Positions 1 to 64,000 of a DNA stretch of 64,000 nucleotides are shown one piece after another (positions within the stretch are counted from its first letter, which is position 1; every line of letters starts with the position of its first letter). The stretch is taken from positions 32,001-96,000 of IMG/VR virus record IMGVR_UViG_3300002092_001784; one strand, written 5' to 3'. Below the pieces are notes generated by a model. That model made no database searches, was not told the origin of the DNA, and saw nothing but the letters and a program-made list of their open reading frames with translations. Origin of the DNA: a virus (Duplodnaviria; Caudoviricetes). A program made the translations under genes and the position numbers.

Positions 1-1
1 T

Positions 2-370
2 GAAATAGATAAAATTGATACTAGCTCATGGAATATTGAAGATGGTGTCACATATGATCAGTCTGATGAAATCCAATCAATACTTAATAAAGCCATTGGA
101 AATGATAATGGGTTTGCACAAGTAAATGATGAGGGGGCAGTCGAATATATGGTTGGTAATGGTAGTGATGGTGATCCAGAATACACTTTATATATGGGAC
201 CTGACGATAACGGTAAAGGTTGGACTGTAAGTATGGGTGCTAATGGAGATGACCCATCTGAACTTGATGGTAAATATTGGAAAACATTTAGAAATCCAAA
301 AGATGGTATAAAATATATGGCTACGATAGCTAAAAAGCATAAGAAAGATTTGGAATTGGATAATGCTTAA
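2..370 (+). CDS. hypothetical protein, 5'-partial (frame open from the window edge)
   Basis: The frame of ORF 149..370 has no stop back to position 2. Confidence 0.7.
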   Translation, partial: EIDKIDTSSWNIEDGVTYDQSDEIQSILNKAIGNDNGFAQVNDEGAVEYMVGNGSDGDPEYTLYMGPDDNGKGWTVSMGANGDDPSELDGKYWKTFRNPKDGIKYMATIAKKHKKDLELDNA

Positions 371-393
371 TCATAAAAATTAAATAATAATAA

Positions 394-2160
394 ATGTTTC
401 CAAACTTTGAAGAAATACTAACAGAATTAAGTTATAGAATACCGGAAGGTGTGGTTGATTTAAGAAATCCATCACATATTACCGAACTTGCGAATATATT
501 GCGTGAGTTCGGTATTTCTGATGCTTACGAACTTGCTGAATCGGCCGGTTTGGTTTTTGAGCAGTTGGTCGAAGATGTGATGGTGCAGAACAAAAACTCA
601 GGCAAAGTATATAGTGTTAAAAATTTTAACCCAGATAATCACGTTAAGGTAGATACAAATACTGCACACACATCTGATAAATCTAAAACTCCGGCAGCAA
701 ACCCGCCTAAAGGAGATGCCAATGTAGATTCTACCCATAACTCAGGTGATACCATAATTAATGGGAAAGACAAGAGTTTGGAATCTAAAGACCCATTAAG
801 TACATCGGTATATACTTCCGAGTTATCACCAGATGATACTGATTTTGATGCAAAAAATAAAAAGTTTGCAAATCCGATACCACCACCACCATTTAAGTTT
901 CCCAAATCTATTAGTAGTAATCCAAAATATCCAAAAAAATATATAAAACTTTTGGAAAGAATGATGAACACACAACAGATTGGAGATGCTAAAAAAATAT
1001 CGCATTATTGCGATATGAAGGCAGGGCAGGGGGCTATATCGGCTCAGGCCGGTGAGTTAATGACTATGATGGCAGTAACGATGGATGATAAAGAATTTGC
1101 AGAATTTAAAAAATCAATTTCAACACACATAGACTCGTTAACAAAACCAAAAAGAGTAGTAAGTGATACATCTCGAATTATTACTAAAAAATGGTTAACT
1201 GCCGCAGAAGGTAATCGAAAGGGTATATTGAAACGGATAGCTAAGCAATATCCGGGGTATCATATCGTTGCATCGGCTTGGGATACTAAATCTGATGTTG
1301 AGGCTTTGGGTATGAAAGATTATTCGAATAAAGGGGGTACTACCGATGTATATTTGAGATTGGAAAACGATAAAGGTGAAGCAAAATTAGATGAATTATC
1401 ACTGAAGCAAAGTTTGATCGCAAATTTACTTAATTCAGGAGTAGGAAAATTTGATGAATGGATGGGTAAAAACGGAGTTCCAGACAGTATCAATCAGCAT
1501 GTATATGCCCAGAACCAAAGAAGTGTTTTATCAAAATTCTGTAAAGATAATATAGAAAATATTAAAAAATTGGTAAATTCTGATGATGAATTACGGAGAG
1601 TAATGGAGGCGAAGCATCTTGATTTTGAAACGGCGTTGAATGATACCTTAAACGGTAAAGGAAATAGACATAAGTCTAAAGTACTTATTGAAGCAGTAGC
1701 TGCATTACAACGAAATGGTGATAAATCGGCTACTAAGTTAATATCCGATATGGATGCTGCTCATTCCAAATTCGTTTCAAATTGTATTACTGCCATCACC
1801 ACCGATGAGAAGTTAAAGGAGGGTATGCTGAATGAAATAAAATCAGAATTTCCATTAAAATCGGTGGCAGATAGTGAAGAAAGTGTTGTGTTTGGTGAAT
1901 ATGTTCTTGATAAGAGTACTATGAAACAAATATTTGGAACAAGTGATTTTAACCAATTTAAGCAAGGGTTGGTATCCGAACCGGGACCACCACCGTATAT
2001 TGCATACAAAGTTAAGACTGGTGGCAGAATTATACCTATTGCAAACATAGCAGTTAGAGAGGATGGTCGAAATTATGGGGGGATTTTCAAATTTGAAATG
2101 ACACTTAATAAAGAATTGGCTAATGAGATTATAAAAGCAAACAAAGAAGTTTACGGATAA
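394..2160 (+). CDS. probable virion-internal protein with possible PD-(D/E)xK-like nuclease domain
   Basis: 588 aa ORF; N-terminus resembles that of 2253..4211; TDVY...ELSLK motif. Confidence 0.5.
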   Translation: MFPNFEEILTELSYRIPEGVVDLRNPSHITELANILREFGISDAYELAESAGLVFEQLVEDVMVQNKNSGKVYSVKNFNPDNHVKVDTNTAHTSDKSKTPAANPPKGDANVDSTHNSGDTIINGKDKSLESKDPLSTSVYTSELSPDDTDFDAKNKKFANPIPPPPFKFPKSISSNPKYPKKYIKLLERMMNTQQIGDAKKISHYCDMKAGQGAISAQAGELMTMMAVTMDDKEFAEFKKSISTHIDSLTKPKRVVSDTSRIITKKWLTAAEGNRKGILKRIAKQYPGYHIVASAWDTKSDVEALGMKDYSNKGGTTDVYLRLENDKGEAKLDELSLKQSLIANLLNSGVGKFDEWMGKNGVPDSINQHVYAQNQRSVLSKFCKDNIENIKKLVNSDDELRRVMEAKHLDFETALNDTLNGKGNRHKSKVLIEAVAALQRNGDKSATKLISDMDAAHSKFVSNCITAITTDEKLKEGMLNEIKSEFPLKSVADSEESVVFGEYVLDKSTMKQIFGTSDFNQFKQGLVSEPGPPPYIAYKVKTGGRIIPIANIAVREDGRNYGGIFKFEMTLNKELANEIIKANKEVYG

Positions 2161-2201
2161 CTTAAAAATAGTTCGTAAAATACTGAAAAAGATAAAAATT
2201 T

Positions 2202-2209
2202 ATATTTAT
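2202..2209 (+). promoter_or_regulatory. ATATTTAT putative phage (late/middle) promoter box
   Basis: Recurrent intergenic octamer, upstream of 2253. Confidence 0.5.
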
Positions 2210-2252
2210 AGCAATAAAACAATCACGCTATAAATATAAATTTTTTCATTAT

Positions 2253-4211
2253 ATGAAAGTATCTAAACTGATAAATGATATTGTTGCAGAATGGGCATAC
2301 CGAGTACACGATGGTAAGCCAAATCCAAAGAATAAATCACATATTACCGAGTTATCCGCAATCCTGTCCGAAATGGGGTTGAGTGGTATCAAACACGAAT
2401 TAATCCAAAATCTTACAGAAGCGGATGAAAAGCAATTTTCAAATCCGGTTCTTAATAAAAAAATACGGTATAAAAACGAAAAAGGTGAAGACCGTGTTGG
2501 TATTGTTGGAAATCTATTAAGACTACCAAAAACTGCAAAGGGAAGAATTGCCGCAGAAAAGGTAATTCCTAAAGATGATACACCGGAACGTAGGGCAATT
2601 AATAAGGATTTAGGTAAAGAGAAAAAAGGTAGAAACCAATCCATAACAGTACCAAAGAAAGGTGAAGACCAAGAATCACCGGAAGGTGGTCAGCAACCAC
2701 AACAACCATCACCATCCGTAATGTATACAGCAGACCCTGCAATGCAAGCTAGGATGGATACCGAAAAGAAAACATTAGCAAAGATTACCGCCAAAAAGAA
2801 AGAAGCAGAAAAGGCAGCAACTGAAAAGCCGGAAAAGGAAGATATGGATTTCAATCCGATAAACCCGCAGGATATTCACAAGGAAATGCCACATGCTGAT
2901 CCTGATACATTTAGTGGAGATTCTGATATTCCGGAACGAGTTCCACAAGATGAAGCAAGAAAAATCTCAATGAGAATTGATGATTTGGCAAAAGCAACTG
3001 CCGATGCTAAAGCAAAAGGAGAGAAAGCACCGAACTTCAATTTATGTAAGATTACCGTTCCCGGTACTAACTTATATTGTGATGGGAATTTGGGTATACC
3101 AAGAGAAGATATGCCACAATTCAAAGGTAAACCACAACCGGGTTCACCTGCATCAAAAATGCCAACCGATGAAAACGGTGAAGTAGATACTGAAGGGTTA
3201 TTCAAAAAAATGTTGAAAGATAAAGGAATTAAAGTACTTGATACTGAAATCCCATCCGATCAACTAAAAGCAACTCAATCAGAGTTAGTAGGTTCTAAAG
3301 TAGCTGGTATGGCTAAGGCATTGGATAAAGACCCAAACAATCCGGGTATTACAGCACCTATTTATGTAAGTAGAGATGGATATGTTGTAGATGGTCATCA
3401 CAGATGGGCAGCAGTAACATCAAACGCAATTACTCAAGGAAAACCGGCAATAATGAAGGTTCATGTTATTGATGCCGATGCTAAAGATATTATACCGATG
3501 GCAAACAAATTTGCCGAAAACATAGGTGTTGCCGCTAAAAAGGCAGATGCAAACCAAGAAGGACCAAAAGGTGAAGAAGAAACCAACCATGTGAAACGCG
3601 TACATAAAAAAATTGTAAAAGGTATAGAACATTTTTCAAATGAAAACAAAGAATGGTTCTTAAAAAAACAATATGCTCAAAAATCCAAAGAAAGAAGAAC
3701 AATGTCCGAAGCAGTAATGCATAAGGTTAGAGGTTCTTGGGATTCGATTAAACACCACCTAAAAGAAGAAGGTGAAGTATTTAAGCACGCAAGTGTAGGT
3801 GCAGCTAAATTCTTCAGTGGTAAAAAATTGGAAAACCACGAAAAGAAAGCATTAAAATCCGTTGCTGTTAAGGTTGTTATGGGTGCGGCAACTGCGGCAC
3901 TTACTGGTGGGATAGGACACGGTATATCTGCATTTGCACACCATGTTGTTATAAATATGATACCAGATACGATACAGGAATCAATCGCAAAAGGAATTGG
4001 TAAAGCAGCCCTATTTGCTGGAGAAGAAGATGAATCAAAATATATGTTGAAGTTCATAGAAATGATAATAGAAAAATTAAGTACTATGAAAATCACACCG
4101 GATATGATGCTAAAGTATGTAGATTCATTCAATGAAAAGCAAGGAATAAAGGAAGCAAAAGAAATACAGTTAACATCTATGTTAGCTAAGTCATCATTAA
4201 AATACAGATAA
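2253..4211 (+). CDS. probable virion-internal protein with ParB/sulfiredoxin-like domain and C-terminal hydrophobic segment
   Basis: QLKATQSE...PIYVSRDGYVVDGHHRWAA is a ParB-N-like motif. Confidence 0.6.
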   Translation: MKVSKLINDIVAEWAYRVHDGKPNPKNKSHITELSAILSEMGLSGIKHELIQNLTEADEKQFSNPVLNKKIRYKNEKGEDRVGIVGNLLRLPKTAKGRIAAEKVIPKDDTPERRAINKDLGKEKKGRNQSITVPKKGEDQESPEGGQQPQQPSPSVMYTADPAMQARMDTEKKTLAKITAKKKEAEKAATEKPEKEDMDFNPINPQDIHKEMPHADPDTFSGDSDIPERVPQDEARKISMRIDDLAKATADAKAKGEKAPNFNLCKITVPGTNLYCDGNLGIPREDMPQFKGKPQPGSPASKMPTDENGEVDTEGLFKKMLKDKGIKVLDTEIPSDQLKATQSELVGSKVAGMAKALDKDPNNPGITAPIYVSRDGYVVDGHHRWAAVTSNAITQGKPAIMKVHVIDADAKDIIPMANKFAENIGVAAKKADANQEGPKGEEETNHVKRVHKKIVKGIEHFSNENKEWFLKKQYAQKSKERRTMSEAVMHKVRGSWDSIKHHLKEEGEVFKHASVGAAKFFSGKKLENHEKKALKSVAVKVVMGAATAALTGGIGHGISAFAHHVVINMIPDTIQESIAKGIGKAALFAGEEDESKYMLKFIEMIIEKLSTMKITPDMMLKYVDSFNEKQGIKEAKEIQLTSMLAKSSLKYR

Positions 4212-4639
4212 TGCAAAATACATGCCTACTATGTACATTTTCTAATGCTGATGGATTGGATAGTACACTTCAACAGATTAGAGATACATATCATATAGTT
4301 TATTCGTACATATATGTTTTACAAAACAAAGTAAATGTGGACGACCTGTTTATTACATATAATATAGATACTACCTATCAGGTAGATACTCCATTGTATA
4401 ATACTATTTTGATTCACCGCAAAAAGGAATCTAATACCATTTATACTATAAATGCACTTAATCAATTAGTGAGAGAGGAAAATAGTGGAATTATGGACTC
4501 TTCATTCGTATTGGATTGGCAGAAGTATAAAAATTCTATAATTCTGACAACAGCAGGTGGTTTGAAGAAAATTCAAACTAAAGTATACGATATTATATCG
4601 TTTTCACAGTCTGATATTGATAATTATTATAATCGTTAA
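4211..4639 (+). CDS. conserved hypothetical phage protein
   Basis: 142 aa ORF coupled to the upstream stop. Confidence 0.7.
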   Translation: MQNTCLLCTFSNADGLDSTLQQIRDTYHIVYSYIYVLQNKVNVDDLFITYNIDTTYQVDTPLYNTILIHRKKESNTIYTINALNQLVREENSGIMDSSFVLDWQKYKNSIILTTAGGLKKIQTKVYDIISFSQSDIDNYYNR

Positions 4640-4642
4640 ATT

Positions 4643-5245
4643 ATGGACTTAACTAAACTTACGGGTGAAATCCCCGATGAAGTTCTATCTCAATTACAAG
4701 ATAGTAATTTTGAAGAATTTAGTATCAACACACCATTAAGAGTTGCTCATTTTTTGGCACAATGTGACCATGAAAGTGGTGGATTTACGTTGGTGCGTGA
4801 AAATCTAAATTATTCCGTCAAAGGGTTAATGAGTGTATTTGGTAAATATTTTCCAACCATTGAAATTGCCGGTCAATACGCAAGACAGCCGGAAAAGATA
4901 GCAAACCGTGTTTATGCGGACAGAATGGGTAATGGTGATGAAGCAAGTGGCGATGGGTGGAAGTACAGAGGACGTGGATATATTCAGTTGACTGGACATG
5001 ATAATTATGAAGCGTTTGGTGAGGAAATTGGTGTAGATTTATCAGAGAATACAGATTTGGTAGCAACTGATTATCCATTACTATCTGCGGCATGGTTCTT
5101 TAAGAAAAACAGTATTTTGGTAATATGTGATAGAGGTAGTGGATTGGATGTAGTAACTTCGGTAACAAAACGTGTAAACGGAGGTACAAACGGATTAGAC
5201 CAAAGATGGGTTAATTTCCAAAAATATTACAATTTATTAACCTAA
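4643..5245 (+). CDS. glycoside hydrolase family 19 endolysin
   Basis: AHFLAQCDHESGGF and GDGWKYRGRGYIQLTG motifs. Confidence 0.9.
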   Translation: MDLTKLTGEIPDEVLSQLQDSNFEEFSINTPLRVAHFLAQCDHESGGFTLVRENLNYSVKGLMSVFGKYFPTIEIAGQYARQPEKIANRVYADRMGNGDEASGDGWKYRGRGYIQLTGHDNYEAFGEEIGVDLSENTDLVATDYPLLSAAWFFKKNSILVICDRGSGLDVVTSVTKRVNGGTNGLDQRWVNFQKYYNLLT

Positions 5246-5249
5246 CTTA

Positions 5250-5281
5250 TTTGGTAATTCCAATTATTTTCTTTATATTTG
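5250..5281 (+). promoter_or_regulatory. Bacteroidota sigma-70-type promoter (-33 TTTG / -7 TATATTTG)
   Basis: TTTG-N20-TATATTTG upstream of 5289. Confidence 0.75.
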
Positions 5282-5288
5282 TAAACCG

Positions 5289-5486
5289 ATGATAAAACTA
5301 AAATCACTTCTCATAAAGGAAGACCTAATATTCAAAAATAAGGATGAGTTTGACGAATATAATAAAATTCATAAATTACCACCAAATACCAAAGTAACGG
5401 TGTGTGGTAAGAATATGACAGCAGTGGAAGCAGAAACAACACCATTGCCATGTAGTTACATAATACCGCATTGGCAAAATTATTGA
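5289..5486 (+). CDS. small hypothetical protein with MIKLKSLLIKE N-terminal motif
   Basis: 65 aa ORF downstream of a promoter. Confidence 0.6.
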   Translation: MIKLKSLLIKEDLIFKNKDEFDEYNKIHKLPPNTKVTVCGKNMTAVEAETTPLPCSYIIPHWQNY

Positions 5487-5492
5487 TATTCG

Positions 5493-5500
5493 ATATTTAT
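5493..5500 (+). promoter_or_regulatory. ATATTTAT putative phage promoter box
   Basis: Intergenic, upstream of 5517. Confidence 0.5.
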
Positions 5501-5516
5501 ATAAAAATACAAAGAA

Positions 5517-5831
5517 ATGATAAAATTAAAACGACTACTTAAAGAAGCAAAGAAGCCGGAAATGGATACTTATTTTGATTCATTCACTTCAGCCGCACAA
5601 GCCGCAAGAAATATGGCAGAAAAGAAAGGATATGAAATCGATGAAGAAAGCTGGCAAGATGAAGTGGCAATGGGTGGTAAGAATTTACGTTCAAGACCAA
5701 GTGTTGGAAAATATACCAAATTCAGTGTTAGTTTAATTAAAAATGGAAAACCACAAAAGAACAGAGCATTGTTCTTTACAGTGTATGGTATGCCAAGTGG
5801 TAAGTATGAATTAACCGCATATATATCTTAA
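5517..5831 (+). CDS. hypothetical protein with MIKLKRLLKE N-terminal motif
   Basis: 104 aa ORF. Confidence 0.7.
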   Translation: MIKLKRLLKEAKKPEMDTYFDSFTSAAQAARNMAEKKGYEIDEESWQDEVAMGGKNLRSRPSVGKYTKFSVSLIKNGKPQKNRALFFTVYGMPSGKYELTAYIS

Positions 5832-5850
5832 AATTAAAACTCTTAAAAAG

Positions 5851-5880
5851 AAAGGAAGAACTAAAAATTCTTCCTTTTTT
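5851..5880 (+). terminator. intrinsic terminator (possibly bidirectional)
   Basis: AAAGGAAGAA/TTCTTCCTTT 10-bp stem, 7-nt loop, T tract. Confidence 0.65.
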
Positions 5881-5881
5881 A

Positions 5882-5913
5882 TTTGGTAAAACCAAAAATT
5901 ATTCGTATCTTTG
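5882..5913 (+). promoter_or_regulatory. Bacteroidota sigma-70-type promoter
   Basis: TTTG-N20-TATCTTTG; 36/37 nt identical to the tmRNA promoter. Confidence 0.8.
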
Positions 5914-5971
5914 TAACGTATACAAATACAAAAAATCGGAAATAATAAACAAAAAAAAATATCAAAAAAAG

Positions 5972-6003
5972 TTTGTTTTTATCGAAAATTTGTTGTATAT
6001 TTG
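5972..6003 (+). promoter_or_regulatory. Bacteroidota sigma-70-type promoter
   Basis: TTTG-N20-TATATTTG upstream of SSB. Confidence 0.7.
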
Positions 6004-6013
6004 TAGAACTGTT

Positions 6014-6021
6014 ATATTTAT
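6014..6021 (+). promoter_or_regulatory. ATATTTAT putative phage promoter box
   Basis: Intergenic, upstream of SSB. Confidence 0.5.
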
Positions 6022-6095
6022 ATATGTAACGGCGTGTAGGACAGACACGTAAATAAAACCATAAACTCATAAAACAATTTAAAACTTAAAAGAAG

Positions 6096-6926
6096 ATGGC
6101 TATTAACTTAGATGCAATCAGAGGTAGACTGAACAAACTACAAACGACCACAAGGACATCGGTGGAAACTTGGAAACCCGCACCGGGAAAATATCAAATC
6201 CGATTAGTTCCGTATAAGTTCAACAAAGAAAATCCATTCATTGAACTTTACTTTCACTACAACATCAACAACAAAACGTATCTGTCACCAATTTCATTTG
6301 GTAGACCAGACCCTATTGTTGAGTTCGCTGAAAAACTGAAAAGAATGGGTGACAAAGAAGATTGGAAGGCCGCAAAGAAAATGGAGCCGAAACTTCGGAC
6401 ATTCGTACCTGTATTGGTAAGGGGTGAAGAAGGTGAAGGAGTTCGTTTTTGGGGATTTGGAAAAACCGTATACCAAGACCTGCTTGGGTACATTGCTGAT
6501 CCCGATTATGGTGATATTACTGATCCAGAAACAGGTAGGGATATTATCGTTGAAATTGTATCAGCTGAAGATTCTGGTACTTCGTATCAGCAAACCAACA
6601 TTAGGGTTAAACCTAAAGAAACACCATTATCGGAAAAAGCAGAAGATGCCAAACGGTTTCTTGATTCACAAAAAGAGATTACTGAAATGTATTCTGAATT
6701 AACATATTCAGAATTAAAAGGTATTCTTGAAGGTTGGTTAAATCCATCGTCTGAATCTGATGATACTGATGTGCCATCACCATCGGCTGAAGTGTTATCT
6801 TCAAAACCGGCTGAAACCGCTAAAGCAACTCACGTTGCAAATGAAACCGCAAATTCAACACCTACATCTAATAACAAAAAATTAGATGATGTTGGTTCTG
6901 CGTTTGATGAACTGTTTAACAAATAA
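6096..6926 (+). CDS. single-stranded DNA-binding protein (T4 gp32-like)
   Basis: WKP..G...IR..PY, WGFGKTVY and GRDI motifs; acidic tail DDVGSAFDELF. Confidence 0.85.
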   Translation: MAINLDAIRGRLNKLQTTTRTSVETWKPAPGKYQIRLVPYKFNKENPFIELYFHYNINNKTYLSPISFGRPDPIVEFAEKLKRMGDKEDWKAAKKMEPKLRTFVPVLVRGEEGEGVRFWGFGKTVYQDLLGYIADPDYGDITDPETGRDIIVEIVSAEDSGTSYQQTNIRVKPKETPLSEKAEDAKRFLDSQKEITEMYSELTYSELKGILEGWLNPSSESDDTDVPSPSAEVLSSKPAETAKATHVANETANSTPTSNNKKLDDVGSAFDELFNK

Positions 6927-6935
6927 AAACCTTAA

Positions 6936-8039
6936 ATGGCAAAAAAAGAACTTGATTTAGCAGAAGTTCTAGCCGATTCCTTAAACAAACAGTCTAAAGA
7001 TCAAACAATCGCATACTTTTTAGATGCCGGAGATTCACCCGCTAATATAGCAGGGTGGATTTCCACCGGCGCATCTACTTTGGATATTGCGATTTCTAAT
7101 AGACCGTATGGTGGGTTTCCGGTTGGAAGAATTTCTGAGATTACTGGGTTGGAGCAGAGTGGAAAATCGTTACTTTCTGCTCATGCTTTGGCTGAAACTC
7201 AAAAATTAGGTGGGGTAGCTGTAATGATAGATACCGAAGCGGCAGTAAGTAGAGAATTTCTAACTGCCATTGGTGTAGATGTGAGTAAACTATTGTATGT
7301 ATCTACCGATTCTGTTGAACAGATTTTTGAATCAATCGAAACTATTATTGAAAAAGTTAGATTGGCTTCAAAAGATAGGTTTGTTACTATTGTGGTGGAT
7401 TCCGTTGCAGCAGCATCAACTAAGAAAGAGTTGGAAGCTGATTATGGTAAGGATGGATATGCAACTGATAAATCGATTATCATTTCCAAAGCAATGCGGA
7501 AGATTACAAATATGATAGCGAAACAGAAGATTGCAGTAATATTCACAAATCAGTTACGACAGAAAATGAACGCTATGCCGTTTTCAGACCCTTGGACTAC
7601 TTCGGGTGGTAAAGCATTGGCATTTCACGCATCAGTACGGTTACGGTTGAAAACTACTGGAAACATTAAGGTGGGTGACAGAATTGTAGGTATTAAAGTA
7701 CGATGTCAGGTTGTTAAAAACAGAATGGGACCACCGTTACGGTCTGCTGATTTTGATATATTCTTTGATAGGGGTATTGATAACTACGGTGCGTGGATAG
7801 CAATAATGAAAGAATCTGATTTACTGAAGCAGGGTGGTGCGTGGTATACTTATGTTGATACCGATACGGGAGAGGAAATTAAATTCCAAGCGAAGGATTT
7901 TGTAAGTATACTAAATAGTAGACCCGAAATCAAAGAACAGATGTACAATAGAATGTGTGAATGTCAAATAGTTCTTTATAAAAAGAACGGTGAGGCTGAA
8001 CTCATTGAAGATACGGATGTTGTTATTGACGAAGATTAA
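6936..8039 (+). CDS. uvsX: RecA/UvsX-like recombinase
   Basis: Walker A GLEQSGKS; IVVDSVAA; TTSGGKALAFHASVRLRL. Confidence 0.92.
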   Translation: MAKKELDLAEVLADSLNKQSKDQTIAYFLDAGDSPANIAGWISTGASTLDIAISNRPYGGFPVGRISEITGLEQSGKSLLSAHALAETQKLGGVAVMIDTEAAVSREFLTAIGVDVSKLLYVSTDSVEQIFESIETIIEKVRLASKDRFVTIVVDSVAAASTKKELEADYGKDGYATDKSIIISKAMRKITNMIAKQKIAVIFTNQLRQKMNAMPFSDPWTTSGGKALAFHASVRLRLKTTGNIKVGDRIVGIKVRCQVVKNRMGPPLRSADFDIFFDRGIDNYGAWIAIMKESDLLKQGGAWYTYVDTDTGEEIKFQAKDFVSILNSRPEIKEQMYNRMCECQIVLYKKNGEAELIEDTDVVIDED

Positions 8040-8054
8040 AACAAAAAATGTTAC

Positions 8055-9098
8055 ATGAAAGAACTTTATAAAAAGTTATTAACTGAAGTTACTACGGAGC
8101 ATGATACAAATGTATCACGCAACCGTAACGGTAAGGTTCTTGTTATTGACGGCACGAACACCTTCATCCGTTGTTGGACAACCAATCCTAGTATGAACGA
8201 AGATGGTGACCATACGGGTGGGGTTGTTGGTTCGTTAAACTCCATTGGAGCAATAATTAGACAATTTAACCCAACACGAGTAATTTTAGTATTCGATGGT
8301 AAGGGCGGTTCTGATTCAAGAAAAAAGATATTTGAAGGATATAAAGCAGGTAGAACTAAAAACAGATTTAGGGTAAACCGTCAGTATCCGGAAATGATGA
8401 ATGAAGAAGAAGAACACATTTCTATGAGACGGCAATTCGTTTGGTTGGCGGACATATTAGATAGTTTACCAATCACAACGATGGTATATGATGGGATAGA
8501 AGCAGATGATGTAATTAGTTATATTCCTATGGAATTGTTATCTGAAACAGATGAATGTATTATCAATTCAACTGATAAGGACTTTTTACAGCATATCAAT
8601 GACAACATAACCATATATTCCCCAACAAAAAAGAAATTATATACCAAAGATGTATTCTTTGAAGAATTTGGTATGTATCCTCAAAACTTTCTATTGTTTA
8701 GAACATTGGATAGTGATGCATCGGATAACATACCGGGAGTTAAGGGGGTTGGATTGAAAACATTTCTGAAACGATTTCCAGAATTTTCTGAAGATAGACT
8801 TATCACTTTTGATGAGTTTTTTAGTCTATGCGAACAACGTAAGGGTACATATAAAATTTATGATGATATTTTGGAACATAAGAATGATGTACTGCGTAAC
8901 AAAAAAATTATGCAGTTATCTGATTCCGTAATATCGGTTGATCAAAAACTTAAAATTTTGGATAGATTTAATGAACCAAATAAACGGTTTGATAAAATGA
9001 ATTTTCTTAGAGCAGGTTCTAAATATAAAATTCTTCAAAACTGGCGTGATATCAACGACTGGCTAAATTCCACATTTAATAACATTATAGTACAATAA
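8055..9098 (+). CDS. 5'-3' exonuclease / RNase H (T4 Rnh/FEN-like)
   Basis: VIDGTN, VFDGKGG, IEADDVI, STDKDFLQ, DSDASDNIPGVKGVG. Confidence 0.9.
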   Translation: MKELYKKLLTEVTTEHDTNVSRNRNGKVLVIDGTNTFIRCWTTNPSMNEDGDHTGGVVGSLNSIGAIIRQFNPTRVILVFDGKGGSDSRKKIFEGYKAGRTKNRFRVNRQYPEMMNEEEEHISMRRQFVWLADILDSLPITTMVYDGIEADDVISYIPMELLSETDECIINSTDKDFLQHINDNITIYSPTKKKLYTKDVFFEEFGMYPQNFLLFRTLDSDASDNIPGVKGVGLKTFLKRFPEFSEDRLITFDEFFSLCEQRKGTYKIYDDILEHKNDVLRNKKIMQLSDSVISVDQKLKILDRFNEPNKRFDKMNFLRAGSKYKILQNWRDINDWLNSTFNNIIVQ

Positions 9099-9099
9099 G

Positions 9100-10491
9100 A
9101 TGGCTCAATTGGATACATTAGAGAAATATGGTCATAGTTTTCAAGCAAAGGTATTAAGTGCTTTGCTCACCGATGCCAAATTGCTGGACACACTCGAAGA
9201 TATTGTTCATAAAAAGTTCTTTGAATCTGAAGTAAATAAATGGATAGTTGAGAGGATTAAAGAATATTACGAACAGTACAGAAAACCACCAACACTTGAT
9301 GTATTTAAGGTTGAGCTTGAGAAAGAACAAAATCCAACTCTTAAAAAAACAGTAGTAGAACAACTGAGAGTAATATATACTCAAATAGGGCAAGATGACT
9401 TACAATATGTAAAGGATGAATTTTCAGCATTTTGTATAAATCAAAACTTAAAGGAGGCTATAATACAATCCGTTGATTTACTAAAAGCTGGTAATTACGA
9501 TAAGATAAAGGACTTGGTTGACCGTGCTATGAAGGTGGGTAATGAACTACATTTAGGGCATGATTATATTAAGGATTATCTACTTCGAATTAATGAAGCC
9601 GATAGAAATACGGTAAGTACCGGTTGGGATGCTATTGATGAACTGATGGATGGTGGATTGGGGCCGGGAGAATTGGCAGTAATCGTAGCACCGTCTGGAG
9701 TTGGGAAAACTTGGGCATTGGTTGCATTAGGTGCGGCAGCGGTTAGAGCAGGTAAGAGTGTTGTTCATTATAGTTTGGAATTATCTGAGTATTATGTGGC
9801 TCAACGATATGATACGGTTTTTACACATATTCCATCTGCCGAATTGAAAGATAAAACAGATGAGGTGTATAGTAAAATACAAAAGTTATCGGGTAATCTG
9901 TTAATAGAGTATCTTGCCCCAAAAAGTGTATCATCGAAAAAGATACAGATGCATATTGAGCAGATGATAGCAGCCGGAAACAGACCGGATTTAATCATCA
10001 TAGATTACGCAGATTTACTTCTTTCACATTCCAATAAATCAGAAAGTACCTACGGAGAGCAAGGTGGTGTTTATATTGATTTGAGAGGTATGGGTGGTGA
10101 ATTGGGTATACCAATTTGGACGGCATCTCAAACCAATCGTTCTGGTATCGATAGTGAAATTATTGAAGCTGATAAGATTGCGGACAGTTATGCTAAAGTA
10201 ATGAACGCTGACTTTATTATGAGTATTAGTAGAAAGGCAAATGATAAATTGAATAATACTGCTCGTATTCATATAATGAAAAACAGATTCGGTCCTGATG
10301 GTCTTACATATCCATCAAAAATGGATACTAATAAAGGAATATTGGAAGTGTACGACTCCGCTTCAGCTGATGGTATGCTTGCACAAAAAGAAAGCAAAAA
10401 TGGGGTTGAAATGGAACGACAACTATTACATAAAAAATATGTAGAGGTTATGCCTTCCAAAACAGCACCACGTGTTGATGGCATGGGATAA
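9100..10491 (+). CDS. dnaB: replicative DNA helicase (DnaB/gp41-like)
   Basis: APSGVGKT Walker A; IIIDYADLL; WTASQTNR; KNRFG. Confidence 0.92.
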   Translation: MAQLDTLEKYGHSFQAKVLSALLTDAKLLDTLEDIVHKKFFESEVNKWIVERIKEYYEQYRKPPTLDVFKVELEKEQNPTLKKTVVEQLRVIYTQIGQDDLQYVKDEFSAFCINQNLKEAIIQSVDLLKAGNYDKIKDLVDRAMKVGNELHLGHDYIKDYLLRINEADRNTVSTGWDAIDELMDGGLGPGELAVIVAPSGVGKTWALVALGAAAVRAGKSVVHYSLELSEYYVAQRYDTVFTHIPSAELKDKTDEVYSKIQKLSGNLLIEYLAPKSVSSKKIQMHIEQMIAAGNRPDLIIIDYADLLLSHSNKSESTYGEQGGVYIDLRGMGGELGIPIWTASQTNRSGIDSEIIEADKIADSYAKVMNADFIMSISRKANDKLNNTARIHIMKNRFGPDGLTYPSKMDTNKGILEVYDSASADGMLAQKESKNGVEMERQLLHKKYVEVMPSKTAPRVDGMG

Positions 10492-10601
10492 TTGATATAC
10501 TTACTATTTATATTTAATGTATATAGTTGGATTGAATATCAATCCTTAAAAAATATTTTTACATAATGTAAAAATCAAGTTAAATTAAAAAAATAAAGAT
10601 T

Positions 10602-10778
10602 ATGGAAACAACAGAAAGTCAAAAATTATTTGAGCAGATTACAGCGTTATTTACGGAGTTCGAACGGGCTCATAACTCAACCAAAAAAGTTGATAAAGCA
10701 AAAGCCAGAAAGGCAATTGGTTCTATTAAAAAATTAGTAACCGATTATAATAAAGCATCCGTAGCAGAAAATAAGTAA
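10602..10778 (+). CDS. histone H1-like Hc1-family small basic protein (58 aa, not in the ORF track)
   Basis: My translation METTESQKLFEQITALFTEFERAHNSTKKVDKAKARKAIGSIKKLVTDYNKASVAENK resembles the Hc1 core KAAxxRARKAxxxxxKLxxxYRKxSV. Confidence 0.65.
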   Translation: METTESQKLFEQITALFTEFERAHNSTKKVDKAKARKAIGSIKKLVTDYNKASVAENK

Positions 10779-10810
10779 CACAGTATCGTTATTTGTGGTA
10801 AATGTTAAAA

Positions 10811-10901
10811 TTTCGAGAAAATCCCAGTTTCTACTCAAAAAATGAGTAGTTTTATGATTCGACATGATATTTATGTTAGTATTTTGGGATTTTCTCGGAA
10901 T
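10811..10901 (+). promoter_or_regulatory. structured inverted-repeat element upstream of RNR containing an ATATTTAT box (10867-10874)
   Basis: 13-bp perfect arms CGAGAAAATCCCA/TGGGATTTTCTCG enclosing two small hairpins. Confidence 0.6.
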
Positions 10902-10937
10902 ATTTTTTTTACCACAAAACTAAAAAATTTACACATT

Positions 10938-12794
10938 ATGGACATTTCAACGCAAATTTTATCGGATGTGACCGTGTATATGAAGTACGCGAAATACAAA
11001 CCGGAGTTACAAAGAAGAGAAACATGGGAAGAGTTGGTTACCCGAAATATGGAGATGCATATTAAAAAATATCCAAATTTAGAACAAGAAATTAGAGAGA
11101 ACTATAAATACGTTTACAATAAAAAAGTTCTACCGTCAATGAGGTCGATGCAATTTGCAGGAAAACCTATTGAAATATCCCCAAATCGAATTTACAATTG
11201 CGCATTTGCTCCGATAGATGATTGGAGAGTATTCTCAGAAATTATGTTCCTATTGTTAGGTGGTACTGGGGTTGGGTATTCAGTTCAAAAACACCACGTA
11301 GAACAATTACCTGAAATCCGTAAGCCATCGATAGAAAAGACACGTAGATTTTTAATAGGTGATAGTATTGAAGGTTGGGCAGATGCAATATCGGTATTGA
11401 TTAAAGCATATTTCTTCGGAGGATCGAAACCTGTATTTGATTTTAGAGATATTCGTGTTAAAGGCGCAAGATTAGTTACTTCTGGTGGTAAGGCTCCCGG
11501 TCCTCAACCGTTAAAAGAATGTTTGATTAAAATCGAAGGTATTTTAGAATCCAAAAAGAATGGTGATAAACTTAAACCGATTGAAGTACATGATATTGTT
11601 TGTCACATTGCAGATGCAGTATTGGCAGGTGGTATTCGTAGAGCAGCATTGATTTCTTTATTTAGTGCAGATGATCAGGAAATGATTTCATGTAAATCTG
11701 GAGATTGGTGGGAACAAAACCCACAAAGAGGTAGAGCAAACAATTCAGCAGCACTGGTTAGGCATCGTATTACCAAAGAGTTCTTTATGGAACTATGGCA
11801 ACGTATTGAAGCAAGTGGCGCAGGTGAGCCGGGAATTTATCTTACAAATGATAAAGATTGGGGAACTAATCCTTGTGCCGAAATTTCATTAAGACCATTC
11901 CAATTTTGTAATCTATGTGAAGTAAACGTATCTGATGTTGAAACGCAAGAAGATTATAACAACAGAGTTAAAGCAGCAACATTTATCGGTACACTACAAG
12001 CTGGATATACTGATTTTCATTATCTACGTGATATTTGGAAACGTACAACTGAAAAAGACGCCTTAATTGGTGTTTCGATGACAGGTATTGGTAGTGGGGC
12101 AGTTCTAAAATTAGATATGAAGGCCGCAGCAAAAGCAGTAAAAGATGAAAATGCAAGAGTTGCAGAAATTTTGGGTATCAATAAGGCCGCAAGATTATCA
12201 ACTGTTAAACCCGCCGGAACAACTTCATTGGCATTGGGAACATCTTCTGGTGTGCATGCTTGGCACAATGATTATTACAAACGTAGAGTAAGGGTGGGTA
12301 AAAATGAATCAATCTATCATTATTTGGCGGTTAATCACCCAGAATTGGTTGAAGATGAATACTTCCGTCCACATGATACAGCAGTTATCACAATTCCACA
12401 AAAAGCACCAGAGGGAGCAATATTGAGAACTGAAAGTCCTTTCCAACTATTAGAACGTATAAAAAGAATACACGGTGAATGGATTAAACCCGGTCATAGA
12501 ACTGGTAGTAATTCACATAATGTATCGGCTACGGTATCGGTTAGGTCACATGAGTGGAAAGCAGTTGGTGAATGGATGTGGGAGAATCGGGATCATTACA
12601 ACGGTCTTTCGGTATTACCATTTTCAGACCACAGTTATAAACAAGCTCCTTTTGAGGATTGTACCAAAGAAGAATACGATGAATTGGTGAAATCTTTGAA
12701 AAATATCGATTTATCTCAAATAGTAGAGATTGAAGATTTAACTGATTTGAGTGGAGAAATTGCCTGTGGCGCTGATGGATGTGAGGTAAAATGA
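10938..12794 (+). CDS. nrdJ: class II (adenosylcobalamin-dependent) ribonucleotide reductase, monomeric type
   Basis: LPSMRSM, IYNCAF, GTNPCAEI, TVKPAGTTS, C-terminal CGADGC; start refined to ATG 10938. Confidence 0.92.
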   Translation: MDISTQILSDVTVYMKYAKYKPELQRRETWEELVTRNMEMHIKKYPNLEQEIRENYKYVYNKKVLPSMRSMQFAGKPIEISPNRIYNCAFAPIDDWRVFSEIMFLLLGGTGVGYSVQKHHVEQLPEIRKPSIEKTRRFLIGDSIEGWADAISVLIKAYFFGGSKPVFDFRDIRVKGARLVTSGGKAPGPQPLKECLIKIEGILESKKNGDKLKPIEVHDIVCHIADAVLAGGIRRAALISLFSADDQEMISCKSGDWWEQNPQRGRANNSAALVRHRITKEFFMELWQRIEASGAGEPGIYLTNDKDWGTNPCAEISLRPFQFCNLCEVNVSDVETQEDYNNRVKAATFIGTLQAGYTDFHYLRDIWKRTTEKDALIGVSMTGIGSGAVLKLDMKAAAKAVKDENARVAEILGINKAARLSTVKPAGTTSLALGTSSGVHAWHNDYYKRRVRVGKNESIYHYLAVNHPELVEDEYFRPHDTAVITIPQKAPEGAILRTESPFQLLERIKRIHGEWIKPGHRTGSNSHNVSATVSVRSHEWKAVGEWMWENRDHYNGLSVLPFSDHSYKQAPFEDCTKEEYDELVKSLKNIDLSQIVEIEDLTDLSGEIACGADGCEVK

Positions 12795-12801
12795 AAATGA
12801 T

Positions 12802-13002
12802 ATGATTAAAGTATGGGGATATCCGGGGGTTTCGTTTGAGAGCCCCCGTTGGGCGGAAGAGGATGAAAATCCAAGAGTTGAAACCGGTGATTGGGTAGTT
12901 TGTGATGGGGTATTGGTACAATATGATGATAATTTTTATCAGAAAATGCCTAATTACGGTTCAATGGTTAAAGTTAAAAAACCAAATTGGAAACACATAT
13001 AA
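12802..13002 (+). CDS. hypothetical protein
   Basis: 66 aa ORF filling the gap between nrdJ and thioredoxin. Confidence 0.5.
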   Translation: MIKVWGYPGVSFESPRWAEEDENPRVETGDWVVCDGVLVQYDDNFYQKMPNYGSMVKVKKPNWKHI

Positions 13003-13006
13003 AATT

Positions 13007-13267
13007 ATGGTAACAGTAAAGAAATTTTCAGCAAGTTGGTGTGCCCCATGTAGGGTTTTAGCACCAATAATACAACAAGTAAAATCAGAAGTATCAGGTG
13101 TTCATTTTATGGATATTGATGTGGATGATAATCAAGAAATAACAGCAAAGTACGGAGTTCGTTCTGTACCTGTTGTTGTGATTGAAAAAGATGGAACTGA
13201 AGTTGCACGATTTGCAGGAGTTCAATCTAAATTGGCATACGTGAACGCAATTAATGCGGTTCTGTAA
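13007..13267 (+). CDS. trxA: thioredoxin
   Basis: FSASWCAPC active site, cis-Pro RSVP; start refined to ATG 13007. Confidence 0.92.
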   Translation: MVTVKKFSASWCAPCRVLAPIIQQVKSEVSGVHFMDIDVDDNQEITAKYGVRSVPVVVIEKDGTEVARFAGVQSKLAYVNAINAVL

Positions 13268-13289
13268 ACAAACTTAAAGGTTATACCAA

Positions 13290-13493
13290 ATGGGAGTGTT
13301 AAGAGGTGAGTCTCATCCGTCAGCAAAGTTGACGGATGAGCAGGTTTTGCAAATAAGAAAGTTATGGAATATGGGGCATCGAAACCTAAAAGTGATTGCC
13401 CGTAATAATCATGTATCGCCTGCAAATATTATGAAGATTATCCATTTCAAAACTTGGACACATCTAAATGAATTTTGGTCTGGAAGTTTATAA
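13290..13493 (+). CDS. small helix-turn-helix DNA-binding protein (NUMOD-like)
   Basis: RGESHPSAKLTDEQVLQIR motif typical of endonuclease-associated HTH domains. Confidence 0.6.
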   Translation: MGVLRGESHPSAKLTDEQVLQIRKLWNMGHRNLKVIARNNHVSPANIMKIIHFKTWTHLNEFWSGSL

Positions 13494-13508
13494 GTTATAA
13501 AAAATAAT

Positions 13509-13547
13509 ATGAGTTACAAAGGACAAATAAAATTAATGTTTTTGTAA
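13509..13547 (+). pseudogene. orphaned original 5' end of the MTase gene (MSYKGQIKLMFL*)
   Basis: 27/32 nt identical to 14190-14221 (MNYKGQIKLI). Confidence 0.7.
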
Positions 13548-13554
13548 TTTCCTT

Positions 13555-13562
13555 ATATTTAT
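13555..13562 (+). promoter_or_regulatory. ATATTTAT putative phage promoter box
   Basis: Upstream of the HNH gene. Confidence 0.5.
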
Positions 13563-13603
13563 TTATGAAACAGTTTATATACTTTTAATTTTATAAATAA
13601 TAT

Positions 13604-14227
13604 ATGGAAACCGATAAACGCAAATTGTACAATCAAAGCTGGGAAAACCTAAAACTAGGACCAATTGGTGCATCTGAAAAGGCTAAAATCAATGGTATAT
13701 ATAAAAATTGTTTGAATTGTAACAAAGAATTTAGAGTATCACATTCTACCAGCAAAAAGAAATTTTGTAGTAAAGAATGTAAAGCAATAGGTCAATCATC
13801 TGGATTAACTGCACCAATGAGGTATGGAACAGGTAGAACAGCCATTCAAAAAATTATAGCTAATAAATATAATAGATATGTTTCGAAAGATGGTAATATC
13901 GGAATAAGTCGAACTGATTTTATTAAACTGATAGAAAGTGGAGAATGTTATTATTGTGGGTCTACCGTAACTGAAACTTTAGGATTTGATAGAATAGATA
14001 ATACAAAAGGTCATATAATTGGTAATGTCCTTATTTGCTGTGAGTTGTGTAATACAACAAAAGGGCATCGCTATTCAGTCGAACAAATGAAACAGTTGGG
14101 AAATTTAATAAAAACATTTAATTTGGATGGCTGGAGAACAATGGGTGAGTTACAATTGACAAAAATGAAAAAAACAAACGAAACGTTATATGAATTACAA
14201 AGGACAGATAAAACTGATATTGGGTGA
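13604..14227 (+). mobile_element. free-standing HNH-type homing endonuclease gene
   Basis: N-terminal CxxC..FCSxxC zinc finger; CYYCG...GFDRIDN..GH..GNV..CC..CN HNH-like core; flanked by duplicated MTase starts. Confidence 0.8.
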
Positions 14228-15587
14228 TTGTTTAGATAAGCTAAAAGAATTAGATGACAATTCCGTAGATAGTATCGTTACAGACCCACCATATGGATTG
14301 TCAGCAGCCAAAAATAGTGGTAACTCTTCGAAAGGTGGCTTTATGGGAAAATTGTGGGATTATGATGTCCCAACACAGGCCATTTGGGAGGAATGTCTAC
14401 GTGTATTAAAACCCGGAGGTCACCTATTGGCATTTGCAGGTAGTAGAACTTATCACCGAATGGCAGTTAGAATTGAAGATGCTGGGTTTGAAATCCGAGA
14501 TCAGATAATGTGGATATATGGAAGTGGATTTCCTAAGTCTATGGATATATCAAAACAGATTGATAAAAAGGCAGGAGTAGAAAGAGAAGTTATTGGACAA
14601 AAAATTAGAGGAAGTGTTGATTTGGCAAAACAATCTGGATCAACCTACGCCGTAGCAGATGCTAACAAGAATAATAAAGCTATATTTGGATATGGTGTGG
14701 AAAATTTAACTAAACCCGCAACCGATGGCGCAAAGAAATGGGAAGGTTGGGGTACTGCTCTTAAACCGGCACACGAACCAATAGTAATGGCACGCAAACC
14801 GATAGAAGAAAATACTGTTGCTGATAATGTACTAAAGTACGGAACTGGTGGTATAAATATAGATGGGTGTCGTGTTGAAACTGATGATAAATTAGATGGT
14901 GGCGCTACAAATGGTTCTGTATTGGATATTGATGGATTTGACAGACCGTGGATGCATGATGATGAAAAGATGATTGAGTTTCAACAAAAAATGCAAGATA
15001 AGGTCGAACATGCACAGAATTTAGGTAGGTTTCCCGCTAATGTTATTTTGGATGATGTTGCGGGCGAAATAATGGATGAACAAAGTGGTGTTACAAAAAG
15101 TGGAAAAATAAAGGAAGATAAATCGGCATATGATGGAGAATCAACCACTGGATTTTTAAGAGGTGTTAGTAATAGTACCAATCAGCATGGAGATACCGGC
15201 GGAGCATCTCGATTCTTCTATTGCCCAAAAGTATCAAAATCCGAAAGAAACGAAGGATTGGGTGGATTTGAACTAACTTCGGTTGAACCAAAACAAAACT
15301 TTCATCCTACCGTGAAACCAACAGACCTAATGGCATATTTGATTAGATTAGTGACACAACGTGGTGGTATCGTTTTAGACCCATTTATGGGTAGTGGTAG
15401 TACTGGTAAGGCAGCGGTGCGTGAAGGTATGAATTTTATTGGAATTGAAATGGAGCAGGATTATTTTGAACTTGCTGAAGCTAGGATTGATTGGGAAACT
15501 GAAAATCCGATGAAACCGAATAAAAAGAAATCAAATCCATTACTACCAACACCAACAAATAACACAGTTGAAACCGATTATTGGTAA
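14190..15587 (+). CDS. DNA N4-cytosine/N6-adenine methyltransferase (beta class)
   Basis: DSIVTDPPY motif IV; HPTVKP; VLDPFMGSGSTG motif I. Confidence 0.92.
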   Translation: MNYKGQIKLILGDCLDKLKELDDNSVDSIVTDPPYGLSAAKNSGNSSKGGFMGKLWDYDVPTQAIWEECLRVLKPGGHLLAFAGSRTYHRMAVRIEDAGFEIRDQIMWIYGSGFPKSMDISKQIDKKAGVEREVIGQKIRGSVDLAKQSGSTYAVADANKNNKAIFGYGVENLTKPATDGAKKWEGWGTALKPAHEPIVMARKPIEENTVADNVLKYGTGGINIDGCRVETDDKLDGGATNGSVLDIDGFDRPWMHDDEKMIEFQQKMQDKVEHAQNLGRFPANVILDDVAGEIMDEQSGVTKSGKIKEDKSAYDGESTTGFLRGVSNSTNQHGDTGGASRFFYCPKVSKSERNEGLGGFELTSVEPKQNFHPTVKPTDLMAYLIRLVTQRGGIVLDPFMGSGSTGKAAVREGMNFIGIEMEQDYFELAEARIDWETENPMKPNKKKSNPLLPTPTNNTVETDYW

Positions 15588-15591
15588 TTAA

Positions 15592-15623
15592 TTTGGTAAT
15601 GTGAAATATTTTTTGTATATTTG
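15592..15623 (+). promoter_or_regulatory. Bacteroidota sigma-70-type promoter
   Basis: TTTG-N20-TATATTTG. Confidence 0.75.
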
Positions 15624-15638
15624 AATAAATTATACAAT

Positions 15639-15935
15639 ATGGCAAAACAAGCTGATAACAGTAAAGACAAGTATGAATTAATTTTTGAAGATGAACAAGC
15701 CGTTTCCATTTGGAAATATGATCTGTCCAAAACTAAAGGTGGACCAATATCAGTAGAGTACAAATGGAAGGCCAGTTTCTTGAAAGAAGTAGAAGCAATT
15801 CGGAAAGCAGAAAGAGATGCTAAGAAAACGAAAAAATCAACTTTAGAGTTGGCAAGAGAAGCTAAGAAAAAGAAATCATCCGCAGAAAAAAAGCAAGAAA
15901 AGAAAGATAAATTTGACAAAAAGTTTTGGGCATGA
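15639..15935 (+). CDS. hypothetical protein with lysine-rich C-terminus
   Basis: ATG 15639 downstream of the promoter; ATGA-coupled to the next gene. Confidence 0.65.
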   Translation: MAKQADNSKDKYELIFEDEQAVSIWKYDLSKTKGGPISVEYKWKASFLKEVEAIRKAERDAKKTKKSTLELAREAKKKKSSAEKKQEKKDKFDKKFWA

Positions 15936-16732
15936 GAGAAGATGGTAAGAATTATTGTGATGTTTCAAAAGTGTATATTGCTCCAATAGCCAAAAACATT
16001 GCCAAAGATATTATTGTACAAAAGCATTACACACATGCGTGGACAGCATGCCGATACGCATTGGGTATTTACTATAAAGCAGAAGATTCATATACTTTTG
16101 GTGGTGATAAATTGATAGGGTGTCTTATTTACGGATTTCCTGTTGGAGTTCAAGCAGCAACTTCGATTTGTGAAGGACTTAGTAAGGATAATGCATTAGA
16201 ATTAACCCGTTTATATTGTGATGATGGTTATGGCTCAAATATTGAATCATACGCAATCGGACAATCATTCAAATGGCTGAAAGAAAATGATAAAAACATC
16301 AAACTACTTTTATCATATGCAGATGCAGGACAAGAACATTTAGGTGGTATCTATCAGGCTACCAACTGGATATATCAGGGAACATCAGCAGATATAGCAT
16401 TAATGCCTAATTGGAGAATATCATTACACAATGACCCATATGATTGGATTCACAGTAGGACTGTATTCTCAATGTGGGGTAGTGGTAATTTAGACCACCT
16501 AAAAAGGGAGATCGGTAAGCAAGGGTATAAAGAGTTCTGGCGAAAAATGGAATCGCCTAAACACCGTTATATTCAAATACTTGCGCAAGATAAAAAAGAA
16601 AAGAAGGAATTGATGAAGAAACTCAAACACGAAATCAAACCTTATCCAAAGAGTACCGATGAATTTAATACTGAAATAGTTCATCATTTAACAACATACG
16701 AAGTGCCTGCTGGGGCTGAAAACTTTTGGTAA
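15932..16732 (+). CDS. Mom-like GNAT-fold DNA modification protein
   Basis: KHY...GFP...LELTRL...NIES..I..SF..LK...LLSYAD..Q.H.G.IYQATNWIYQG pattern. Confidence 0.75.
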   Translation: MREDGKNYCDVSKVYIAPIAKNIAKDIIVQKHYTHAWTACRYALGIYYKAEDSYTFGGDKLIGCLIYGFPVGVQAATSICEGLSKDNALELTRLYCDDGYGSNIESYAIGQSFKWLKENDKNIKLLLSYADAGQEHLGGIYQATNWIYQGTSADIALMPNWRISLHNDPYDWIHSRTVFSMWGSGNLDHLKREIGKQGYKEFWRKMESPKHRYIQILAQDKKEKKELMKKLKHEIKPYPKSTDEFNTEIVHHLTTYEVPAGAENFW

Positions 16733-16735
16733 CAT

Positions 16736-16791
16736 TTAACATTAACTTAACATTAAAAGTTTGGAAAGTCAAAATAAATGTTGTATATTTG
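16736..16791 (+). promoter_or_regulatory. extended promoter: TTAACA direct repeats plus TTTG-N20-TATATTTG
   Basis: TTAACATTAACTTAACATTAAAAGTTTGGAAAG; same layout as 53267, 57619 and 57729. Confidence 0.75.
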
Positions 16792-16812
16792 AATATAATC
16801 ATTGGGAGTTAT

Positions 16813-17739
16813 ATGGATCATGAATTTTTAAGATTAAGTTACGAAGAACAACAACGATATGTTAATATGGTGGCTGGCTATCTACTGAGCGCTATAAAGC
16901 GTAGTGCAAAGGGTGCAAAAGATAAAGATCGAACTTCTGGTCGAATGGATGCTTTGGCCATTACAATTACATTAGATGATTTAAAAAATAAATTATGGAA
17001 ATCAAATTGCTGTTGTTCCATTACTAGAAAGCCGTTTCCAATTGTAGATAGTTCTGTATATTTTTCGAAGTCCAAGGCACGTTCAATTGGAAACTGTGGG
17101 TTAGAATCTCCATCGGCAGACCGAATTGATTCGGCTGGATTTTATTCAAACGAAAATGTTCAGATAACATATAGGTCAATAAATCTATTAAAATCAACGT
17201 ATTCCAACGAAGAAACAAATACTCATTTATTAAAAATAAACACAAACCCTATGAACGTAAATCAGTTAAAAACAAACACAAATCGTATGAATCATCCAGA
17301 AGTTTTAAGAGAATTGGTATTAACTTTACCATTTGAACAACAAACCCAAGTCATAACTTTAATCGGTCGAAATGATATTGAAAACGCTGATTTTGTGAAT
17401 GGTATGAAAAAGTTGTTTGGTTATATTGGTGTGAATGTAAATCGAATTACTTCGAATGTAACCAATACACATATTAAAAAGTATAAATCAAAAGATGTAA
17501 AACCGATTGTCCGATATATGGAAGACAACTCCAAATTAATATCTAATATTGATAATTCTTATATTAATGTTTCCAAATTACATGTGGGGAAGAACGGTAC
17601 TGATAAATACAGATTGGCATCATCAAAAATAGGTAATCTGATTATGGAAAATAAACCACAACTATTCAAAATTTGGGCAACTAACAATAAATTTGATTTT
17701 TTAATCAAAAAATCAGATTATGATATTTTAATTGGCTGA
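16813..17739 (+). CDS. HNH-like nuclease domain protein with unknown C-terminal half
   Basis: CCSIT...SPSADRIDSAGFYSNENVQITYRSINLLK; start refined to ATG 16813 after the promoter. Confidence 0.6.
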   Translation: MDHEFLRLSYEEQQRYVNMVAGYLLSAIKRSAKGAKDKDRTSGRMDALAITITLDDLKNKLWKSNCCCSITRKPFPIVDSSVYFSKSKARSIGNCGLESPSADRIDSAGFYSNENVQITYRSINLLKSTYSNEETNTHLLKINTNPMNVNQLKTNTNRMNHPEVLRELVLTLPFEQQTQVITLIGRNDIENADFVNGMKKLFGYIGVNVNRITSNVTNTHIKKYKSKDVKPIVRYMEDNSKLISNIDNSYINVSKLHVGKNGTDKYRLASSKIGNLIMENKPQLFKIWATNNKFDFLIKKSDYDILIG

Positions 17740-17768
17740 TACTAAACTAAAACAATTATGAAATATTG

Positions 17769-18884
17769 ATGAATTTTTGGGAAGGTCAAATTAGTAAAGA
17801 TGCTAGAAAAGTGTTGGTGATACCGAATATCACCAACTCTAGCAATATAGAGAAAGATTCATTCGTAGATGTTATTTACAACCACATAAAGGGGTTAGAG
17901 CAATACGGTGAATACTTTTGGAATATCATATTGCCAGAACCGGTTAAGAAGTTGAATTTACCCAATGTAAAGCAACATGTCTTACCATTTTCTGGTGATA
18001 TGATAAAAATGCGTACATATCCACCTGATATGAATCGTATTCTTGAGCAAGTAGACTATGATGTAATATATTCACATTTACCCGATTGGCCGCAGGTTGG
18101 TAGATACCGAAACAATTTTGATACAAAAATAATTGGGTATTGTCATTGGTGGGAAATGAAAACTTGCAATGCGGAAGATCGAAAGAATAAATGGCGATGG
18201 TTACCAGTTGAATTGTTAGGTATATCACAAATGGAAACTTGTTATTTGAATACTCAAGATCAAAAGAATAGAGTTTTAGCCGAAGCAAGTGATACTTTCA
18301 ATAGTGAGTTTGTTGCTAAATTAGACTCAATATTAACAGTATGGAATTTGGGATTACCAAAAGATAAAATAGTTGATAACGCATCAAATGATAAATCTAA
18401 CATAATCGTATTCAATCATAGAGCAGCTGCATATAAGGGATATCCTGATTTTATTAAGTTGATGGTAGAGTATCGTGAAAAAAGACAAGATTTTAGCGTA
18501 TGGGTGCCTCAATTAAATGGTACTCCATCTGAAAATTGGATTGATAATACGAAGATGCCAAAGCATGAATATTATAAACGATTACAGCAATGTAAGGTTG
18601 GTGTGCAGATGAGGCAAACTAATTACGGTTGGAGTGTATCGGGTACAGATTGCATGATGAACGGTACACCTATGATTTTTCAAGATTCCCTTTGTTATAG
18701 AGAAATAGACCCAAATGGTATGTTTTTCAAATACAAAAAAGACTTTTTCGAAATGTTGGACAAAATGTTAGATGATGAATCTTTCAGAAAAGAACATGAA
18801 GTTAGGAGTATAAATAGAGCAATCGAACTTTCAGCCAATGAAGGTATAATGCTTGCTGAATTACACAAAAAACTAAATAGCTAA
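17769..18884 (+). CDS. GT-B fold glycosyltransferase, candidate DNA glycosyltransferase
   Basis: IVFNHR...KG and GWSVSGTDCMMNGTP (GT4-like); coupled to PolB. Confidence 0.7.
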   Translation: MNFWEGQISKDARKVLVIPNITNSSNIEKDSFVDVIYNHIKGLEQYGEYFWNIILPEPVKKLNLPNVKQHVLPFSGDMIKMRTYPPDMNRILEQVDYDVIYSHLPDWPQVGRYRNNFDTKIIGYCHWWEMKTCNAEDRKNKWRWLPVELLGISQMETCYLNTQDQKNRVLAEASDTFNSEFVAKLDSILTVWNLGLPKDKIVDNASNDKSNIIVFNHRAAAYKGYPDFIKLMVEYREKRQDFSVWVPQLNGTPSENWIDNTKMPKHEYYKRLQQCKVGVQMRQTNYGWSVSGTDCMMNGTPMIFQDSLCYREIDPNGMFFKYKKDFFEMLDKMLDDESFRKEHEVRSINRAIELSANEGIMLAELHKKLNS

Positions 18885-21406
18885 TGGCATATCAAAACAT
18901 TTATTTTCAGAGAAATCAAAATCTAATGCACATTTGGGATGATCATCGGGGATATAGGACATTTCCGTATTCTCGTTATGCATATCAAAAAGACCCAAAT
19001 GGACAATTTACGTCTTTATATGGCGATAAACTTACTAAAATTTTCAAATTTTCAAAGGATGATCCAAATTTATTCGAATCCGATGTCCCAGAAACTACAC
19101 GGGTTTTGGTAGATACATATACGGATAGTGATTTACCATCGGAAGGACATATCATTTTAACATATGATATTGAGGTTGAAATGGATTCCGGTCTTCCTGA
19201 TGTTCAGAAGGCTGAAAATGAAATAACTGCTATTGGTTTGCATGATTCTGCTACAAACCATTATTGGGTATTGATTATGGATAAAGCCGGTAAGATGGAT
19301 GGTGTTGAAACTGGAAACCGAACCGTTATACCGTTTAGATACGAAGATGATTTATTATTAAAATACATTGATTTGTATGAGGAAATAAATCCAACAATCG
19401 TTACTGGATGGAATATTGATAATTTTGATACTCCGTTTTTATACAATAGAATAAAAAGATTATTGGGTGAGAAGCAAGCCAATCGTTTATCGCCGATTGG
19501 TGAGGTGTTCTGGTCACCATATCGTAAACGATATTTTATTGCCGGTGTATCTTATTTGGATTACATTGAATTGTATAAGAACTTTACATATTCGGAGTTA
19601 GCAAATTACCGCTTGGACAGTATTGCTAATATCGAATTGGGTAGAGGAAAACTTGAGTATACTGGAAATTTGGATAACCTGTTTAAGACAGACCCTAATA
19701 AGTTTATAGAATACAACATTACTGACGTTGAGTTGGTGGTTAGTATGGATGCTAAATTACAATTCATTGATTTGTGTAGAGGTATATGCCATGCAGGCCA
19801 CGTTCCGTATGAAGATTTTGTATATTCATCGAAATACCTTGAAGGCGCTATTCTTTGTTATTTGAAACGAAGGGGTATTGTTGCTCCTAACAAACCTGCG
19901 GATAGGCAGGAAAGGATGCAGGCTCTTAAAGATAATGAGCAAGAAAAGTTCATTGGTGCATATGTGAAGGCACCGATAGTTGGTAAGTATGAATGGGTGT
20001 ATGACTTAGACTTAACATCGCTATATCCATCTATCATTATGGGTGTAAATATATCACCGGAAACCAAAGTTGCTAAGATTTCGAATTGGGACTCTTCAAA
20101 GTATATGAAGGGCGAGATTGATACATTTAATATTGATGGACAATCCATTACCAACGATAACCTTAAACTGATGTTGCAAGAGGAAAAATATACTATTTCA
20201 TCAAACGGTGTATTATATCGGACAGATAAAGTAGGTTGTATACCTGATATTTTGGATTTATGGTTCAATCAGCGTGTTGAATTTCGTAAGTTAGAAAAGA
20301 AATACGGTGAAGAAGGTGATAAGGTACAACATGCATTTTATAAAAGGAGACAGCATGTTCAGAAGATTTTGCTTAATTCACTTTATGGTGTATTAGGTTT
20401 GCCAGCGTTTCGTTTCTACGATGTTGATAATGCAGAAGCAGTTACAACTTCTGGGCAGATGGTTATTAAATCAACTGCGGATATGGCTAACATCAAATAT
20501 AACAAAGAATTGGGAACGGGTGATGCAGATTATAATATTTACATCGATACGGATTCCATTTTCTTTAGTGCAGTGCCGATTTTGGATTTCCGATATGCGG
20601 ATTGGAGAAGTGGTACTCAAGAAGATATAGCAAAATTGGTTGATACTGTTGCAGGTGAAACGCAAGATTATCTGAATAATTTTTATAACATTTTAGCGGA
20701 GAGGGTATTTAATATTCCAAAAGGTAAACATCGTTTTCAGATTAAGAAAGAGTTTGTATCCAGAAGTGCAATTTGGTTAGCTAAGAAACGATATGCTATG
20801 GCAATTGTAGCTGAAAATGGATTACCAATAAATAGGTTGGATGTAAAGGGATTAGACGTTGTACGTTCATCATATCCTGCACAGTTCCGTAAATTTATGA
20901 GTGAGGTATTGATTGATATTCTGAATGGTAAAACAGAAAATGAGTTGAGTGATAAGATATATTACTTTAAGTTGGACCTTAGAAATATGGATGCCGTTTC
21001 AATAGCTAAAAATTCGGCAGTAAAAGAATTATCGAAGTATATTCCGAAAGGAAAGCAAACGGCAATGTTTCGATTTAATTCCGGTACTCCTGCGCATGTG
21101 AAGGCGGCAATTGCATTTAATCAATTAATTAAACATTTTAATTGTCCTACAAGTATTGAACCAATGCGTGATGGTGATAAGATAAAATGGATGTATCTGA
21201 AACAAAATCCGTATGGGTTGGATGCCGTTGGGTTTAAGGGATACGAAGACCCGACAGAAATAATTGAGTTCATAAAAACATATGCTGATTATGATGAAGT
21301 ATTTGAACGTGAACTTCTAGGTAAGTTGGAAGATTTCTATACCGCATTGAAGTGGGGTTCGCCGTTAGGTAGCACGAAAGTCTCAGAACAATTTTTTCAA
21401 TTTTAA
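18884..21406 (+). CDS. polB: family B DNA polymerase (T4 gp43-like)
   Basis: TYDIEV ExoI, DLDLTSLYPS, KILLNSLYG, YIDTDS, KKRY, KGLDVVR. Confidence 0.97.
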   Translation: MAYQNIYFQRNQNLMHIWDDHRGYRTFPYSRYAYQKDPNGQFTSLYGDKLTKIFKFSKDDPNLFESDVPETTRVLVDTYTDSDLPSEGHIILTYDIEVEMDSGLPDVQKAENEITAIGLHDSATNHYWVLIMDKAGKMDGVETGNRTVIPFRYEDDLLLKYIDLYEEINPTIVTGWNIDNFDTPFLYNRIKRLLGEKQANRLSPIGEVFWSPYRKRYFIAGVSYLDYIELYKNFTYSELANYRLDSIANIELGRGKLEYTGNLDNLFKTDPNKFIEYNITDVELVVSMDAKLQFIDLCRGICHAGHVPYEDFVYSSKYLEGAILCYLKRRGIVAPNKPADRQERMQALKDNEQEKFIGAYVKAPIVGKYEWVYDLDLTSLYPSIIMGVNISPETKVAKISNWDSSKYMKGEIDTFNIDGQSITNDNLKLMLQEEKYTISSNGVLYRTDKVGCIPDILDLWFNQRVEFRKLEKKYGEEGDKVQHAFYKRRQHVQKILLNSLYGVLGLPAFRFYDVDNAEAVTTSGQMVIKSTADMANIKYNKELGTGDADYNIYIDTDSIFFSAVPILDFRYADWRSGTQEDIAKLVDTVAGETQDYLNNFYNILAERVFNIPKGKHRFQIKKEFVSRSAIWLAKKRYAMAIVAENGLPINRLDVKGLDVVRSSYPAQFRKFMSEVLIDILNGKTENELSDKIYYFKLDLRNMDAVSIAKNSAVKELSKYIPKGKQTAMFRFNSGTPAHVKAAIAFNQLIKHFNCPTSIEPMRDGDKIKWMYLKQNPYGLDAVGFKGYEDPTEIIEFIKTYADYDEVFERELLGKLEDFYTALKWGSPLGSTKVSEQFFQF

Positions 21407-21409
21407 TAT

Positions 21410-22372
21410 ATGAAAGTTACAGTTGTAATTAGAACATATAATAGGACTGATTTTTTGAAGCAGTGTCTTGCTTCAGTGAAGTTGCAAACACATACCGATT
21501 GGGAAGTTTTAATATTTGATGATGGTGGTAGTGATGCTAATTTTGAAATATACAATAAATTTAAGGCAGAAAATTCCGATAAACGAATAGTATATCTAAC
21601 AACACACACTGCGTATGAACTATTTTGTAATTCATGGTTACTTGCTCCCAATTTGGCAACGGGTGATATTATGGTTAGGTTGGATGATGATGATCTATTA
21701 GCAGAAGATTGTTTGAGTTACATATCCGATTTATATGAACGAAATGAAGATTTAGATTTCACATACGGAACTGCGGTTACATTTGATGGTGATAATCTTA
21801 TGACTATGATGGATACAATGAATCCACAAGAAGCACCTAAAACTCAAACTGCATGGGCTGGTTATACTATACCAAATAATCATCCATGGAGAGACCCGTT
21901 TTGTTGGTATGAGAATTATTATGAAGAACCTCAACCATTTACATCTATAATCCATTGTAGTAAATCGAATATAATGTGCATTTATCATTTATATTCAATG
22001 AGAACTGAATCGGTCAGACGTGTGAAGGATAAGATTACAGTAACTTCTAAATATGTAGATGATTTGGAATTTTTAGGAAGTTTGGATTATTTGGGATTAA
22101 CACATACATCAATACATAAAATACTTTCTTATGTTAGAGAGCATGATACAGGTAGGGTATCTGATAGGGGTAAGTTAACCGATGGTACTACATTGTGGGA
22201 TGATATACTGAGAATTAGAGATAAAGTAGATTATTTAAGACCTGCTGGATTTCAATCAAGAGTAATACCAATCAACGCAACCAATAATACCAATAACGGT
22301 ATTACCTATGAGTTACAAAATACGTTCTCACACTATTATAGTAGAATAAAATTCAAATCTTTAGTATATTAA
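21410..22372 (+). CDS. glycosyltransferase family 2
   Basis: VVIRTYNR, LIFDDGGSD, RLDDDD. Confidence 0.85.
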   Translation: MKVTVVIRTYNRTDFLKQCLASVKLQTHTDWEVLIFDDGGSDANFEIYNKFKAENSDKRIVYLTTHTAYELFCNSWLLAPNLATGDIMVRLDDDDLLAEDCLSYISDLYERNEDLDFTYGTAVTFDGDNLMTMMDTMNPQEAPKTQTAWAGYTIPNNHPWRDPFCWYENYYEEPQPFTSIIHCSKSNIMCIYHLYSMRTESVRRVKDKITVTSKYVDDLEFLGSLDYLGLTHTSIHKILSYVREHDTGRVSDRGKLTDGTTLWDDILRIRDKVDYLRPAGFQSRVIPINATNNTNNGITYELQNTFSHYYSRIKFKSLVY

Positions 22373-22404
22373 TTTGGAAATACGAATAATTTTTCGTATA
22401 TTTG
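22373..22404 (+). promoter_or_regulatory. Bacteroidota sigma-70-type promoter
   Basis: TTTG-N20-TATATTTG upstream of the clamp gene. Confidence 0.75.
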
Positions 22405-22439
22405 TACAGAATATAAAATTTAACAATAAACTTTGAAAC

Positions 22440-23135
22440 ATGAAAAGAGCAAAACTCGATGGTTTTATTAATCGTTACAATTTGGGTGGCGAAATTGAGT
22501 CTGTTATGATTAAATCAACAGATGAAAAATTATCAGTCCGTATGATTTCGGATGATAAAACATTATTGGGAACAGTATCTATGTTGGATACTGAATTTCC
22601 TACGGGAGAATTTGGAATTTATACAACTTCCCAATTGAAGGGATTACTGAATGTATTGGATGATGGCATCACCGTAGAGGAAGTTACAGGTGCATTAAAA
22701 TTTTCGGATAAGAAAACCAAAATGCAATATATGTTGGCAGCGCCATCGGTTATTCCATCCGTACCAGAACTTAAAGCATTACCTGCATTTGAAGCAGAAA
22801 TTGCATTGAATGATGAATTTGTAAATAAGTTCATTAAATCTACCGGAGCATTATCTGATTCTCTTACATTTACATTCACCTACAAAAAAGGTGTTGGTGA
22901 GATTATTTTAGGATATTCATCTATCAATTCAAATCGTATTGCTATTGATACTGATACGAAATCGGAAGTTGATATTGAACCAATTGCGTTTTCATCAAAA
23001 TATCTGAAAGCTATTCTTAATGCAAATCGGGGTGCTAAAACATCTTCATTGAAGATTTCATCTAAGGGGTTGGCAGCTGTTTCATTTGAGGCAGATGAAT
23101 ATACTACCCAGTATTATCTTGTTGAAGTAAAATAA
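22440..23135 (+). CDS. DNA polymerase sliding clamp (T4 gp45-like)
   Basis: 231 aa; FGIY...L..LL and YMLAAPSVIP patterns; replisome context. Confidence 0.75.
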   Translation: MKRAKLDGFINRYNLGGEIESVMIKSTDEKLSVRMISDDKTLLGTVSMLDTEFPTGEFGIYTTSQLKGLLNVLDDGITVEEVTGALKFSDKKTKMQYMLAAPSVIPSVPELKALPAFEAEIALNDEFVNKFIKSTGALSDSLTFTFTYKKGVGEIILGYSSINSNRIAIDTDTKSEVDIEPIAFSSKYLKAILNANRGAKTSSLKISSKGLAAVSFEADEYTTQYYLVEVK

Positions 23136-23150
23136 TTAAAATCATAAAGT

Positions 23151-24365
23151 ATGAATTTTTGGGATACTGAACCACAAACACCTGTTTTTGATTTTGATAT
23201 TGAAAAACAGAAATTGATTGAAAATATGGATTATCTGTTTGCAATGTCCGTTCAAGAACAGACACTTTATAAAAAATGGGTGGAGCTCCAAGAACCTACC
23301 ATGCAGAAAGATAAATCCCAAATATCCACATATTATGATATGCAATGGAAACCAACCGATATCAATAATAAGGAACTAACGATTGCCGAAATTCAATCGT
23401 TAGAACCTTATGTTGAGATTGTGGATGATAATGCTGCCGAATCTACCAAATGGGCTCAAATCCGTAGAATGATTCATACAATGGATTTTACGGCAAACCC
23501 CGGTAGAAATGTGAAAATCAATGTAAAGGATAGAAAGACGGGTAAGTTATTGGGTCAAATTTCTCTTGCATCGGATGTTACATCATTGGGGGTGCGTGAT
23601 GAATATATTGGGTGGACTAAGGATGACAAATTCAAAAAAGGTAAACTGAATCACACTACCATTGCATCTACTATTGTATGTACACAGCCATTGGGATATA
23701 ACTTTTTGGGTGGTAAACTGATAGCTATGATGTGTACTGTACCTGAAGTTAGAGAACATTGGAAGAAAAAATACGATAATACTTTAATCGCAGTTGGAAC
23801 AACTTCGTTATATGGTATCAATTCTCAGTACACAGGCCTTCCACTTTTCAAAACTTTGGGTGAAAGTAAAGGTAAGATCAGTATAAAACCTGATGATAAA
23901 TTTTATGATCCATGGCACCAATGGTTAAAAGAAAATCGTACAGAGTGGTATAAGAAAAACATAACAGAAGAGCGTGAACGAAATGGCGCTAATATGGGTT
24001 ATGAACGAAATGGACCTGTTAGTGGCATCAAACAAAAGATTCTTACACAAATTTTCAAAGAGTGTGGTATTAAAGCAAATGAATATCATCACGGATTTAA
24101 GCGTGGAATTTATTTGGCTATGATGTACGAAAATGGTAATGATTTTCTTTGTGATAAAATTGGTGAAGACCAACTAAAACTTAGAGATAAGTTTGTGAAG
24201 GGAACAGATTATATTATGGAGTGGTGGAAACGACACGCTATTAGTAGATATACCAAGCTACATACAGAGGGACGTTTGAAACCGGATCATCTTTTTTACA
24301 TCAATGGTATAGGACAAGATTGGGATAGCTTTAAGGCCGAATACTTAGGAGAAGTTGGACGTTAA
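23151..24365 (+). CDS. DUF4338 / Druantia DruA-like protein
   Basis: PGRNVK..VKDRKTGKLLGQISLASDV..L..RD.YIGW and YNFLGGKLIA...TTSLYG pattern. Confidence 0.7.
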   Translation: MNFWDTEPQTPVFDFDIEKQKLIENMDYLFAMSVQEQTLYKKWVELQEPTMQKDKSQISTYYDMQWKPTDINNKELTIAEIQSLEPYVEIVDDNAAESTKWAQIRRMIHTMDFTANPGRNVKINVKDRKTGKLLGQISLASDVTSLGVRDEYIGWTKDDKFKKGKLNHTTIASTIVCTQPLGYNFLGGKLIAMMCTVPEVREHWKKKYDNTLIAVGTTSLYGINSQYTGLPLFKTLGESKGKISIKPDDKFYDPWHQWLKENRTEWYKKNITEERERNGANMGYERNGPVSGIKQKILTQIFKECGIKANEYHHGFKRGIYLAMMYENGNDFLCDKIGEDQLKLRDKFVKGTDYIMEWWKRHAISRYTKLHTEGRLKPDHLFYINGIGQDWDSFKAEYLGEVGR

Positions 24366-24376
24366 AAACAATAATT

Positions 24377-24556
24377 ATGAAACAGTATGTCAGACTATGG
24401 GGTGATGCTAGTGAGCAATATTTATGGTCATATTTAGAAGATTTGGTTAACAAAGGTTATACGATTATTTCAGTAACTCCAACTGAATGGTATACAAAAC
24501 CATTTAGACCAGACCACTATCAGGTAGTTGAAGCAGTCATTATAGTAAGTAAGTAA
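24377..24556 (+). CDS. hypothetical protein (59 aa, not in the ORF track)
   Basis: ATG..TAA ORF MKQYVRLWGD...VIIVSK exactly fills the gap. Confidence 0.55.
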   Translation: MKQYVRLWGDASEQYLWSYLEDLVNKGYTIISVTPTEWYTKPFRPDHYQVVEAVIIVSK

Positions 24557-24561
24557 AACGT

Positions 24562-24873
24562 ATGAAAATGGAAGAAACGATAAAAAAATATACAGATTTA
24601 GGAGTACTGCCTGAGAAAGTAGTATATACGCCGCTTTCCTCATTATGTATATGGTCTATAAGTAGAAAGTGTTTAGTTGGGAGTGATGCGAAGTATCCTG
24701 CCGAAGAGTTGGTTAAGGACGGTAAAAACTATAAAATTACTTATGAAAATAACCGTATGGTATCATTACATATTCATACTACTATAAATGCCGATGAGAT
24801 CAATAAATCGGAAGGTATTATAGTTACAGAGTGTGATACATTTTTTCGTTATGAATTTATACCTACAAAATAA
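24562..24873 (+). CDS. hypothetical protein
   Basis: 103 aa ORF. Confidence 0.55.
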   Translation: MKMEETIKKYTDLGVLPEKVVYTPLSSLCIWSISRKCLVGSDAKYPAEELVKDGKNYKITYENNRMVSLHIHTTINADEINKSEGIIVTECDTFFRYEFIPTK

Positions 24874-24890
24874 AAATTAAGAAATTAAAT

Positions 24891-25316
24891 ATGAAAGTAA
24901 AAATAAAAAAACTATCAAATACAGCAGTAATACCAACATATTCAAAACCCGGAGATGCTGGATTGGATTTAACCGCAACTGGAATTATAAGTAATACGAC
25001 TTTCGAAATTACATATGGAACTGGTATTGCATTACAAATCCCAGACGGATATGTTGGATTGATATTTCCTCGTTCATCTATACGAAAATACGAATTACAA
25101 CTGAGTAATTCAGTTGGTGTAATAGATAGTGGATACAGGGGAGAGATACAGTTTACATTTAATAAAACAAACAAACTTGATTCGTTCTCGTATCGTGTAG
25201 GTGATAGAATCGGGCAGATTATAATATTACCATATCCACAAATTGAATTTGAAGAAACGGATGAACTATCTGATACGGAAAGAGGTGATGGTGGGTTTGG
25301 GCATACTGGAAAATAA
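24891..25316 (+). CDS. dut: trimeric dUTP diphosphatase
   Basis: DAGLDL, FPRSS, VGVIDSGYRGEI, RIGQ, RGDGGFGHTG. Confidence 0.95.
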   Translation: MKVKIKKLSNTAVIPTYSKPGDAGLDLTATGIISNTTFEITYGTGIALQIPDGYVGLIFPRSSIRKYELQLSNSVGVIDSGYRGEIQFTFNKTNKLDSFSYRVGDRIGQIIILPYPQIEFEETDELSDTERGDGGFGHTGK

Positions 25317-25324
25317 TACGAATT

Positions 25325-25858
25325 ATGAGTCAAACAATTAAATTATTAAAAGAAGCATTAAAAGATATAGCCGGAGATACTACCGGCTATAAAATTTACT
25401 GTGATATGGATGGTGTTCTTACGGATTTTGATAAACAATTCAAAGATATAACAGGTATACCTGCTAATGAATTTGAAAAAACACATTCTCAAACTGAATT
25501 TTGGGGAGAAGTTGAAAAGGGCGGATTGGAATATTGGACAAAAATGGAATGGATGCCGGGTGGAAAGCAGTTATGGAATTTTATTAAGAACTATGATGTT
25601 GAAATTCTATCAGCTCCATCAAAATCTAAACTTTCAATTATTGGTAAAAAGCAATGGGTATCTGAAAACCTATCACCTAAACCTAAATTGAATTTGGTTA
25701 GAGCCAAAGAAAAACAGAAGTTTGCAAATTCACACGCAATACTAATCGATGATAGACCACAAAATTTAGAACAATGGAAAGCAGCCGGTGGTATTGCAAT
25801 AAAATGTGTGAATGGTGAGGTTAGTTCAGTAATAGATAAATTAAAAAAATATGTTTGA
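25325..25858 (+). CDS. 5'(3')-deoxyribonucleotidase (HAD superfamily)
   Basis: IYCDMDGVLTDF, ILSAPS, ILIDDRPQNLEQWKAAGG. Confidence 0.85.
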   Translation: MSQTIKLLKEALKDIAGDTTGYKIYCDMDGVLTDFDKQFKDITGIPANEFEKTHSQTEFWGEVEKGGLEYWTKMEWMPGGKQLWNFIKNYDVEILSAPSKSKLSIIGKKQWVSENLSPKPKLNLVRAKEKQKFANSHAILIDDRPQNLEQWKAAGGIAIKCVNGEVSSVIDKLKKYV

Positions 25859-26792
25859 AACAGTAAACGAAAAGAAAAACAACAGTTTATGGACTGAGTC
25901 ATACCGACCAACCAAATTGGCGGATTACATCGGAAATGAACACTTAAAATCAAAAGTAGAGGGGTATTTGGAATCGGGCGATATACCTCATTTACTGTTA
26001 TATGGCAAAGCTGGAACTGGTAAGACTACATTGGCTAAATTGATTGTAAATTCAATCGATTGTGATATGATGATTATCAACGCATCTGATGAAAACAATG
26101 TTGAAACAGTTAGAACAAAGGTGAAGAACTTTGCATCGTCTATGGGATTCAAACCATTTAAGATTGTTATTTTGGATGAGTTTGATTATATGACTGCAAA
26201 CGCACAGGCGATTCTTCGTAACTTAATGGAAACATTTTCACAGCATTGCCGGTTTATCTTAACGTGTAATTATGTTGAAAAGGTAATTGAACCAATTCAG
26301 AGCAGATGTCAGACATTTCAAATCGTACCGCCAACTAAAAAAGATGTTGCAATTCGGATAAGTCAAATATTGAAAGACCAGAACATAAAGTTTGAGTTGA
26401 AGGATTTGGTTCCTGTTATTGATGCAGCATATCCTGATATTCGTAAGATTATTAATACCTGTCAACTTAATTCTATTAAAGGTGAATTGAAGGTTGATGT
26501 TCAAAATCTGTTAGAGAATGATTATAAGACCAAAATTGTGGACATTCTTACATCTAAAAATGATAAAAGAAATAAGTACATGCAATGCAGGCAAACTCTT
26601 ATTGATTCAAAGGTTACAGATTTTACCGAACTATATACGTTACTTTACGATAAAGTTGACGAATACGGCGGTGAAAATACAGCTAATATCATTTTGATAT
26701 TAGGGGAGAGTGTATATAAGAGTGCGTTGGCAATCGACAAAGAAATCATTGCTGCGGCGACAATTATTAGTATCATTAATCTGATAGGATAA
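25851..26792 (+). CDS. clamp loader AAA+ subunit (RFC/gp44-like)
   Basis: LWTESYRP, GKAGTGKT, INASDE, ILDEFD, IQSRC. Confidence 0.93.
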   Translation: MFETVNEKKNNSLWTESYRPTKLADYIGNEHLKSKVEGYLESGDIPHLLLYGKAGTGKTTLAKLIVNSIDCDMMIINASDENNVETVRTKVKNFASSMGFKPFKIVILDEFDYMTANAQAILRNLMETFSQHCRFILTCNYVEKVIEPIQSRCQTFQIVPPTKKDVAIRISQILKDQNIKFELKDLVPVIDAAYPDIRKIINTCQLNSIKGELKVDVQNLLENDYKTKIVDILTSKNDKRNKYMQCRQTLIDSKVTDFTELYTLLYDKVDEYGGENTANIILILGESVYKSALAIDKEIIAAATIISIINLIG

Positions 26793-26812
26793 TCTACTTT
26801 TTTAATTTGGTA

Positions 26813-26909
26813 ATATTTATATATGTAGGGTCACAGCTACATAAATAACGAATTAAAATATACCCATTGGTGAGTAGAGACTGTGACCTCGAAAGCCTAT
26901 GGGTTTTTT
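26813..26909 (+). ncRNA. candidate structured RNA (two hairpins with 8-bp loop-loop complementarity) upstream of the GIY-YIG gene
   Basis: TATGTAG/CTACATA stem with loop GGTCACAG; ACCCAT/ATGGGT stem containing CTGTGACC; T6 tract; ATATTTAT box at 26813. Confidence 0.6.
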
Positions 26910-26915
26910 ATTAAG

Positions 26916-27737
26916 ATGGCATATGTTTATAAACACACACGGTTAGACACTAACGAAGTATTTTATATTGGTATTGGTAACGATTTGGAATATAAAAGAG
27001 CATACGATGTTCGTAATGGGAGAAACGCACATTGGAAACGGGTTATTAATAAAACAGAATATACGGTAGAAATTATTGAGGATTGTATTGATAGAGAAAT
27101 CGCATGTGAACGTGAAAAATATTGGATTAATTTCTATGGTAGACGAGACCTGAATGAAGGAACTTTGGTAAATATGACTGATGGAGGAGACGGTGGGGAT
27201 ACCATTACCGGTCACCCAAATCGAATTGAAATATTGAAAAAGAAATCTGATTCCGCTAAGGGGCGTGTTGTGTCGGATGAGATAAGACTCAAAATATCAA
27301 AAGCACATAAGGGAATTTCAATGATAGATAAATATGGTGAAGAACGTGCTTTGGAAATGAAGAGGAAAATGGCAGAAGCATCTACCGGCCGCATCATCTC
27401 AGAAGAAACCCGCCGTAAACTAAGTGAAGCGAGTAAAAATATATCCGAAAAGACTCGAAGTAAACTAAGTGAAGCCAGTAAATTGTGGCACTCAAATAAC
27501 GAATGTCCAATGACAGGAAAAACTCATTCTGATGAAACTAAACAGAAAATGAGTGATTCTCATAAAGGATATATTAAAAGTGAAGAGCATCGAAAGCATT
27601 TGAGTGAATCCAGAATTGGAATGAAGTTTTCAGACCAGCATATACAAAAATTAAAAGAGTCTCATACTGGTAAGACCGCATCGGAGGAAACAAAACGAAA
27701 AATGAGTGAATCACAAAAAAACAGATATAAAAAATAA
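26916..27737 (+). mobile_element. GIY-YIG homing endonuclease with tandem NUMOD3-like repeats
   Basis: AYVYKH...FYIGIG, R and E motifs, LVNMTDGGDG, repeated GxxxSEETxxKxSEA units; start refined to ATG 26916. Confidence 0.88.
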
Positions 27738-27744
27738 ATAAATT

Positions 27745-28047
27745 ATGGGAAATTTAATAGGAGCCGGCGATACGCCGAATCAACAACAGAAAAAAATAAT
27801 GGCAGACCTTTCGGCATCCAAACCGATGTTATGTGTAGGATGTGGATATGATGTATTCTTACCCGCAATTAAACTACGAAAAATATCCAAACTGATGATA
27901 GGCAGTACAGCAGATCAGATATTACCATTGGATGTGTTTGTATGTGGAAACTGTGGCGCAGTGAACGAAGAACTGTTACCAATTCAAATTAGAACATTAG
28001 AAGCAGCAGAGAAACAACAAAAATCTTCAGTAATCGAACCTGAGTAA
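27745..28047 (+). CDS. zinc-ribbon hypothetical protein
   Basis: CVGC and CGNC pairs. Confidence 0.7.
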   Translation: MGNLIGAGDTPNQQQKKIMADLSASKPMLCVGCGYDVFLPAIKLRKISKLMIGSTADQILPLDVFVCGNCGAVNEELLPIQIRTLEAAEKQQKSSVIEPE

Positions 28048-28536
28048 ATGGCTAAAACTGTAAAGGAAAAAAAAGAAGTTATAAAAACAACAAAAACGTT
28101 GTTCGATCATATTAAAGCGGTTACCAACGATCAAAATCCCAAATATTGGGAAAGTTTGGACGAATCGGATAAAAAGACGTGGTCGAACTATATGATTATA
28201 CGATTTATGACTATGAATCCGGATTGGGTTGAGTTGATTTCTGAAGTACAACCGTATTTGCAAGAAGCTCCGCCTAAAGCAGTTTATAAGGCATTGATTG
28301 GTGTAATACCTAAAAGTAGGGCGTTTTTGAAGTATATGAAAGCCGCATCATCGGAAACCTATGAACAATGGGTAGTTGATTTGGTAGCTAAGTATTATGG
28401 TGTGAGTCTTATGGAAGCAGAAGATTATTTACATATTTTGTATAAGAGCCATACTGGAAAACTTCATATTAAAGAGATAGCTGAATCATTTGGAACTGAT
28501 ACCAAAAGTATCACAAAACTAAAATTAGGAGTATAA
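28048..28536 (+). CDS. probable clamp loader small subunit (gp62-like)
   Basis: Size, NYMIIRFMT motif, position near the gp44-like gene. Confidence 0.55.
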   Translation: MAKTVKEKKEVIKTTKTLFDHIKAVTNDQNPKYWESLDESDKKTWSNYMIIRFMTMNPDWVELISEVQPYLQEAPPKAVYKALIGVIPKSRAFLKYMKAASSETYEQWVVDLVAKYYGVSLMEAEDYLHILYKSHTGKLHIKEIAESFGTDTKSITKLKLGV

Positions 28537-28555
28537 TAATTGAATTATTTTTGTT

Positions 28556-28603
28556 AAAATATCCGGGTAAATTTGTTTATTCGGATATTTTTTTGTATCT
28601 TTG
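28556..28603 (+). promoter_or_regulatory. 16-bp hairpin (terminator-like) overlapping a Bacteroidota promoter whose -33 TTTG forms the loop
   Basis: AAAATATCCGGGTAAA-TTTG-TTTATTCGGATATTTT; TTTG 28572 then N20 then TATCTTTG 28596. Confidence 0.65.
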
Positions 28604-28625
28604 TAATACAAATTAAAAACATAAT

Positions 28626-29492
28626 ATGGCTAAGGTATCGTTTTCGCAGTATAGTACGTTTTCATCATGCCCTCAACAATATAAGTTGAGATATATCGAT
28701 AAATTAGGAGAAAGTTCATCCAATATTCATACGATTTTCGGTTCTTCCATGCATGAAACGATTCAACACTATCTTTCGGTAATGTATGGTGAATCTAAAA
28801 AAGCAGCAGAAGATGTGAATTTAGATAAAATGCTATTAGAACAACTTAAAATAAATTTTTCCAAAGAGAAGGAAAAGATGAGTGAAGGTACTCCCTGTAC
28901 TCAAATTGAGTTGGAAGAGTTTTATGGTGATGGTAGGAGAATGTTGGCTTGGTTTACAAAACACATTAGTAAGTTCTATTCAAAATCAGGTTATCAGTTG
29001 GTGGGTATAGAAATTCCATTAAATGCTGAAGTTAAATCCGGTGTTAGTTTTATCGGATATATTGATGTTGTGATTAAAGATGTAGCAGAAGATTCGATTA
29101 TTATTATTGACTTAAAAACTTCAACCGCTGGTTGGAACAAATATCAAAAGGAAGATAAGTTAAAAAACTCACAGTTATTACTTTATAAAAAATACTATTC
29201 AGAGTTATTTAGCATACCACTTTCCAAAATTAGAATTGAGTATCAGATTTTGAGAAGAAAGATACCCGAAGATACACCATACCCGATTCCTTATGTATCA
29301 AAGCACGTTCCTTCAAATGGAGCTCCATCTGTAAATAAAGTGTACGGTGAGTTTATGGAATTTATCAATTCGGTGTTTGATGATGAGGGTAACTACAAAG
29401 AGGTAGAGTACCCAAAACAACCGGGTAACAATAAAAAGAACTGTAAGTGGTGTGAGTTTAATACCCGAAACATTTGTGATGGCAAAAATTAA
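28626..29492 (+). CDS. PD-(D/E)xK (RecB/Cas4-like) exonuclease
   Basis: VSFSQY...CP, FGSSMHE, E..GYIDVV..IDLKT, QLLLY, CKWC. Confidence 0.85.
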   Translation: MAKVSFSQYSTFSSCPQQYKLRYIDKLGESSSNIHTIFGSSMHETIQHYLSVMYGESKKAAEDVNLDKMLLEQLKINFSKEKEKMSEGTPCTQIELEEFYGDGRRMLAWFTKHISKFYSKSGYQLVGIEIPLNAEVKSGVSFIGYIDVVIKDVAEDSIIIIDLKTSTAGWNKYQKEDKLKNSQLLLYKKYYSELFSIPLSKIRIEYQILRRKIPEDTPYPIPYVSKHVPSNGAPSVNKVYGEFMEFINSVFDDEGNYKEVEYPKQPGNNKKNCKWCEFNTRNICDGKN

Positions 29493-29503
29493 GTAAAAAA
29501 TAT

Positions 29504-29713
29504 ATGGGACAGCGAGATTTACAATTATTTGAAATTAAAGAAAAATTACAGGCCATACAAGAGGCACTTAGCATTGTAAAACAACTTGCTGATAGTAAGT
29601 TAGCAGACACTGATTGTGAAACTGAATACCCAATCGATGATATTGATGAAATCCAACGATTGATAATTAAAGCAAGGGGGGTGATTGCTAGTAGGGGTTG
29701 GGGCTGGTTATAA
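29504..29713 (+). CDS. hypothetical protein
   Basis: 69 aa ORF. Confidence 0.5.
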   Translation: MGQRDLQLFEIKEKLQAIQEALSIVKQLADSKLADTDCETEYPIDDIDEIQRLIIKARGVIASRGWGWL

Positions 29714-29742
29714 TAAAAAATATTGGTTTTTTTGATTTGTAT

Positions 29743-29750
29743 ATATTTAT
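29743..29750 (+). promoter_or_regulatory. ATATTTAT putative phage promoter box
   Basis: Intergenic, upstream of 29778. Confidence 0.5.
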
Positions 29751-29777
29751 ATATAAATTAATTAACCCAATATTATT

Positions 29778-29978
29778 ATGACTCAAGACAACACAAAATT
29801 AACAACTGTAAAGATACTTAAAGATGTTTATTCCGGCTTCAAACGTGTATCGTTTGATTCCGATGTGACTTTACAAAAATTAGTAAATAGAACCGTTGAA
29901 CGATATGTAACGGATGATATGTTTCGTAAGGAAATGAATGAATATTTGAAATTACAAATTAGCGGTTCTCAATTTTAA
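29778..29978 (+). CDS. small putative DNA-binding (ribbon-helix-helix-like) protein
   Basis: LTTVKI...Y..F....TLQKLVNR beta-alpha-alpha-like pattern. Confidence 0.5.
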   Translation: MTQDNTKLTTVKILKDVYSGFKRVSFDSDVTLQKLVNRTVERYVTDDMFRKEMNEYLKLQISGSQF

Positions 29979-29982
29979 TGTT

Positions 29983-30558
29983 ATGAAATTAAAGAAGTTA
30001 TTACCCAAAGACATGTTAGTGGAAAGTAGTGGAGTGCATAATTATGGTTGTGCTATGATGTATTTTGATTTTCCTGCATTGTTTAAGTTGCAAGATGCTA
30101 TAAATCCAAAACACATCTACGAAGACCCAAACGATACGAGTTATGGGTTGGAAGATGAACCACATATTACATTATTATATGGGTTGCATGATGGAGTAAC
30201 TGTTGATGATGTATCTCATATTGTACAGAAGTTTGTATTTACTGAATGTGTTTTATACAATCCATCATTATTTCAGAATGAAAACTATGATGTATTAAAA
30301 TTTGATGTGAGGTATCCAACTAAAGGCGGGGCATTTTTACATAAATGTAATAGGCAATTATGTGAATTACCAAATACAAATTCGTATCCCGATTACCATC
30401 CGCATATGACAATTGCTTATTTGAAACCGGGTATGGGACAACAATATTCAGACCATTTTAATAAAATCGAACCAAACGGATATACATTAGTTCCATCACA
30501 TGTAGTTTACTCCGAACCAAATGGAGAAAAGACAGTAATTAAAATCAGAACAAATTAA
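29983..30558 (+). CDS. 2H phosphoesterase (2'-5' RNA ligase / Acb1-like superfamily)
   Basis: Two HxT motifs: PHITLLYG and PHMTIAY. Confidence 0.85.
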   Translation: MKLKKLLPKDMLVESSGVHNYGCAMMYFDFPALFKLQDAINPKHIYEDPNDTSYGLEDEPHITLLYGLHDGVTVDDVSHIVQKFVFTECVLYNPSLFQNENYDVLKFDVRYPTKGGAFLHKCNRQLCELPNTNSYPDYHPHMTIAYLKPGMGQQYSDHFNKIEPNGYTLVPSHVVYSEPNGEKTVIKIRTN

Positions 30559-30564
30559 TAAGTT

Positions 30565-32001
30565 ATGACAGAATATAAAGTAGGAGACATTAGAAACGGT
30601 AGTGAGGTAATACCTGCGGAGCAGAGAAAGAAGATATTACTTCTATCTGATGATTTGAGAATGGCGAGCGGTATTGCTACAATGTCCAAAGAATTTGTAT
30701 TAGGTACAATTCATAGGTATAATTGGTTTCAAGTTGGTAGTGCTATCAACCACCCAGACCAAGGAAAGATTTTGGATGTAAGCGCTGATACAAAGAACGT
30801 AACCGGTATATCTGATGCAAATCTAAAAATTTTACCGTGGAATGGATATGGAAATGCAGATTTACTACGGCAATTGATTAACGCAGAACGGCCGGATGCT
30901 ATACTTCATTTTACAGACCCACGATATTGGACATGGTTATATGATATTGAACATGAGATAAGACAAAATGTTCCAATCTTATACTACTCAATTTGGGATG
31001 ATTTACCTGACCCAATGTACAATCGTAATTTTTATGAAAGTTGTGATTGGATCGGTTGTATTTCCAGACAGACTTATGGCATTACCAAAAGAATGATGTC
31101 TAAAGCAGATAAATCAACATGGAAACCATTTAAGGAATGGCAAGCAAATTATGTACCACATGGTATCAATACTGATGTTTACAGACCAATAACTGTACCT
31201 GATGAATTTAGAAAAGAAATTTTGGGAGATAAAGAATATGATTTCGTATTATATTGGTCTAACAGAAACATTCGTAGGAAACAACCAGCCGATGTTATTT
31301 ACGCTTTCAAGCTTTTTTGTGATAAAATTGGAAAAGAACAGGCAGATAAGGTTTGTTTATTAATGCACACACAACCTGTGGATGAAAATGGAACAGATTT
31401 ACCAGCAGTTATTGCCGCAGTTGCACCTGATTGTAATATCATTTTTTCGGACAAACGAAGAGGTACTGATCAATTAAATCTACTATATAACATAGCAGAT
31501 GTAACTATTAACATTGCTAATAATGAAGGATTTGGATTAACTACGGCTGAAAGTGTAATGGCAGGTACTCCAATTATAGTAAATGTTACTGGTGGATTGC
31601 AAGATCAATGTGCATTTACTGTAAAAGGTAAGTTATTAACAGCAGAAGATTACATTGAAATCGGTTCTTTACACAACTGGAGAAAGTGGAAATCAAAAGT
31701 TAAGTGGGGTGAGTGGGTAACTCCAATTTGGCCAAAAGCACAATCATTGGCAGGTTCAATCCCAACACCGTATATTTGGGATGATCGCGTTGATATTGAG
31801 GATGTGGCTGAAGCCATTTTAGAGGTATACAAAGTTCCAAGTCCAGAACGAAAAACTGCTGGTCTTAAAGGTAGGGAAGCATTCATTACCAAAATGGGAT
31901 TAAACACTGAAAATATGTGTAAAACAATGGCGGATGGTATTGATACTACTCTTAAAAATTGGAAGCCAAGAGAACGTTATGAACTTTTCAAAATTAGATA
32001 A
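30565..32001 (+). CDS. glycosyltransferase family 4
   Basis: NRNIRRKQ, YNIAD, EGFGLTTAESVMAGTP. Confidence 0.88.
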   Translation: MTEYKVGDIRNGSEVIPAEQRKKILLLSDDLRMASGIATMSKEFVLGTIHRYNWFQVGSAINHPDQGKILDVSADTKNVTGISDANLKILPWNGYGNADLLRQLINAERPDAILHFTDPRYWTWLYDIEHEIRQNVPILYYSIWDDLPDPMYNRNFYESCDWIGCISRQTYGITKRMMSKADKSTWKPFKEWQANYVPHGINTDVYRPITVPDEFRKEILGDKEYDFVLYWSNRNIRRKQPADVIYAFKLFCDKIGKEQADKVCLLMHTQPVDENGTDLPAVIAAVAPDCNIIFSDKRRGTDQLNLLYNIADVTINIANNEGFGLTTAESVMAGTPIIVNVTGGLQDQCAFTVKGKLLTAEDYIEIGSLHNWRKWKSKVKWGEWVTPIWPKAQSLAGSIPTPYIWDDRVDIEDVAEAILEVYKVPSPERKTAGLKGREAFITKMGLNTENMCKTMADGIDTTLKNWKPRERYELFKIR

Positions 32002-32007
32002 TAAGTT

Positions 32008-33291
32008 ATGAATAAACCAATATTAGTATTTCAAGGACCTTGTTTCACTCGTAGCGGATACGGGGACCATTGCAGAGATTTATTGAAATCTCTTAGGAGC
32101 ATGGACAAATATGATGTAAAAATAGTTCCCATGCGATGGGGCAATACTCCACAAAATCAATTAGACCCTTCAACCGAATTTGGACAATGGATGTTGCAAA
32201 ATGTAATAACTCAATTGGATGCAAAACCCGATGTGTTTATGCAAGTTTCTGTTGCAAATGAATTTGAACCAAAGGGTAACTACAATATAGGTATTACTGC
32301 TGGAGTTGAAACTACACTCATTCCTAAAGATTTCATAGATGGTACAAACAAAATGGATTTGGTAATAGTACCATCACAGTTTACGAAACAGGTGTTGGTG
32401 TCTACAATGTACCAGTCCAAAGATAATCGGACAGGCAAAGTAGTAGAAGAAATTAAAGTAACAAAGCCGGTTGAAGTTTTATTTGAAGGGGTTGATACTG
32501 AAATATATTCAGCCGGAAATGGTGTAGATATTCTTAAAGATGTAACGGAAGATTTTGCGTTTTTGAGTGTAGGCCATTGGTTAAAGGGAGATATTGGACA
32601 AGACAGAAAGGATATTGGAATGTTGATAAAAACATTTGCAACGGTATTTCAATATCTTCCAAAAGAAAAAAGACCCGCACTAATATTAAAAACTTCACAT
32701 GCTGGATTTTCAGTAATGGATAGGGAGTTAACCCGTGAGAAGATTGAAACCATATTAAAGGGAATGGGTGATAAATGCCCATCGGTATATTTGCTGCACG
32801 GTGATTTAAGTGATGCTGATATGGCATCATTGTATCATAACCCAAAGGTGAAGGCTATGGTATCGTTTACAAAAGGTGAAGGATATGGTAGACCATTGGC
32901 AGAGTTTACATTAACAGGCAAACCAATATTGGTATCAAATTGGAGTGGACAGTTGGATTTTCTACCGGCCGATAAGGCAGTATTATTGGATGGGCAATTG
33001 ACACAGATTCACGAATCTGCGGCAGACCAATTCATTATTAAGGAAGCCCAATGGTTTACAGTTAATTATAGTAATGCGGCAAACAAAATGTATGATGTAT
33101 ATAAGAACTATCCGACGTACTTAAAAACTTCGGAAAAGCTTAAAGATAATACACTGAATGGGTTTACTTTAGATAAAATGAATACGGTATTTTCAAAAAT
33201 ATTAAATACTTATGTAAAGGAAGCTCCTAAAGTTGTTCCGTTTAGTTTACCAAAACTAAATATGATTAAACCATTAGAAAAAACTGAATGA
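32008..33291 (+). CDS. glycosyltransferase family 4
   Basis: SGYG, RKDIG, GEGYGRPLAE. Confidence 0.85.
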   Translation: MNKPILVFQGPCFTRSGYGDHCRDLLKSLRSMDKYDVKIVPMRWGNTPQNQLDPSTEFGQWMLQNVITQLDAKPDVFMQVSVANEFEPKGNYNIGITAGVETTLIPKDFIDGTNKMDLVIVPSQFTKQVLVSTMYQSKDNRTGKVVEEIKVTKPVEVLFEGVDTEIYSAGNGVDILKDVTEDFAFLSVGHWLKGDIGQDRKDIGMLIKTFATVFQYLPKEKRPALILKTSHAGFSVMDRELTREKIETILKGMGDKCPSVYLLHGDLSDADMASLYHNPKVKAMVSFTKGEGYGRPLAEFTLTGKPILVSNWSGQLDFLPADKAVLLDGQLTQIHESAADQFIIKEAQWFTVNYSNAANKMYDVYKNYPTYLKTSEKLKDNTLNGFTLDKMNTVFSKILNTYVKEAPKVVPFSLPKLNMIKPLEKTE

Positions 33292-33752
33292 TATTTACTT
33301 TGCAATACGATAAAATGATAGAAAGTGAGAAACCAATCGCTAGAAATCGTGTATTGCCAAGAAATATGTACAGAATCAAATCATACACTTACGCGGATGG
33401 ACATCATGAAAATTTAACAGGTATTCATTCTGCGTTAGTGTTTGTTTTTGGTAGAGATCAAGACACTTTATACTGCCTTAAAATTAATGAAGTACGGCCT
33501 ATTAAATTTTTTGATTGGTTGGCTACGATACTCGCTCACAAACATTTCAATTGGGATAATGTTGAAGAATTAAGAGAGGCAATTATTGTATCGGATAGGG
33601 CAGGTAAAGGTATATGGAAACGACAAATACATGGGAAATCCCCATACATATTACCCGCAAGTATATATCGAACTTATAAAATAAGTAGTATATCATTGAT
33701 CCATGAAATTTATTTTAAGACAAATGTACTGAAAAAGAATTTACCAAGATAA
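33288..33752 (+). CDS. hypothetical protein
   Basis: 154 aa ORF, ATGA-coupled. Confidence 0.65.
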   Translation: MIFTLQYDKMIESEKPIARNRVLPRNMYRIKSYTYADGHHENLTGIHSALVFVFGRDQDTLYCLKINEVRPIKFFDWLATILAHKHFNWDNVEELREAIIVSDRAGKGIWKRQIHGKSPYILPASIYRTYKISSISLIHEIYFKTNVLKKNLPR

Positions 33753-33787
33753 AATTGGATAACTTAAAAAATTATCCAATTTTTTTT
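33751..33787 (+). terminator. intrinsic terminator
   Basis: AAAATTGGATAA/TTATCCAATTTT 12-bp stem followed by a T tract. Confidence 0.65.
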
Positions 33788-33806
33788 GTGTTTTCTCAAA
33801 AAATAT

Positions 33807-33814
33807 ATATTTAT
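33807..33814 (+). promoter_or_regulatory. ATATTTAT putative phage promoter box
   Basis: Heads the 33842-47283 glycan operon. Confidence 0.5.
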
Positions 33815-33841
33815 ATATAATAACAATTAAACTAATAAGTT

Positions 33842-34480
33842 ATGAATATTCCAATCACATACGCAATTACCGTTTGCAATGAACTAGAAGAAATCGTTAA
33901 GTTGGTAGATTTCCTCATACCAAAAATTAATACTGAAGATGAAATTCTAATTCAATATGATACCGATGCTGCGACAAAAGAAGTAGTTGATTATTTGAAT
34001 ATTATTTCACAAATTCATTCTAAGTTGATACGAGTAATTAACTTTCCACTGAATAACGATTTTGCTTCTTTCAAAAATAATCTGAAGAATCACGCTAATG
34101 GTATCTATATTTTCCAAGTAGATGCAGATGAAATTCCATCGGAATATCTTGTGACAAATCTTAGTATGTTTTTGGAGCATAATAAAGATGTGGATTTATT
34201 TTTTGTACCACGAATCAATACAGTTGATGGGTTGACAGATGAACACATTAAAAAGTGGGGATGGAATATCAGTCCCAATGATTGGGTGAACTTTCCCGAC
34301 TACCAAACTAGGATATACCGCAGAACATCTGAAATCGAATGGGTTGGTGCAGTACATGAACGTATTGTTGGGTATAACACATTATCAGTACTACCTGCCG
34401 AAGAACAATTTTGCCTATATCACCATAAACAGATAGAACGACAGGAAAAACAAAACGAATACTATTCTACTTTAGCATGA
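33842..34480 (+). CDS. glycosyltransferase family 2
   Basis: YAITVCNE, FQVDADE, PDYQTRIYR, VHERI. Confidence 0.85.
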   Translation: MNIPITYAITVCNELEEIVKLVDFLIPKINTEDEILIQYDTDAATKEVVDYLNIISQIHSKLIRVINFPLNNDFASFKNNLKNHANGIYIFQVDADEIPSEYLVTNLSMFLEHNKDVDLFFVPRINTVDGLTDEHIKKWGWNISPNDWVNFPDYQTRIYRRTSEIEWVGAVHERIVGYNTLSVLPAEEQFCLYHHKQIERQEKQNEYYSTLA

Positions 34481-35463
34481 AAATAGCATTTCTTACAGAA
34501 ATAAAGGGGGCCGGTAAAATTCCAAAAGCGTTTCCCAATATGAGAACAGAATTTGCATGGATGCATACATTAGGTGCAGTTCATCACAATATTGAGTTAT
34601 TTAATTCGGTGGAAGGATATGATCATGTTTTTATTATTTTTCCAAAGGGTAGGGTATTTTTAAGTGCGGAGGGAATTAAAATAGTTAGTGCGGTTAACCC
34701 AGTATCGGAATTATTACAATCTGATATAGTTTCTGTATTAAAAAATAATAATACAAAGGTACATTATATACAGGAAGGACCACATTGGTGGTTCAATGAT
34801 TATGATGTGGCTGACCAAATTTATTTTTTTAATTTATTATCTAAATGTGATAGTATATTCGTACATAATCAGTATGATGTAAATTATTATCAGGGTATGT
34901 TTATGGATAAACCAATTCATGTCATACCTACGTTAATGATTGAAGAATTACTTTCTGATATAATTCCAATTAAGCAAGATAAAGTTATAATTGGTGGAAA
35001 CTTTGCACATTGGTATGGTGGATTTGAAAGTTATGTAGTGGCCGGTACATTGGGGATACCCATTTGGGCTCAGGACTCTCATGCAAAACGTGAATATGAA
35101 TCTGAAGTTCCGAACCTAAACCATTTACCACGGTTAATATGGGTGGATTGGATGAAAACCTTATCTGAATTTAAGTATGCAGTACACCTTATGCCAACCG
35201 TTGCTGCTGGTACATTTTCATTGAATTGTGCATATTTTTCTATACCATGTATTGGCAATGAATTGTTGGATACTCAACGGATATGTCACCCAGAACTTTC
35301 AGTTGATGTTTCTGATTTGAAACGGGCAAATAAACTGATATATCAATTACATACCGATAAAGAATTTTATAATGAATGTAGTAGAACCGCAAAGGAGAAT
35401 TATCATAGGTACTATTCGGAAGTAGTTTGGAAAGATAATATGAATAAAAAATTACAATTATGA
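34477..35463 (+). CDS. probable GT-B glycosyltransferase
   Basis: C-terminal GTFSLNCAYFSIPCIG resembles the GT4 donor-binding helix; operon context. Confidence 0.55.
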   Translation: MKIAFLTEIKGAGKIPKAFPNMRTEFAWMHTLGAVHHNIELFNSVEGYDHVFIIFPKGRVFLSAEGIKIVSAVNPVSELLQSDIVSVLKNNNTKVHYIQEGPHWWFNDYDVADQIYFFNLLSKCDSIFVHNQYDVNYYQGMFMDKPIHVIPTLMIEELLSDIIPIKQDKVIIGGNFAHWYGGFESYVVAGTLGIPIWAQDSHAKREYESEVPNLNHLPRLIWVDWMKTLSEFKYAVHLMPTVAAGTFSLNCAYFSIPCIGNELLDTQRICHPELSVDVSDLKRANKLIYQLHTDKEFYNECSRTAKENYHRYYSEVVWKDNMNKKLQL

Positions 35464-36233
35464 GTATAACAGTTATATTAAACGGTTACAAACGTGGTGA
35501 TCATTTAGACGAGCAACTTAGGGCTTTACAGAATCAAACGATTCAACCAGATGAAATTTTACTATGGTATAATAATCCCGGCGATGATTCGGAAATCAAT
35601 TATAATATTGGTACTCAGATACCTGCGGCATATTGTAACTACAACTTCGGTGTATGGGCACGGTTTACTTTCGCATTAAACGCTCGCAGTGAGTTTGTTT
35701 GTGTGTTTGATGATGATACCATACCCGGTTCAAAGTGGTTAGAAAACTGCCTTAATACGATGAACAAGACGGAAGGATTGTTGGGTACGGTTGGTTTATT
35801 ATACCTCAATCCATTACCACCGGTACAATCATCTTATTATGAACACTATATTCGGTTTGGCTGGCCGGAAAGTGGGAACAACGAACGGACAGTTGAGGTG
35901 GATTTGGTCGGACATAGCTGGTTCTTTAAGAAAGAATGGTTATCTTATATGTTTAGAGAATTGCCAGACCCAAAATATAATACTTGCGGTGAAGATATGC
36001 ACTTTAGTTATATGTTACAAAAATATGCAGGTATAAAAACATTTGTACCGCCACATCCAATTTCAGATAAAGAATTGTGGGGTAGTATAAAGGGGGCAGA
36101 ATATGGTGGAGACCAAAATTCACTATGGGAGAGCAATCAACGAAGTATAGATGGTATACCATTTAGAGCACTAATGAATGATTACTTTTATAATCAACGA
36201 ATGAATGGATGGAGGTTATGTAATGAAAAATAA
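35460..36233 (+). CDS. GT-A / family 2-like glycosyltransferase
   Basis: VILNGYKR, CVFDDD, VDLVGHSWF, GEDMHF. Confidence 0.75.
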   Translation: MSITVILNGYKRGDHLDEQLRALQNQTIQPDEILLWYNNPGDDSEINYNIGTQIPAAYCNYNFGVWARFTFALNARSEFVCVFDDDTIPGSKWLENCLNTMNKTEGLLGTVGLLYLNPLPPVQSSYYEHYIRFGWPESGNNERTVEVDLVGHSWFFKKEWLSYMFRELPDPKYNTCGEDMHFSYMLQKYAGIKTFVPPHPISDKELWGSIKGAEYGGDQNSLWESNQRSIDGIPFRALMNDYFYNQRMNGWRLCNEK

Positions 36234-37227
36234 ATTACCAATATTGATTTGTTTTGGAACAAGGCCAGAATGGTTGAAGGTTAAACCATTGGTGGACATT
36301 ATGAAAGATGATGAATATGTTTTGTTATTTACAGGTCAACACCCTGATTTGTTAAATGAGGTTGGTGTAGATAGACGTATAAAAATCATAGATTATGAAA
36401 ACCGATTAGATGCCGTTATTAGTAGTTGTATGCTACAATTTCCCGAAGGGAAATACAGAGCAGTACTTGTACAGGGAGATACCGCATCTGCCTTCGGATG
36501 TGCGATAGCAGCGTTTAATAGGCAAATTAAAATTCTGTATATGGAAGCCGGATTACGCAGTGGTAATTTGAAGCACCCGTATCCAGAAGAAGGATATAGA
36601 CAGATGATTTCTCGTATATCCGATATTAACTTTGCACCTACTGAATTATCAGAAACAAATTTATACGAAGAAAAGACACATGGTGATACTTTTGTGACAG
36701 GAAATACAATTTTGGACAGTTTAATTGGTTATGGTAACCCAACCTATGGTAATAGAGTATTGGTAACTTTACATCGTAGAGAAAATCATTTTTGGATAGA
36801 CCAATGGTTTGATGAAATTAATAAACTTGCAGTAGATAATCCAGAATTAGAGTTCATAATGCCAATACATCCAAATCCAATGGTAATCGCATTTAGAAAA
36901 CTATTACCAAATGTGACTTTGGTTGACCCTCTTGGACATGATGAATTAATTGGAATATTAAAAGATTGCAAATTAATAATAACCGATAGTGGTGGTTTAC
37001 AAGAAGAAGGCTCGTTTTTCAATAAAAAAGTGATTGTGTGTAGAAAAACAACAGAAAGACCGGAAGGTATTAAAAGTGGACATTTATATATGTGTGATTC
37101 CCCAAATAAACTTAGGAAATTATTTGTTAAATTGAATAAAAAACCGTATATTTGTAGCCCATGTCCATACGGTGATGGAAATGCTGCACAAAACATCTAT
37201 GATATAATACGAAATGAAAAATTTTAA
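36223..37227 (+). CDS. wecB: UDP-N-acetylglucosamine 2-epimerase (non-hydrolysing)
   Basis: GTRPE, TGQH, VQGDT, EAGLRS, VTLHRREN, TDSGGLQEE, TERPE, PYGDG. Confidence 0.93.
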   Translation: MKNKLPILICFGTRPEWLKVKPLVDIMKDDEYVLLFTGQHPDLLNEVGVDRRIKIIDYENRLDAVISSCMLQFPEGKYRAVLVQGDTASAFGCAIAAFNRQIKILYMEAGLRSGNLKHPYPEEGYRQMISRISDINFAPTELSETNLYEEKTHGDTFVTGNTILDSLIGYGNPTYGNRVLVTLHRRENHFWIDQWFDEINKLAVDNPELEFIMPIHPNPMVIAFRKLLPNVTLVDPLGHDELIGILKDCKLIITDSGGLQEEGSFFNKKVIVCRKTTERPEGIKSGHLYMCDSPNKLRKLFVKLNKKPYICSPCPYGDGNAAQNIYDIIRNEKF

Positions 37228-37990
37228 GGAGCATTTTGAATTTTTTACAAAAAAACTGTTAAATAAGGAAAACTTTGCGTTTTCACGATATTCTGATGGT
37301 GAGTTGTATATTCTTCAAAATAAAGAGTTGGTTCTTGGTGATGGTGTAATAAAAATAGGAGATCGGATTCAAAGAGGATTTTATCGAACGGAAGATCATA
37401 AACATTTTGATCCAAATCAACATTCATTTTATAGAGATAAATTAATTGAAGCATACAAACATCGTCAGATAGGTTATTACAAAGGTATAGGTTGTCAATG
37501 TTGTGTGGGTAAAGAAGCGTTTGATTGGCAACTTGAATTACATGGTGGTGATGATGAATCGCTTACGTGGGCAAACCTTTGGGTGAATGGTAATTATCCC
37601 AGTTTTGTAAGTAATATACTACCGATATTTTTTAGTAGAGATTGTGTATTCATTTGTAATGATAAAGCAAATTTGACACGTTTACCATTCGTTGTGAAGG
37701 ATTTTAGAGTAGGATATAATGCAATGGTAAATGATTATAATAAAATTGAAGATATAAAGAAATGGATCGGTGACAACAATATAGTTAATCATATTTTCTT
37801 ATTTTCAGCATCAACATTCAGTAATTTGGCAATATATGAACTCTATAAAGAATATCCAAATAACACTTATATTGATATTGGGACTTGCCTAACTCCGATG
37901 ATGGATATGCCAACGGAACGTAGTTATTTGCAAGAATATTGGAATTACATACAAGGCAATGACCTTCAAAAAATATGTATATGGAATTAG
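37214..37990 (+). CDS. GT-D fold (DUF1792-like) glycosyltransferase
   Basis: FSRYSDGE motif; C-terminal IDIG. Confidence 0.6.
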   Translation: MKNFKEHFEFFTKKLLNKENFAFSRYSDGELYILQNKELVLGDGVIKIGDRIQRGFYRTEDHKHFDPNQHSFYRDKLIEAYKHRQIGYYKGIGCQCCVGKEAFDWQLELHGGDDESLTWANLWVNGNYPSFVSNILPIFFSRDCVFICNDKANLTRLPFVVKDFRVGYNAMVNDYNKIEDIKKWIGDNNIVNHIFLFSASTFSNLAIYELYKEYPNNTYIDIGTCLTPMMDMPTERSYLQEYWNYIQGNDLQKICIWN

Positions 37991-38385
37991 GTAGAATTGA
38001 ATTTAACTTAGTAGAATGTAATACGGAATATTGGGAGTTTGTTAGGGAACTTCGTAATGATAGTAGAGTGATTGGTGGTTTTATAGAAACTACATATATT
38101 ACACCAGAAATGCAAAACGAATATATGAAACTACATCAACATGAATATCGTATTGGTTTACTCTATGGAAAGCCTGTTGGTTATGTTGGTGTAATTGAAG
38201 ATGATATTCGAGTCTGTACCCATCCGAATTATCAGAAATTAGGAGTTGGTAAATTTATGATAAATGAAGCTATGAAGATATGGCCAACTGCGTTTGCGAA
38301 AGTAAAGATTGATAATACTGCAAGTCTAAAATTGTTTGAATCTTGCGGGTTTACACAAAAATATGTAATTTTAACAAAAGATTGA
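37975..38385 (+). CDS. GNAT acetyltransferase
   Basis: YQKLGVG acetyl-CoA motif A; NTASLKLFESCGF. Confidence 0.85.
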   Translation: MYMELGRIEFNLVECNTEYWEFVRELRNDSRVIGGFIETTYITPEMQNEYMKLHQHEYRIGLLYGKPVGYVGVIEDDIRVCTHPNYQKLGVGKFMINEAMKIWPTAFAKVKIDNTASLKLFESCGFTQKYVILTKD

Positions 38386-38386
38386 T

Positions 38387-39013
38387 ATGTTACACAATCC
38401 ATATAAAATAGTAAAAATGTTTGAAGAAGAAATAGCGGCTTATACTGGAGCACCGTATGCTATTTCCGTAGATAGTTGTACTAATGCATTATTTTTAATG
38501 TGTAAGTATTTGGAAGTTGAAGATGTAACAATACCATCTAAAACTTACTTATCAGTACCACAATCGATTATTCATGCCGGTGGTAATGTTATCTTTGATA
38601 AACGACCGGTTACTAATCATTGGAGAGGTATTTATCAGTTAAAACCATATCCAATATGGGATGCAGCTAAACGGTTAACTAAAGATATGTATATACCCGG
38701 TTCATATATGGGATTATCATTTCATATTAAAAAGAGCCTACCAATTTGGAAAGGCGGTATGATTTTAACGGATGACCCTAAAGCTGATGACTGGTTTAGA
38801 AAAGCCAGATATGAAGGTAGAAGTGAAAAGTATTATAAAGAAGATGATATAACCTTTTGTGGTTGGAATATGTATATGACTCCACAACAAGCAGCTCAAG
38901 GATTAGCATTGTTTCAGAATTATCCCGAACATAAAGAAGATACTGCTGAATTGAATGGTTATAGAGATTTAACAGAGTTTACAGTATTCAAAAATAATAA
39001 GGTTATAGAATGA
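38387..39013 (+). CDS. compact DegT/DnrJ/EryC1 sugar aminotransferase
   Basis: VDSCTNAL, IWDAA, SFHIKK (PLP lysine), GGMILTD. Confidence 0.8.
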   Translation: MLHNPYKIVKMFEEEIAAYTGAPYAISVDSCTNALFLMCKYLEVEDVTIPSKTYLSVPQSIIHAGGNVIFDKRPVTNHWRGIYQLKPYPIWDAAKRLTKDMYIPGSYMGLSFHIKKSLPIWKGGMILTDDPKADDWFRKARYEGRSEKYYKEDDITFCGWNMYMTPQQAAQGLALFQNYPEHKEDTAELNGYRDLTEFTVFKNNKVIE

Positions 39014-39637
39014 AACGATGCATTGTAGTGCAAGGACCGACTATAAAAGAAGATGTTGATACGATAAAACAATGTTGGGGTGAGTTTCCTATTATTTTTT
39101 TCCACATGGGAAGATGCTGATAAAAATTGTTATGATCCCAATGATACTGTGATATTCAATATATATCCAGAAACTAACGGATTTCACAACTTTAATTTAC
39201 AAAGAATATCAACTTTAACTGGAATTTTGAAAGCAAAAGAACTTGGATTTGATAGAGTAATCAAGTGGCGTGGTGATTTTATTACAAATAATGCAACCGA
39301 ATTAGTTAAACTATTCAAAGATGATTACTTAAACTTTTATGCATTTATCAATGATCCAACCGGATATGTTACTGATTTTTTTATGGAGGGTGATGTTGAT
39401 GATATGCTGGAGTTGTTTAATATTATGGAAATTCATGGATACCCATTTCCCGAATTTTTAATTACAAAAAGATTGTATACTATGGGCTTAAATAATAAAG
39501 TAAATTTTATATGTAGGCAACTAACACAAGATACTAATATATATTGGAAAAAAATGAATTATTGGTTAACCGATAATAAGCAATACCCAGTTTATACGGA
39601 TTCTTTGCCAGAAATAACAAACCAACAATATCTTTGA
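39010..39637 (+). pseudogene. WavE-like glycan-modifying protein split by a +1 frameshift in a T7 tract (39095-39101)
   Basis: ATGA-coupled start reads MKRCIVVQGP...EFPIIF; removing one T joins it to STWED... of ORF 39080..39637, giving 208 aa with WavE-like VVQGP/IFSTW/NxQ..ST motifs. Confidence 0.75.
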
Positions 39638-39638
39638 T

Positions 39639-40364
39639 ATGAAAATAGCACTTTGTTTACACGGTATGTTCAATTCAACACAAGACCTGAGTTCAAATGG
39701 TTTTGATGGATATGATCATATTAAAAAACATATTTTGGATAAAGGTGATACTGATGTGTTTGTTCATAGTTGGGATATAGATATGCAAGATGTAATTACT
39801 GATTTGTACAAACCAATCACTGCTGTGTTTGAACCACAAAAGGATTTTACCGATTTAATATATGATAGAGATTTGGATTTATTACCAAATACACCTAGGT
39901 CACCTCAATCAGTACTATCACACCTATATAGTGTAACAGAGGTAATGAAATTACCATATAAAACCAATACCGAATATGATATAGTTGTAAAAGCACGATT
40001 TGATTTAGGTAGAATCAATAGAAATACATCAGGACCTGGATTAGGTAATCCGTATCCCGTTCAATGCATTAATTTTCAAACAGATATTCAATTTGATAAA
40101 ATTTATATGGCTGATTGGAATTATTTTAATATGGGGCCTGCTGATATGTGGTTTTATGGTTCTTATAATGTTATGCGTTTGTTTGGTGGGTTATACGAAT
40201 CACTTATTAGCCAAATGGAAATCAATAGTCCATTTTTCAAATTTGCTGTTAATATAGAAGGAAATGCGGGTGACCTTTCCAATTCAATAGCTTTTTATAA
40301 ATACTGGATGATACAGAATGGACTTTGGGAAAAACGAATAAATTTACCTACGTTATGGGAATAA
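39639..40364 (+). CDS. hypothetical glycan-locus protein (paralog family MKIALxxxG...YDxxxxxRxD)
   Basis: MKIALCLHG, DVFVHSW, YDIVVKARFD, DMWFYG. Confidence 0.65.
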   Translation: MKIALCLHGMFNSTQDLSSNGFDGYDHIKKHILDKGDTDVFVHSWDIDMQDVITDLYKPITAVFEPQKDFTDLIYDRDLDLLPNTPRSPQSVLSHLYSVTEVMKLPYKTNTEYDIVVKARFDLGRINRNTSGPGLGNPYPVQCINFQTDIQFDKIYMADWNYFNMGPADMWFYGSYNVMRLFGGLYESLISQMEINSPFFKFAVNIEGNAGDLSNSIAFYKYWMIQNGLWEKRINLPTLWE

Positions 40365-41053
40365 AATGGACTATATTAATTTACACACATTCGGATATGG
40401 CAGATGTGTGGCCGATGTTCTTTGGGCAACTGACTAAATACGGATTGGATACCAAATTTGAGATTTATGTTGCTGTTAATAAAAATGATGAAAGAATACC
40501 GTATACACAACTTTATTACAATGATAAACTATCATATACTGATAGATTAAAATCAATTTTAGAACAAATATCAGATGATACTATATTGTTTATACATGAA
40601 GATATGGTATTATACGATACGCCAAATTTTGGATTATTAAATCGATATTTCAATTATGTATATACTGGATATGCCGATAGTATTAAACTTATTTATGTGG
40701 AGAACGGTATTACTACAACGGATTTGGATGAAACATTGGTTACCAATCCTTATGCAAAGTTTTCAATTCAGCCTACAATAATTAAGACTTCTCGGTTAAA
40801 TTCATTATTAGATATTGTTGGTAGTGTAAGCATTTGGGATTTCGAACACAAAGCACCGTATTCTGAATTAGATTTTATGTCTAAAATTGGTAATGAAAAC
40901 AGAAGAGGTAGTTTACACTATGATAGTTCGGTATTTCCATATATAGCAACTGCTATCACAAAGGGTAAATGGAATTATAATCAATATAAAGTAGAATTAG
41001 ATAATCTTTTTGAACAATATAATATAAATCCATTTGAAAGGGGAATACTATGA
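40325..41053 (+). CDS. hypothetical GT-A-like protein
   Basis: ILFIHED motif; operon context; exact start uncertain. Confidence 0.5.
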   Translation: MGKTNKFTYVMGIKWTILIYTHSDMADVWPMFFGQLTKYGLDTKFEIYVAVNKNDERIPYTQLYYNDKLSYTDRLKSILEQISDDTILFIHEDMVLYDTPNFGLLNRYFNYVYTGYADSIKLIYVENGITTTDLDETLVTNPYAKFSIQPTIIKTSRLNSLLDIVGSVSIWDFEHKAPYSELDFMSKIGNENRRGSLHYDSSVFPYIATAITKGKWNYNQYKVELDNLFEQYNINPFERGIL

Positions 41054-42417
41054 TAAAATTAATAATTTTCGATCTTGATGGTGTGTTGGTATCGGCAAAA
41101 CATATACATTATGAAACACTTAATACCGCAATTGAAACGGTTGCTGGTAAGCAATATGCCATTACTGAAACGGAACATCTGTCTACATATGATGGATTAA
41201 AAACAAATCAGAAATTGGAAATGTTGACAAATTCCAAAGGATTACCATTGGCATTGCATACCGAAATTTGGAGTATGAAACAAAAGTTGACAATAGAAGC
41301 AATATCTGAACTGAAACAAGATGAACGATTGGTCGGTATATTTAACGAATTATCGCATAGAGGCTATAAATTGGCATGTGCTTCAAATTCAATTCGTCGT
41401 TCTGTGCTGGTTATGCTATCCAAAATCGGAGTGATTGAGTATATGGATTTAATACTTTCAAACGAAGATGTGAAGAACTCCAAACCGCATCCGGAAATGT
41501 ATTGGAAGGCAATGAGTATGATGGGAGTGTTACCTGATGAAACTCTTATAGTTGAAGATTCACCAACTGGATTACTTGCCGCAAGTAGAAGTAGAGCAAC
41601 AGTTTTGAGAGTGGACAACCCTGATGATGTGACATTAGAAAAAATCGAAACTAAATTAAAAGATAATAAAATTATGAGTATTCCAAAATGGCAAGGAGGT
41701 AAGATGAATGTTCTCATTCCAATGGCTGGGGCTGGAAGTAGGTTTCAGCAAGCAGGTTATACGTTTCCAAAACCACTAATTGATGTGGCTGGTAAACCAA
41801 TGATTCAAGTTGTAGTTGATAATATTAACATAGATGCAACTTTCATATATGTAGTACAGAAATCTCATAGAGAGAAATACAATTTGGATACGTTATTGAA
41901 TATAATAACACCAAACTGTAAAATAGTTGAGGTTGATGGATTGACTGAAGGTGCTGCTTGTACTACATTATTGGCTAAGGAATTTATAGATAATGACCAA
42001 CCATTACTGATGGCAAATTCTGATCAATTTATTGAGTGGGACAGTAATGAATTTATGTATAAGATGATTGAGCAGAATGCCGATGGGGGTATTCTTACAT
42101 TTTATTCGATTCATCCAAAATGGTCATATGCAAAACTTGATGAAAATGGTTATGTAACGGAAGTTCAAGAGAAAAATCCAATATCAGATAAGGCAACCGT
42201 TGGAATTTACTATTGGAAGCATGGTAGTGATTATGTTAAATATGCTGAACAAATGATAGAGAAAAATATCAGAGTGAATGGGGAGTTTTATACATGCCCT
42301 GTTTATAATGAAGCAATATCAGATGGGTTAAAAATTAAGACATTTGGTATTGAAAAAATGTGGGGAATTGGTGTACCAGAAGATTTACAATATTTTTTAG
42401 AAAATTATAAAAAATGA
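41050..42417 (+). CDS. HAD phosphatase fused to a sugar-phosphate nucleotidyltransferase
   Basis: IFDLDGVL, KPHP, VEDS; then IPMAGAGSRF...PKPLI, ANSDQ, GEFY. Confidence 0.88.
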   Translation: MIKLIIFDLDGVLVSAKHIHYETLNTAIETVAGKQYAITETEHLSTYDGLKTNQKLEMLTNSKGLPLALHTEIWSMKQKLTIEAISELKQDERLVGIFNELSHRGYKLACASNSIRRSVLVMLSKIGVIEYMDLILSNEDVKNSKPHPEMYWKAMSMMGVLPDETLIVEDSPTGLLAASRSRATVLRVDNPDDVTLEKIETKLKDNKIMSIPKWQGGKMNVLIPMAGAGSRFQQAGYTFPKPLIDVAGKPMIQVVVDNINIDATFIYVVQKSHREKYNLDTLLNIITPNCKIVEVDGLTEGAACTTLLAKEFIDNDQPLLMANSDQFIEWDSNEFMYKMIEQNADGGILTFYSIHPKWSYAKLDENGYVTEVQEKNPISDKATVGIYYWKHGSDYVKYAEQMIEKNIRVNGEFYTCPVYNEAISDGLKIKTFGIEKMWGIGVPEDLQYFLENYKK

Positions 42418-43025
42418 GTAAAGTTAGAATGGTATTTGGCGGTCAGTGGAGAGGTACACCTGAAACATGGGAGTGTGTAAAAAAATTCAAAGAATATCAT
42501 AATGCCGATGTATATGTTGCATCGCATCAAAGTTGGAAATTTCCGTTTGAATTTAATTTCGTACAGACACCCGAAAGATTGAACGGTACTATATTTGAAC
42601 AGGTCTATCATGCGCATAATGAAAAATACATATTGCAGTGGTCTGGGTTATATAACAGTTGGAATAATTGGAATTTTAATTGGGATGCTTCGGATATTGT
42701 AGTACGAGTCAGAAATGATTTGGTCTTTCCTATTTTTGAATTGAATCCGGAAGAAAATACATTTCATGTACCGACAAAAGAATTTCATGCCGAACCATTC
42801 CCTACTGATATTTTTTGTAATGACCAAATTTCGTATGGATATAAGGATGTAATGGATACCTATTTTAAGTTGCCATACACATTTAATTGGAAATATCCAA
42901 GAAAACAAAAAGCAATAGAATATCATAACGGAATTTGTGGTATCGAAGAAATACTAAGAACGCATTTGTATGATAATAACATAGAATTAAAAACATTTGA
43001 TTTGATATATGACAGGGGAAAATAA
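42414..43025 (+). CDS. hypothetical glycan-locus protein (same paralog family)
   Basis: GQWRG, DVYVASH, DIVVRVRNDL, NDQISYG. Confidence 0.6.
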   Translation: MSKVRMVFGGQWRGTPETWECVKKFKEYHNADVYVASHQSWKFPFEFNFVQTPERLNGTIFEQVYHAHNEKYILQWSGLYNSWNNWNFNWDASDIVVRVRNDLVFPIFELNPEENTFHVPTKEFHAEPFPTDIFCNDQISYGYKDVMDTYFKLPYTFNWKYPRKQKAIEYHNGICGIEEILRTHLYDNNIELKTFDLIYDRGK

Positions 43026-43716
43026 AATAAAAGTGGATGCTGAAAATAGATATACGGCAATGCAAAAACTAGCATATTCGATTGGAACTACAAATCACGA
43101 TGAGCATAACCAAAATCCTGATTATTGGCATATTCTTTTGGGTGAATTAAATAATACTGATTTGTGGGAGAATAAAGTTGCTCTTGATTTTGGTTGCGGT
43201 AAAGGTAGGAATGTGGTAAATATACACAGTAAATGTAATTGGACTCGAGTAGATGGTATTGATTTATCCGAAGCTAATATTCATTATTGTAAAAATAATT
43301 ACCCATATCTACCAAGTAATTGGTACACAAACAATGGTATTGATGTTTCCGTATTAAACGATAATGAATATGATTTTATATTATCTACTATTACTTTACA
43401 GCATATACCAGTATATGATATTAGAAAGAATATAATAACAGATTTATTTAGGGTATTGAAACCAAACGGTATTTTTTCGTTTCAAATGGCATATGGTGAA
43501 CATATAAATACTAACGAAAACGTAAGTTCATATTTTGAAAACTATTATGATGCACGTGGTACAAATAGTGCAAATGATGTTAGAATTGAAAATATAGAAG
43601 ATGTTGTTAATGATTTACAAGAAATAGGATTTGTAAATGTAAAAACTGAAATAAGAAATTCATATTCAGATGATGGTCATCCATACTGGATTTATGTGAA
43701 ATGTTCTAAAAAATGA
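43009..43716 (+). CDS. class I SAM-dependent methyltransferase
   Basis: ALDFGCGKG, GIDLS, LQHI, RVLKPNG. Confidence 0.9.
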   Translation: MTGENKIKVDAENRYTAMQKLAYSIGTTNHDEHNQNPDYWHILLGELNNTDLWENKVALDFGCGKGRNVVNIHSKCNWTRVDGIDLSEANIHYCKNNYPYLPSNWYTNNGIDVSVLNDNEYDFILSTITLQHIPVYDIRKNIITDLFRVLKPNGIFSFQMAYGEHINTNENVSSYFENYYDARGTNSANDVRIENIEDVVNDLQEIGFVNVKTEIRNSYSDDGHPYWIYVKCSKK

Positions 43717-44384
43717 AAATTGCAATACTTTTAGCAGGACCGTATAGAGGTAGTACTCAAATATTGGAAAATCATTTACAATTCATAGGTGAGTACGATA
43801 TTTATGTTTCTTGCTTTGAACATTATAAAAATGACTGGATAAATAGTGGTTGGCCGATTAAAAAACTGTTTATCACACCAACTATTAATTTTAATGAAAC
43901 AAATTGGTCTAAGTATCGAAACGATTTAGCAGGACAAAGTGGATTTTGGCAATTTTGGAATTTGAGAAATGTAATACTAAATGTAGATAAAGATTATGAC
44001 TGGTATATAAAAAATAGGTGTGATTTACTGTTTAATACCAATGTGATTACTTCTGATTTTTTTGAAAATCTAAAGCCAAATACATTATACGCACCGTCTA
44101 ATATGTTTAATTCAAATACATGGAATGATAATGCGATTAATGATCAGTTTTATATTGGAGATTATACAGTTATGAAGGTAGTATCAGAATTTAGTATTAA
44201 TTACTATGATACATTCAGACATCAACTCAATGCAGGTGGAAATGAAAATTGTTTGAAAAATTGGTTAGATGATAATAATATATTAATTGAACCGGTTTCT
44301 TTTATAAAATATACCAAAGATTTTAATGGATACCAATACCCAACCGGAAACGATATTAACCAATACCAATTGGAAAATTTTTAA
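43713..44384 (+). CDS. hypothetical glycan-locus protein (same paralog family)
   Basis: MKIAILLAGPYR, YDWYIKNRCDL, NDQFYIG. Confidence 0.6.
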   Translation: MKIAILLAGPYRGSTQILENHLQFIGEYDIYVSCFEHYKNDWINSGWPIKKLFITPTINFNETNWSKYRNDLAGQSGFWQFWNLRNVILNVDKDYDWYIKNRCDLLFNTNVITSDFFENLKPNTLYAPSNMFNSNTWNDNAINDQFYIGDYTVMKVVSEFSINYYDTFRHQLNAGGNENCLKNWLDDNNILIEPVSFIKYTKDFNGYQYPTGNDINQYQLENF

Positions 44385-44393
44385 TAAATTACA

Positions 44394-45557
44394 ATGAAAA
44401 AAATAACATTTTGTATACCAACTAAGAATAATTTGAGATACCTTAAAGGGTGTATTCAATCAATACGAGAAAACAGTACATATGATAATGATATTATCGT
44501 ATTTGTAGATTCGGACAATGATGGAACTATTCATTGGTTAAAGGAAAATAGTATAAATTGCCTAATAAATGATAGTGGTACTCCAAAAGGTATTGCGTAT
44601 GGCTATAATCGATGTATTGAATCGGCTAAAACCAATATAGTATGTATGTTTCATGCTGATATGTATATGGCTAAGGGATTTGATACTGCTATACTGAAAC
44701 ATCTAAAACCGTTATCGGTAGTTAGTGGTACTCGTATCGAACCACCATTACACCCAAAGGGACAGGAGAAGGTGGTTGAAGATTTTGGTATGTATCCAGA
44801 AGATTTTAAGAAAGATGAATTTGAAGCATATACTGCCAAATTTAGCACCTTATATGAAGGTGTTACAACGCGCGGTATATTTGCTCCTTGGGCAATCTAT
44901 AAAGAAGATATAACCTCAATGGGTATGCACGATGAGATGTTCCATTCGTATCACGAAGATAGTGACATATTCAATCGTTTTATATTAAATGGGTATGAAA
45001 TAATTCAAACATGGGAGGGGTTGGTATATCATCTAACATGCAGAGGCGGTCAGTTTCAAGACGGAATCGAAAAAGTGACAACTGATACATTTTTTCATAA
45101 AATGAAAAATAATGCGTTCCGTAATTATGTTAGAAAGTGGGGCAGCTTTATTAAGAATGATATTCACCAATATCCAATAATACCTCACAAATATAATATA
45201 GGTCTTTATTTGAAAAATGGAACACCTGAGTTACTTAATATGTTAGAGCCGTGGTGTTCCAGTATATTTGTATCATTGCCAAACTCAGTTATTCAGAAAT
45301 ATATTACCGATGAACAGCCAAATACCAATGTAAACCTAAAAGAAAAAATAAATAGTGTACGCAGTGATAGTAGACCGGATATAACAGTAACGGTCGATGG
45401 TAGTAAATTAACACAACAATCTATTAATTTCATTTTTACATTATGTGAAATTTTGGATGCGAACGATTTGGTAGCCGGTGAATATGATTTTGATATATTT
45501 TCAATCACTGTATATAGAATCAATCATATTGAGAAGAATTTAATTAATAATAAATAA
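44394..45557 (+). CDS. glycosyltransferase family 2
   Basis: FCIPTKNN, FVDSDNDG, FHADMY, HEDSD. Confidence 0.85.
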   Translation: MKKITFCIPTKNNLRYLKGCIQSIRENSTYDNDIIVFVDSDNDGTIHWLKENSINCLINDSGTPKGIAYGYNRCIESAKTNIVCMFHADMYMAKGFDTAILKHLKPLSVVSGTRIEPPLHPKGQEKVVEDFGMYPEDFKKDEFEAYTAKFSTLYEGVTTRGIFAPWAIYKEDITSMGMHDEMFHSYHEDSDIFNRFILNGYEIIQTWEGLVYHLTCRGGQFQDGIEKVTTDTFFHKMKNNAFRNYVRKWGSFIKNDIHQYPIIPHKYNIGLYLKNGTPELLNMLEPWCSSIFVSLPNSVIQKYITDEQPNTNVNLKEKINSVRSDSRPDITVTVDGSKLTQQSINFIFTLCEILDANDLVAGEYDFDIFSITVYRINHIEKNLINNK

Positions 45558-46402
45558 TGAAAACAGTATTAGTTACAGGTGGTTGTGGTTTTATTGGTTA
45601 TGCTTTAACGGGGGAACTTATTAGGAGAGGATATTCTGTTGATGTTATTGATAATCTTTCTATTGGACGTGAAGCTAAAGATGTATCAGATACTGGGGCT
45701 ACATTTTTACATGGTGATGTAAGGGGTATGGAAAACTTAATTATGAGACCACATGATTATGTTTTTCATTTGGCAGCATTAAGTAGAATACAACCATCTT
45801 TTCAAAACCCAACACAAACTTTTTCGGTAAATGTTGATGGTACTCGGCAAGTTATAGAATATGCACATCGTACTAAAGCTAAACTGATATATGCCGGTTC
45901 TTCTTCACGATGGCATAACCCAACATTATCACCATATGCTATGAGTAAACATATGGGAGAAGAGTGGATTAAGATGTATAAAAAGGTATATGGACTAAAT
46001 TCTGAAATAGTTAGGTTTTACAACGTATATGGGCCCGGAGAATTAGTGGATTCGCATATGGCGGCTGTAATTGGATTATGGCGGTCCGCAATTAAAAAAG
46101 GTCAACCGATTTTAATACACAGTGATGGTGAGCAACGTAGAGATTTTACTCACATTGATGATATTATAGATGGATTGATTAAAATTGCAGAAAGTGATGA
46201 AACCCATGAAGATGCGTGGGAATTGGGTACTGGGAAGAATTACTCATTAAACGAAGTTGCTGATATGTTTGGGGCTGACCGGAAATATACAGATGATGTT
46301 AAAGGTAATTATAGAGAAACATTAAGAGTTAATAATGATGCTATTGATAGATTGGGATGGCAACCTAAAGATAGATTAAAACAATATATAGACGGATTAT
46401 GA
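45557..46402 (+). CDS. NAD-dependent nucleotide-sugar epimerase/dehydratase
   Basis: VTGGCGFIG, FHLAA, YAMSK, RFYNVYGP, RDFTHIDD. Confidence 0.92.
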   Translation: MKTVLVTGGCGFIGYALTGELIRRGYSVDVIDNLSIGREAKDVSDTGATFLHGDVRGMENLIMRPHDYVFHLAALSRIQPSFQNPTQTFSVNVDGTRQVIEYAHRTKAKLIYAGSSSRWHNPTLSPYAMSKHMGEEWIKMYKKVYGLNSEIVRFYNVYGPGELVDSHMAAVIGLWRSAIKKGQPILIHSDGEQRRDFTHIDDIIDGLIKIAESDETHEDAWELGTGKNYSLNEVADMFGADRKYTDDVKGNYRETLRVNNDAIDRLGWQPKDRLKQYIDGL

Positions 46403-47283
46403 AAAAAAGTACATTAGTAGTAGTGCATTGTATGCCAACCGAAATAGAAATGCTGGAACGCTTTATGGTACGGTATCGTAAATCACTTTCGCATTTGGAT
46501 AGTAATGATGATGTTACATTAAAAGTGACACTAAACCTAAACCCTAAACTTACAGATTGGGATGTTAGTGAATTGAAGCAGGATTATTTTATAAAACGAT
46601 TTGATACATTGTTTGATGATATTAAAAGTGTAAATGAAATTCAATTGGGTGATTCGTTAATGGGAACTACTCAACAGAAACGAGAAAGTATTGAGTTGGA
46701 TTACGACCAATTTATATTTTGTGATCCAGATGTAATTACGCATGAGTTGTTATTGGCAACTCAAATCCATACATCATACGATATGAACGGTATGTATATC
46801 ATATCACCATCATTACCTAAATGGTGGGATTATACTTGGAATCAGTTATGTCATTCTGATTATGTAAACCGACCATATCAATACGCATATAGCGATGAAT
46901 GTATATTAAACGCAGAAATCCAAACAGTTTCCGATATAACTGTTAAACCTATTAGTAGAATAAAATTTGGATGTGGTATGCATACTTTATATTCCAAAGA
47001 ATTTTGGAAGTTTATCGGAATACCCGAATCGTTGGGGGGTTATGGGCCGGAAGATACATATGCAATGCAAGCAGCATCCTTAGCTATAAAGTTCGGTTAT
47101 GATATTAAACAATTTGTATTGGATGGCATTTACATTACGGAAGATTTGATAAATAAAAAATGTGAAATCGAAAGTAAAATAGTAAAAGTTGATAATAAAT
47201 CAGAACTGTATAAAAATGGTGAAGATAACAGTAAAATAGAATTAGTGAACTTTGGTAAAAAACTATACACTTTTTTGAGATAA
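46399..47283 (+). CDS. hypothetical GT-A-like protein
   Basis: FCDPD DxD motif; GGYGPED. Confidence 0.55.
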   Translation: MKKSTLVVVHCMPTEIEMLERFMVRYRKSLSHLDSNDDVTLKVTLNLNPKLTDWDVSELKQDYFIKRFDTLFDDIKSVNEIQLGDSLMGTTQQKRESIELDYDQFIFCDPDVITHELLLATQIHTSYDMNGMYIISPSLPKWWDYTWNQLCHSDYVNRPYQYAYSDECILNAEIQTVSDITVKPISRIKFGCGMHTLYSKEFWKFIGIPESLGGYGPEDTYAMQAASLAIKFGYDIKQFVLDGIYITEDLINKKCEIESKIVKVDNKSELYKNGEDNSKIELVNFGKKLYTFLR

Positions 47284-47296
47284 ATAAAAAAATTAA

Positions 47297-47304
47297 ATAT
47301 TTAT
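47297..47304 (+). promoter_or_regulatory. ATATTTAT putative phage promoter box
   Basis: Intergenic, upstream of 47368. Confidence 0.5.
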
Positions 47305-47367
47305 AATAAATTAAAAAGTGCGTGAATTGCACACCATTTAGTTTCAACTAATTATATAAAATTCTAC

Positions 47368-47979
47368 ATGCAAATGATTGAAATATATGCAAGTGTGTTA
47401 ATCGCATTAATAACTACTTTGTTTGGCCCGTTGTTTGTCACTTGGGTTCGACATAGAATAGTTAAAAAACCCAAAGATGCATTGGTTGGAGATTTAATTG
47501 AGCTCGAAAAGGTGGATATTGAATTACAAGAAATACTTGATTACCTTAATGCAGATAGAGTGTGGATAACACAACTTCATAACGGTGGCCATTTCTTACA
47601 TTCCAATAAATCTATGAAGAAGTTTTCGGTAATGTATGAAGTTACGTCTGCTGGAATTTCTACCATATCATCTACACTTTCAAATATACCAATGACGTTA
47701 TATTCGGCATTGTTTAAGGAATTATTAACTAACAAAAAGGTAATAGTACATGATGCACTTGCATCCTGCAACACCTATGGATTAAATAATATAGCAACAA
47801 GTTCAGGTACTGTATCATTTTATATTGTGGGTATGTTTGATTTCGGAACAGAATTTCTTATCGGTATGGTTGGTGTTGATTATTTGGAAGAAACCCAACT
47901 AACAGATGAACAGTTGGAATATTTGCAATTTAAGGTAGAAAAAATATCAGGATACCTGTCGGCAAAATATAAAAGATAA
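47368..47979 (+). CDS. single-TM membrane protein with GAF-like domain, possible holin
   Basis: N-terminal hydrophobic helix then ADRV...HNGG...GMVGVDY. Confidence 0.45.
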   Translation: MQMIEIYASVLIALITTLFGPLFVTWVRHRIVKKPKDALVGDLIELEKVDIELQEILDYLNADRVWITQLHNGGHFLHSNKSMKKFSVMYEVTSAGISTISSTLSNIPMTLYSALFKELLTNKKVIVHDALASCNTYGLNNIATSSGTVSFYIVGMFDFGTEFLIGMVGVDYLEETQLTDEQLEYLQFKVEKISGYLSAKYKR

Positions 47980-48512
47980 TGATAGCAAGGAGTTTATTTA
48001 CAGAAGATAAGAAATTGAGAGTGTTTGACTTTGATGATGTTTTGGTCAAAACAACATCATTTGTTTATGTGACTCATAAAAATGGAAGTAAGCAAAAGTT
48101 ATCACCCGCACAATATGCTGTATATAAAGAACAACCGGGTGATATATTTGATTACAAAGATTTTCAGCAGGTATCCAATCCAAAATTGATAAAGGGATAT
48201 GTTGAATTATTAAAAAGAATTGTCAATTCCGGTGGAGACCGTAAAGTCTATATATTAACAGCAAGAAATGCTTATAAACCCGTATATGATTTTATTAGAC
48301 AATTAGGGGTTCGTAATGTTGAAGTAATAGCATTGGGTGATTCAAATCCAGAAAAGAAAGCAGATTGGATTGAAGATCAAATTAAATCCAATGGATATGA
48401 TGATGTGTTTTTTGTAGATGATTCTATTAAAAATGTGGAAGCAGTTCGTAAAAGATTACAAAAATATCCTAGCATAAAGAAAAAAATACAACTGGCAAAA
48501 AGTTCCAGTTAA
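47979..48512 (+). CDS. HAD-family phosphatase
   Basis: VFDFDDVL, ILTARN, K, FFVDDS. Confidence 0.8.
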   Translation: MIARSLFTEDKKLRVFDFDDVLVKTTSFVYVTHKNGSKQKLSPAQYAVYKEQPGDIFDYKDFQQVSNPKLIKGYVELLKRIVNSGGDRKVYILTARNAYKPVYDFIRQLGVRNVEVIALGDSNPEKKADWIEDQIKSNGYDDVFFVDDSIKNVEAVRKRLQKYPSIKKKIQLAKSSS

Positions 48513-48540
48513 TAAACGAATATTAACATTGACACCCATA

Positions 48541-49017
48541 ATGAGTTATATATATTGGTTCACAGGAAACTATGGTGCTGGTAAAACCACAATTGGCACT
48601 AAGTTAAAAGAATTTCTTCAAACCGAAAAACGTAATTGGCGTAAAACGGTATTTTATATTGATGAAACCGAATTACGAAATATCACAAATAACACAGATT
48701 ATTCATCGGAAGGTAATCACAAAATAGTTGTAGATATTCAACTAATAACAAAATTCTTGCATAATAACATATGCGATGTTATTGTGACATCAACCTCACC
48801 AAACAGAGAGTTACGGGAGCAGTTTAAGAATGAAATGGGTGATTCTGTAATTGAGATATATACCCACACTAATCGTAAACGGAAAACGGACGCACTTAAA
48901 GTTGATAATTATGAAATACCGGAATCCAATTTTATAGATATGGATACTACGCATGATAATCCTGCACAATCATTTTCGAACCTGATAACTCACCTAAAAT
49001 CTATAAATAAGTTATAA
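48541..49017 (+). CDS. adenylylsulfate (APS) kinase-like P-loop protein, divergent
   Basis: IYWFTGNYGAGKTT, TSPNRELR, YEIP; canonical LDGD reads IDET. Confidence 0.6.
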   Translation: MSYIYWFTGNYGAGKTTIGTKLKEFLQTEKRNWRKTVFYIDETELRNITNNTDYSSEGNHKIVVDIQLITKFLHNNICDVIVTSTSPNRELREQFKNEMGDSVIEIYTHTNRKRKTDALKVDNYEIPESNFIDMDTTHDNPAQSFSNLITHLKSINKL

Positions 49018-49033
49018 TTAGTATATTAAAGTT

Positions 49034-49576
49034 ATGGAAGATTCAGTATTTGACCCAACGCAAAACTTATCCCTAGCCCCTAAACAACGGTCTAAACGTG
49101 GATTTGCATCACGTCCCCTAATGGAATCAGAAATCAGAGATGTTCAAAAAAGAGCACGTTCTGCTGCCGAAGCCGCAAGATTATTGGGTGTAGTTTATAA
49201 TACCTATAAAAAATATGCACAAATGTATGGTATATTTGAGGACTTAAAAAATCCGTCTTGTATTGGTATTCCTAAAAAATCAAATGGTGGTATTGGTAAC
49301 TACCCGTTAGATGATATATTGGCAGGTAAGCACCCTACTTATGATATATCCAAACTAAAAAAGAGATTACTATTAAATGGGTATTTGGAAGAGAAGTGCT
49401 GTTTGTGTGGTTATGAAGAAAGAAGATTAACAGACCACAGAGTACCATTGGTATTGGATTTTGTGGATGGGGATCGGAAAAATTTCTTATATGATAACCT
49501 ACGCATGCTATGTCTAAACTGTTCATTCCTACACAATGGAAATCTGACAGGACCAAAACAACTCTACTATTATTGA
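49034..49576 (+). CDS. HNH endonuclease-like protein with N-terminal HTH
   Basis: CCLCG...LDFVDGDRKNFLYDNLRMLCLNC. Confidence 0.75.
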   Translation: MEDSVFDPTQNLSLAPKQRSKRGFASRPLMESEIRDVQKRARSAAEAARLLGVVYNTYKKYAQMYGIFEDLKNPSCIGIPKKSNGGIGNYPLDDILAGKHPTYDISKLKKRLLLNGYLEEKCCLCGYEERRLTDHRVPLVLDFVDGDRKNFLYDNLRMLCLNCSFLHNGNLTGPKQLYYY

Positions 49577-49583
49577 TAATAAA

Positions 49584-49615
49584 TTTGGAAAAGTGAAAAA
49601 TTATTAGTATCTTTG
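49584..49615 (+). promoter_or_regulatory. Bacteroidota sigma-70-type promoter
   Basis: TTTG-N20-TATCTTTG. Confidence 0.75.
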
Positions 49616-49646
49616 TATAAATTAAACAATTAAAATAAAAACAGTT

Positions 49647-49859
49647 ATGAGCAAGTATTTTGAAGTTTCAGTTGAAGTTGTCGTATCTACGGCTAAGAAT
49701 GGCAAAGAAAAAAAGAACAAGGAAGTATACCTCGTTGACTCAATGTCAGTTACCGAAGCAGAAGCGCGTGTAGTTAAAGATTTTACCGATGCTGGAGTTG
49801 TGTTAGACTATAAAGTTGTTTCGGTAAAGGAGAGTAGAGTAATTCAAGTAATTGAATAA
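49647..49859 (+). CDS. DUF4494-like protein
   Basis: EVYLVDSMSVTEAEARV resembles the Bacteroidota DUF4494 motif. Confidence 0.6.
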   Translation: MSKYFEVSVEVVVSTAKNGKEKKNKEVYLVDSMSVTEAEARVVKDFTDAGVVLDYKVVSVKESRVIQVIE

Positions 49860-49861
49860 TT

Positions 49862-50110
49862 ATGGAAACAGATATTAAAGAAGAAAAAGTAGTAGTTTTG
49901 AAACGAAACCCGCCCGGTGATAGGTGGAGTTTCGTTTCAGAACCATCTGGCACAGTGTATCCATCATTAACGGCTGGGTTGGATGCGTGGTATCAAACCA
50001 ATGGTAATACGAGTTTTTTTATTGATGCAAGGGCTGGAACAGTAAGTGTTGTTAAATCAGTAGAAGTTGAAAGACCAATTGAAAAGTATTCTTTATACGG
50101 AGAATATTAA
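49862..50110 (+). CDS. hypothetical protein
   Basis: 82 aa ORF. Confidence 0.6.
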   Translation: METDIKEEKVVVLKRNPPGDRWSFVSEPSGTVYPSLTAGLDAWYQTNGNTSFFIDARAGTVSVVKSVEVERPIEKYSLYGEY

Positions 50111-50125
50111 AACAGAACGATGTTT

Positions 50126-50133
50126 ATATTTAT
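50126..50133 (+). promoter_or_regulatory. ATATTTAT putative phage promoter box
   Basis: Within an AACGAT/ATCGTT inverted repeat upstream of 50169. Confidence 0.5.
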
Positions 50134-50168
50134 ATAAAATTATCGTTTAATTGTATAAACCTATTATA

Positions 50169-51020
50169 ATGAGTAAGAAAATCCTAAATGAAATAAAAAG
50201 TATCTCTAATGAACTGAAAGAAATTCGTAAGAGTATGTTGCTTCAAATGATTACAGAAGGTGTTGATGATCCGGGAATCCTAAAATGTGTATTTTTAGCA
50301 GGTGGACCGGGTTCGGGTAAAAGTTATGTGGCCAATGAAATATTTGGTATGACAGATGAAATGAAAAATCAAACATTTTCCGCATCTGGGTTGAAGATAG
50401 TTAATTCAGACCGTGCATTTGAAAAAGTACTTAAAGATTATGGTATAGACCCAAAAGATTTAGCAAAGATTGAAAAAGACGAACCTGAATTTTGGAATAA
50501 CATTGTATTAGGACAACTTAGAACTAAAGCCAAAACTATTACAAATACGCAAAAATCATTTTACGAAATGGGAAGGCTTGGAATGATAATTGATGGTACT
50601 GGTGATGAAGTTTCATCTATACTTGAAAAGAAAGTCAAAGCTGAAAAAATGGGGTATGATTGTTATATGATTTTTGTGAATACTTCTTTGGAAGTTGCTC
50701 TATATCGTAACGCACACCGTTCTAGGCAGTTGAGCGAAAAATTAGTTAAAGAAATATGGCATAAATGCCAAAATAATTTAGGTAAGTTCCAACACATATT
50801 TGGACCAAGATTTACTATTGTTGATAATACATCAGGTGTACCGTTTCATTGGACGGATACGGATACCAAAGGTAGGGAATATGAAATGGATACGGCTGTT
50901 GCACGTGGAGTGCTGGCTGCTGTTAATAAATTCGTTAATGCACCTTTGCAAAATCCAGATGGCAAAAAATGGGTATTGAGCGCTAGGGCATTAAAAAACG
51001 CTAATTTGATAAATAAGTAA
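50169..51020 (+). CDS. zeta-toxin-like / AAA_33 P-loop kinase
   Basis: FLAGGPGSGKS, VNSD, IIDGTG, IFVNTSLEVAL.RN..R.R. Confidence 0.75.
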   Translation: MSKKILNEIKSISNELKEIRKSMLLQMITEGVDDPGILKCVFLAGGPGSGKSYVANEIFGMTDEMKNQTFSASGLKIVNSDRAFEKVLKDYGIDPKDLAKIEKDEPEFWNNIVLGQLRTKAKTITNTQKSFYEMGRLGMIIDGTGDEVSSILEKKVKAEKMGYDCYMIFVNTSLEVALYRNAHRSRQLSEKLVKEIWHKCQNNLGKFQHIFGPRFTIVDNTSGVPFHWTDTDTKGREYEMDTAVARGVLAAVNKFVNAPLQNPDGKKWVLSARALKNANLINK

Positions 51021-51021
51021 C

Positions 51022-51153
51022 ATGGCAAAGAAAGATTCAGCACAGAAAGTTTTCGGTAAATTATCATTCGGTAAGAAAGGGACGGGTAAATTAAAAAAAC
51101 ACCCAAACAGACACGATAGAAGAGAGAAAAATTACAGAGGACAGGGTCGTTAA
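51022..51153 (+). CDS. small basic peptide ending in YRGQGR (43 aa, not in the ORF track)
   Basis: MAKKDSAQKVFGKLSFGKKGTGKLKKHPNRHDRREKNYRGQGR. Confidence 0.7.
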   Translation: MAKKDSAQKVFGKLSFGKKGTGKLKKHPNRHDRREKNYRGQGR

Positions 51154-51170
51154 TCGTTACGAAATCTATT

Positions 51171-51341
51171 ATGAAAAATGAAAAATTTTATATCGAGAAA
51201 TTAATTCTTGATGATGAGTATGCCGATGATATTGTATTGGACAAGACTACAAAAATAAGTAAATTCAAAAGAAACAATCCAAAGAAGCCAAAAAGTAAGC
51301 ATCACCAAAATGTGGAAGTTTTTGAAGATGAATTGGATTAA
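51171..51341 (+). CDS. small charged hypothetical protein (56 aa, not in the ORF track)
   Basis: ATG..TAA ORF MKNEKFYIEK...FEDELD fills the gap. Confidence 0.5.
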   Translation: MKNEKFYIEKLILDDEYADDIVLDKTTKISKFKRNNPKKPKSKHHQNVEVFEDELD

Positions 51342-51353
51342 ATACAAATTAAT

Positions 51354-51812
51354 ATGTTACAACACTACATTTCACATAGAGGAAATTTAGATGGTCGGAT
51401 TCCTGATAAAGAAAACCATCCATCTTATATTAATGACGCTATTGCTTCCGGATATGAGGTTGAGATTGATGTTTGGATGATTGAAGGTGTCCTATTTTTA
51501 GGACACGATGAACCCCAATATGGTATAACTCAACATTGGTTGAATGAACGTTCGGATAGATTATGGATACATTGTAAAAACACTGAAGCAGTTGAATGGT
51601 TCAGTAGTATTACAGGGTTTTGGTGGTTTTGGCATGAATCGGATACACTTACTTTAACATCAGCTGGCCACCGTTGGGTATATCCCGGAAAACAACCAAT
51701 CAATAGAAGTATCGCAGTACTGCCGGAAATACATAACGATGATGTCAGTCAATGTGTTGGTATTTGTTCAGATTATATACAAAACTATAAATACCAGTTC
51801 ACCCACGTATGA
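51354..51812 (+). CDS. PLC-like / glycerophosphodiester phosphodiesterase-fold protein
   Basis: ISHRGN, ENHP, VEIDVW, LGHD, IHCKN, ICSD. Confidence 0.7.
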   Translation: MLQHYISHRGNLDGRIPDKENHPSYINDAIASGYEVEIDVWMIEGVLFLGHDEPQYGITQHWLNERSDRLWIHCKNTEAVEWFSSITGFWWFWHESDTLTLTSAGHRWVYPGKQPINRSIAVLPEIHNDDVSQCVGICSDYIQNYKYQFTHV

Positions 51813-52132
51813 AAATCAATAAATTAGATGAAATGTTTCGTGGTTGGTTTGTTGGTAACTTTGAACCTACATTATACCTTACCAATGATGTTGAAGTGGC
51901 AGTTAAACGATACAATAAAGGAGATTATGAAGCAGCACATTACCATAAAATAGCAACAGAGATAAGTGTTGTTATATCAGGTCGTGTCAGAATGAATGGT
52001 ATTGAATATGGTGCTGGGGATATTATTACAATGGAGCCCGATGAGGCAACCGATTTTGAAGCACTGGAAGATGGTACAGTAAATGTAGTAGTTAAACTAC
52101 CTGGAGCTAACGATGATAAATATTTAGTATGA
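51809..52132 (+). CDS. cupin-domain protein
   Basis: HYHK..TE..V.ISG cupin motif 1. Confidence 0.8.
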   Translation: MKINKLDEMFRGWFVGNFEPTLYLTNDVEVAVKRYNKGDYEAAHYHKIATEISVVISGRVRMNGIEYGAGDIITMEPDEATDFEALEDGTVNVVVKLPGANDDKYLV

Positions 52133-52953
52133 AAATAGCACTTTGTTTTTCTGGCCATATAAATGACTTGAATGATACTAAAGAATATTGGACAGGGCTG
52201 ATTAAAAAATATGATATTGATGTATATGGTTCGTTTTGGGAGGATGAACATATAGAGTTTGGTGATACTGCTGAAAACTTCTTAAACATATATTCGCCGA
52301 AACGGTTTGAAGTTGAGAATTATGAAGCATTTAAGACATCAACTCAAGATTTAGTATCTATGAATATTGATCCACCTGCTGAAATCGAATCATTTTTTAT
52401 GGGTACTACTAAACGGTTTGGTCAGTTATCTATGTATTACAGAATATGGAGATGTAATATGCTTACCAAACAAACCGGTACTAAATACGATTTAGTTATT
52501 AGAGCACGGACAGATACTAAGTTAGATGATAACTTTGAAATAACTTACAATGAAATGTTGAATGTGCCGGTTGGTATTGTGTGTGCATATGTATTGCCTA
52601 ATTCATTTGGGTATAATGATTGCTTTGCGTATGGTACTCCAAAGATAATGGATTATTACAGTTTTCTGTTTTTACGCATGATGGAATACCTTAAAGCAGG
52701 ATATTATGCATTACCGGCTGAACATTTTCTTTTAGTTCATTTTTCAAAAATACACATACAGGTTAGACAGATGGCCAATTATATAACCGTTACACGTACA
52801 TCCAAACGAATGCCGGATGAGGTATATAATCGCACCACATCACCATTCGAAGAAAATGTACAATGGAGCGATTGGTGGGAAGACACTATCTCAAATCCAG
52901 CCCAATTTGGAAATTTTATGAAAGCATCAATTAAAGACGATTTTGTGGTTTAG
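52129..52953 (+). CDS. hypothetical glycan-locus protein (same paralog family)
   Basis: MKIALCFSG, DVYGSFW, YDLVIRARTD, NDCFAYG. Confidence 0.65.
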   Translation: MKIALCFSGHINDLNDTKEYWTGLIKKYDIDVYGSFWEDEHIEFGDTAENFLNIYSPKRFEVENYEAFKTSTQDLVSMNIDPPAEIESFFMGTTKRFGQLSMYYRIWRCNMLTKQTGTKYDLVIRARTDTKLDDNFEITYNEMLNVPVGIVCAYVLPNSFGYNDCFAYGTPKIMDYYSFLFLRMMEYLKAGYYALPAEHFLLVHFSKIHIQVRQMANYITVTRTSKRMPDEVYNRTTSPFEENVQWSDWWEDTISNPAQFGNFMKASIKDDFVV

Positions 52954-52992
52954 TATCGTTTATGATATTTAATTAAAATTAATTATCTTATT

Positions 52993-53151
52993 ATGGACAT
53001 AGCAAATAAAATATCAATTATTATTGAAATGCTTGATGACTCGGTATCTCTTGAAGATTGGGGTATTGTGGAAGATGCAAGACGTGAACTGAATTTTCTT
53101 TACGAAGAAATTGAATCTGATTTTCCATTAGATGATTTCGATCAGGATTAA
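52993..53151 (+). CDS. small highly acidic protein (52 aa, not in the ORF track)
   Basis: MDIANK...DFPLDDFDQD; 17 D/E versus 3 K/R. Confidence 0.55.
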   Translation: MDIANKISIIIEMLDDSVSLEDWGIVEDARRELNFLYEEIESDFPLDDFDQD

Positions 53152-53189
53152 TTAAAATTACAACTTTTATAAAGAAAAATCACAAAAAA

Positions 53190-53221
53190 TTTGGAAAGTT
53201 CAAATATTATTCGTATATTTG
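53190..53221 (+). promoter_or_regulatory. Bacteroidota sigma-70-type promoter
   Basis: TTTG-N20-TATATTTG. Confidence 0.7.
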
Positions 53222-53266
53222 GACTTCAGATTAGGTGTGATATGGATAAAAATTACTTATTACGAT

Positions 53267-53340
53267 TTAACAATTTCTTAACATTAAATATTTGGAAATT
53301 CGTTAAAAAATACCTATCTTTGTGTATTGAGTTTTGAGAG
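53267..53340 (+). promoter_or_regulatory. extended promoter: TTAACA repeats, TTTG-N20-TATCTTTG and downstream GTATTG..TTTGAGAG
   Basis: Near-copy of 57619-57694 and 57729-57804. Confidence 0.8.
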
Positions 53341-53362
53341 TTATTAATTTAATCCCTTTCTT

Positions 53363-55633
53363 ATGAAAGTTTCTTCAAAAGATGTTTCTAAAAAAAGTTC
53401 GTATGGTGCTTCCGCTTGGTGGATGGATGATTTCGATACCAGTTACGCTGATTCGTATCTATCTGATACCGATAAACATGCCACCGATTTGTATAAAATG
53501 GCTTCCCATCGTAGGGCTATCGCCAACTTTGTTGGTATTGTAACCAACAAATCTATTCCTGTTAAATTTGTTTCCAAAGGTGATTCGTTTACAGATGGTA
53601 AGAGTGTTACTATTTCTTCCAAAGTAAGTGACCCAAAGGAGTTTGACTCAACGGTTGGTTTGGCTTTGCATGAAGGTTCTCACATTAAACTTTCAGATTT
53701 CGGTATTCTGAAAGACCTTAGTGTTAATATCCACTCACTTATTAGTTATGATAAACGTGCGGAACTTACTGAACTTTCCACTGTTAAAAAAGTTGATTTT
53801 TATTATACTGTAAAAAGTATTCTTAATTGGGTTGAAGACCGTAGGATTGACCAATATGTTTTCAATCAGGCCCCTGGCTATCGTGATTACTATCGGGCAA
53901 TGTATGATAAATACTTCAATGACCCTATTATTGAAAAGGCGTTGGCTAGTAATGAGTTTACAAAGGAAACCATTAAATCGTATATGTTTCGTTTGATTAA
54001 TCTACATTCCAAATCAACCCGACTTGATGCTTTGAAATCACTTCGTAAGATTAGTAATGTAGTTGACCTATCAAATATCAGTAGGTTACAATCATCCAAA
54101 GATGCGTTGGGTGTGGCGCTTGAGATTACAGAAATCATTCTTAATTCGATTGTGTTGCCCGAACCGCCTAAACCAAAAGAGCCGGAACAAAAATCTGAAC
54201 AAACCGATGGTGGTGGTTCTGGTGCGGGTGATGGTTCTGATGAAAGTGAATCTGATGAATCTGATGAGAAATCGGGTTCTGACAGTAAAAGTGGTAAATC
54301 GGACGATGATTCTGACGAAGATGATTCTGAGGGTGGTGAATCGGGTGGTATATCTGATGACGAATCGGATGATTTTGGTGAGTATGGTTCTGAAAAGCCA
54401 GAACAAACTTCAGATAAAACCAATGGTACTTCTCCTGATGTTGAAAATGATACTGATGATACTGATAGTGAGGGTGGTATGAGTTCTACCGGTGCTGGTT
54501 CTGAGGCTGAACCGTTTAACGATGGTTCTGACTCCAACTCCGCTGATAATCGTTTGACTGATAAACAAATGAAACAGTTGGAGAAGAAACTGAAATCGCA
54601 GGAAGATTTTGTTAACGGTGACGTTAAGAAATCTACGGTTACCAAAACAGAACAGCAATCTCTAAAGAATATTGAAGAATCGGGCGCTGAACTTTCAGTA
54701 GTTGGTAAAGATATTCCAACTTACGGTGGACCTCTTAAAGGTATTGAATGTGTTGTGGTTAAAAAAATGACCGAATCGGTTATGCTTGAGAAATCGTTTC
54801 CATTAACACACAAATCTTACAATTATAAGACAGGTACTTATGATATGAAATCTTTTTCAGATTCGGCTGTTGAGGCTGGTATTCGGTTGGGAACTATGCT
54901 TGGTAAAAGGTTGCAGGTTCGTTCTGAAGCAAGAGAAACGGTTTACAATCGCCAGTTAGTTGGTAGGTTGGATAAACGAATGGTTTCTTCGCTTGGGTTT
55001 GGTAATGAGCATGTGTTTTTCACCCGTGAGATTGACAAATACAACAAAGCTAACTTACATATTTCAATTGACGCTTCCGGTTCTATGGCCGGTTCAAAGT
55101 GGGACTCTACTATGACTAATGTAGTTGCTTTGGCTAAAGCAGTTGATATGATTCCAAATCTTCAGATTCAGATTTCATTCAGAACTACGCAAGGTAATTC
55201 ACCTTATGTGGTTATTGCTTACGATAGTAGGGTTGACAAGTTTGTTAAAATCAAAAGTTTGTTCAGATATTTAAGACCAGAAGGTCTTACACCTGAAGGA
55301 CTTTGTTTTGAAGCAATTCTGAAATATATGGTTTCGTCTGGAACTGATATTGATTCTTACTTTGTGAATATTTCAGATGGTGAACCTTATTTCACCGCTC
55401 AAAGTGGTTTGTATTATACTGGGGCTACCGCTTCCAAACATACCCGAACTATGGTGGACAATATTTCTAAAATGGGAATCAGAGTTTTATCTTACTTCGT
55501 TAGTAGTGGTAACAACGAACGGGTGATGGCTACTTTCAGAGAGTGTTACGGTAAGGCCGCTTCGTTTATTAATGTTACTAATATGGTAGAAGTTTCCCGT
55601 ACTATGAACGCCTTATTTATGACTAAGGCGTAA
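53363..55633 (+). CDS. vWA-domain protein with N-terminal HExxH metallopeptidase-like domain and acidic linker (MoxR partner)
   Basis: LHEGSH, WVEDRRID, D/E/S/G-rich linker, MIDAS IDASGSM, GLTP, ISDG. Confidence 0.85.
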   Translation: MKVSSKDVSKKSSYGASAWWMDDFDTSYADSYLSDTDKHATDLYKMASHRRAIANFVGIVTNKSIPVKFVSKGDSFTDGKSVTISSKVSDPKEFDSTVGLALHEGSHIKLSDFGILKDLSVNIHSLISYDKRAELTELSTVKKVDFYYTVKSILNWVEDRRIDQYVFNQAPGYRDYYRAMYDKYFNDPIIEKALASNEFTKETIKSYMFRLINLHSKSTRLDALKSLRKISNVVDLSNISRLQSSKDALGVALEITEIILNSIVLPEPPKPKEPEQKSEQTDGGGSGAGDGSDESESDESDEKSGSDSKSGKSDDDSDEDDSEGGESGGISDDESDDFGEYGSEKPEQTSDKTNGTSPDVENDTDDTDSEGGMSSTGAGSEAEPFNDGSDSNSADNRLTDKQMKQLEKKLKSQEDFVNGDVKKSTVTKTEQQSLKNIEESGAELSVVGKDIPTYGGPLKGIECVVVKKMTESVMLEKSFPLTHKSYNYKTGTYDMKSFSDSAVEAGIRLGTMLGKRLQVRSEARETVYNRQLVGRLDKRMVSSLGFGNEHVFFTREIDKYNKANLHISIDASGSMAGSKWDSTMTNVVALAKAVDMIPNLQIQISFRTTQGNSPYVVIAYDSRVDKFVKIKSLFRYLRPEGLTPEGLCFEAILKYMVSSGTDIDSYFVNISDGEPYFTAQSGLYYTGATASKHTRTMVDNISKMGIRVLSYFVSSGNNERVMATFRECYGKAASFINVTNMVEVSRTMNALFMTKA

Positions 55634-55653
55634 TTAAACTTAAATTATTAAAA

Positions 55654-55932
55654 ATGGCAGAATTAAAAGGAAAAGTGATTGCAGGTAAGGTTTTGATACA
55701 GCCTGAACAATCTGTTACTAAAACGAGCGGGGGTATTATTATCCCCGACTCTGCAAAAGAAAAACCAAACTCCGGCAAAGTTATACTTGTCGGTTTGGCT
55801 AAATCTGATGAAATAGTGGAAGTATCCATTGGGGATACTGTTTTTTATCCAAAATATGTGGGTACTGAAATTAGTATTGATGGTACTGATTATTTACTCA
55901 TATCTCAATCGGATATACTATTCATCGCTTAA
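55654..55932 (+). CDS. groS: co-chaperonin GroES
   Basis: KTSGGIIIPDSAKEKP mobile loop; GDTV; DIL. Confidence 0.95.
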   Translation: MAELKGKVIAGKVLIQPEQSVTKTSGGIIIPDSAKEKPNSGKVILVGLAKSDEIVEVSIGDTVFYPKYVGTEISIDGTDYLLISQSDILFIA

Positions 55933-55949
55933 ATTTTAATTAAAAATAA

Positions 55950-57578
<1,629 letters not shown>

Positions 57579-57590
57579 TAGACATGAGAT

Positions 57591-57620
57591 TGAAACCGGC
57601 TTCGGCCGGTTTCATTTCTT
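57591..57620 (+). terminator. intrinsic terminator with UUCG tetraloop
   Basis: TGAAACCGGC-TTCG-GCCGGTTTCA then TTTCTT. Confidence 0.85.
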
Positions 57621-57804
57621 AACAATTTATTAACATTAAAAATTTGGAAATTAGAATTGAATTTTGTATCTTTGAGTATTGTTCTTTGAGAGAGTTGAGT
57701 TTTTCAGTCTGATGTTATTTTTGTTGATTTAACAATTATTTAACATTAAAAGTTTGGAAAGTTCATTTTTATTTCTTATATTTGTGTATTGATTTTTGAG
57801 AGAG
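57619..57804 (+). promoter_or_regulatory. two tandem extended promoters, 110 bp apart, upstream of MoxR
   Basis: TTAACAATTnnTTAACATTAAAAnTTTGGAAA-N-TAtcTTTG-n-GTATTG..TTTGAGAGAG at 57619 and 57729. Confidence 0.8.
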
Positions 57805-57843
57805 ATATTATTTTTTATTCGTTTTATTTAACCCCATATTATT

Positions 57844-59040
57844 ATGAAGAATTTAGATTCGGTTTCGGTTTTTAAGGTTGTTAAAGTTTCTGGAGCTTTC
57901 AAACTCCAAAGTGTTAATGGTGAAATCGTTGGTACGGCTGGTATCAACACCGGTACTCGTCGTAAGGCGTTTGATACCGATAAGGCCCTCAAACAGGTAG
58001 TTGGTAAGACCGGTAAGGTTTCCTACCGTTTAGTTGAAATGGATGAGTATTCCAAATTGGTTGCTCCACTAAAAGAACAGGCCGAAGTTAATTCGGAACC
58101 TGTTAAATCTCACGCTGAGATTACCGATTTCATTCACAACCGTTCGTTGGAACTGAAACCTGTACATTTGGTGATGACCCCACTCAAATGGAAGTATCTA
58201 ATCCGTTCGGCAGTGAGAGCTAAGAATATTATGATGACCGGACCTGCCGGTTGTGGAAAAACGTTGGCCGCCAAAACATTGGTTACGGCTCTTAACCGAC
58301 CTGATTACTATTTCAACTTAGGAGCAACGCAGGATGCTAGAGCAACTCTTATTGGTAACACCCACTTTGATTCTAAAAACGGTACGTTCTTCTCAGAATC
58401 GGCATTCGTTAAGGCTATCAGAACACCAAACGCGGTTATCCTATTGGATGAGTTGAGTAGAGCACACCCTGATGCTTGGAATATTTTGATGACTGTGTTG
58501 GACCAGGGACAACGTTACCTTCGTTTGGATGAGGCTGAAAATTCACCGATTGTGAATGTGGCTGAGGGTGTTACTTTCATCGCTACCGCCAATATCGGTA
58601 ATGAGTATACATCGACTAGAGTTTTGGATAGGGCATTACTTGACCGTTTCACTACTATTGAAATGGATGTTCTGAACGCAACAGAAGAACTTGACCTTCT
58701 GAAATATATGTACCCTGATGTTGATGTTTATGATTTGAACGCTGTGGCTGAAATTGCTCACCACACCCGTGAGATGAGCAAATCTGAGAGTGGTAAATTA
58801 ACTAATATGGTTTCGACCAGAGCAAGTGTTGAAACGGCTGGTTTACTTTATGACGGGTTTACACTTACTGAGGCGGCTGAAATCGCTATCTTCCCTTTCT
58901 TCTCTACTGATGGTGGTGTGGACTCCGAAAGGACTTACATCAAACAGTTAGTTCAGAAATACCAACGTGAAGAGAAATCAGAACCGTTGTTTACGGCCGA
59001 AGCAAAACCCGCCGATACCGATAGTAAAATCATTTGGTAA
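57844..59040 (+). CDS. MoxR/CbbQ/NirQ-family AAA+ ATPase
   Basis: GPAGCGKT, ILLDELSRA, FIATANIG, LDRALLDRF, STRA. Confidence 0.92.
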   Translation: MKNLDSVSVFKVVKVSGAFKLQSVNGEIVGTAGINTGTRRKAFDTDKALKQVVGKTGKVSYRLVEMDEYSKLVAPLKEQAEVNSEPVKSHAEITDFIHNRSLELKPVHLVMTPLKWKYLIRSAVRAKNIMMTGPAGCGKTLAAKTLVTALNRPDYYFNLGATQDARATLIGNTHFDSKNGTFFSESAFVKAIRTPNAVILLDELSRAHPDAWNILMTVLDQGQRYLRLDEAENSPIVNVAEGVTFIATANIGNEYTSTRVLDRALLDRFTTIEMDVLNATEELDLLKYMYPDVDVYDLNAVAEIAHHTREMSKSESGKLTNMVSTRASVETAGLLYDGFTLTEAAEIAIFPFFSTDGGVDSERTYIKQLVQKYQREEKSEPLFTAEAKPADTDSKIIW

Positions 59041-59068
59041 TCGGTAAGGGGTTAACGATTATCATTAG

Positions 59069-59097
59069 AGTAGTGGGGGAAACTCCACTACTTTTTT
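59069..59097 (+). terminator. intrinsic terminator with GAAA tetraloop
   Basis: AGTAGTGGGG-GAAA-CTCCACTACT then T tract. Confidence 0.85.
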
Positions 59098-59124
59098 ATA
59101 ACTTTGAAATTTAATATAAATCAT

Positions 59125-59298
59125 ATGAGTACTAATAAAAAAGGTGATTGGATTGACCGGTTGATGAAATCATACCGAGTACCAGCAGAAACACCATCGG
59201 ATGTGAATAAAAAGAAAAGTATATTGAGAGAGTCACAATTAAAAATTATTAACCAAAGTAAAGCAAAAAATGAAAGAAACATTAAAACTGGTAACTAA
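59125..59298 (+). CDS. hypothetical protein
   Basis: Small ORF; ATG start preferred over TTG 59104. Confidence 0.45.
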   Translation: MSTNKKGDWIDRLMKSYRVPAETPSDVNKKKSILRESQLKIINQSKAKNERNIKTGN

Positions 59299-59569
59299 TT
59301 TTGATGTTACCAATTTTGATAAATTACAGTTTGTAGAGAGAAATAGCTTTTCAAATATGAAGCAGGCAATTGTTGAGTATGCAAACGGATATGGTGCAAG
59401 TATAATCATCGATGACAATTCATACGGTGGGTTGGCTGGTTTATATGAAATTGCGGTATTAGGTAAGAATGGTGAAATCGTATATAATACACCAATTACG
59501 AATGATGTGTTGGGGTATTTATCAGAACAAGAAGTAACAGAAACATTAATTAAAATTAAGAACCTTTAA
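59270..59569 (+). CDS. conserved hypothetical phage protein
   Basis: NGYGASII...YG...GLYEIAVL pattern. Confidence 0.65.
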   Translation: MKETLKLVTNFDVTNFDKLQFVERNSFSNMKQAIVEYANGYGASIIIDDNSYGGLAGLYEIAVLGKNGEIVYNTPITNDVLGYLSEQEVTETLIKIKNL

Positions 59570-59580
59570 GTTTTCAAAAG

Positions 59581-59856
59581 ATGGAAGTTGTAAAAAGTAG
59601 GTATGGTGCAGACCGTTCAGTGGAACGTGTTGATTTTGGTAAGGTATTGGTAATGGGTGAATCGGAGTTCAGCCGCCAATCAGTTAATAACAAAGGGGTC
59701 ACTACTCTATTTGATTTTGAGGGTGGACCTTGCTATACGCTAGGTGGTAAAATCGCCTTTGAAGGGTTGAATTGGAAGATTACTTCCATTGGTTCACAGG
59801 AGACCAACCACAATGGTTTGGTTAAGTGTGTATTGGGTGTTGAACCTCTATACTAA
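59581..59856 (+). CDS. hypothetical protein
   Basis: 91 aa ORF. Confidence 0.6.
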   Translation: MEVVKSRYGADRSVERVDFGKVLVMGESEFSRQSVNNKGVTTLFDFEGGPCYTLGGKIAFEGLNWKITSIGSQETNHNGLVKCVLGVEPLY

Positions 59857-59865
59857 ACCTAAAAT

Positions 59866-59900
59866 TCGGTGGATTTGATACGTTAAGTCCACCGATTATT
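59866..59900 (+). terminator. hairpin, probable terminator
   Basis: TCGGTGGATTT/AAGTCCACCGA 11-bp stem. Confidence 0.55.
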
Positions 59901-59967
59901 CATGTCCTAACAGATAGTTTAATTAAAAAAAATAACCTCTTAAATGGGGTTAAAATGAAAATAAACA

Positions 59968-60582
59968 ATGGTCAATAATTCAGAACAAATAAAAAGTATG
60001 CTATCCTTCGGTACTGATGATTTTTACTTTGTTGAAATAATAAAACGTAGAAAAGATAATCCAGAGTTGGACAGAAGTGAAAAGGTTATTCGTAATTTTT
60101 ATATTGAATCGTTTGAGCAGTATGATAAATTACTACCGATAATTACTAAAGTATGTGATTATGAGAACGCAAGGGCATATTTTCGTATCAATCGACGTAA
60201 TTATAAGAAGTTAGCATTGCACATCAACAAACGAATAGCAGAATATTTGATAAATGGTTCTGAAAAATCAATCAGAACTGTATTTGATTCTGTTGCCGGT
60301 GAAATTCATTCTGATGATGACACTAAATGGATTGTGGATATTGATAACTTATCATTTGACGATAAATTTTCATCAGTAATGGGATTGGGTACACGTCCTA
60401 TGTATTATTCATACTTGGAAAAACTTCAGATTGAAGCAAATAGAGTGCCATTGATGCACGTATTACCTACTAAAAGTGGTATTCATATTGTTACAAGACC
60501 ATTTAATTTGCAAAAATTCAAAGAAGTGCATCCGGAGATTGATGTACATAAAGATAATATGGTAGTTTTATACTGCCCATAA
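59968..60582 (+). CDS. hypothetical protein, possible AEP (primase-polymerase) fold
   Basis: WIVDID (DxD) and TKSGIHI (sGxH) motifs. Confidence 0.5.
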   Translation: MVNNSEQIKSMLSFGTDDFYFVEIIKRRKDNPELDRSEKVIRNFYIESFEQYDKLLPIITKVCDYENARAYFRINRRNYKKLALHINKRIAEYLINGSEKSIRTVFDSVAGEIHSDDDTKWIVDIDNLSFDDKFSSVMGLGTRPMYYSYLEKLQIEANRVPLMHVLPTKSGIHIVTRPFNLQKFKEVHPEIDVHKDNMVVLYCP

Positions 60583-60595
60583 TTTAATCGATAGT

Positions 60596-60934
60596 ATGAC
60601 GAGATTATTGTTTTTAGTGTTGATGTTGTTTACATTGGGATTATCCGCACAAACCAGAGATACTACAAAAATAAATGCGGACGAACAAATTAGATTCGAT
60701 AGAATTGATTCTACGCTGCATGAATATGGTAAGCAACAAACTGTTGCAAATAAAATTACAGTTGTATCGATATTGTTTGTAGTTGGTGGAACTGTAATTG
60801 GAGTTCCAACAATGCCGCTATTGGTAGCAACTTCAATGTGTGATTTGGCAACGTTGATTGTAAGTAGTAAAGCAAATAAAAGATTATCAGGAAATACACC
60901 AAAAAGAAAACGAAAGCATGAAAATAACAGATAA
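60596..60934 (+). CDS. hypothetical membrane/secreted protein
   Basis: Signal-peptide-like N-terminus and a hydrophobic segment. Confidence 0.55.
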   Translation: MTRLLFLVLMLFTLGLSAQTRDTTKINADEQIRFDRIDSTLHEYGKQQTVANKITVVSILFVVGGTVIGVPTMPLLVATSMCDLATLIVSSKANKRLSGNTPKRKRKHENNR

Positions 60935-61394
60935 GTATGTATTCTTCTACAATGATGAGTTTTCCCAATGGCATAGAGCTCCAATGTTAATTGATGGTAT
61001 TCGATATAACTGCGCAGAGCAGTATATGATGCATCAAAAGGCATTGCTGTTTGATGATACGGAAATAGCCGGACTCATTATGAGTGCAGATTTTGCGGCG
61101 GTTCAAAAGAAGTTAGGTAGAGCGGTAAAGGGCTTCCATCAAACTAAATGGGACCGGTATTGCCTATCCATAGTTTATAAGGGAAATTTGGCAAAGTTTT
61201 CACAGAACCCGGAATTACGCAAACTTATACTTTCGTTTGGTGACAGAGTTTTTGTTGAAGCATCCAAATTTGATTCGGTGTGGGGTGTTGGTTTTAGTGA
61301 ATATGATGATGAAATACTAAATCCCGAAAATTGGCGTGGTACTAATCTATTAGGAACTGTATTGACAATGGTTCGGAATGAATTAAAAGGATAA
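60918..61394 (+). CDS. NADAR (YbiA-like) family protein
   Basis: FSQW, AEQYMM.QKA.LF.D, QKKLGR.V, AKFSQN, VEAS..D.VWG.G, GTNLLG..L..VR. Confidence 0.92.
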   Translation: MKITDKYVFFYNDEFSQWHRAPMLIDGIRYNCAEQYMMHQKALLFDDTEIAGLIMSADFAAVQKKLGRAVKGFHQTKWDRYCLSIVYKGNLAKFSQNPELRKLILSFGDRVFVEASKFDSVWGVGFSEYDDEILNPENWRGTNLLGTVLTMVRNELKG

Positions 61395-61396
61395 AA

Positions 61397-61903
61397 ATGG
61401 CAAACTATAAAGAAATTGAAGGTGATTTGATACAACTAGCTAAACAGGCTAAGTTTGATGTTATCGCTCACGGATGTAATTGTATGAGTAATATGGGAGC
61501 TGGTATTGCAGTTCCAATGGCATTAACATTTGGGTGTAACCGATTTGAAATGGAAAGATGGGGCCGAACTATTCAAAAACTTGGTTGTATTGATTTTCAA
61601 ACATTCGTATTGGGCGAAAACGCAATGTGGAATTTGGAAAACGGTAAAAATCATAAAGATGAACCAGAACTTATAGTTGTTAATGCATATACTCAAGTTT
61701 TTCCAAGAGCAGACCTCAAACCATTGGATTATGAAGCATTGACATTGTGTATGCGTAAAATGAATGTGGTGTTCAGAGGTAAACATATAGGATTGCCGAA
61801 AATTGGAGCCGGATTGGCAGGTGGGGATTGGGAACGAATTAAAACAATCATACAGACCGAATTAAAAGATTGTGATATAACGGTTGTAATATATAAAAAA
61901 TAA
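61397..61903 (+). CDS. macrodomain (ADP-ribose hydrolase-like) protein
   Basis: IEGDL, IAHGCNC..NMGAGIA, VNAYTQ, PKIGAGLAGGDW. Confidence 0.9.
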   Translation: MANYKEIEGDLIQLAKQAKFDVIAHGCNCMSNMGAGIAVPMALTFGCNRFEMERWGRTIQKLGCIDFQTFVLGENAMWNLENGKNHKDEPELIVVNAYTQVFPRADLKPLDYEALTLCMRKMNVVFRGKHIGLPKIGAGLAGGDWERIKTIIQTELKDCDITVVIYKK

Positions 61904-62280
61904 TGAGTAACGGAGTTACAATTCAAGGTTGGAAAAAACTAAATGGTATGGGGTGTTTCATATGCACTATGCCACTTACATTTGGAAAAGCTGATATAAT
62001 TAATGAGTTGTATACTGTTGAGTTGTTATCCGATAAAAAATCAATATTACAGGTAGATATTTGGGCAGATGATATGCTTATGGAAGTTAGAGCAAAATCC
62101 ACAATACTACATACTGTACCAGTTCTTCGTTCTGATATAAACCCAAAGGATATAGCAAGCCCTATACATTTTATAAATAAACTGGATAGTATTGTTAACT
62201 CAAACAAACCATTTCAATCATACCTATATTTAGTGGCTGAAATTGAAAACGATGCACCAACATTAAGTAATCCACATTAG
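61903..62280 (+). CDS. hypothetical protein
   Basis: 125 aa ORF coupled to the upstream stop. Confidence 0.5.
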   Translation: MSNGVTIQGWKKLNGMGCFICTMPLTFGKADIINELYTVELLSDKKSILQVDIWADDMLMEVRAKSTILHTVPVLRSDINPKDIASPIHFINKLDSIVNSNKPFQSYLYLVAEIENDAPTLSNPH

Positions 62281-62284
62281 CATA

Positions 62285-62292
62285 ATATTTAT
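62285..62292 (+). promoter_or_regulatory. ATATTTAT putative phage promoter box
   Basis: Intergenic, upstream of 62308. Confidence 0.45.
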
Positions 62293-62307
62293 ATTAAAGT
62301 ATTGAAA

Positions 62308-62634
62308 TTCATGGAGCCAAAAAAAATATTCATAGAGGGAAAGCCGCAGATTCATAAATGGGCAGATGAAAATCGCAGTATCATAATGGAATGTCTTTAT
62401 GATAATGTGTTCGATTTTGTTAAAAAAAATGAAGATGTCAGAGTGGTTTTGAAGCTTGTTACGGGTGGAGAAAAGCCATCACGTGGTCGTATGAAACAAA
62501 ACGGTTATAATATCGAGTTTACTATATCTAAAGATGATATTGTGGAAACTATTGATAATTTATTAACTTATATGATCGAAACAGAAGAATATGAAAAGTG
62601 CGGAGAATTGACAGATTTGAAAAAAATGATTTGA
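62308..62634 (+). CDS. hypothetical protein with C-terminal UVR-like motif
   Basis: EEYEKC..L..L motif. Confidence 0.55.
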   Translation, partial: FMEPKKIFIEGKPQIHKWADENRSIIMECLYDNVFDFVKKNEDVRVVLKLVTGGEKPSRGRMKQNGYNIEFTISKDDIVETIDNLLTYMIETEEYEKCGELTDLKKMI

Positions 62635-62652
62635 AAAAAATAACATATTTAT

Positions 62653-62874
62653 ATGAATAGAGAGTACTTTGAAAAAATATCAAATAGGCAAGAGGTCTTA
62701 AAAAAAGAATTGCAGTATTGGGTCAATTTTGTACCATCTGGTGGAATGGGTCATTACGCTAAAAATATAAAGATTGAAACTATTACTGAAAAGTTGGAAA
62801 AAATTGAAAGTAAACTTGGAGATAAATATGTTGTAGATTTTAACGAATTATTAGAATTGATAAAAGATGTATAG
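62653..62874 (+). CDS. hypothetical protein
   Basis: 73 aa ORF. Confidence 0.55.
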   Translation: MNREYFEKISNRQEVLKKELQYWVNFVPSGGMGHYAKNIKIETITEKLEKIESKLGDKYVVDFNELLELIKDV

Positions 62875-63577
62875 AACAAATAAAGTGTTAGATGAAGTAT
62901 CCTTAAATCGAATATATCAGCATGTTGTTGATAAAAAAGTACCGTCTTGGGGTATCATCACTGCTTATAGAAACGGTAATAGCAAAAAGAAAAACATTGA
63001 AAAAAACAATGAATTGGCAGCCAAACTCAGAGAAATGGGATATGGTTTTGCTAAAATGAAGGGAGCTTGGAAAGAATGTCAAGACCAATCCGTACCGTAT
63101 AGTAAATGTCCTCCTGAGAAATTAGTAGATGCACATGAAATTACATATTTTGTTCCAAATCTAAAGAAAGATCAATTACATAAATTATGTAATGAGTTTG
63201 AACAAGATGCGGTTATTTATGGGGATGAAACAACCAAAGGTAATGCACATCTAATGTTTCAAGATGGTTCATCTGAAAATATTGGTAAGTTCCACCCAGA
63301 TACAATTGCTGCAAACTATACCAAACTCAATAACAATAGAAACTTTACATTTGCTAAACGCAAACAAAAACAAAAAGTAGAGCCAACTACCGCAACCGTT
63401 CAAAAACCGGAGAAAACTACATTGAAGAGTTTACTACCAACCGGAGTATTGAATAGTATGATTAAGAACCCAGAAACAGGTCGTAATGTGAAAGTTAAAT
63501 CAGCATTACGATATGATAAAGATTCACAAGCGTATAAAGCAGCAAAGCAAAAAATATCAAACGCAATCAAAAAATAA
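62867..63577 (+). CDS. hypothetical protein (DUF3293-like core) with C-terminal KNPETGR module
   Basis: WGIITAYR..N...N..L...L...GY....G.W.E pattern. Confidence 0.6.
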   Translation: MYRTNKVLDEVSLNRIYQHVVDKKVPSWGIITAYRNGNSKKKNIEKNNELAAKLREMGYGFAKMKGAWKECQDQSVPYSKCPPEKLVDAHEITYFVPNLKKDQLHKLCNEFEQDAVIYGDETTKGNAHLMFQDGSSENIGKFHPDTIAANYTKLNNNRNFTFAKRKQKQKVEPTTATVQKPEKTTLKSLLPTGVLNSMIKNPETGRNVKVKSALRYDKDSQAYKAAKQKISNAIKK

Positions 63578-63609
63578 TTTGGTAAATCCAAAAATTATTC
63601 GTATCTTTG
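63578..63609 (+). promoter_or_regulatory. Bacteroidota sigma-70-type promoter driving the tmRNA
   Basis: TTTG-N20-TATCTTTG, ending 14 nt before the mature 5' end. Confidence 0.8.
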
Positions 63610-63623
63610 TAACATCAAAATAT

Positions 63624-64000
63624 GGGGCTGACAGGTATTGACAGCGTATGACGAGGGTATATTGATGCAAGCGGGGTTAGATGGAAACCCTTGAACACCT
63701 ATCAAACAATAAAAGGCGTTAATAACTACGCATTAGCAGCGTAACCCATAGGGTTAACATAGCTTGGGGTCGTTGAACATATAACCTCGCAACAGAAGTT
63801 CATAAGGTGATGATACTACCAGCTAAGTGTATTGTGGGTGCAGGCGGAGCTCATATAAAATAATTCCAGCCAAGTTGTTTATCGGTGGGTTTCTCACATA
63901 CATCAAACCGTTTTATTTGTCAGTAAGAAACAACTGAATAAGCTTGTGAACGATGTGTATTTAAGCTATGTCTGGACGAGGATTCAACTTCCTCCAGCTC
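63624..64000 (+). ncRNA. ssrA: tmRNA (3' end truncated by the window edge)
   Basis: 5' GGGGCTG pairs with 3' CAGCTC including G3.U; T-arm GAGGA-TTCAACT-TCCTC; tag reading frame 63715-63744 GVNNYALAA*. Confidence 0.95.

Follow-up and report, generated by a model that had tools for sequence, protein, structure and literature searches.

Does the GC-rich paired element that precedes an endonuclease gene in the clamp-loader operon of a T4-like phage function as an RNA, and what might such an RNA do for the nuclease? The first-pass annotation of the 64,000-nt stretch of DNA analyzed here (the window, whose numbering is used for all coordinates; the whole phage genome is 266 kb) proposed an RNA of approximately 90 nt, held together by loop-loop pairing, that travels with the nuclease and serves either as an attenuator or switch limiting its expression or as a scaffold or guide. 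The core of that proposal, a loop-paired RNA traveling with the nuclease, is supported by covarying homologues, by the insertion of the cassette as a unit, and by other endonuclease genes that lie behind homologous RNAs. Among the functional options, the sequence features favor an attenuator or expression-limiting leader.

An endonuclease cassette in the clamp-loader operon

The gene behind the RNA (26916..27737, + strand, 273 aa) can be assigned as a GIY-YIG homing endonuclease with NUMOD3, both from its domains (Pfam GIY-YIG, PF01541, 3.9e-5, 24.3 bits against a cut-off of 22.6; NUMOD3, PF07460, 7e-17, 61.5 bits) and from its presence/absence polymorphism. Its nearest database homologue is 49% identical. 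The GTG start at 26883 chosen by the gene caller (284 aa) was rejected as spurious; homologues begin MAYVY..., which corresponds to the ATG at 26916.

Promoter box, leader RNA, and endonuclease gene together make up a mobile cassette of ~950 bp (26793..27744, +). The upstream flank is the gene for the clamp-loader large subunit, a gp44-like AAA+ protein (25851..26792, +; Pfam AAA and DNA_pol3_delta2). The downstream flank (27745..28536, +) consists of a 100-aa zinc-ribbon-like ORF and the gp62-like clamp-loader small subunit, to which Pfam Phage_clamp_A matches at 28048-28536. About 70 relatives, with clamp-loader proteins 58-84% identical, do not have the ~950 bp at this junction. In these relatives the clamp-loader gene is directly followed by the counterparts of the 100-aa ORF (27745) and the gp62-like gene, its stop codon overlapping or directly adjoining the ATG of the former. 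The recipient is a T4-like phage whose promoters are of Bacteroidota type, and the cassette has landed between two genes of its clamp-loader operon. A group I intron was considered and rejected, as there is no Intron_gpI match in 26000-28600 and the cassette occupies the gap from one gene's stop codon to the ATG of the next.

Architecture of the element

Positions 26825-26909 of the window (+) correspond to a folded RNA of ~85 nt that comprises a 5' hairpin, an A/U-rich linker, a terminator-like hairpin, and a U-run. In the DNA, hairpin 1 has the outer arms TATGTAG (26822-28) and CTACATA (26837-43) around the loop GGTCACAG (26829-36). Its core in the RNA (26825..26840, +) is the stem GUAG/CUAC closed by the 8-nt loop GGUCACAG at 26829-36; by itself this hairpin is worth -2.3 kcal/mol. 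The linker (26841..26861, +) has a narrowly distributed length, estimated at 16-20 nt in 67/95 family copies, and a sequence without conservation.

Hairpin 2, of terminator type (26862..26904, +), has the outer arms ACCCATTGG (26862-70) and CCTATGGGT (26896-904). It is built from a lower stem (26862-67/26899-904), a middle stem GGU/GCC (26869-71/26895-97), and an apical stem GAG/CUC (26877-79/26888-90) with its loop at 26880-87, the apical part contributing -0.5 kcal/mol. Between the middle and apical stems lies a sarcin-ricin-type internal loop with GAGUA on the 5' strand (26872..26876, +) and GAAA on the 3' strand (26891-94). This loop is invariant across the family, in part because the search patterns demanded it, and it is the sole invariant unpaired block; the hairpin loops are variable. 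There is also a divergent subfamily in which the GAGUA/GAAA loop is missing.

The two hairpin loops are complementary. The complement of loop 1, CTGTGACC, lies at 26881-88 and is perfect over 8 nt, as the first-pass annotation noted. The eighth pair, G26829-C26888, competes with the apical stem GAG/CUC, however, and the helix found family-wide is one of 7 bp, GUCACAG / CUGUGAC (26830..26836 with 26881-26887, +), with an estimated loop duplex energy of about -9 kcal/mol. Both hairpins, the loop complement, and a ATATTTAT box (26813-20) were located correctly in the original description. The T6 tract was also correctly seen (26904-26909), but the ATG at 26916 follows it after a gap of 6 nt rather than 7. 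The first T of this U-run (26904..26909, +) is at the same time the last base of the hairpin 2 stem.

The original observation that this paired design stands out was confirmed. Only 1/134 intergenic gaps of the 266-kb genome has such a repeat, defined as a perfect 8-nt inverted repeat with at least five G/C and a spacing of 15-90 nt, and the same kind of repeat arose in 16/20,000 dinucleotide shuffles of the element. The element is real and beyond chance. The decisive point is that homologues keep the pairing through compensatory changes.

A family of covarying leader RNAs

Pattern and covariance-model searches recovered over 100 homologues of the element in contigs from uncultured phages. Perfect loop complements of at least 7 nt were present in 37/37 unique matches from a first pattern search and in 95/97 unique copies from a second, with 31 different loop sequences in the family. 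These are the homologues with covarying loop-loop pairs that the first-pass annotation had called for as a check. Every helix covaries, on 35 and on 95 distinct sequences, and 0/500 shuffles matched the observed score; in slid controls the pairing collapsed to 31-48%. All four stem pairs of hairpin 1 covary, with 98-100% of cells paired and stem variants such as GAUG/CAUC, GUUG/CAAC, UAUAG/CUAUA, and GUGA/UCAC. Covariation is likewise found in the lower and middle stems of hairpin 2, and the loop-loop helix shows compensatory changes in five to six of its 7 pairs. For example, homologous leaders in L113 and L114 preserve loop pairing by 2 and 4 compensatory double changes, respectively. The U-G pair of the GGU/GCC stem is still U-G in 31/35 sequences, and such conserved G-U pairs indicate an RNA on this strand.

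A covariance model defined here (model R1, 85 positions) was built from a 35-sequence seed that includes the window element. The window element scores 86.2 bits against it (E 8e-16, positions 1-85 of 85), its own sequence being in the seed. It also has the other features of the family: a box (26813-21), a U-run (26904-09), and an ATG (26916) within about 20 nt. Overall, the element belongs to a large, unpublished family of ~85-nt leader RNAs in phages of Bacteroidota.

The genomic setting of the family raises the possibility of selection on the DNA, with the element as a homing endonuclease landing or cleavage site or a recombination linker and the RNA fold secondary. A core of ~45 bp is nearly identical among diverse phages exactly at module junctions, beside endonucleases of at least three families, and the flanks on either side of the element reassort. 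However, compensatory changes in four helices and the conserved G-U pairs signify selection on RNA pairing on this strand, and at this locus the element came in together with the nuclease, at a target site that had lacked it. Selection at the DNA level is thus considered very unlikely, and its weaker version, chance complementarity, is excluded by the 95/97 perfect complements.

Homing endonuclease genes, from at least the GIY-YIG, NUMOD4/HNH_3, and HNH families, lie behind approximately 40% of copies, and early genes of replisome-organizer type lie behind others. In 82/92 loci an ORF of at least 40 aa begins no more than 20 nt from the U-run, compared with 8% of random positions. The analysis thus shows that the RNA is structured and conserved and that it is linked both to the ORF behind it and to nuclease cassettes.

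The element has no specificity for nucleases; in about a quarter of copies the gene that follows is replisome-organizer-like.

Searches outside the family

The family was found in uncultured contigs only. BLAST of the window element and a typical family member against 50,697 deposited phage genomes gave no match. The core pattern had seven matches in 185,579 prokaryote genomes, all in unrelated sequence without hairpin or U-run, and model R1 had no match in 151 sampled Bacteroidota genomes and 2 others. Searches for exact patterns from the window's own loops, and for an 18-mer from hairpin 1 among metagenome contigs, returned chance matches only. One of these, a bacterial tRNA-Glu trailer, happens to have a matching inverted repeat as well. 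Contigs from four freshwater DNA runs yielded one strain, ~97% identical, that shares this junction and whose hairpin 1 does not differ; its contig ends at 26868.

Within its own genome the element is a single copy, with no second one detected by BLAST or model R1, and the phage's other four or five endonuclease genes have the promoter box and not the RNA. The element is also missing from most of the regions upstream of 18 IMG/VR and three database homologues of the endonuclease.

No Rfam 15 family reached threshold for the window or 11 related loci in searches with E up to 10, and none of the Rfam riboswitch models matched the window (E up to 10) or the 11 relatives. The closest model was RF03535, TEG147, at 23.4 bits (E 0.013 on 181 nt), below its gathering score of 56.1. 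A hammerhead-like reading of a few copies (CUGAUGA...GAAA) was discarded since the CU is not conserved and the three-way junction is absent. Literature searches by core sequence and keywords did not find a description of the family.

Promoter and predicted start site

The 'ATATTTAT box' of the original description is a genuine recurrent promoter-type motif in this phage. The most enriched intergenic 8-mers of the genome are ATATTTAT, with 61/76 copies intergenic, and TATTTATA, with 44/52. In front of the element the motif occurs as A-TATTTAT-A (26813..26821, +), a late-type box; such boxes lack a -33 element and predominate in the structural-gene region. There is a purine peak at +11 of these boxes, and in five genes the ATG is exactly at +11. 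From this spacing we infer that transcription starts at the G at 26825 (+), which is +11 from the first T of the box and the first base of the hairpin 1 core stem. In 41/95 family copies, a host-type -7 box lies just ahead of hairpin 1, with a gap of 3-5 nt.

No promoter of either class was found between the U-run and the nuclease ORF, or between the U-run and the 100-aa ORF and gp62-like gene. With an ORF at the U-run, no intervening promoter, and a box just before hairpin 1, the element is probably a leader and not a free-standing gene.

The predicted start falls inside a long palindrome (26817-48), and at three other sites in the genome a late box lies within a terminator hairpin. A switch specific to this locus could be imagined, in which RNA from the cassette promoter is missing the upstream arm of this palindrome and has a free 5' end that forms a 13-bp helix (26828-40 with 26874-89) and blocks the terminator, while read-through RNA from the clamp-loader gene folds hairpin 1 and terminates. 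In RNAfold predictions, transcripts starting at 26825-29 adopt the long helix and those starting at or before 26822 adopt hairpin 1 and the terminator, and transcripts from the three other late boxes inside terminator hairpins would similarly lack the 5' arm. However, RNAfold cannot model a kissing complex, and the '13-bp helix' is mostly the loop-loop helix itself. In addition, the extra CUAC/GUAG pairing needs a GUAG/CUAC stem, and the freely covarying stems elsewhere cannot pair with the invariant GUAG. The switch is extremely unlikely at this locus, and a start-site-dependent antiterminator was dropped as a general mechanism because the hairpin 1 stem covaries freely in the family.

Attenuation as the proposed function

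The reading that we prefer, to which we assign about an even chance of being correct, is that the element is a portable cis-acting leader, a promoter-proximal attenuator and insulator with a terminator fold scaffolded by the loop-loop helix. The RNA would begin at the first base of the short 5' hairpin and continue through ~20 unpaired A/U-rich bases into the long hairpin and the U-run. The 8-nt loops of both hairpins form a 7-bp kissing helix in the same molecule. The apical stem-loops would be individually unstable, and the kissing helix would lock both so that the long hairpin folds in time for intrinsic termination. Most transcripts, whether initiated at the cassette promoter or arriving from the clamp-loader gene, would then stop before the nuclease gene, and read-through would give a low nuclease dose and expression of the downstream clamp-loader genes.

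Several features are consistent with attenuation. As in an intrinsic terminator, a CCC/GGG stem base is followed by T6, with tracts of T5-T8 in the family, and at least five T's are present at the stem end in 33/37 unique copies, a count from a pattern search that made no demand for T's. Hairpin 2 and its U-run resemble the ordinary terminators of the genome, although the hairpin is atypically long and interrupted, and a simple terminator scan omitted it. The calculated energies, with weak single hairpins (-2.3 and -0.5 kcal/mol) versus the much stronger loop duplex, suggest that the kissing helix may be the scaffold. From these features we infer termination and a need for the kissing helix in it, and any modulating factor is likewise hypothetical. 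However, the essential 100-aa ORF and gp62-like gene have no promoter of their own, and thus the hairpin is not an efficient terminator for early transcripts; as a terminator, hairpin 2 is at best leaky or regulated.

Further observations count against attenuation. The tight spacing between the U-run and the ATG also fits mRNA protection or translation start, and a purely structural role needs no such diversity of loops among near-identical elements. Furthermore, the invariant sarcin-ricin-type loop suggests a protein or RNA partner beyond the attenuator model.

The first of these observations bears on the possibility that the element is a 5' mRNA stabilizer or translation-start insulator, with a compact nuclease-resistant 5' fold, a U-rich stretch next to the ATG that stays single-stranded for ribosome landing, and incidental termination. 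The predicted start is the first paired base of hairpin 1, hence no 5' overhang is expected. No Shine-Dalgarno sequence precedes the ATG at 26916, and the genes of this phage lack such sites and have Bacteroidota-type promoters; Bacteroidota are not known to use Shine-Dalgarno sites. The frequent ORF starts near the U-run and the essential genes that lie behind the element without their own promoter would also be expected of a stabilizer. However, the GC-rich stem plus T6 is indistinguishable from bona fide terminators of the genome, and protection of an mRNA requires neither a U-run abutting the stem nor a conserved sarcin-ricin-type loop. A stabilizing role is therefore considered unlikely.

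The second observation, loop diversity, is relevant to the possibility that the ~85-nt RNA released by termination functions in its own right as a small RNA with its loops as address labels. Such an RNA could multimerize, as in phi29 pRNA, or act on nascent leaders with the same label, so that every cassette or phage would have its own private means of switching, timing, or exclusion. With a promoter at +1 and a 3' terminator, the element has the form of a discrete transcription unit. The loops vary far more than the stems, and four loop types share one invariant GAUG/CAUC stem together with an identical N-terminus of the downstream protein. Two copies on one contig have different loop pairs, each complementary to itself alone, so that copies in one genome are mutually orthogonal. 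However, the narrow linker length fits loop-loop contact inside one molecule, the element is nearly always attached to an ORF start, and swapping of whole modules of element and flanks can also account for the loop diversity. Furthermore, the search for other loop targets in this genome found one chance-level 8-mer. A small RNA of this kind is quite unlikely. The narrow linker, the self-matching copies on one contig, and the lack of another loop target in the genome instead point to pairing within one molecule, as the attenuator reading supposes.

A more elaborate form of the small RNA idea, in which we place little confidence, is that the self-matching hypervariable 7-nt loops are the labels of an RNA-only recognition system in which a short terminated RNA recognizes same-label leaders only. 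Recognition could occur by multimerization or by competition with the intramolecular kissing helix, perhaps including a partner that binds the sarcin-ricin loop. The RNA might then turn the gene behind it on or off, or keep competitors out. The suggestion of a guide or scaffold RNA for the nuclease found no support, as the variable part is just 5 nt and has no other genomic target.

Comparison with known systems

The expression of T4-family homing endonucleases is held down by terminators, late promoters at hairpins, and RNA structures (PMC2988022). The RNAs of these endonucleases (I-TevI/II/III, segB, Aeh1 mobE, and T4 mobE/segF) resemble the present one in that the genes are likewise free-standing cassettes in an essential T4-like operon. 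Common to both is a late-type promoter at a hairpin, with RNA structure and/or an intrinsic terminator keeping nuclease levels low, an effect that is proposed for the element described here. As in T4, the late promoter is located at the hairpin (box 26813-21, predicted start 26825). However, the T4-family hairpins sequester the Shine-Dalgarno site and are locus-specific, whereas neither a ribosome-binding site nor the start codon is sequestered here, the start codon lying outside the structure, 12 nt past the hairpin 2 base and paired in no fold. The element is, moreover, one portable conserved family common to unrelated nuclease families and non-nuclease genes.

Riboswitches with an intrinsic terminator under kissing-loop control, such as guanidine-IV (mepA), are also promoter-proximal, with two hairpins and a loop-loop contact proposed to decide the fate of the terminator (PMC11611296). 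The guanidine-IV loops are conserved and bind ligand, and kissing favors read-through. In contrast, the loops described here are hypervariable Watson-Crick 7-mers with no visible conserved pocket, and the downstream genes have no common metabolic theme.

TEG147 is a small RNA of 60 nt from Staphylococcus aureus. All of it can be aligned to hairpin 2, the only part of the element that it resembles, and the architecture is the same, sharing the lower stem, the 2-3-bp stem, the GAGUA/GAAA loop, the upper stem, and the U-run. Its internal loop was scored as a sarcin-ricin motif by JAR3D (PMC13085918). The TEG147 model differs in that it has no hairpin 1 or loop-loop partner and comes from a Firmicute chromosome.

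Two other arrangements are similar in layout or in contact. The lambda PR'-6S RNA-tR' unit has a terminator shortly after its promoter, producing a short RNA, and the genes behind it need read-through, which is set by the Q protein at promoter DNA; the 6S RNA has no conserved tertiary fold. The promoter-then-terminator layout is the same here, but no antiterminator is known or predicted. In ColE1 RNA I/II, R1 CopA/CopT, and pT181 attenuation, loop-loop helices of 6-7 bp are specificity determinants that act in trans. These kissing-loop antisense systems likewise lie upstream of replication-initiator genes, and their variants are separate specificities. However, their loops are on complementary transcripts, whereas both loops of the present element are on one strand in one short RNA.

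Implications

Lakes, oceans, and guts all harbor abundant phages of Bacteroidota, yet how these phages regulate genes at the RNA level is almost uncharted. Their hosts lack Shine-Dalgarno-based control, and thus such phages cannot adopt the T4 strategy of concealing the ribosome-binding site. Selfish nuclease genes of several families carry the element between phages, which also use it before replication-initiation genes. If attenuation is the correct reading, it would show how mobile nucleases persist harmlessly enough within essential operons. If the loops are labels, they would provide private orthogonal control channels for a selfish nuclease and for phage replication genes. The element is an easily mutated target for mechanistic work with loop swaps and compensatory swaps. 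A kissing-loop-dependent terminator, if that is what the element proves to be, would be a new natural design for tunable, mutually orthogonal attenuators and a genetic part for Bacteroidota.

Identification of the leader and its cassette

Every sequence element named in the first-pass annotation (box, hairpins, loop complement, T-run, and ATG) was found in its proposed place. On the plus strand, sequence checks located the box ATATTTAT at 26813-26820, hairpin 1 with loop GGTCACAG at 26822-26843, hairpin 2 at 26862-26904 with CTGTGACC in its apical region (26881-26888), and the T-run at 26904-26909. The ATG at 26916, on the same strand, starts a 273-aa protein in which a domain search identified a GIY-YIG domain and NUMOD3 repeats. 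Both hairpins were recovered in the minimum-free-energy fold, which places ACUGUGAC in an 8-nt loop under a GAG/CUC closing stem, so both complementary segments are exposed in apical 8-nt loops. By themselves, neither hairpin 1 (-2.3 kcal/mol) nor the apical stem-loop of hairpin 2 (-0.5 kcal/mol) is more than marginally stable; the estimate for the 7-bp loop duplex is about -9 kcal/mol. The 8-nt complementarity is unusual for the genome. It is the sole GC-rich perfect 8-mer inverted repeat with 15- to 90-nt spacing among 134 intergenic gaps, and shuffling the element 20,000 times produced a comparable repeat in 16 cases.

The plus-strand neighbors are the large clamp-loader subunit gene (25851-26792; domain search), a 100-aa zinc-ribbon-like ORF starting at 27745 (conserved flank), and the gp62-like small clamp-loader subunit gene starting at 28048 (domain search). 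About 70 related contigs have the clamp-loader stop codon abutting or overlapping the start of the gene homologous to the 100-aa ORF. Because these flanking genes are contiguous in the relatives, window positions 26793-27744 represent an insertion comprising promoter box, structured leader, and endonuclease. The proposal that the RNA travels with the nuclease was borne out at this locus, since the target site in the relatives has neither. Contig L032, from a relative, carries a different insertion of about 180 bp, with a small ORF, at the same junction (L032:4940-5119), which indicates a repeated insertion site; it also has an HNH-type zinc-finger endonuclease gene immediately upstream of the clamp-loader gene (L032:3308-3997). 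A second strain from another freshwater sample (run X6, contig 15) differs at 16 of 469 positions over window 26400-26868: 15 in the clamp-loader gene, one in 26793-26868 (G26809C), and none in hairpin 1.

Homologues and covariation

The closest relative of the window endonuclease is 49% identical, and the leader is absent upstream of most distant endonuclease homologues. A clearly homologous leader precedes two homologues, on contigs L113 (42% protein identity) and L114 (54%) from one freshwater sample. Homology among the three T4-like cassettes (window, L113, and L114) begins about 30 nt upstream of hairpin 1 and includes the late-type box. Their loop pairs are unlike those of the window in sequence but keep complementarity: loops 1 and 2 are GGUCACAG and CUGUGACC in the window, GGUUACUG and CAGUAACC in L114, and UGUUGAGG and CCUCAACC in L113.

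Search patterns derived from the invariant blocks flanking loop 2 matched 56 viral contigs in a form that required no T's and at least 119 in a looser form. Loop 2 was perfectly complementary over at least 7 nt to an upstream hairpin loop in 37 of 37 unique sequences in the first set and, among the matches listed, 95 of 97 in the second; the matches listed included 31 distinct loop sequences. We tallied covariation first on a MAFFT alignment of 35 sequences and next on an alignment of 100 hits (95 distinct sequences) in which only the nested helices guided the fit. Both had compensatory changes in all helices, the loop-loop helix included. Cells were paired in 95 to 96% of cases versus 31 to 48% with partners slid, and none of 500 shuffles reached the observed covariation score. 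The homologues and covarying loop-loop pairs thus agree with the earlier description of an RNA of about 90 nt with loop-loop pairing. Covariation effectively excludes both chance loop complementarity and a purely DNA-level role. The middle stem has a conserved U-G pair, which together with other G-U pairs points to selection acting on RNA of this strand.

Across the family, the promoter box ends 3 to 5 nt 5' of hairpin 1, in which a stem of 4 to 5 bp carries an 8-nt loop. The linker sequence is not conserved, but its length range is narrow. In hairpin 2, a covarying lower stem leads to a GAGUA/GAAA internal loop, then a GAG/CUC apical stem and a loop of 7 to 9 nt; T5 to T8 lies immediately 3' of the hairpin. 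In a divergent subfamily the kissing pair and U-run are retained and the GAGUA/GAAA interior is replaced. Two relatives lacking that motif (L222:1059-1141 and L229:10192-10279) have the same hairpin at the 5' end, two loops that match over 7 nt, and a U-run, so the pattern searches reveal only part of the superfamily. In 82 of 92 loci the distance from the U-run to an ORF start is at most 20 nt, versus 8% at random positions. On contigs with two copies the loop pairs differ between copies, each matching itself. A functional small RNA with address-like loops would draw on this loop diversity, but we consider it quite unlikely.

No Rfam 15 model reached threshold for the window element or related loci. 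The only notable match was TEG147 (RF03535; 23.4 bits versus a gathering score of 56.1), a 60-nt small RNA from Staphylococcus aureus with no known function (PMC5826253). Its full length aligns to hairpin 2, including the GAGUA/GAAA loop, which in TEG147 was scored as a sarcin-ricin motif by JAR3D (PMC13085918). Guanidine-IV provided a comparison system (PMC11611296). The element was not found in deposited phage genomes, in 151 sampled Bacteroidota genomes, or, as a description, in full-text literature searches; a pattern search of 185,579 prokaryote genomes gave chance matches only. The element belongs to a large phage RNA family that is unpublished. In the 3' end and trailer of a bacterial tRNA-Glu (L107:872-950, also L108), 21 nt match window hairpin 1 and a 12-bp inverted repeat, GUCACAGC-U-ACAU / AUGU-GCUGUGAC, brackets the terminator; though odd, this was judged a coincidence of the 18-mer search.

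Promoters and the predicted transcript

The window comes from a 266-kb uncultured virus record with nearly all genes on one strand and two promoter classes. The canonical Bacteroidota pattern TTTG-N20-TAnnTTTG (extended consensus TTTGGAAA...GTATATTTG) occurs at 37 intergenic sites concentrated in early, tRNA, and replication regions, including window 22368-22417 and 28567-28616, and suggests that this T4-like phage infects Bacteroidota. The replication operon also holds a solo DruA (Druantia) family protein (23151-24365; Pfam PF14236, 1.3e-21). The A-TATTTAT-A box, the most enriched intergenic word, lacks a -33 element and predominates in the structural-gene region. Most family copies have a host-type -7 box upstream; the T4-like subfamily has the late-type box.

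Transcription start was placed at +11 from the first T of the late-type box because a purine peak occurs there and five genes, outside the window or at its edge, have their ATG exactly there (genome 113092, 171352, 177062, 205666, and 234354). These five, two of them GIY-YIG endonuclease genes, are probably expressed from leaderless mRNAs. For the element this predicts a start at G26825, where the GUAG/CUAC core of hairpin 1 begins. A 13-bp antiterminator in RNA started there was rejected as a family feature, as it needs the GUAG/CUAC stem of one subfamily only.

Late-type boxes also lie in the 5' arm or loop of terminator hairpins at window 2203-2246 and genome 190888 and 208354, one of them preceding a NUMOD3 endonuclease gene. 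Upstream transcripts would terminate at such hairpins, and transcripts from the box itself would lack the 5' arm. At window 5985-6097, a host-type promoter and late-type box in tandem, followed by a short hairpin (CGUGU...ACACG), occupy the 80-nt leader of a gene for a product that resembles a gp32-type single-strand-binding protein at its N terminus. In T4, a pseudoknot in the leader of gene 32 mediates its autoregulation.

Downstream genes and possible function

Among the matches listed, the first downstream ORF is a homing endonuclease in about 40% of unique loci (about 20 NUMOD4/HNH_3, about 8 GIY-YIG, several HNH, and a DUF723 type), a replisome-organizer-like gene in 26, a small ORF of about 80 aa followed by a replisome organizer in 7, and other early genes in the remainder. 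The element is therefore strongly enriched at endonuclease genes yet not specific to them. Replisome-organizer genes with identical first 60 residues (L121, L123, L125, L126, L166, and others) follow four loop-pair types, with differing upstream sequences; conversely, four different genes lie behind a single loop type. The element sits where phage modules are joined by recombination.

The RNA fold of the element is conserved and includes a loop-loop helix; the element lies between promoter and ORF and is mobile with nuclease cassettes. Homologues, covariation, and cassette insertion all support the core of the first-pass interpretation, a structured loop-loop RNA linked to a nuclease. We infer that it is a cis-acting leader. 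Its GC-rich stem base and U-run resemble the genome's ordinary terminators, and no promoter lies between U-run and ORF, which makes a promoter-proximal attenuator the simplest reading. The 100-aa ORF and gp62-like gene also have no promoter 3' of the U-run, which counts against a strong terminator. A 5' stabilizer or translation insulator would not call for termination, but given the terminator-like stem and U-run it seems unlikely. Replication genes lie directly behind the element in siphovirus-like contigs; together with the promoterless downstream genes, this means that any termination must be partial or regulated.

From sequence comparison, the function of the element is probably attenuation. 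The long, interrupted hairpin 2 would need the kissing helix to fold. The three other late boxes inside terminator hairpins show that the phage uses promoter/terminator nesting. T4 restrains its endonucleases by placing late promoters at hairpins and by using internal terminators and autorepression (PMC2988022), and the goal of the proposed attenuator would be the same: attenuation would cap nuclease expression and insulate the cassette.

Follow-up and report, generated by a model that had tools for sequence, protein, structure and literature searches.

The window analysed here is a stretch of 64,000 nucleotides from the 266-kb genome of an uncultured, freshwater, T4-related jumbo phage, which carries a T4-type core (gp23, PolB, and sheath) and probably infects a bacterium of the Bacteroidota. 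Inspection of the window revealed a glycan island at positions 30565-47283 and 51354-52953 (Table 1; genes are designated by their first position), flanked by clamp-loader/nuclease genes on one side and GroES/GroEL on the other, with no structural gene adjoining. The island encodes up to 14 proteins of glycosyltransferase fold, one of them frameshifted, together with WecB, an SDR epimerase/dehydratase, a GNAT, a methyltransferase, a HAD-nucleotidyltransferase fusion, a mini GDPD-like phosphodiesterase, a weak cupin, and a DegT-like protein truncated to 208 aa. The glycan genes listed in an earlier note on this DNA are present and more numerous than it stated, but the locus is more interrupted. 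GT4, GT2, GT-B, GT-A, and GT-D-like transferases were all found, but the note's count of ∼9-10 was too low. Its term "capsule-scale" is a fair description of the gene number.

Table 1. Features of the glycan island and its surroundings (window coordinates)
Position	Strand	Feature	Evidence or remark
29742..29753	+	Late-type box TATATTTATATA	Heads first transcription unit
30565..32001	+	Retaining GT-B (GT4-type) glycosyltransferase, 478 aa, anchor gene	Pfam PF00534 (GT4/GT1), 34.5 bits (cut-off 26.4)
32008..33291	+	Second GT-B glycosyltransferase, 427 aa, anchor gene	phrog_2170 "glycosyltransferase" 1e-17; TIGR04047 1.5e-7
33288..33752	+	Conserved basic protein, 154 aa	Homologue in 38/80 related loci
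33806..33817	+	Late-type box	Heads 14-gene run 33842-47283
33842..34480	+	GT2 (GT-A) glycosyltransferase, 212 aa, anchor gene	PF00535, 32.3 bits
34477..35463	+	GT-B fold glycosyltransferase, 328 aa	Structural TM 0.75-0.78 to bacterial GT4 clusters
35460..36233	+	GT2 glycosyltransferase, 257 aa	PF00535, 27.4 bits
36205..37227	+	WecB, non-hydrolysing UDP-GlcNAc 2-epimerase (to UDP-ManNAc)	PF02350 2.9e-62
37214..37990	+	GT-D-like protein, 258 aa, lead not firm	Language-model features only (ESM Atlas)
37975..38385	+	GNAT N-acetyltransferase, 136 aa	PF00583 1.1e-8
38387..39013	+	Truncated DegT-like protein, 208 aa	PF01041 5e-21, two stretches
39010..39637	+	WavE-like GT-A gene, frameshifted	+1 frameshift in T7 run 39093-39099
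39639..40364	+	WavE-like GT-A fold glycosyltransferase, 241 aa	phrog_13607; model pLDDT 80
40325..41053	+	GT-A fold protein	ESM Atlas structural TM 0.67-0.75
41050..42417	+	Beta-phosphoglucomutase-like HAD + sugar-1-phosphate nucleotidyltransferase fusion	PF13419 6.9e-29, PF00483 1e-12
42414..43025	+	WavE-like family member, 203 aa	Local HMM iteration; alignment
43009..43716	+	SAM-dependent methyltransferase, 235 aa	PF08241 1.2e-13
43713..44384	+	WavE-like family member, 223 aa	phrog_13607 8e-6; local HMM
44394..45557	+	GT2 glycosyltransferase, 387 aa	PF00535, 3.5e-12
45557..46402	+	Short SDR NDP-sugar epimerase/dehydratase, 281 aa	PF01370 7.9e-45
46399..47283	+	Probable GT-A protein	Invariant D..F/I..DxD (DxD-type motif) in family alignment
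47297..47304	+	Late-type box	Precedes non-glycan insert
47368..51020	+	Non-glycan interruption of island	Family content and gene order in relatives
51354..51812	+	Mini GDPD-like phosphodiesterase, 152 aa	Motifs HRGN..EN..E.D..GHD invariant; phrog_34507
51809..52132	+	Small cupin-like protein, 107 aa, weak	PF07883 19.3 bits (cut-off 27.2); phrog_24762
52129..52953	+	WavE-like family member, 274 aa, island's last gene	Local HMM

The insert encodes a TM/GAF-like protein (47368), a PNK-phosphatase-like HAD, an HNH endonuclease, two P-loop proteins (a kinase and an ATPase), and DUF4494, the gene for the last of these sitting behind a host-type promoter. Relatives of the 41050 product were found in at least 594 IMG/VR stretches (tblastn, E ≤ 1e-3), and loci were compared in the best 80 of these, in which the product is 70-82% identical. 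Across the 80 sampled loci the position of the island is fixed, with conserved anchors (30565, 32008, 33842, 41050, 46399, and 51354) and variable or swapped cassettes. Homologues of 30565, 32008, 33842, and 51354 are present in 53, 54, 56, and 57 of these loci, respectively, and no other island gene is as well conserved as 41050. In relatives, homologues of 51354 and 52129 lie directly 3′ of the 41050 homologue. Family searches with the 33288 product gave no match.

The first two transferases, 30565 and 32008, are distant paralogues whose families were joined by local HMM iteration. The top PDB sequence match of 30565 was B736L of chlorovirus NY-2A (3OY2, E = 1.3e-10), its closest solved relative, and a Foldseek search with its model (pLDDT 86) returned the same entry first, followed by MshA and PimB′. 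A weak match (27.0 bits, cut-off 26) was also obtained to PF20706, "GT4-conflict," a GT4 family of conflict (defence) systems. The nearest ESM Atlas clusters of 34477 are viral "GT family 1" entries. HMM searches with 37214 gave no match; its ESM Atlas feature scores were 0.93-0.96 to viral clusters in which 12-68% of members carry PF22882/PF08759. For 40325, the true start of which is probably at residue 11, structural comparison gave a TM of 0.75 with a GT8/Gly_transf_sug protein from a giant virus and 0.67 with a Bacteroidota GT2. These last three products fall in clusters that are 82-100% viral, and, with B736L for 30565, the island glycosyltransferases have viral proteins as their closest relatives.

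Local HMM iteration placed 39010/39080, 42414, 43713, and 52129 in one family with 39639, the model of which matched glycogenin and alpha-1,3-GalT in the PDB at a probability of 0.97-1.0 (glycogenin 0.99) and a "WavE lipopolysaccharide synthesis" entry in AFDB (E = 9e-11, TM 0.65), with many giant-virus glycosyltransferases among its structural neighbours. The WavE-like gene previously proposed is present, but the copy at 39010 is frameshifted: a frame with T6 reads ...IIFSTWEDAD, matching an intact 211-aa homologue (L060:7958-8593), and the T7 run is identical in contigs from four metagenome runs. The 46399 gene has one paralogue, at genome position 128188 (BLASTP, 2e-30), and its product gave no match in a PDB profile search.

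Direct family matches bore out the earlier assignments of WecB, the NDP-sugar epimerase, the GNAT, the SAM methyltransferase, and the HAD-nucleotidyltransferase. The 36205 product passes the NCBIfam equivalog TIGR00236 (216.2 bits, cut-off 210.15) and reaches only 34 bits with the NeuC model, and 45557 stays under the cut-off of each sugar-enzyme model, with ∼90 bits for heptose epimerase, for RmlB, and for GalE. In the PDB, 41050 matched the NDP-sugar pyrophosphorylase 4EVW (1.9e-21) and also beta-PGM. Its conserved partner 51354 matched the GDPD 7E0V marginally (E = 0.014), which weakens the suggestion that the glycan is decorated with phosphate. The proposed DegT aminotransferase is indeed DegT-like and keeps the SFHxxK lysine, but it aligns only to residues 66-130 and 207-264 of 7B0D and lacks the C-terminal domain as well as ∼75 residues from its interior, so that the suggestion of amino sugars is also weakened. 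This short form recurs in ∼12 relatives at ∼83% identity, and other relatives have a DegT of 368-436 aa. Given the truncated DegT-like protein and the frameshifted transferase, the pathway may be partly inactive. The likeness of 51809 to a cupin, as previously named, was found but is below the Pfam cut-off.

Most gaps between island genes are −40 to +9 nt, in agreement with the translational coupling noted before. Boxes of the form ATATTTAT lie at 29743, 33807, 47297, and 50126, and the first two head island genes as had been claimed; the unit behind the 29742 box comprises a 66-aa ORF, a 2H phosphoesterase-like gene, the two GT-B genes, and 33288. Genome-wide, ATATTTAT occurs in 76 plus-strand and 31 minus-strand copies, and 53 of the 76 are intergenic (intergenic DNA is 11% of the genome); TATATTTATATA has 31 plus-strand and 9 minus-strand copies, nearly always in intergenic DNA. 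The box ATATTTAT(A) heads the operons for tail fibre (phrog_5073), sheath (phrog_23), neck/head-tail adaptor, and baseplate hub, and also homing-endonuclease genes. Replication genes either lack the box or carry host-type TAnnTTTG promoters, as do the neighbours of the island, the upstream nuclease gene 28626 and the downstream CobT-like gene 53363; such promoters lie at ∼53190-53320, 3′ of 52129. The position of the box is preserved among relatives: the one seen at 29742 also precedes 29778 homologues in 13 of 17 relatives, and the late box precedes 33288 homologues in 23 of 37. Because ATATTTAT(A) is strand-specific, intergenic, and shared with structural operons, it probably acts as a late-type promoter, as the earlier note had supposed, the class being assigned from gene association only.

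The lack of export and lipid-carrier machinery previously noted for the island extends to the whole genome. TM segments are absent from all island proteins, the sole exception in the interval being the non-glycan 47368. PF02397, PF00953, PF01943, and PF01757 had no match in the 266-kb genome, whereas control genomes matched; initiating phosphoglycosyl transferases and a Wzx-type flippase are absent from it, as are lipid-carrier, ligase, and acyltransferase genes and an integrase. Just two proteins of the genome are polytopic: one is tape-measure-like, the other a coiled-coil membrane protein.

A second cluster, outside the window, encodes a full-length homologue of the protein O-heptosyltransferase TibC (4RAP, E = 2e-51, 178 bits); no LPS heptosyltransferase was among the matches. 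Its companions are PfkB and cytidylyltransferase-like (HldE-type, ADP-heptose) genes and a GT1-methyltransferase fusion. The cluster lies directly 3′ of a fibre gene encoding 3477 aa, and the TibC homologue is kept at 61-65% identity in both complete relatives. TibC/Aah systems likewise combine an adjacent HldE-type kinase and nucleotidyltransferase with an adjoining giant, repetitive, Ser-rich surface protein; their acceptor is an autotransporter with 19-residue repeats, whereas the phage candidate is a fibre with G-S/T-S/T repeats. Collagen-like (G-S/T-S/T)n runs occur in five fibre-type proteins of the phage, and the giant fibres of relatives contain many copies.

These features bear on what is glycosylated. 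Glycosylation of the phage's own virion is given about an even chance. Counted in its favour are the lack of TM/export genes, the late box, the TibC homologue, the Ser/Thr fibre runs, the viral nearest relatives of the transferases, and the fixed island position with anchors and cassettes; counted against it are the position of the main island away from structural genes, the truncated and frameshifted genes, the assignment of the promoter class by gene association, and the resemblance of the first transferases to generic GT4 enzymes (MshA, PimB′), which gives no hint of the acceptor.

Remodelling of the host envelope is the chief competitor, if a rather unlikely one. Phage transferases at the inner membrane face would act on host undecaprenyl-PP-linked intermediates of O-antigen, capsule, or general O-glycosylation, and the host's initiating transferase, flippase, and ligase would complete a surface change during the long jumbo-phage infection, for example blocking superinfection or keeping progeny from binding debris. 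O-antigen and capsule glycosyltransferases are likewise soluble or peripheral, so enzymes without TM segments are still compatible with such intermediates. The GT2, GT4, WavE-like, WecB, SDR, and DegT/GNAT families are the ones found in LPS and capsule loci, the exchange of cassettes is reminiscent of the diversity of O-antigen loci, and host modification is the published reading of similar clusters in pelagimyophages and cyanophages (PMC7029224) and jumbo phages (PMC7824862). Against it stand the promoter shared with virion rather than early genes, the genome-wide lack of lipid-carrier, flippase, ligase, and acyltransferase genes, the viral rather than host-like clusters of the transferases, and the TibC homologue; the lack of an integrase, moreover, means no lysogenic conversion. 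The no-export and late-box premises on which the earlier note preferred the virion to the host surface survive, but the host-surface reading keeps some probability; for this island, the published O-antigen reading is the less likely and ranks below virion glycosylation.

Another cytoplasmic acceptor, such as a free oligosaccharide or glycoconjugate, non-structural proteins of host or phage, or small molecules, serving for example as decoy, storage compound, or in defence evasion, is improbable. Every island enzyme is soluble, and GT4 relatives such as MshA, BshA, and trehalose/sucrose-phosphate synthases act on small molecules; however, at least 10 transferases with swappable cassettes are less in keeping with a metabolite than with a surface-exposed glycan subject to diversifying selection, and late co-expression with virion genes, as the shared box suggests, speaks for the same. 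Glycosylation of modified phage DNA bases, as in T-even phages and, reportedly, by the metavirome enzymes of Pyle et al. in 2024, is very improbable despite the T4 relationship and the weak PF20706 match, since the sole gene of the thymidylate-synthase family encodes an ordinary ThyA (thymidylate synthases make up all of the top 60 PDB matches, with zero dCMP hydroxymethylase), a late-type promoter comes at the wrong time for a modification coupled to replication, the F/Y-W C-terminal tag reported for clamp-associated modifiers is absent from every island protein, and WecB, GNAT, DegT-type tailoring, and >10 transferases far exceed known DNA glycans.

Among known systems, the multi-glycosyltransferase "LPS-like" clusters of T4-like cyanomyophages, pelagimyophages, and jumbo phages share with the island a T4-type core, paralogous glycosyltransferases with NDP-sugar genes (PfkB kinase, nucleotidyltransferases), polymorphic content among close relatives, and a function predicted from the genes. 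Those clusters, however, lie in the tail-fibre hypervariable region, whereas the island lies between replication genes and GroES/GroEL, is headed by a structural-gene box, and belongs to a phage with a probable Bacteroidota host. Fibril glycans of Megavirinae are products of autonomous viral glycosylation clusters (PMC10117803). Giant viruses (Megavirinae, and chloroviruses with their capsid glycans) resemble the phage in their own NDP-sugar pathways (UDP-GlcNAc 2-epimerase-type, aminotransferase/acetyltransferase, and methyltransferase steps), many soluble transferases, and clade-specific cluster content, and their glycans end on the virion surface; by contrast, the island belongs to a tailed bacterial phage, is known from genes alone, and is homologous enzyme by enzyme rather than as a whole cluster. 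In mycobacteriophages, as far as Freeman et al. 2023 is cited in PMC12619734, phage transferases decorate capsid/tail proteins in the infected-cell cytoplasm, as proposed here; one to a few transferases lie beside structural genes and C-terminal tails are modified, whereas here up to 14 transferases with sugar-nucleotide synthesis lie away from structural genes, with collagen-like Ser/Thr repeats as the candidate acceptors.

Under virion glycosylation, the locus would assemble a glycan autonomously and wholly in the cytoplasm, on behalf of a lytic, T4-related jumbo phage that supplies its own activated sugars. WecB would yield UDP-ManNAc, the HAD-nucleotidyltransferase fusion and its mini GDPD-like partner would yield an NDP-sugar or NDP-polyol-phosphate, and the SDR, GNAT, methyltransferase, and DegT-like proteins would tailor activated sugars, from which up to 14 soluble GT-A, GT-B, and GT-D-like transferases would build an oligosaccharide. 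Transcription would proceed from the late-type promoter ATATTTATA, and because this promoter is common to the island and virion genes, the glycan would most likely be made directly on new virion proteins. We infer the acceptor, sugar identities, and expression timing in this scheme; the best candidate acceptors are fibre proteins with collagen-like (Gly-Ser/Thr-Ser/Thr)n runs, and the phage's serine/threonine-rich fibres are most likely the targets of a strain-specific glycan. The conserved anchor transferases would recognise a conserved acceptor, and the swappable cassettes would vary the outer sugars, which may give each phage lineage its own glycan type.

The earlier note had treated window positions 30565-52953 as one glycan locus with 9-10 predicted glycosyltransferases. 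Analysis of the encoded proteins (genes are named here by their start position in the window) revealed up to 14 genes of glycosyltransferase fold, exceeding that estimate. HMM searches identified 30565 as a GT4 enzyme, 32008 as a second GT-B enzyme, and 33842, 35460, and 44394 as GT2 enzymes, and structure-level searches assigned a GT-B fold to 34477 and a GT-A fold to 40325; a GT-D-like assignment of 37214 is a lead only. Neither Pfam nor NCBIfam assigned a family to 33288, 37214, 39639, 40325, 42414, 43713, 46399, or 52129. A DxD-type motif is invariant in 46399. The island transferases cluster with proteins of viruses rather than of hosts, and the top sequence and fold hits of the adjacent GT-B pair were B736L, MshA, PimB', and trehalose or sucrose-phosphate synthases. 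A GtfA/GtfB-type initiating pair, as in glycosylation of serine-rich adhesins (SRRP), was unsupported by both sequence and fold, with GtfA not among the best 50 of at least 500 matches.

Local profile iteration placed 39010/39080, 39639, 42414, 43713, and 52129 in a single family. The predicted model of 39639 (pLDDT 80) matched retaining GT-A enzymes, e.g. glycogenin and GT6 enzymes, with a probability of at least 0.97, as well as an AFDB entry named WavE (E 9e-11, TM 0.65) and several giant-virus glycosyltransferases. The WavE-like identity suggested earlier holds at the level of this fold similarity, but no island gene reaches the gathering score of Pfam PF07507; only a WavE-like paralogue elsewhere in the record (genome 125744-126691, PF07507 match listed at 125915) scores, at 22.5 bits versus a cut-off of 27. 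Profile searches of the PDB with alignments of the WavE-like and 46399 families returned nothing useful. The WavE-like paralogue and a paralogue of 46399 (genome 128188-129099) form a third small glycan-related group, and ATATTTAT boxes precede genes at genome 123149 and 125246 in the same region.

The WavE-like gene at 39010-39637 carries a +1 frameshift in a run of seven T residues (39093-39099). With six, its frame would resemble that of the intact homologue in another IMG/VR stretch (L060:7958-8593, 211 aa), which has no Pfam hit. Contigs of four DNA metagenome runs confirmed the sequence with the identical frameshift, which is therefore not a one-off assembly error; the site could mark a pseudogene or be slippage-prone or phase-variable. 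No RNA run with the sequence of the region was found. The claimed locus as a whole is also interrupted. Positions 47368-51020 are non-glycan, encoding a TM/GAF-like protein, a PNK-phosphatase-like HAD protein, P-loop kinases, an HNH endonuclease, and DUF4494. Because homologues of 51354 and 52129 directly follow the homologue of 41050 in relatives, the island appears to have been split by an unrelated insert in the present phage. An apparent 333-nt gap (window 51023-51340) holds two small ORFs, for a very basic peptide of ∼43 aa and another of ∼56 aa, both below the 60-aa threshold of the ORF list.

The island also encodes sugar-nucleotide and tailoring enzymes. The product of 36205, previously named as WecB, the non-hydrolysing UDP-GlcNAc 2-epimerase, scored 216.2 bits against TIGR00236 (cut-off 210.15), and since this exceeds an NCBIfam equivalog cut-off, the predicted synthesis of UDP-ManNAc by the phage is well supported. 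HMM searches further identified a GNAT protein (37975), a methyltransferase (43009), an SDR protein (45557), and, at 41050, a β-PGM-like HAD domain fused to a sugar-1-phosphate nucleotidyltransferase; the proposed cupin gave a weak match. The 152-aa protein encoded by 51354 has GDPD catalytic motifs. Within the island, the HAD-nucleotidyltransferase fusion (41050-42417) and this mini GDPD-like protein (51354-51812) form the best-conserved module, their genes adjoining each other in most relatives, and the predicted product is an NDP-sugar or NDP-polyol-phosphate. The reported DegT aminotransferase (38387-39013) retains the PLP-binding lysine motif SF(H/Y)xxK, its SFHIKK aligning with SFYPTK, but it is 208 aa long versus ∼360-400 aa for a complete fold-type-I enzyme. 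Its alignment to a 399-aa enzyme covers no more than residues 66-130 and 207-264 of the latter, and ∼75 central residues and the entire C-terminal domain are missing. About 12 relatives share the short form (∼83% identity) and others have a full-length DegT; the mini-DegT is conserved, its activity being uncertain.

Relatives of the HAD-nucleotidyltransferase are encoded by at least 594 IMG/VR stretches, and because more than 590 contigs carry the island, the clade is abundant in lakes. Among the best 80 of the at least 594, which are 70-82% identical to this protein, the island always follows clamp-loader and PD-(D/E)XK nuclease genes. Genes 30565, 32008, 33842, 41050, 51354, and 46399 serve as anchors across these 80 loci. 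WecB with 37214, the GNAT gene, and mini-DegT form a minority cassette (12-17 loci), the methyltransferase occurs in 10 loci, and 42414 in one. Such anchors with variable cassettes are the pattern expected if a conserved acceptor bore a glycan subject to diversifying selection.

The phage itself is a single virus record of 266,153 bp, the window being its bases 32001-96000. Every long ORF is on the plus strand, and G+C is ∼0.31-0.39 with no compositional break at the island. The phage is T4-related, encoding a gp23-type capsid protein (PF07068, 1.6e-75), tail sheath, baseplate hub, and GroES/GroEL. By PolB, it is closest among cultured phages to Microcystis phage Mel-JY01, yet the two share just 50% identity; megablast of the 22-kb region found no match among 50,697 phage records. 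A description as one of the "Moraphages" (PMC12619734) was rejected, these being a different, non-T4 lineage. No integrase was found in the genome, which fits a lytic lifestyle. Two motifs are enriched in intergenic DNA, ATATTTATA and GTATCTTTGTA, the latter being of the TAnnTTTG type, the housekeeping -7 element of Bacteroidota. This motif and the lack of Shine-Dalgarno sequences point to a probable Bacteroidota host.

With one mismatch allowed, TATATTTATATA occurs genome-wide in 31 plus-strand versus 9 minus-strand copies, nearly all 10-120 nt upstream of a start codon. This box heads the operons of the collagen-like tail fibre, sheath, head-tail adaptor-like protein, and baseplate hub, that of the scaffold-like and gp23 genes, and homing-endonuclease genes; on account of these gene associations, we infer that it is of a late class. 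Structural operons and island have the box in common, and it is kept upstream of the homologues of 29778 in 13 of 17 relatives and of 33288 in 23 of 37. Replication genes and the neighbors of the island have the host-type motif or none. A scan for σ70-type promoters gave 114 sites, not above the 119.6 expected by chance. The sole convincing terminator, strong and with a 16-bp stem, lies upstream of the island (28556-28591). The first late-type unit also contains, with the first two transferases, a 2H phosphoesterase-like protein (window 29983-30558) of the 2'-5' RNA ligase superfamily, which has a weak match to the anti-CBASS protein Acb1.

Promoter elements of the island region, the second glycosylation set, and candidate acceptor loci (window, position in the window; genome, position in the whole record; L094, an IMG/VR stretch)
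Feature	Position	Strand	Context
Late-type box	window 29742	+	before a 66-aa ORF, the 2H-phosphoesterase-like gene, and the GT-B pair
Late-type box	window 33806	+	before 14 coupled genes
Late-type boxes	window 47297 and 50125	+	
Host-type promoters, TAnnTTTG (-7) elements (GTATCTTTGTA)	window 28556-28625, 49577-49646, 53170-53330		flank and interrupt the late units
Second glycosylation set	genome 226357-230812 (L094:11358-15813)		outside the window; directly 3' of the 3477-aa fibre gene (genome 215536-225969)
Five fibre-type genes, collagen-like triplets	genome 199-2799, 4304-6430, 215536-225969, 256858-257664, 260640-262715		outside the window

A second glycosylation set, downstream of a host-type promoter, encodes a GT1-methyltransferase fusion, a 385-aa TibC homologue, a cytidylyltransferase-like protein (CTP_transf_like), and a PfkB kinase. 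The 385-aa protein matched TibC over its full length (PDB 4RAP, E 2.3e-51, residues 42-377), no LPS heptosyltransferase was among its hits, and it is kept in both complete relatives at 61-65% identity. The PfkB and cytidylyltransferase-like genes are of the split HldE type, consistent with a supply of ADP-heptose. Enzymes of the TibC type act in the cytoplasm, adding heptose to serines of surface proteins. The set resembles BAHT systems (TibC/Aah) in its full-length TibC homology, its ADP-heptose supply, and its adjoining repetitive Ser-rich protein, here a fibre with GTS/GSS runs. The literature searched contained no paper on TibC-like enzymes of phages.

Five fibre-type proteins contain long (G-S/T-S/T)n runs, with hardly any residue in the triplets other than Gly, Ser, and Thr (GTSGSSGTSG...), and many such blocks are present in the fibres of relatives (3000-4600 aa). 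These collagen-like fibres are candidate acceptors. The TibC set, the fibre runs, the viral-type transferases, and the inferred late co-expression favor glycosylation of the phage's own particle, as judged from sequence. In its specific form, this reading is put forward tentatively: the phage might build a lineage-specific, complex O-glycan on the (Gly-Ser/Thr-Ser/Thr)n fibre stalks. Cytoplasmic priming of fibre Ser/Thr residues would fall, for example, to the TibC-like heptosyltransferase together with the conserved GT-B pair; ManNAc-derived, methylated, and phosphodiester-linked sugars would next be added to the chain by the swappable transferases of the island. If true, the scheme would make the phage system analogous to BclA/anthrose or serine-rich-adhesin glycosylation.

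In the literature, clusters of this kind are interpreted as remodeling the host envelope (PMC7029224; PMC7824862). The island resembles bacterial O-antigen and capsule loci in that NDP-sugar synthesis genes and several GT2/GT4 transferases form one co-directional block. The reported absence of export and initiation machinery was borne out for the genes searched, in the island and the whole genome. No initiating phosphoglycosyl transferase (WbaP/PglC, PF02397; WecA, PF00953) was detected anywhere in the genome at E ≤ 1, these models giving matches in 11-13 of 14 control genomes, and neither PF01943 (flippase) nor PF01757 was found genome-wide, their positive controls having matched. Hydrophobic segments are absent from all island enzymes, and just two proteins of the genome have more than two, a tape-measure-like protein and a coiled-coil membrane protein, neither being glycan-related. 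Having no initiating transferase, PF01943 member, or glycan-related polytopic protein, the island departs from a bacterial Wzx/Wzy- or ABC-dependent O-antigen or capsule locus. Soluble transferases with a sugar-nucleotide supply, both phage-encoded, resemble virion glycosylation in giant viruses and mycobacteriophages. Remodeling of the host envelope is nevertheless the main rival reading, since O-antigen transferases are likewise soluble and host flippases could serve, although we consider it the less likely one.

A cytoplasmic acceptor that is not part of the virion is possible. Glycosylation of DNA, as in T-even phages, is unlikely because the single PF00303 gene is an ordinary ThyA matching thymidylate synthases only, no dCMP or dUMP hydroxymethylase and hence no hydroxymethyl-pyrimidine pathway was found, a modification coupled to replication does not fit this promoter class, and the terminal F/Y-W tag noted in clamp-associated modifiers is missing from the island proteins. 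Separately, the thymidylate synthase (genome 186185-187459, 424 aa) exceeds the Pfam model by an insertion of ∼100 residues, its residues 12-356 spanning model positions 1-249.

Clusters of several transferases have already been published for T4-like and jumbo phages (PMC7029224; PMC7824862). What the present island adds are indirect arguments converging on the virion as target. Virus-encoded enzymes have been shown to glycosylate the virions of mycobacteriophages and of giant viruses; to our knowledge, this has not been shown for T4-related phages, whose clusters are usually read as host-modifying "LPS genes." A testable case is offered by an island with inferred late promoters and ∼14 soluble transferases, a homologue of a protein heptosyltransferase encoded next to a giant fibre gene, candidate acceptors with collagen-like Ser/Thr repeats, and cassette swapping between strains. 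If the fibre O-glycan is real, virion "glycotypes" may influence host range, stability, or losses to grazing and adsorption. With the glycan on the particle, such glycotypes would constitute a new axis of phage diversity and of host-range evolution in Bacteroidota, and the widespread "LPS" annotations of aquatic phages would need to be revisited.
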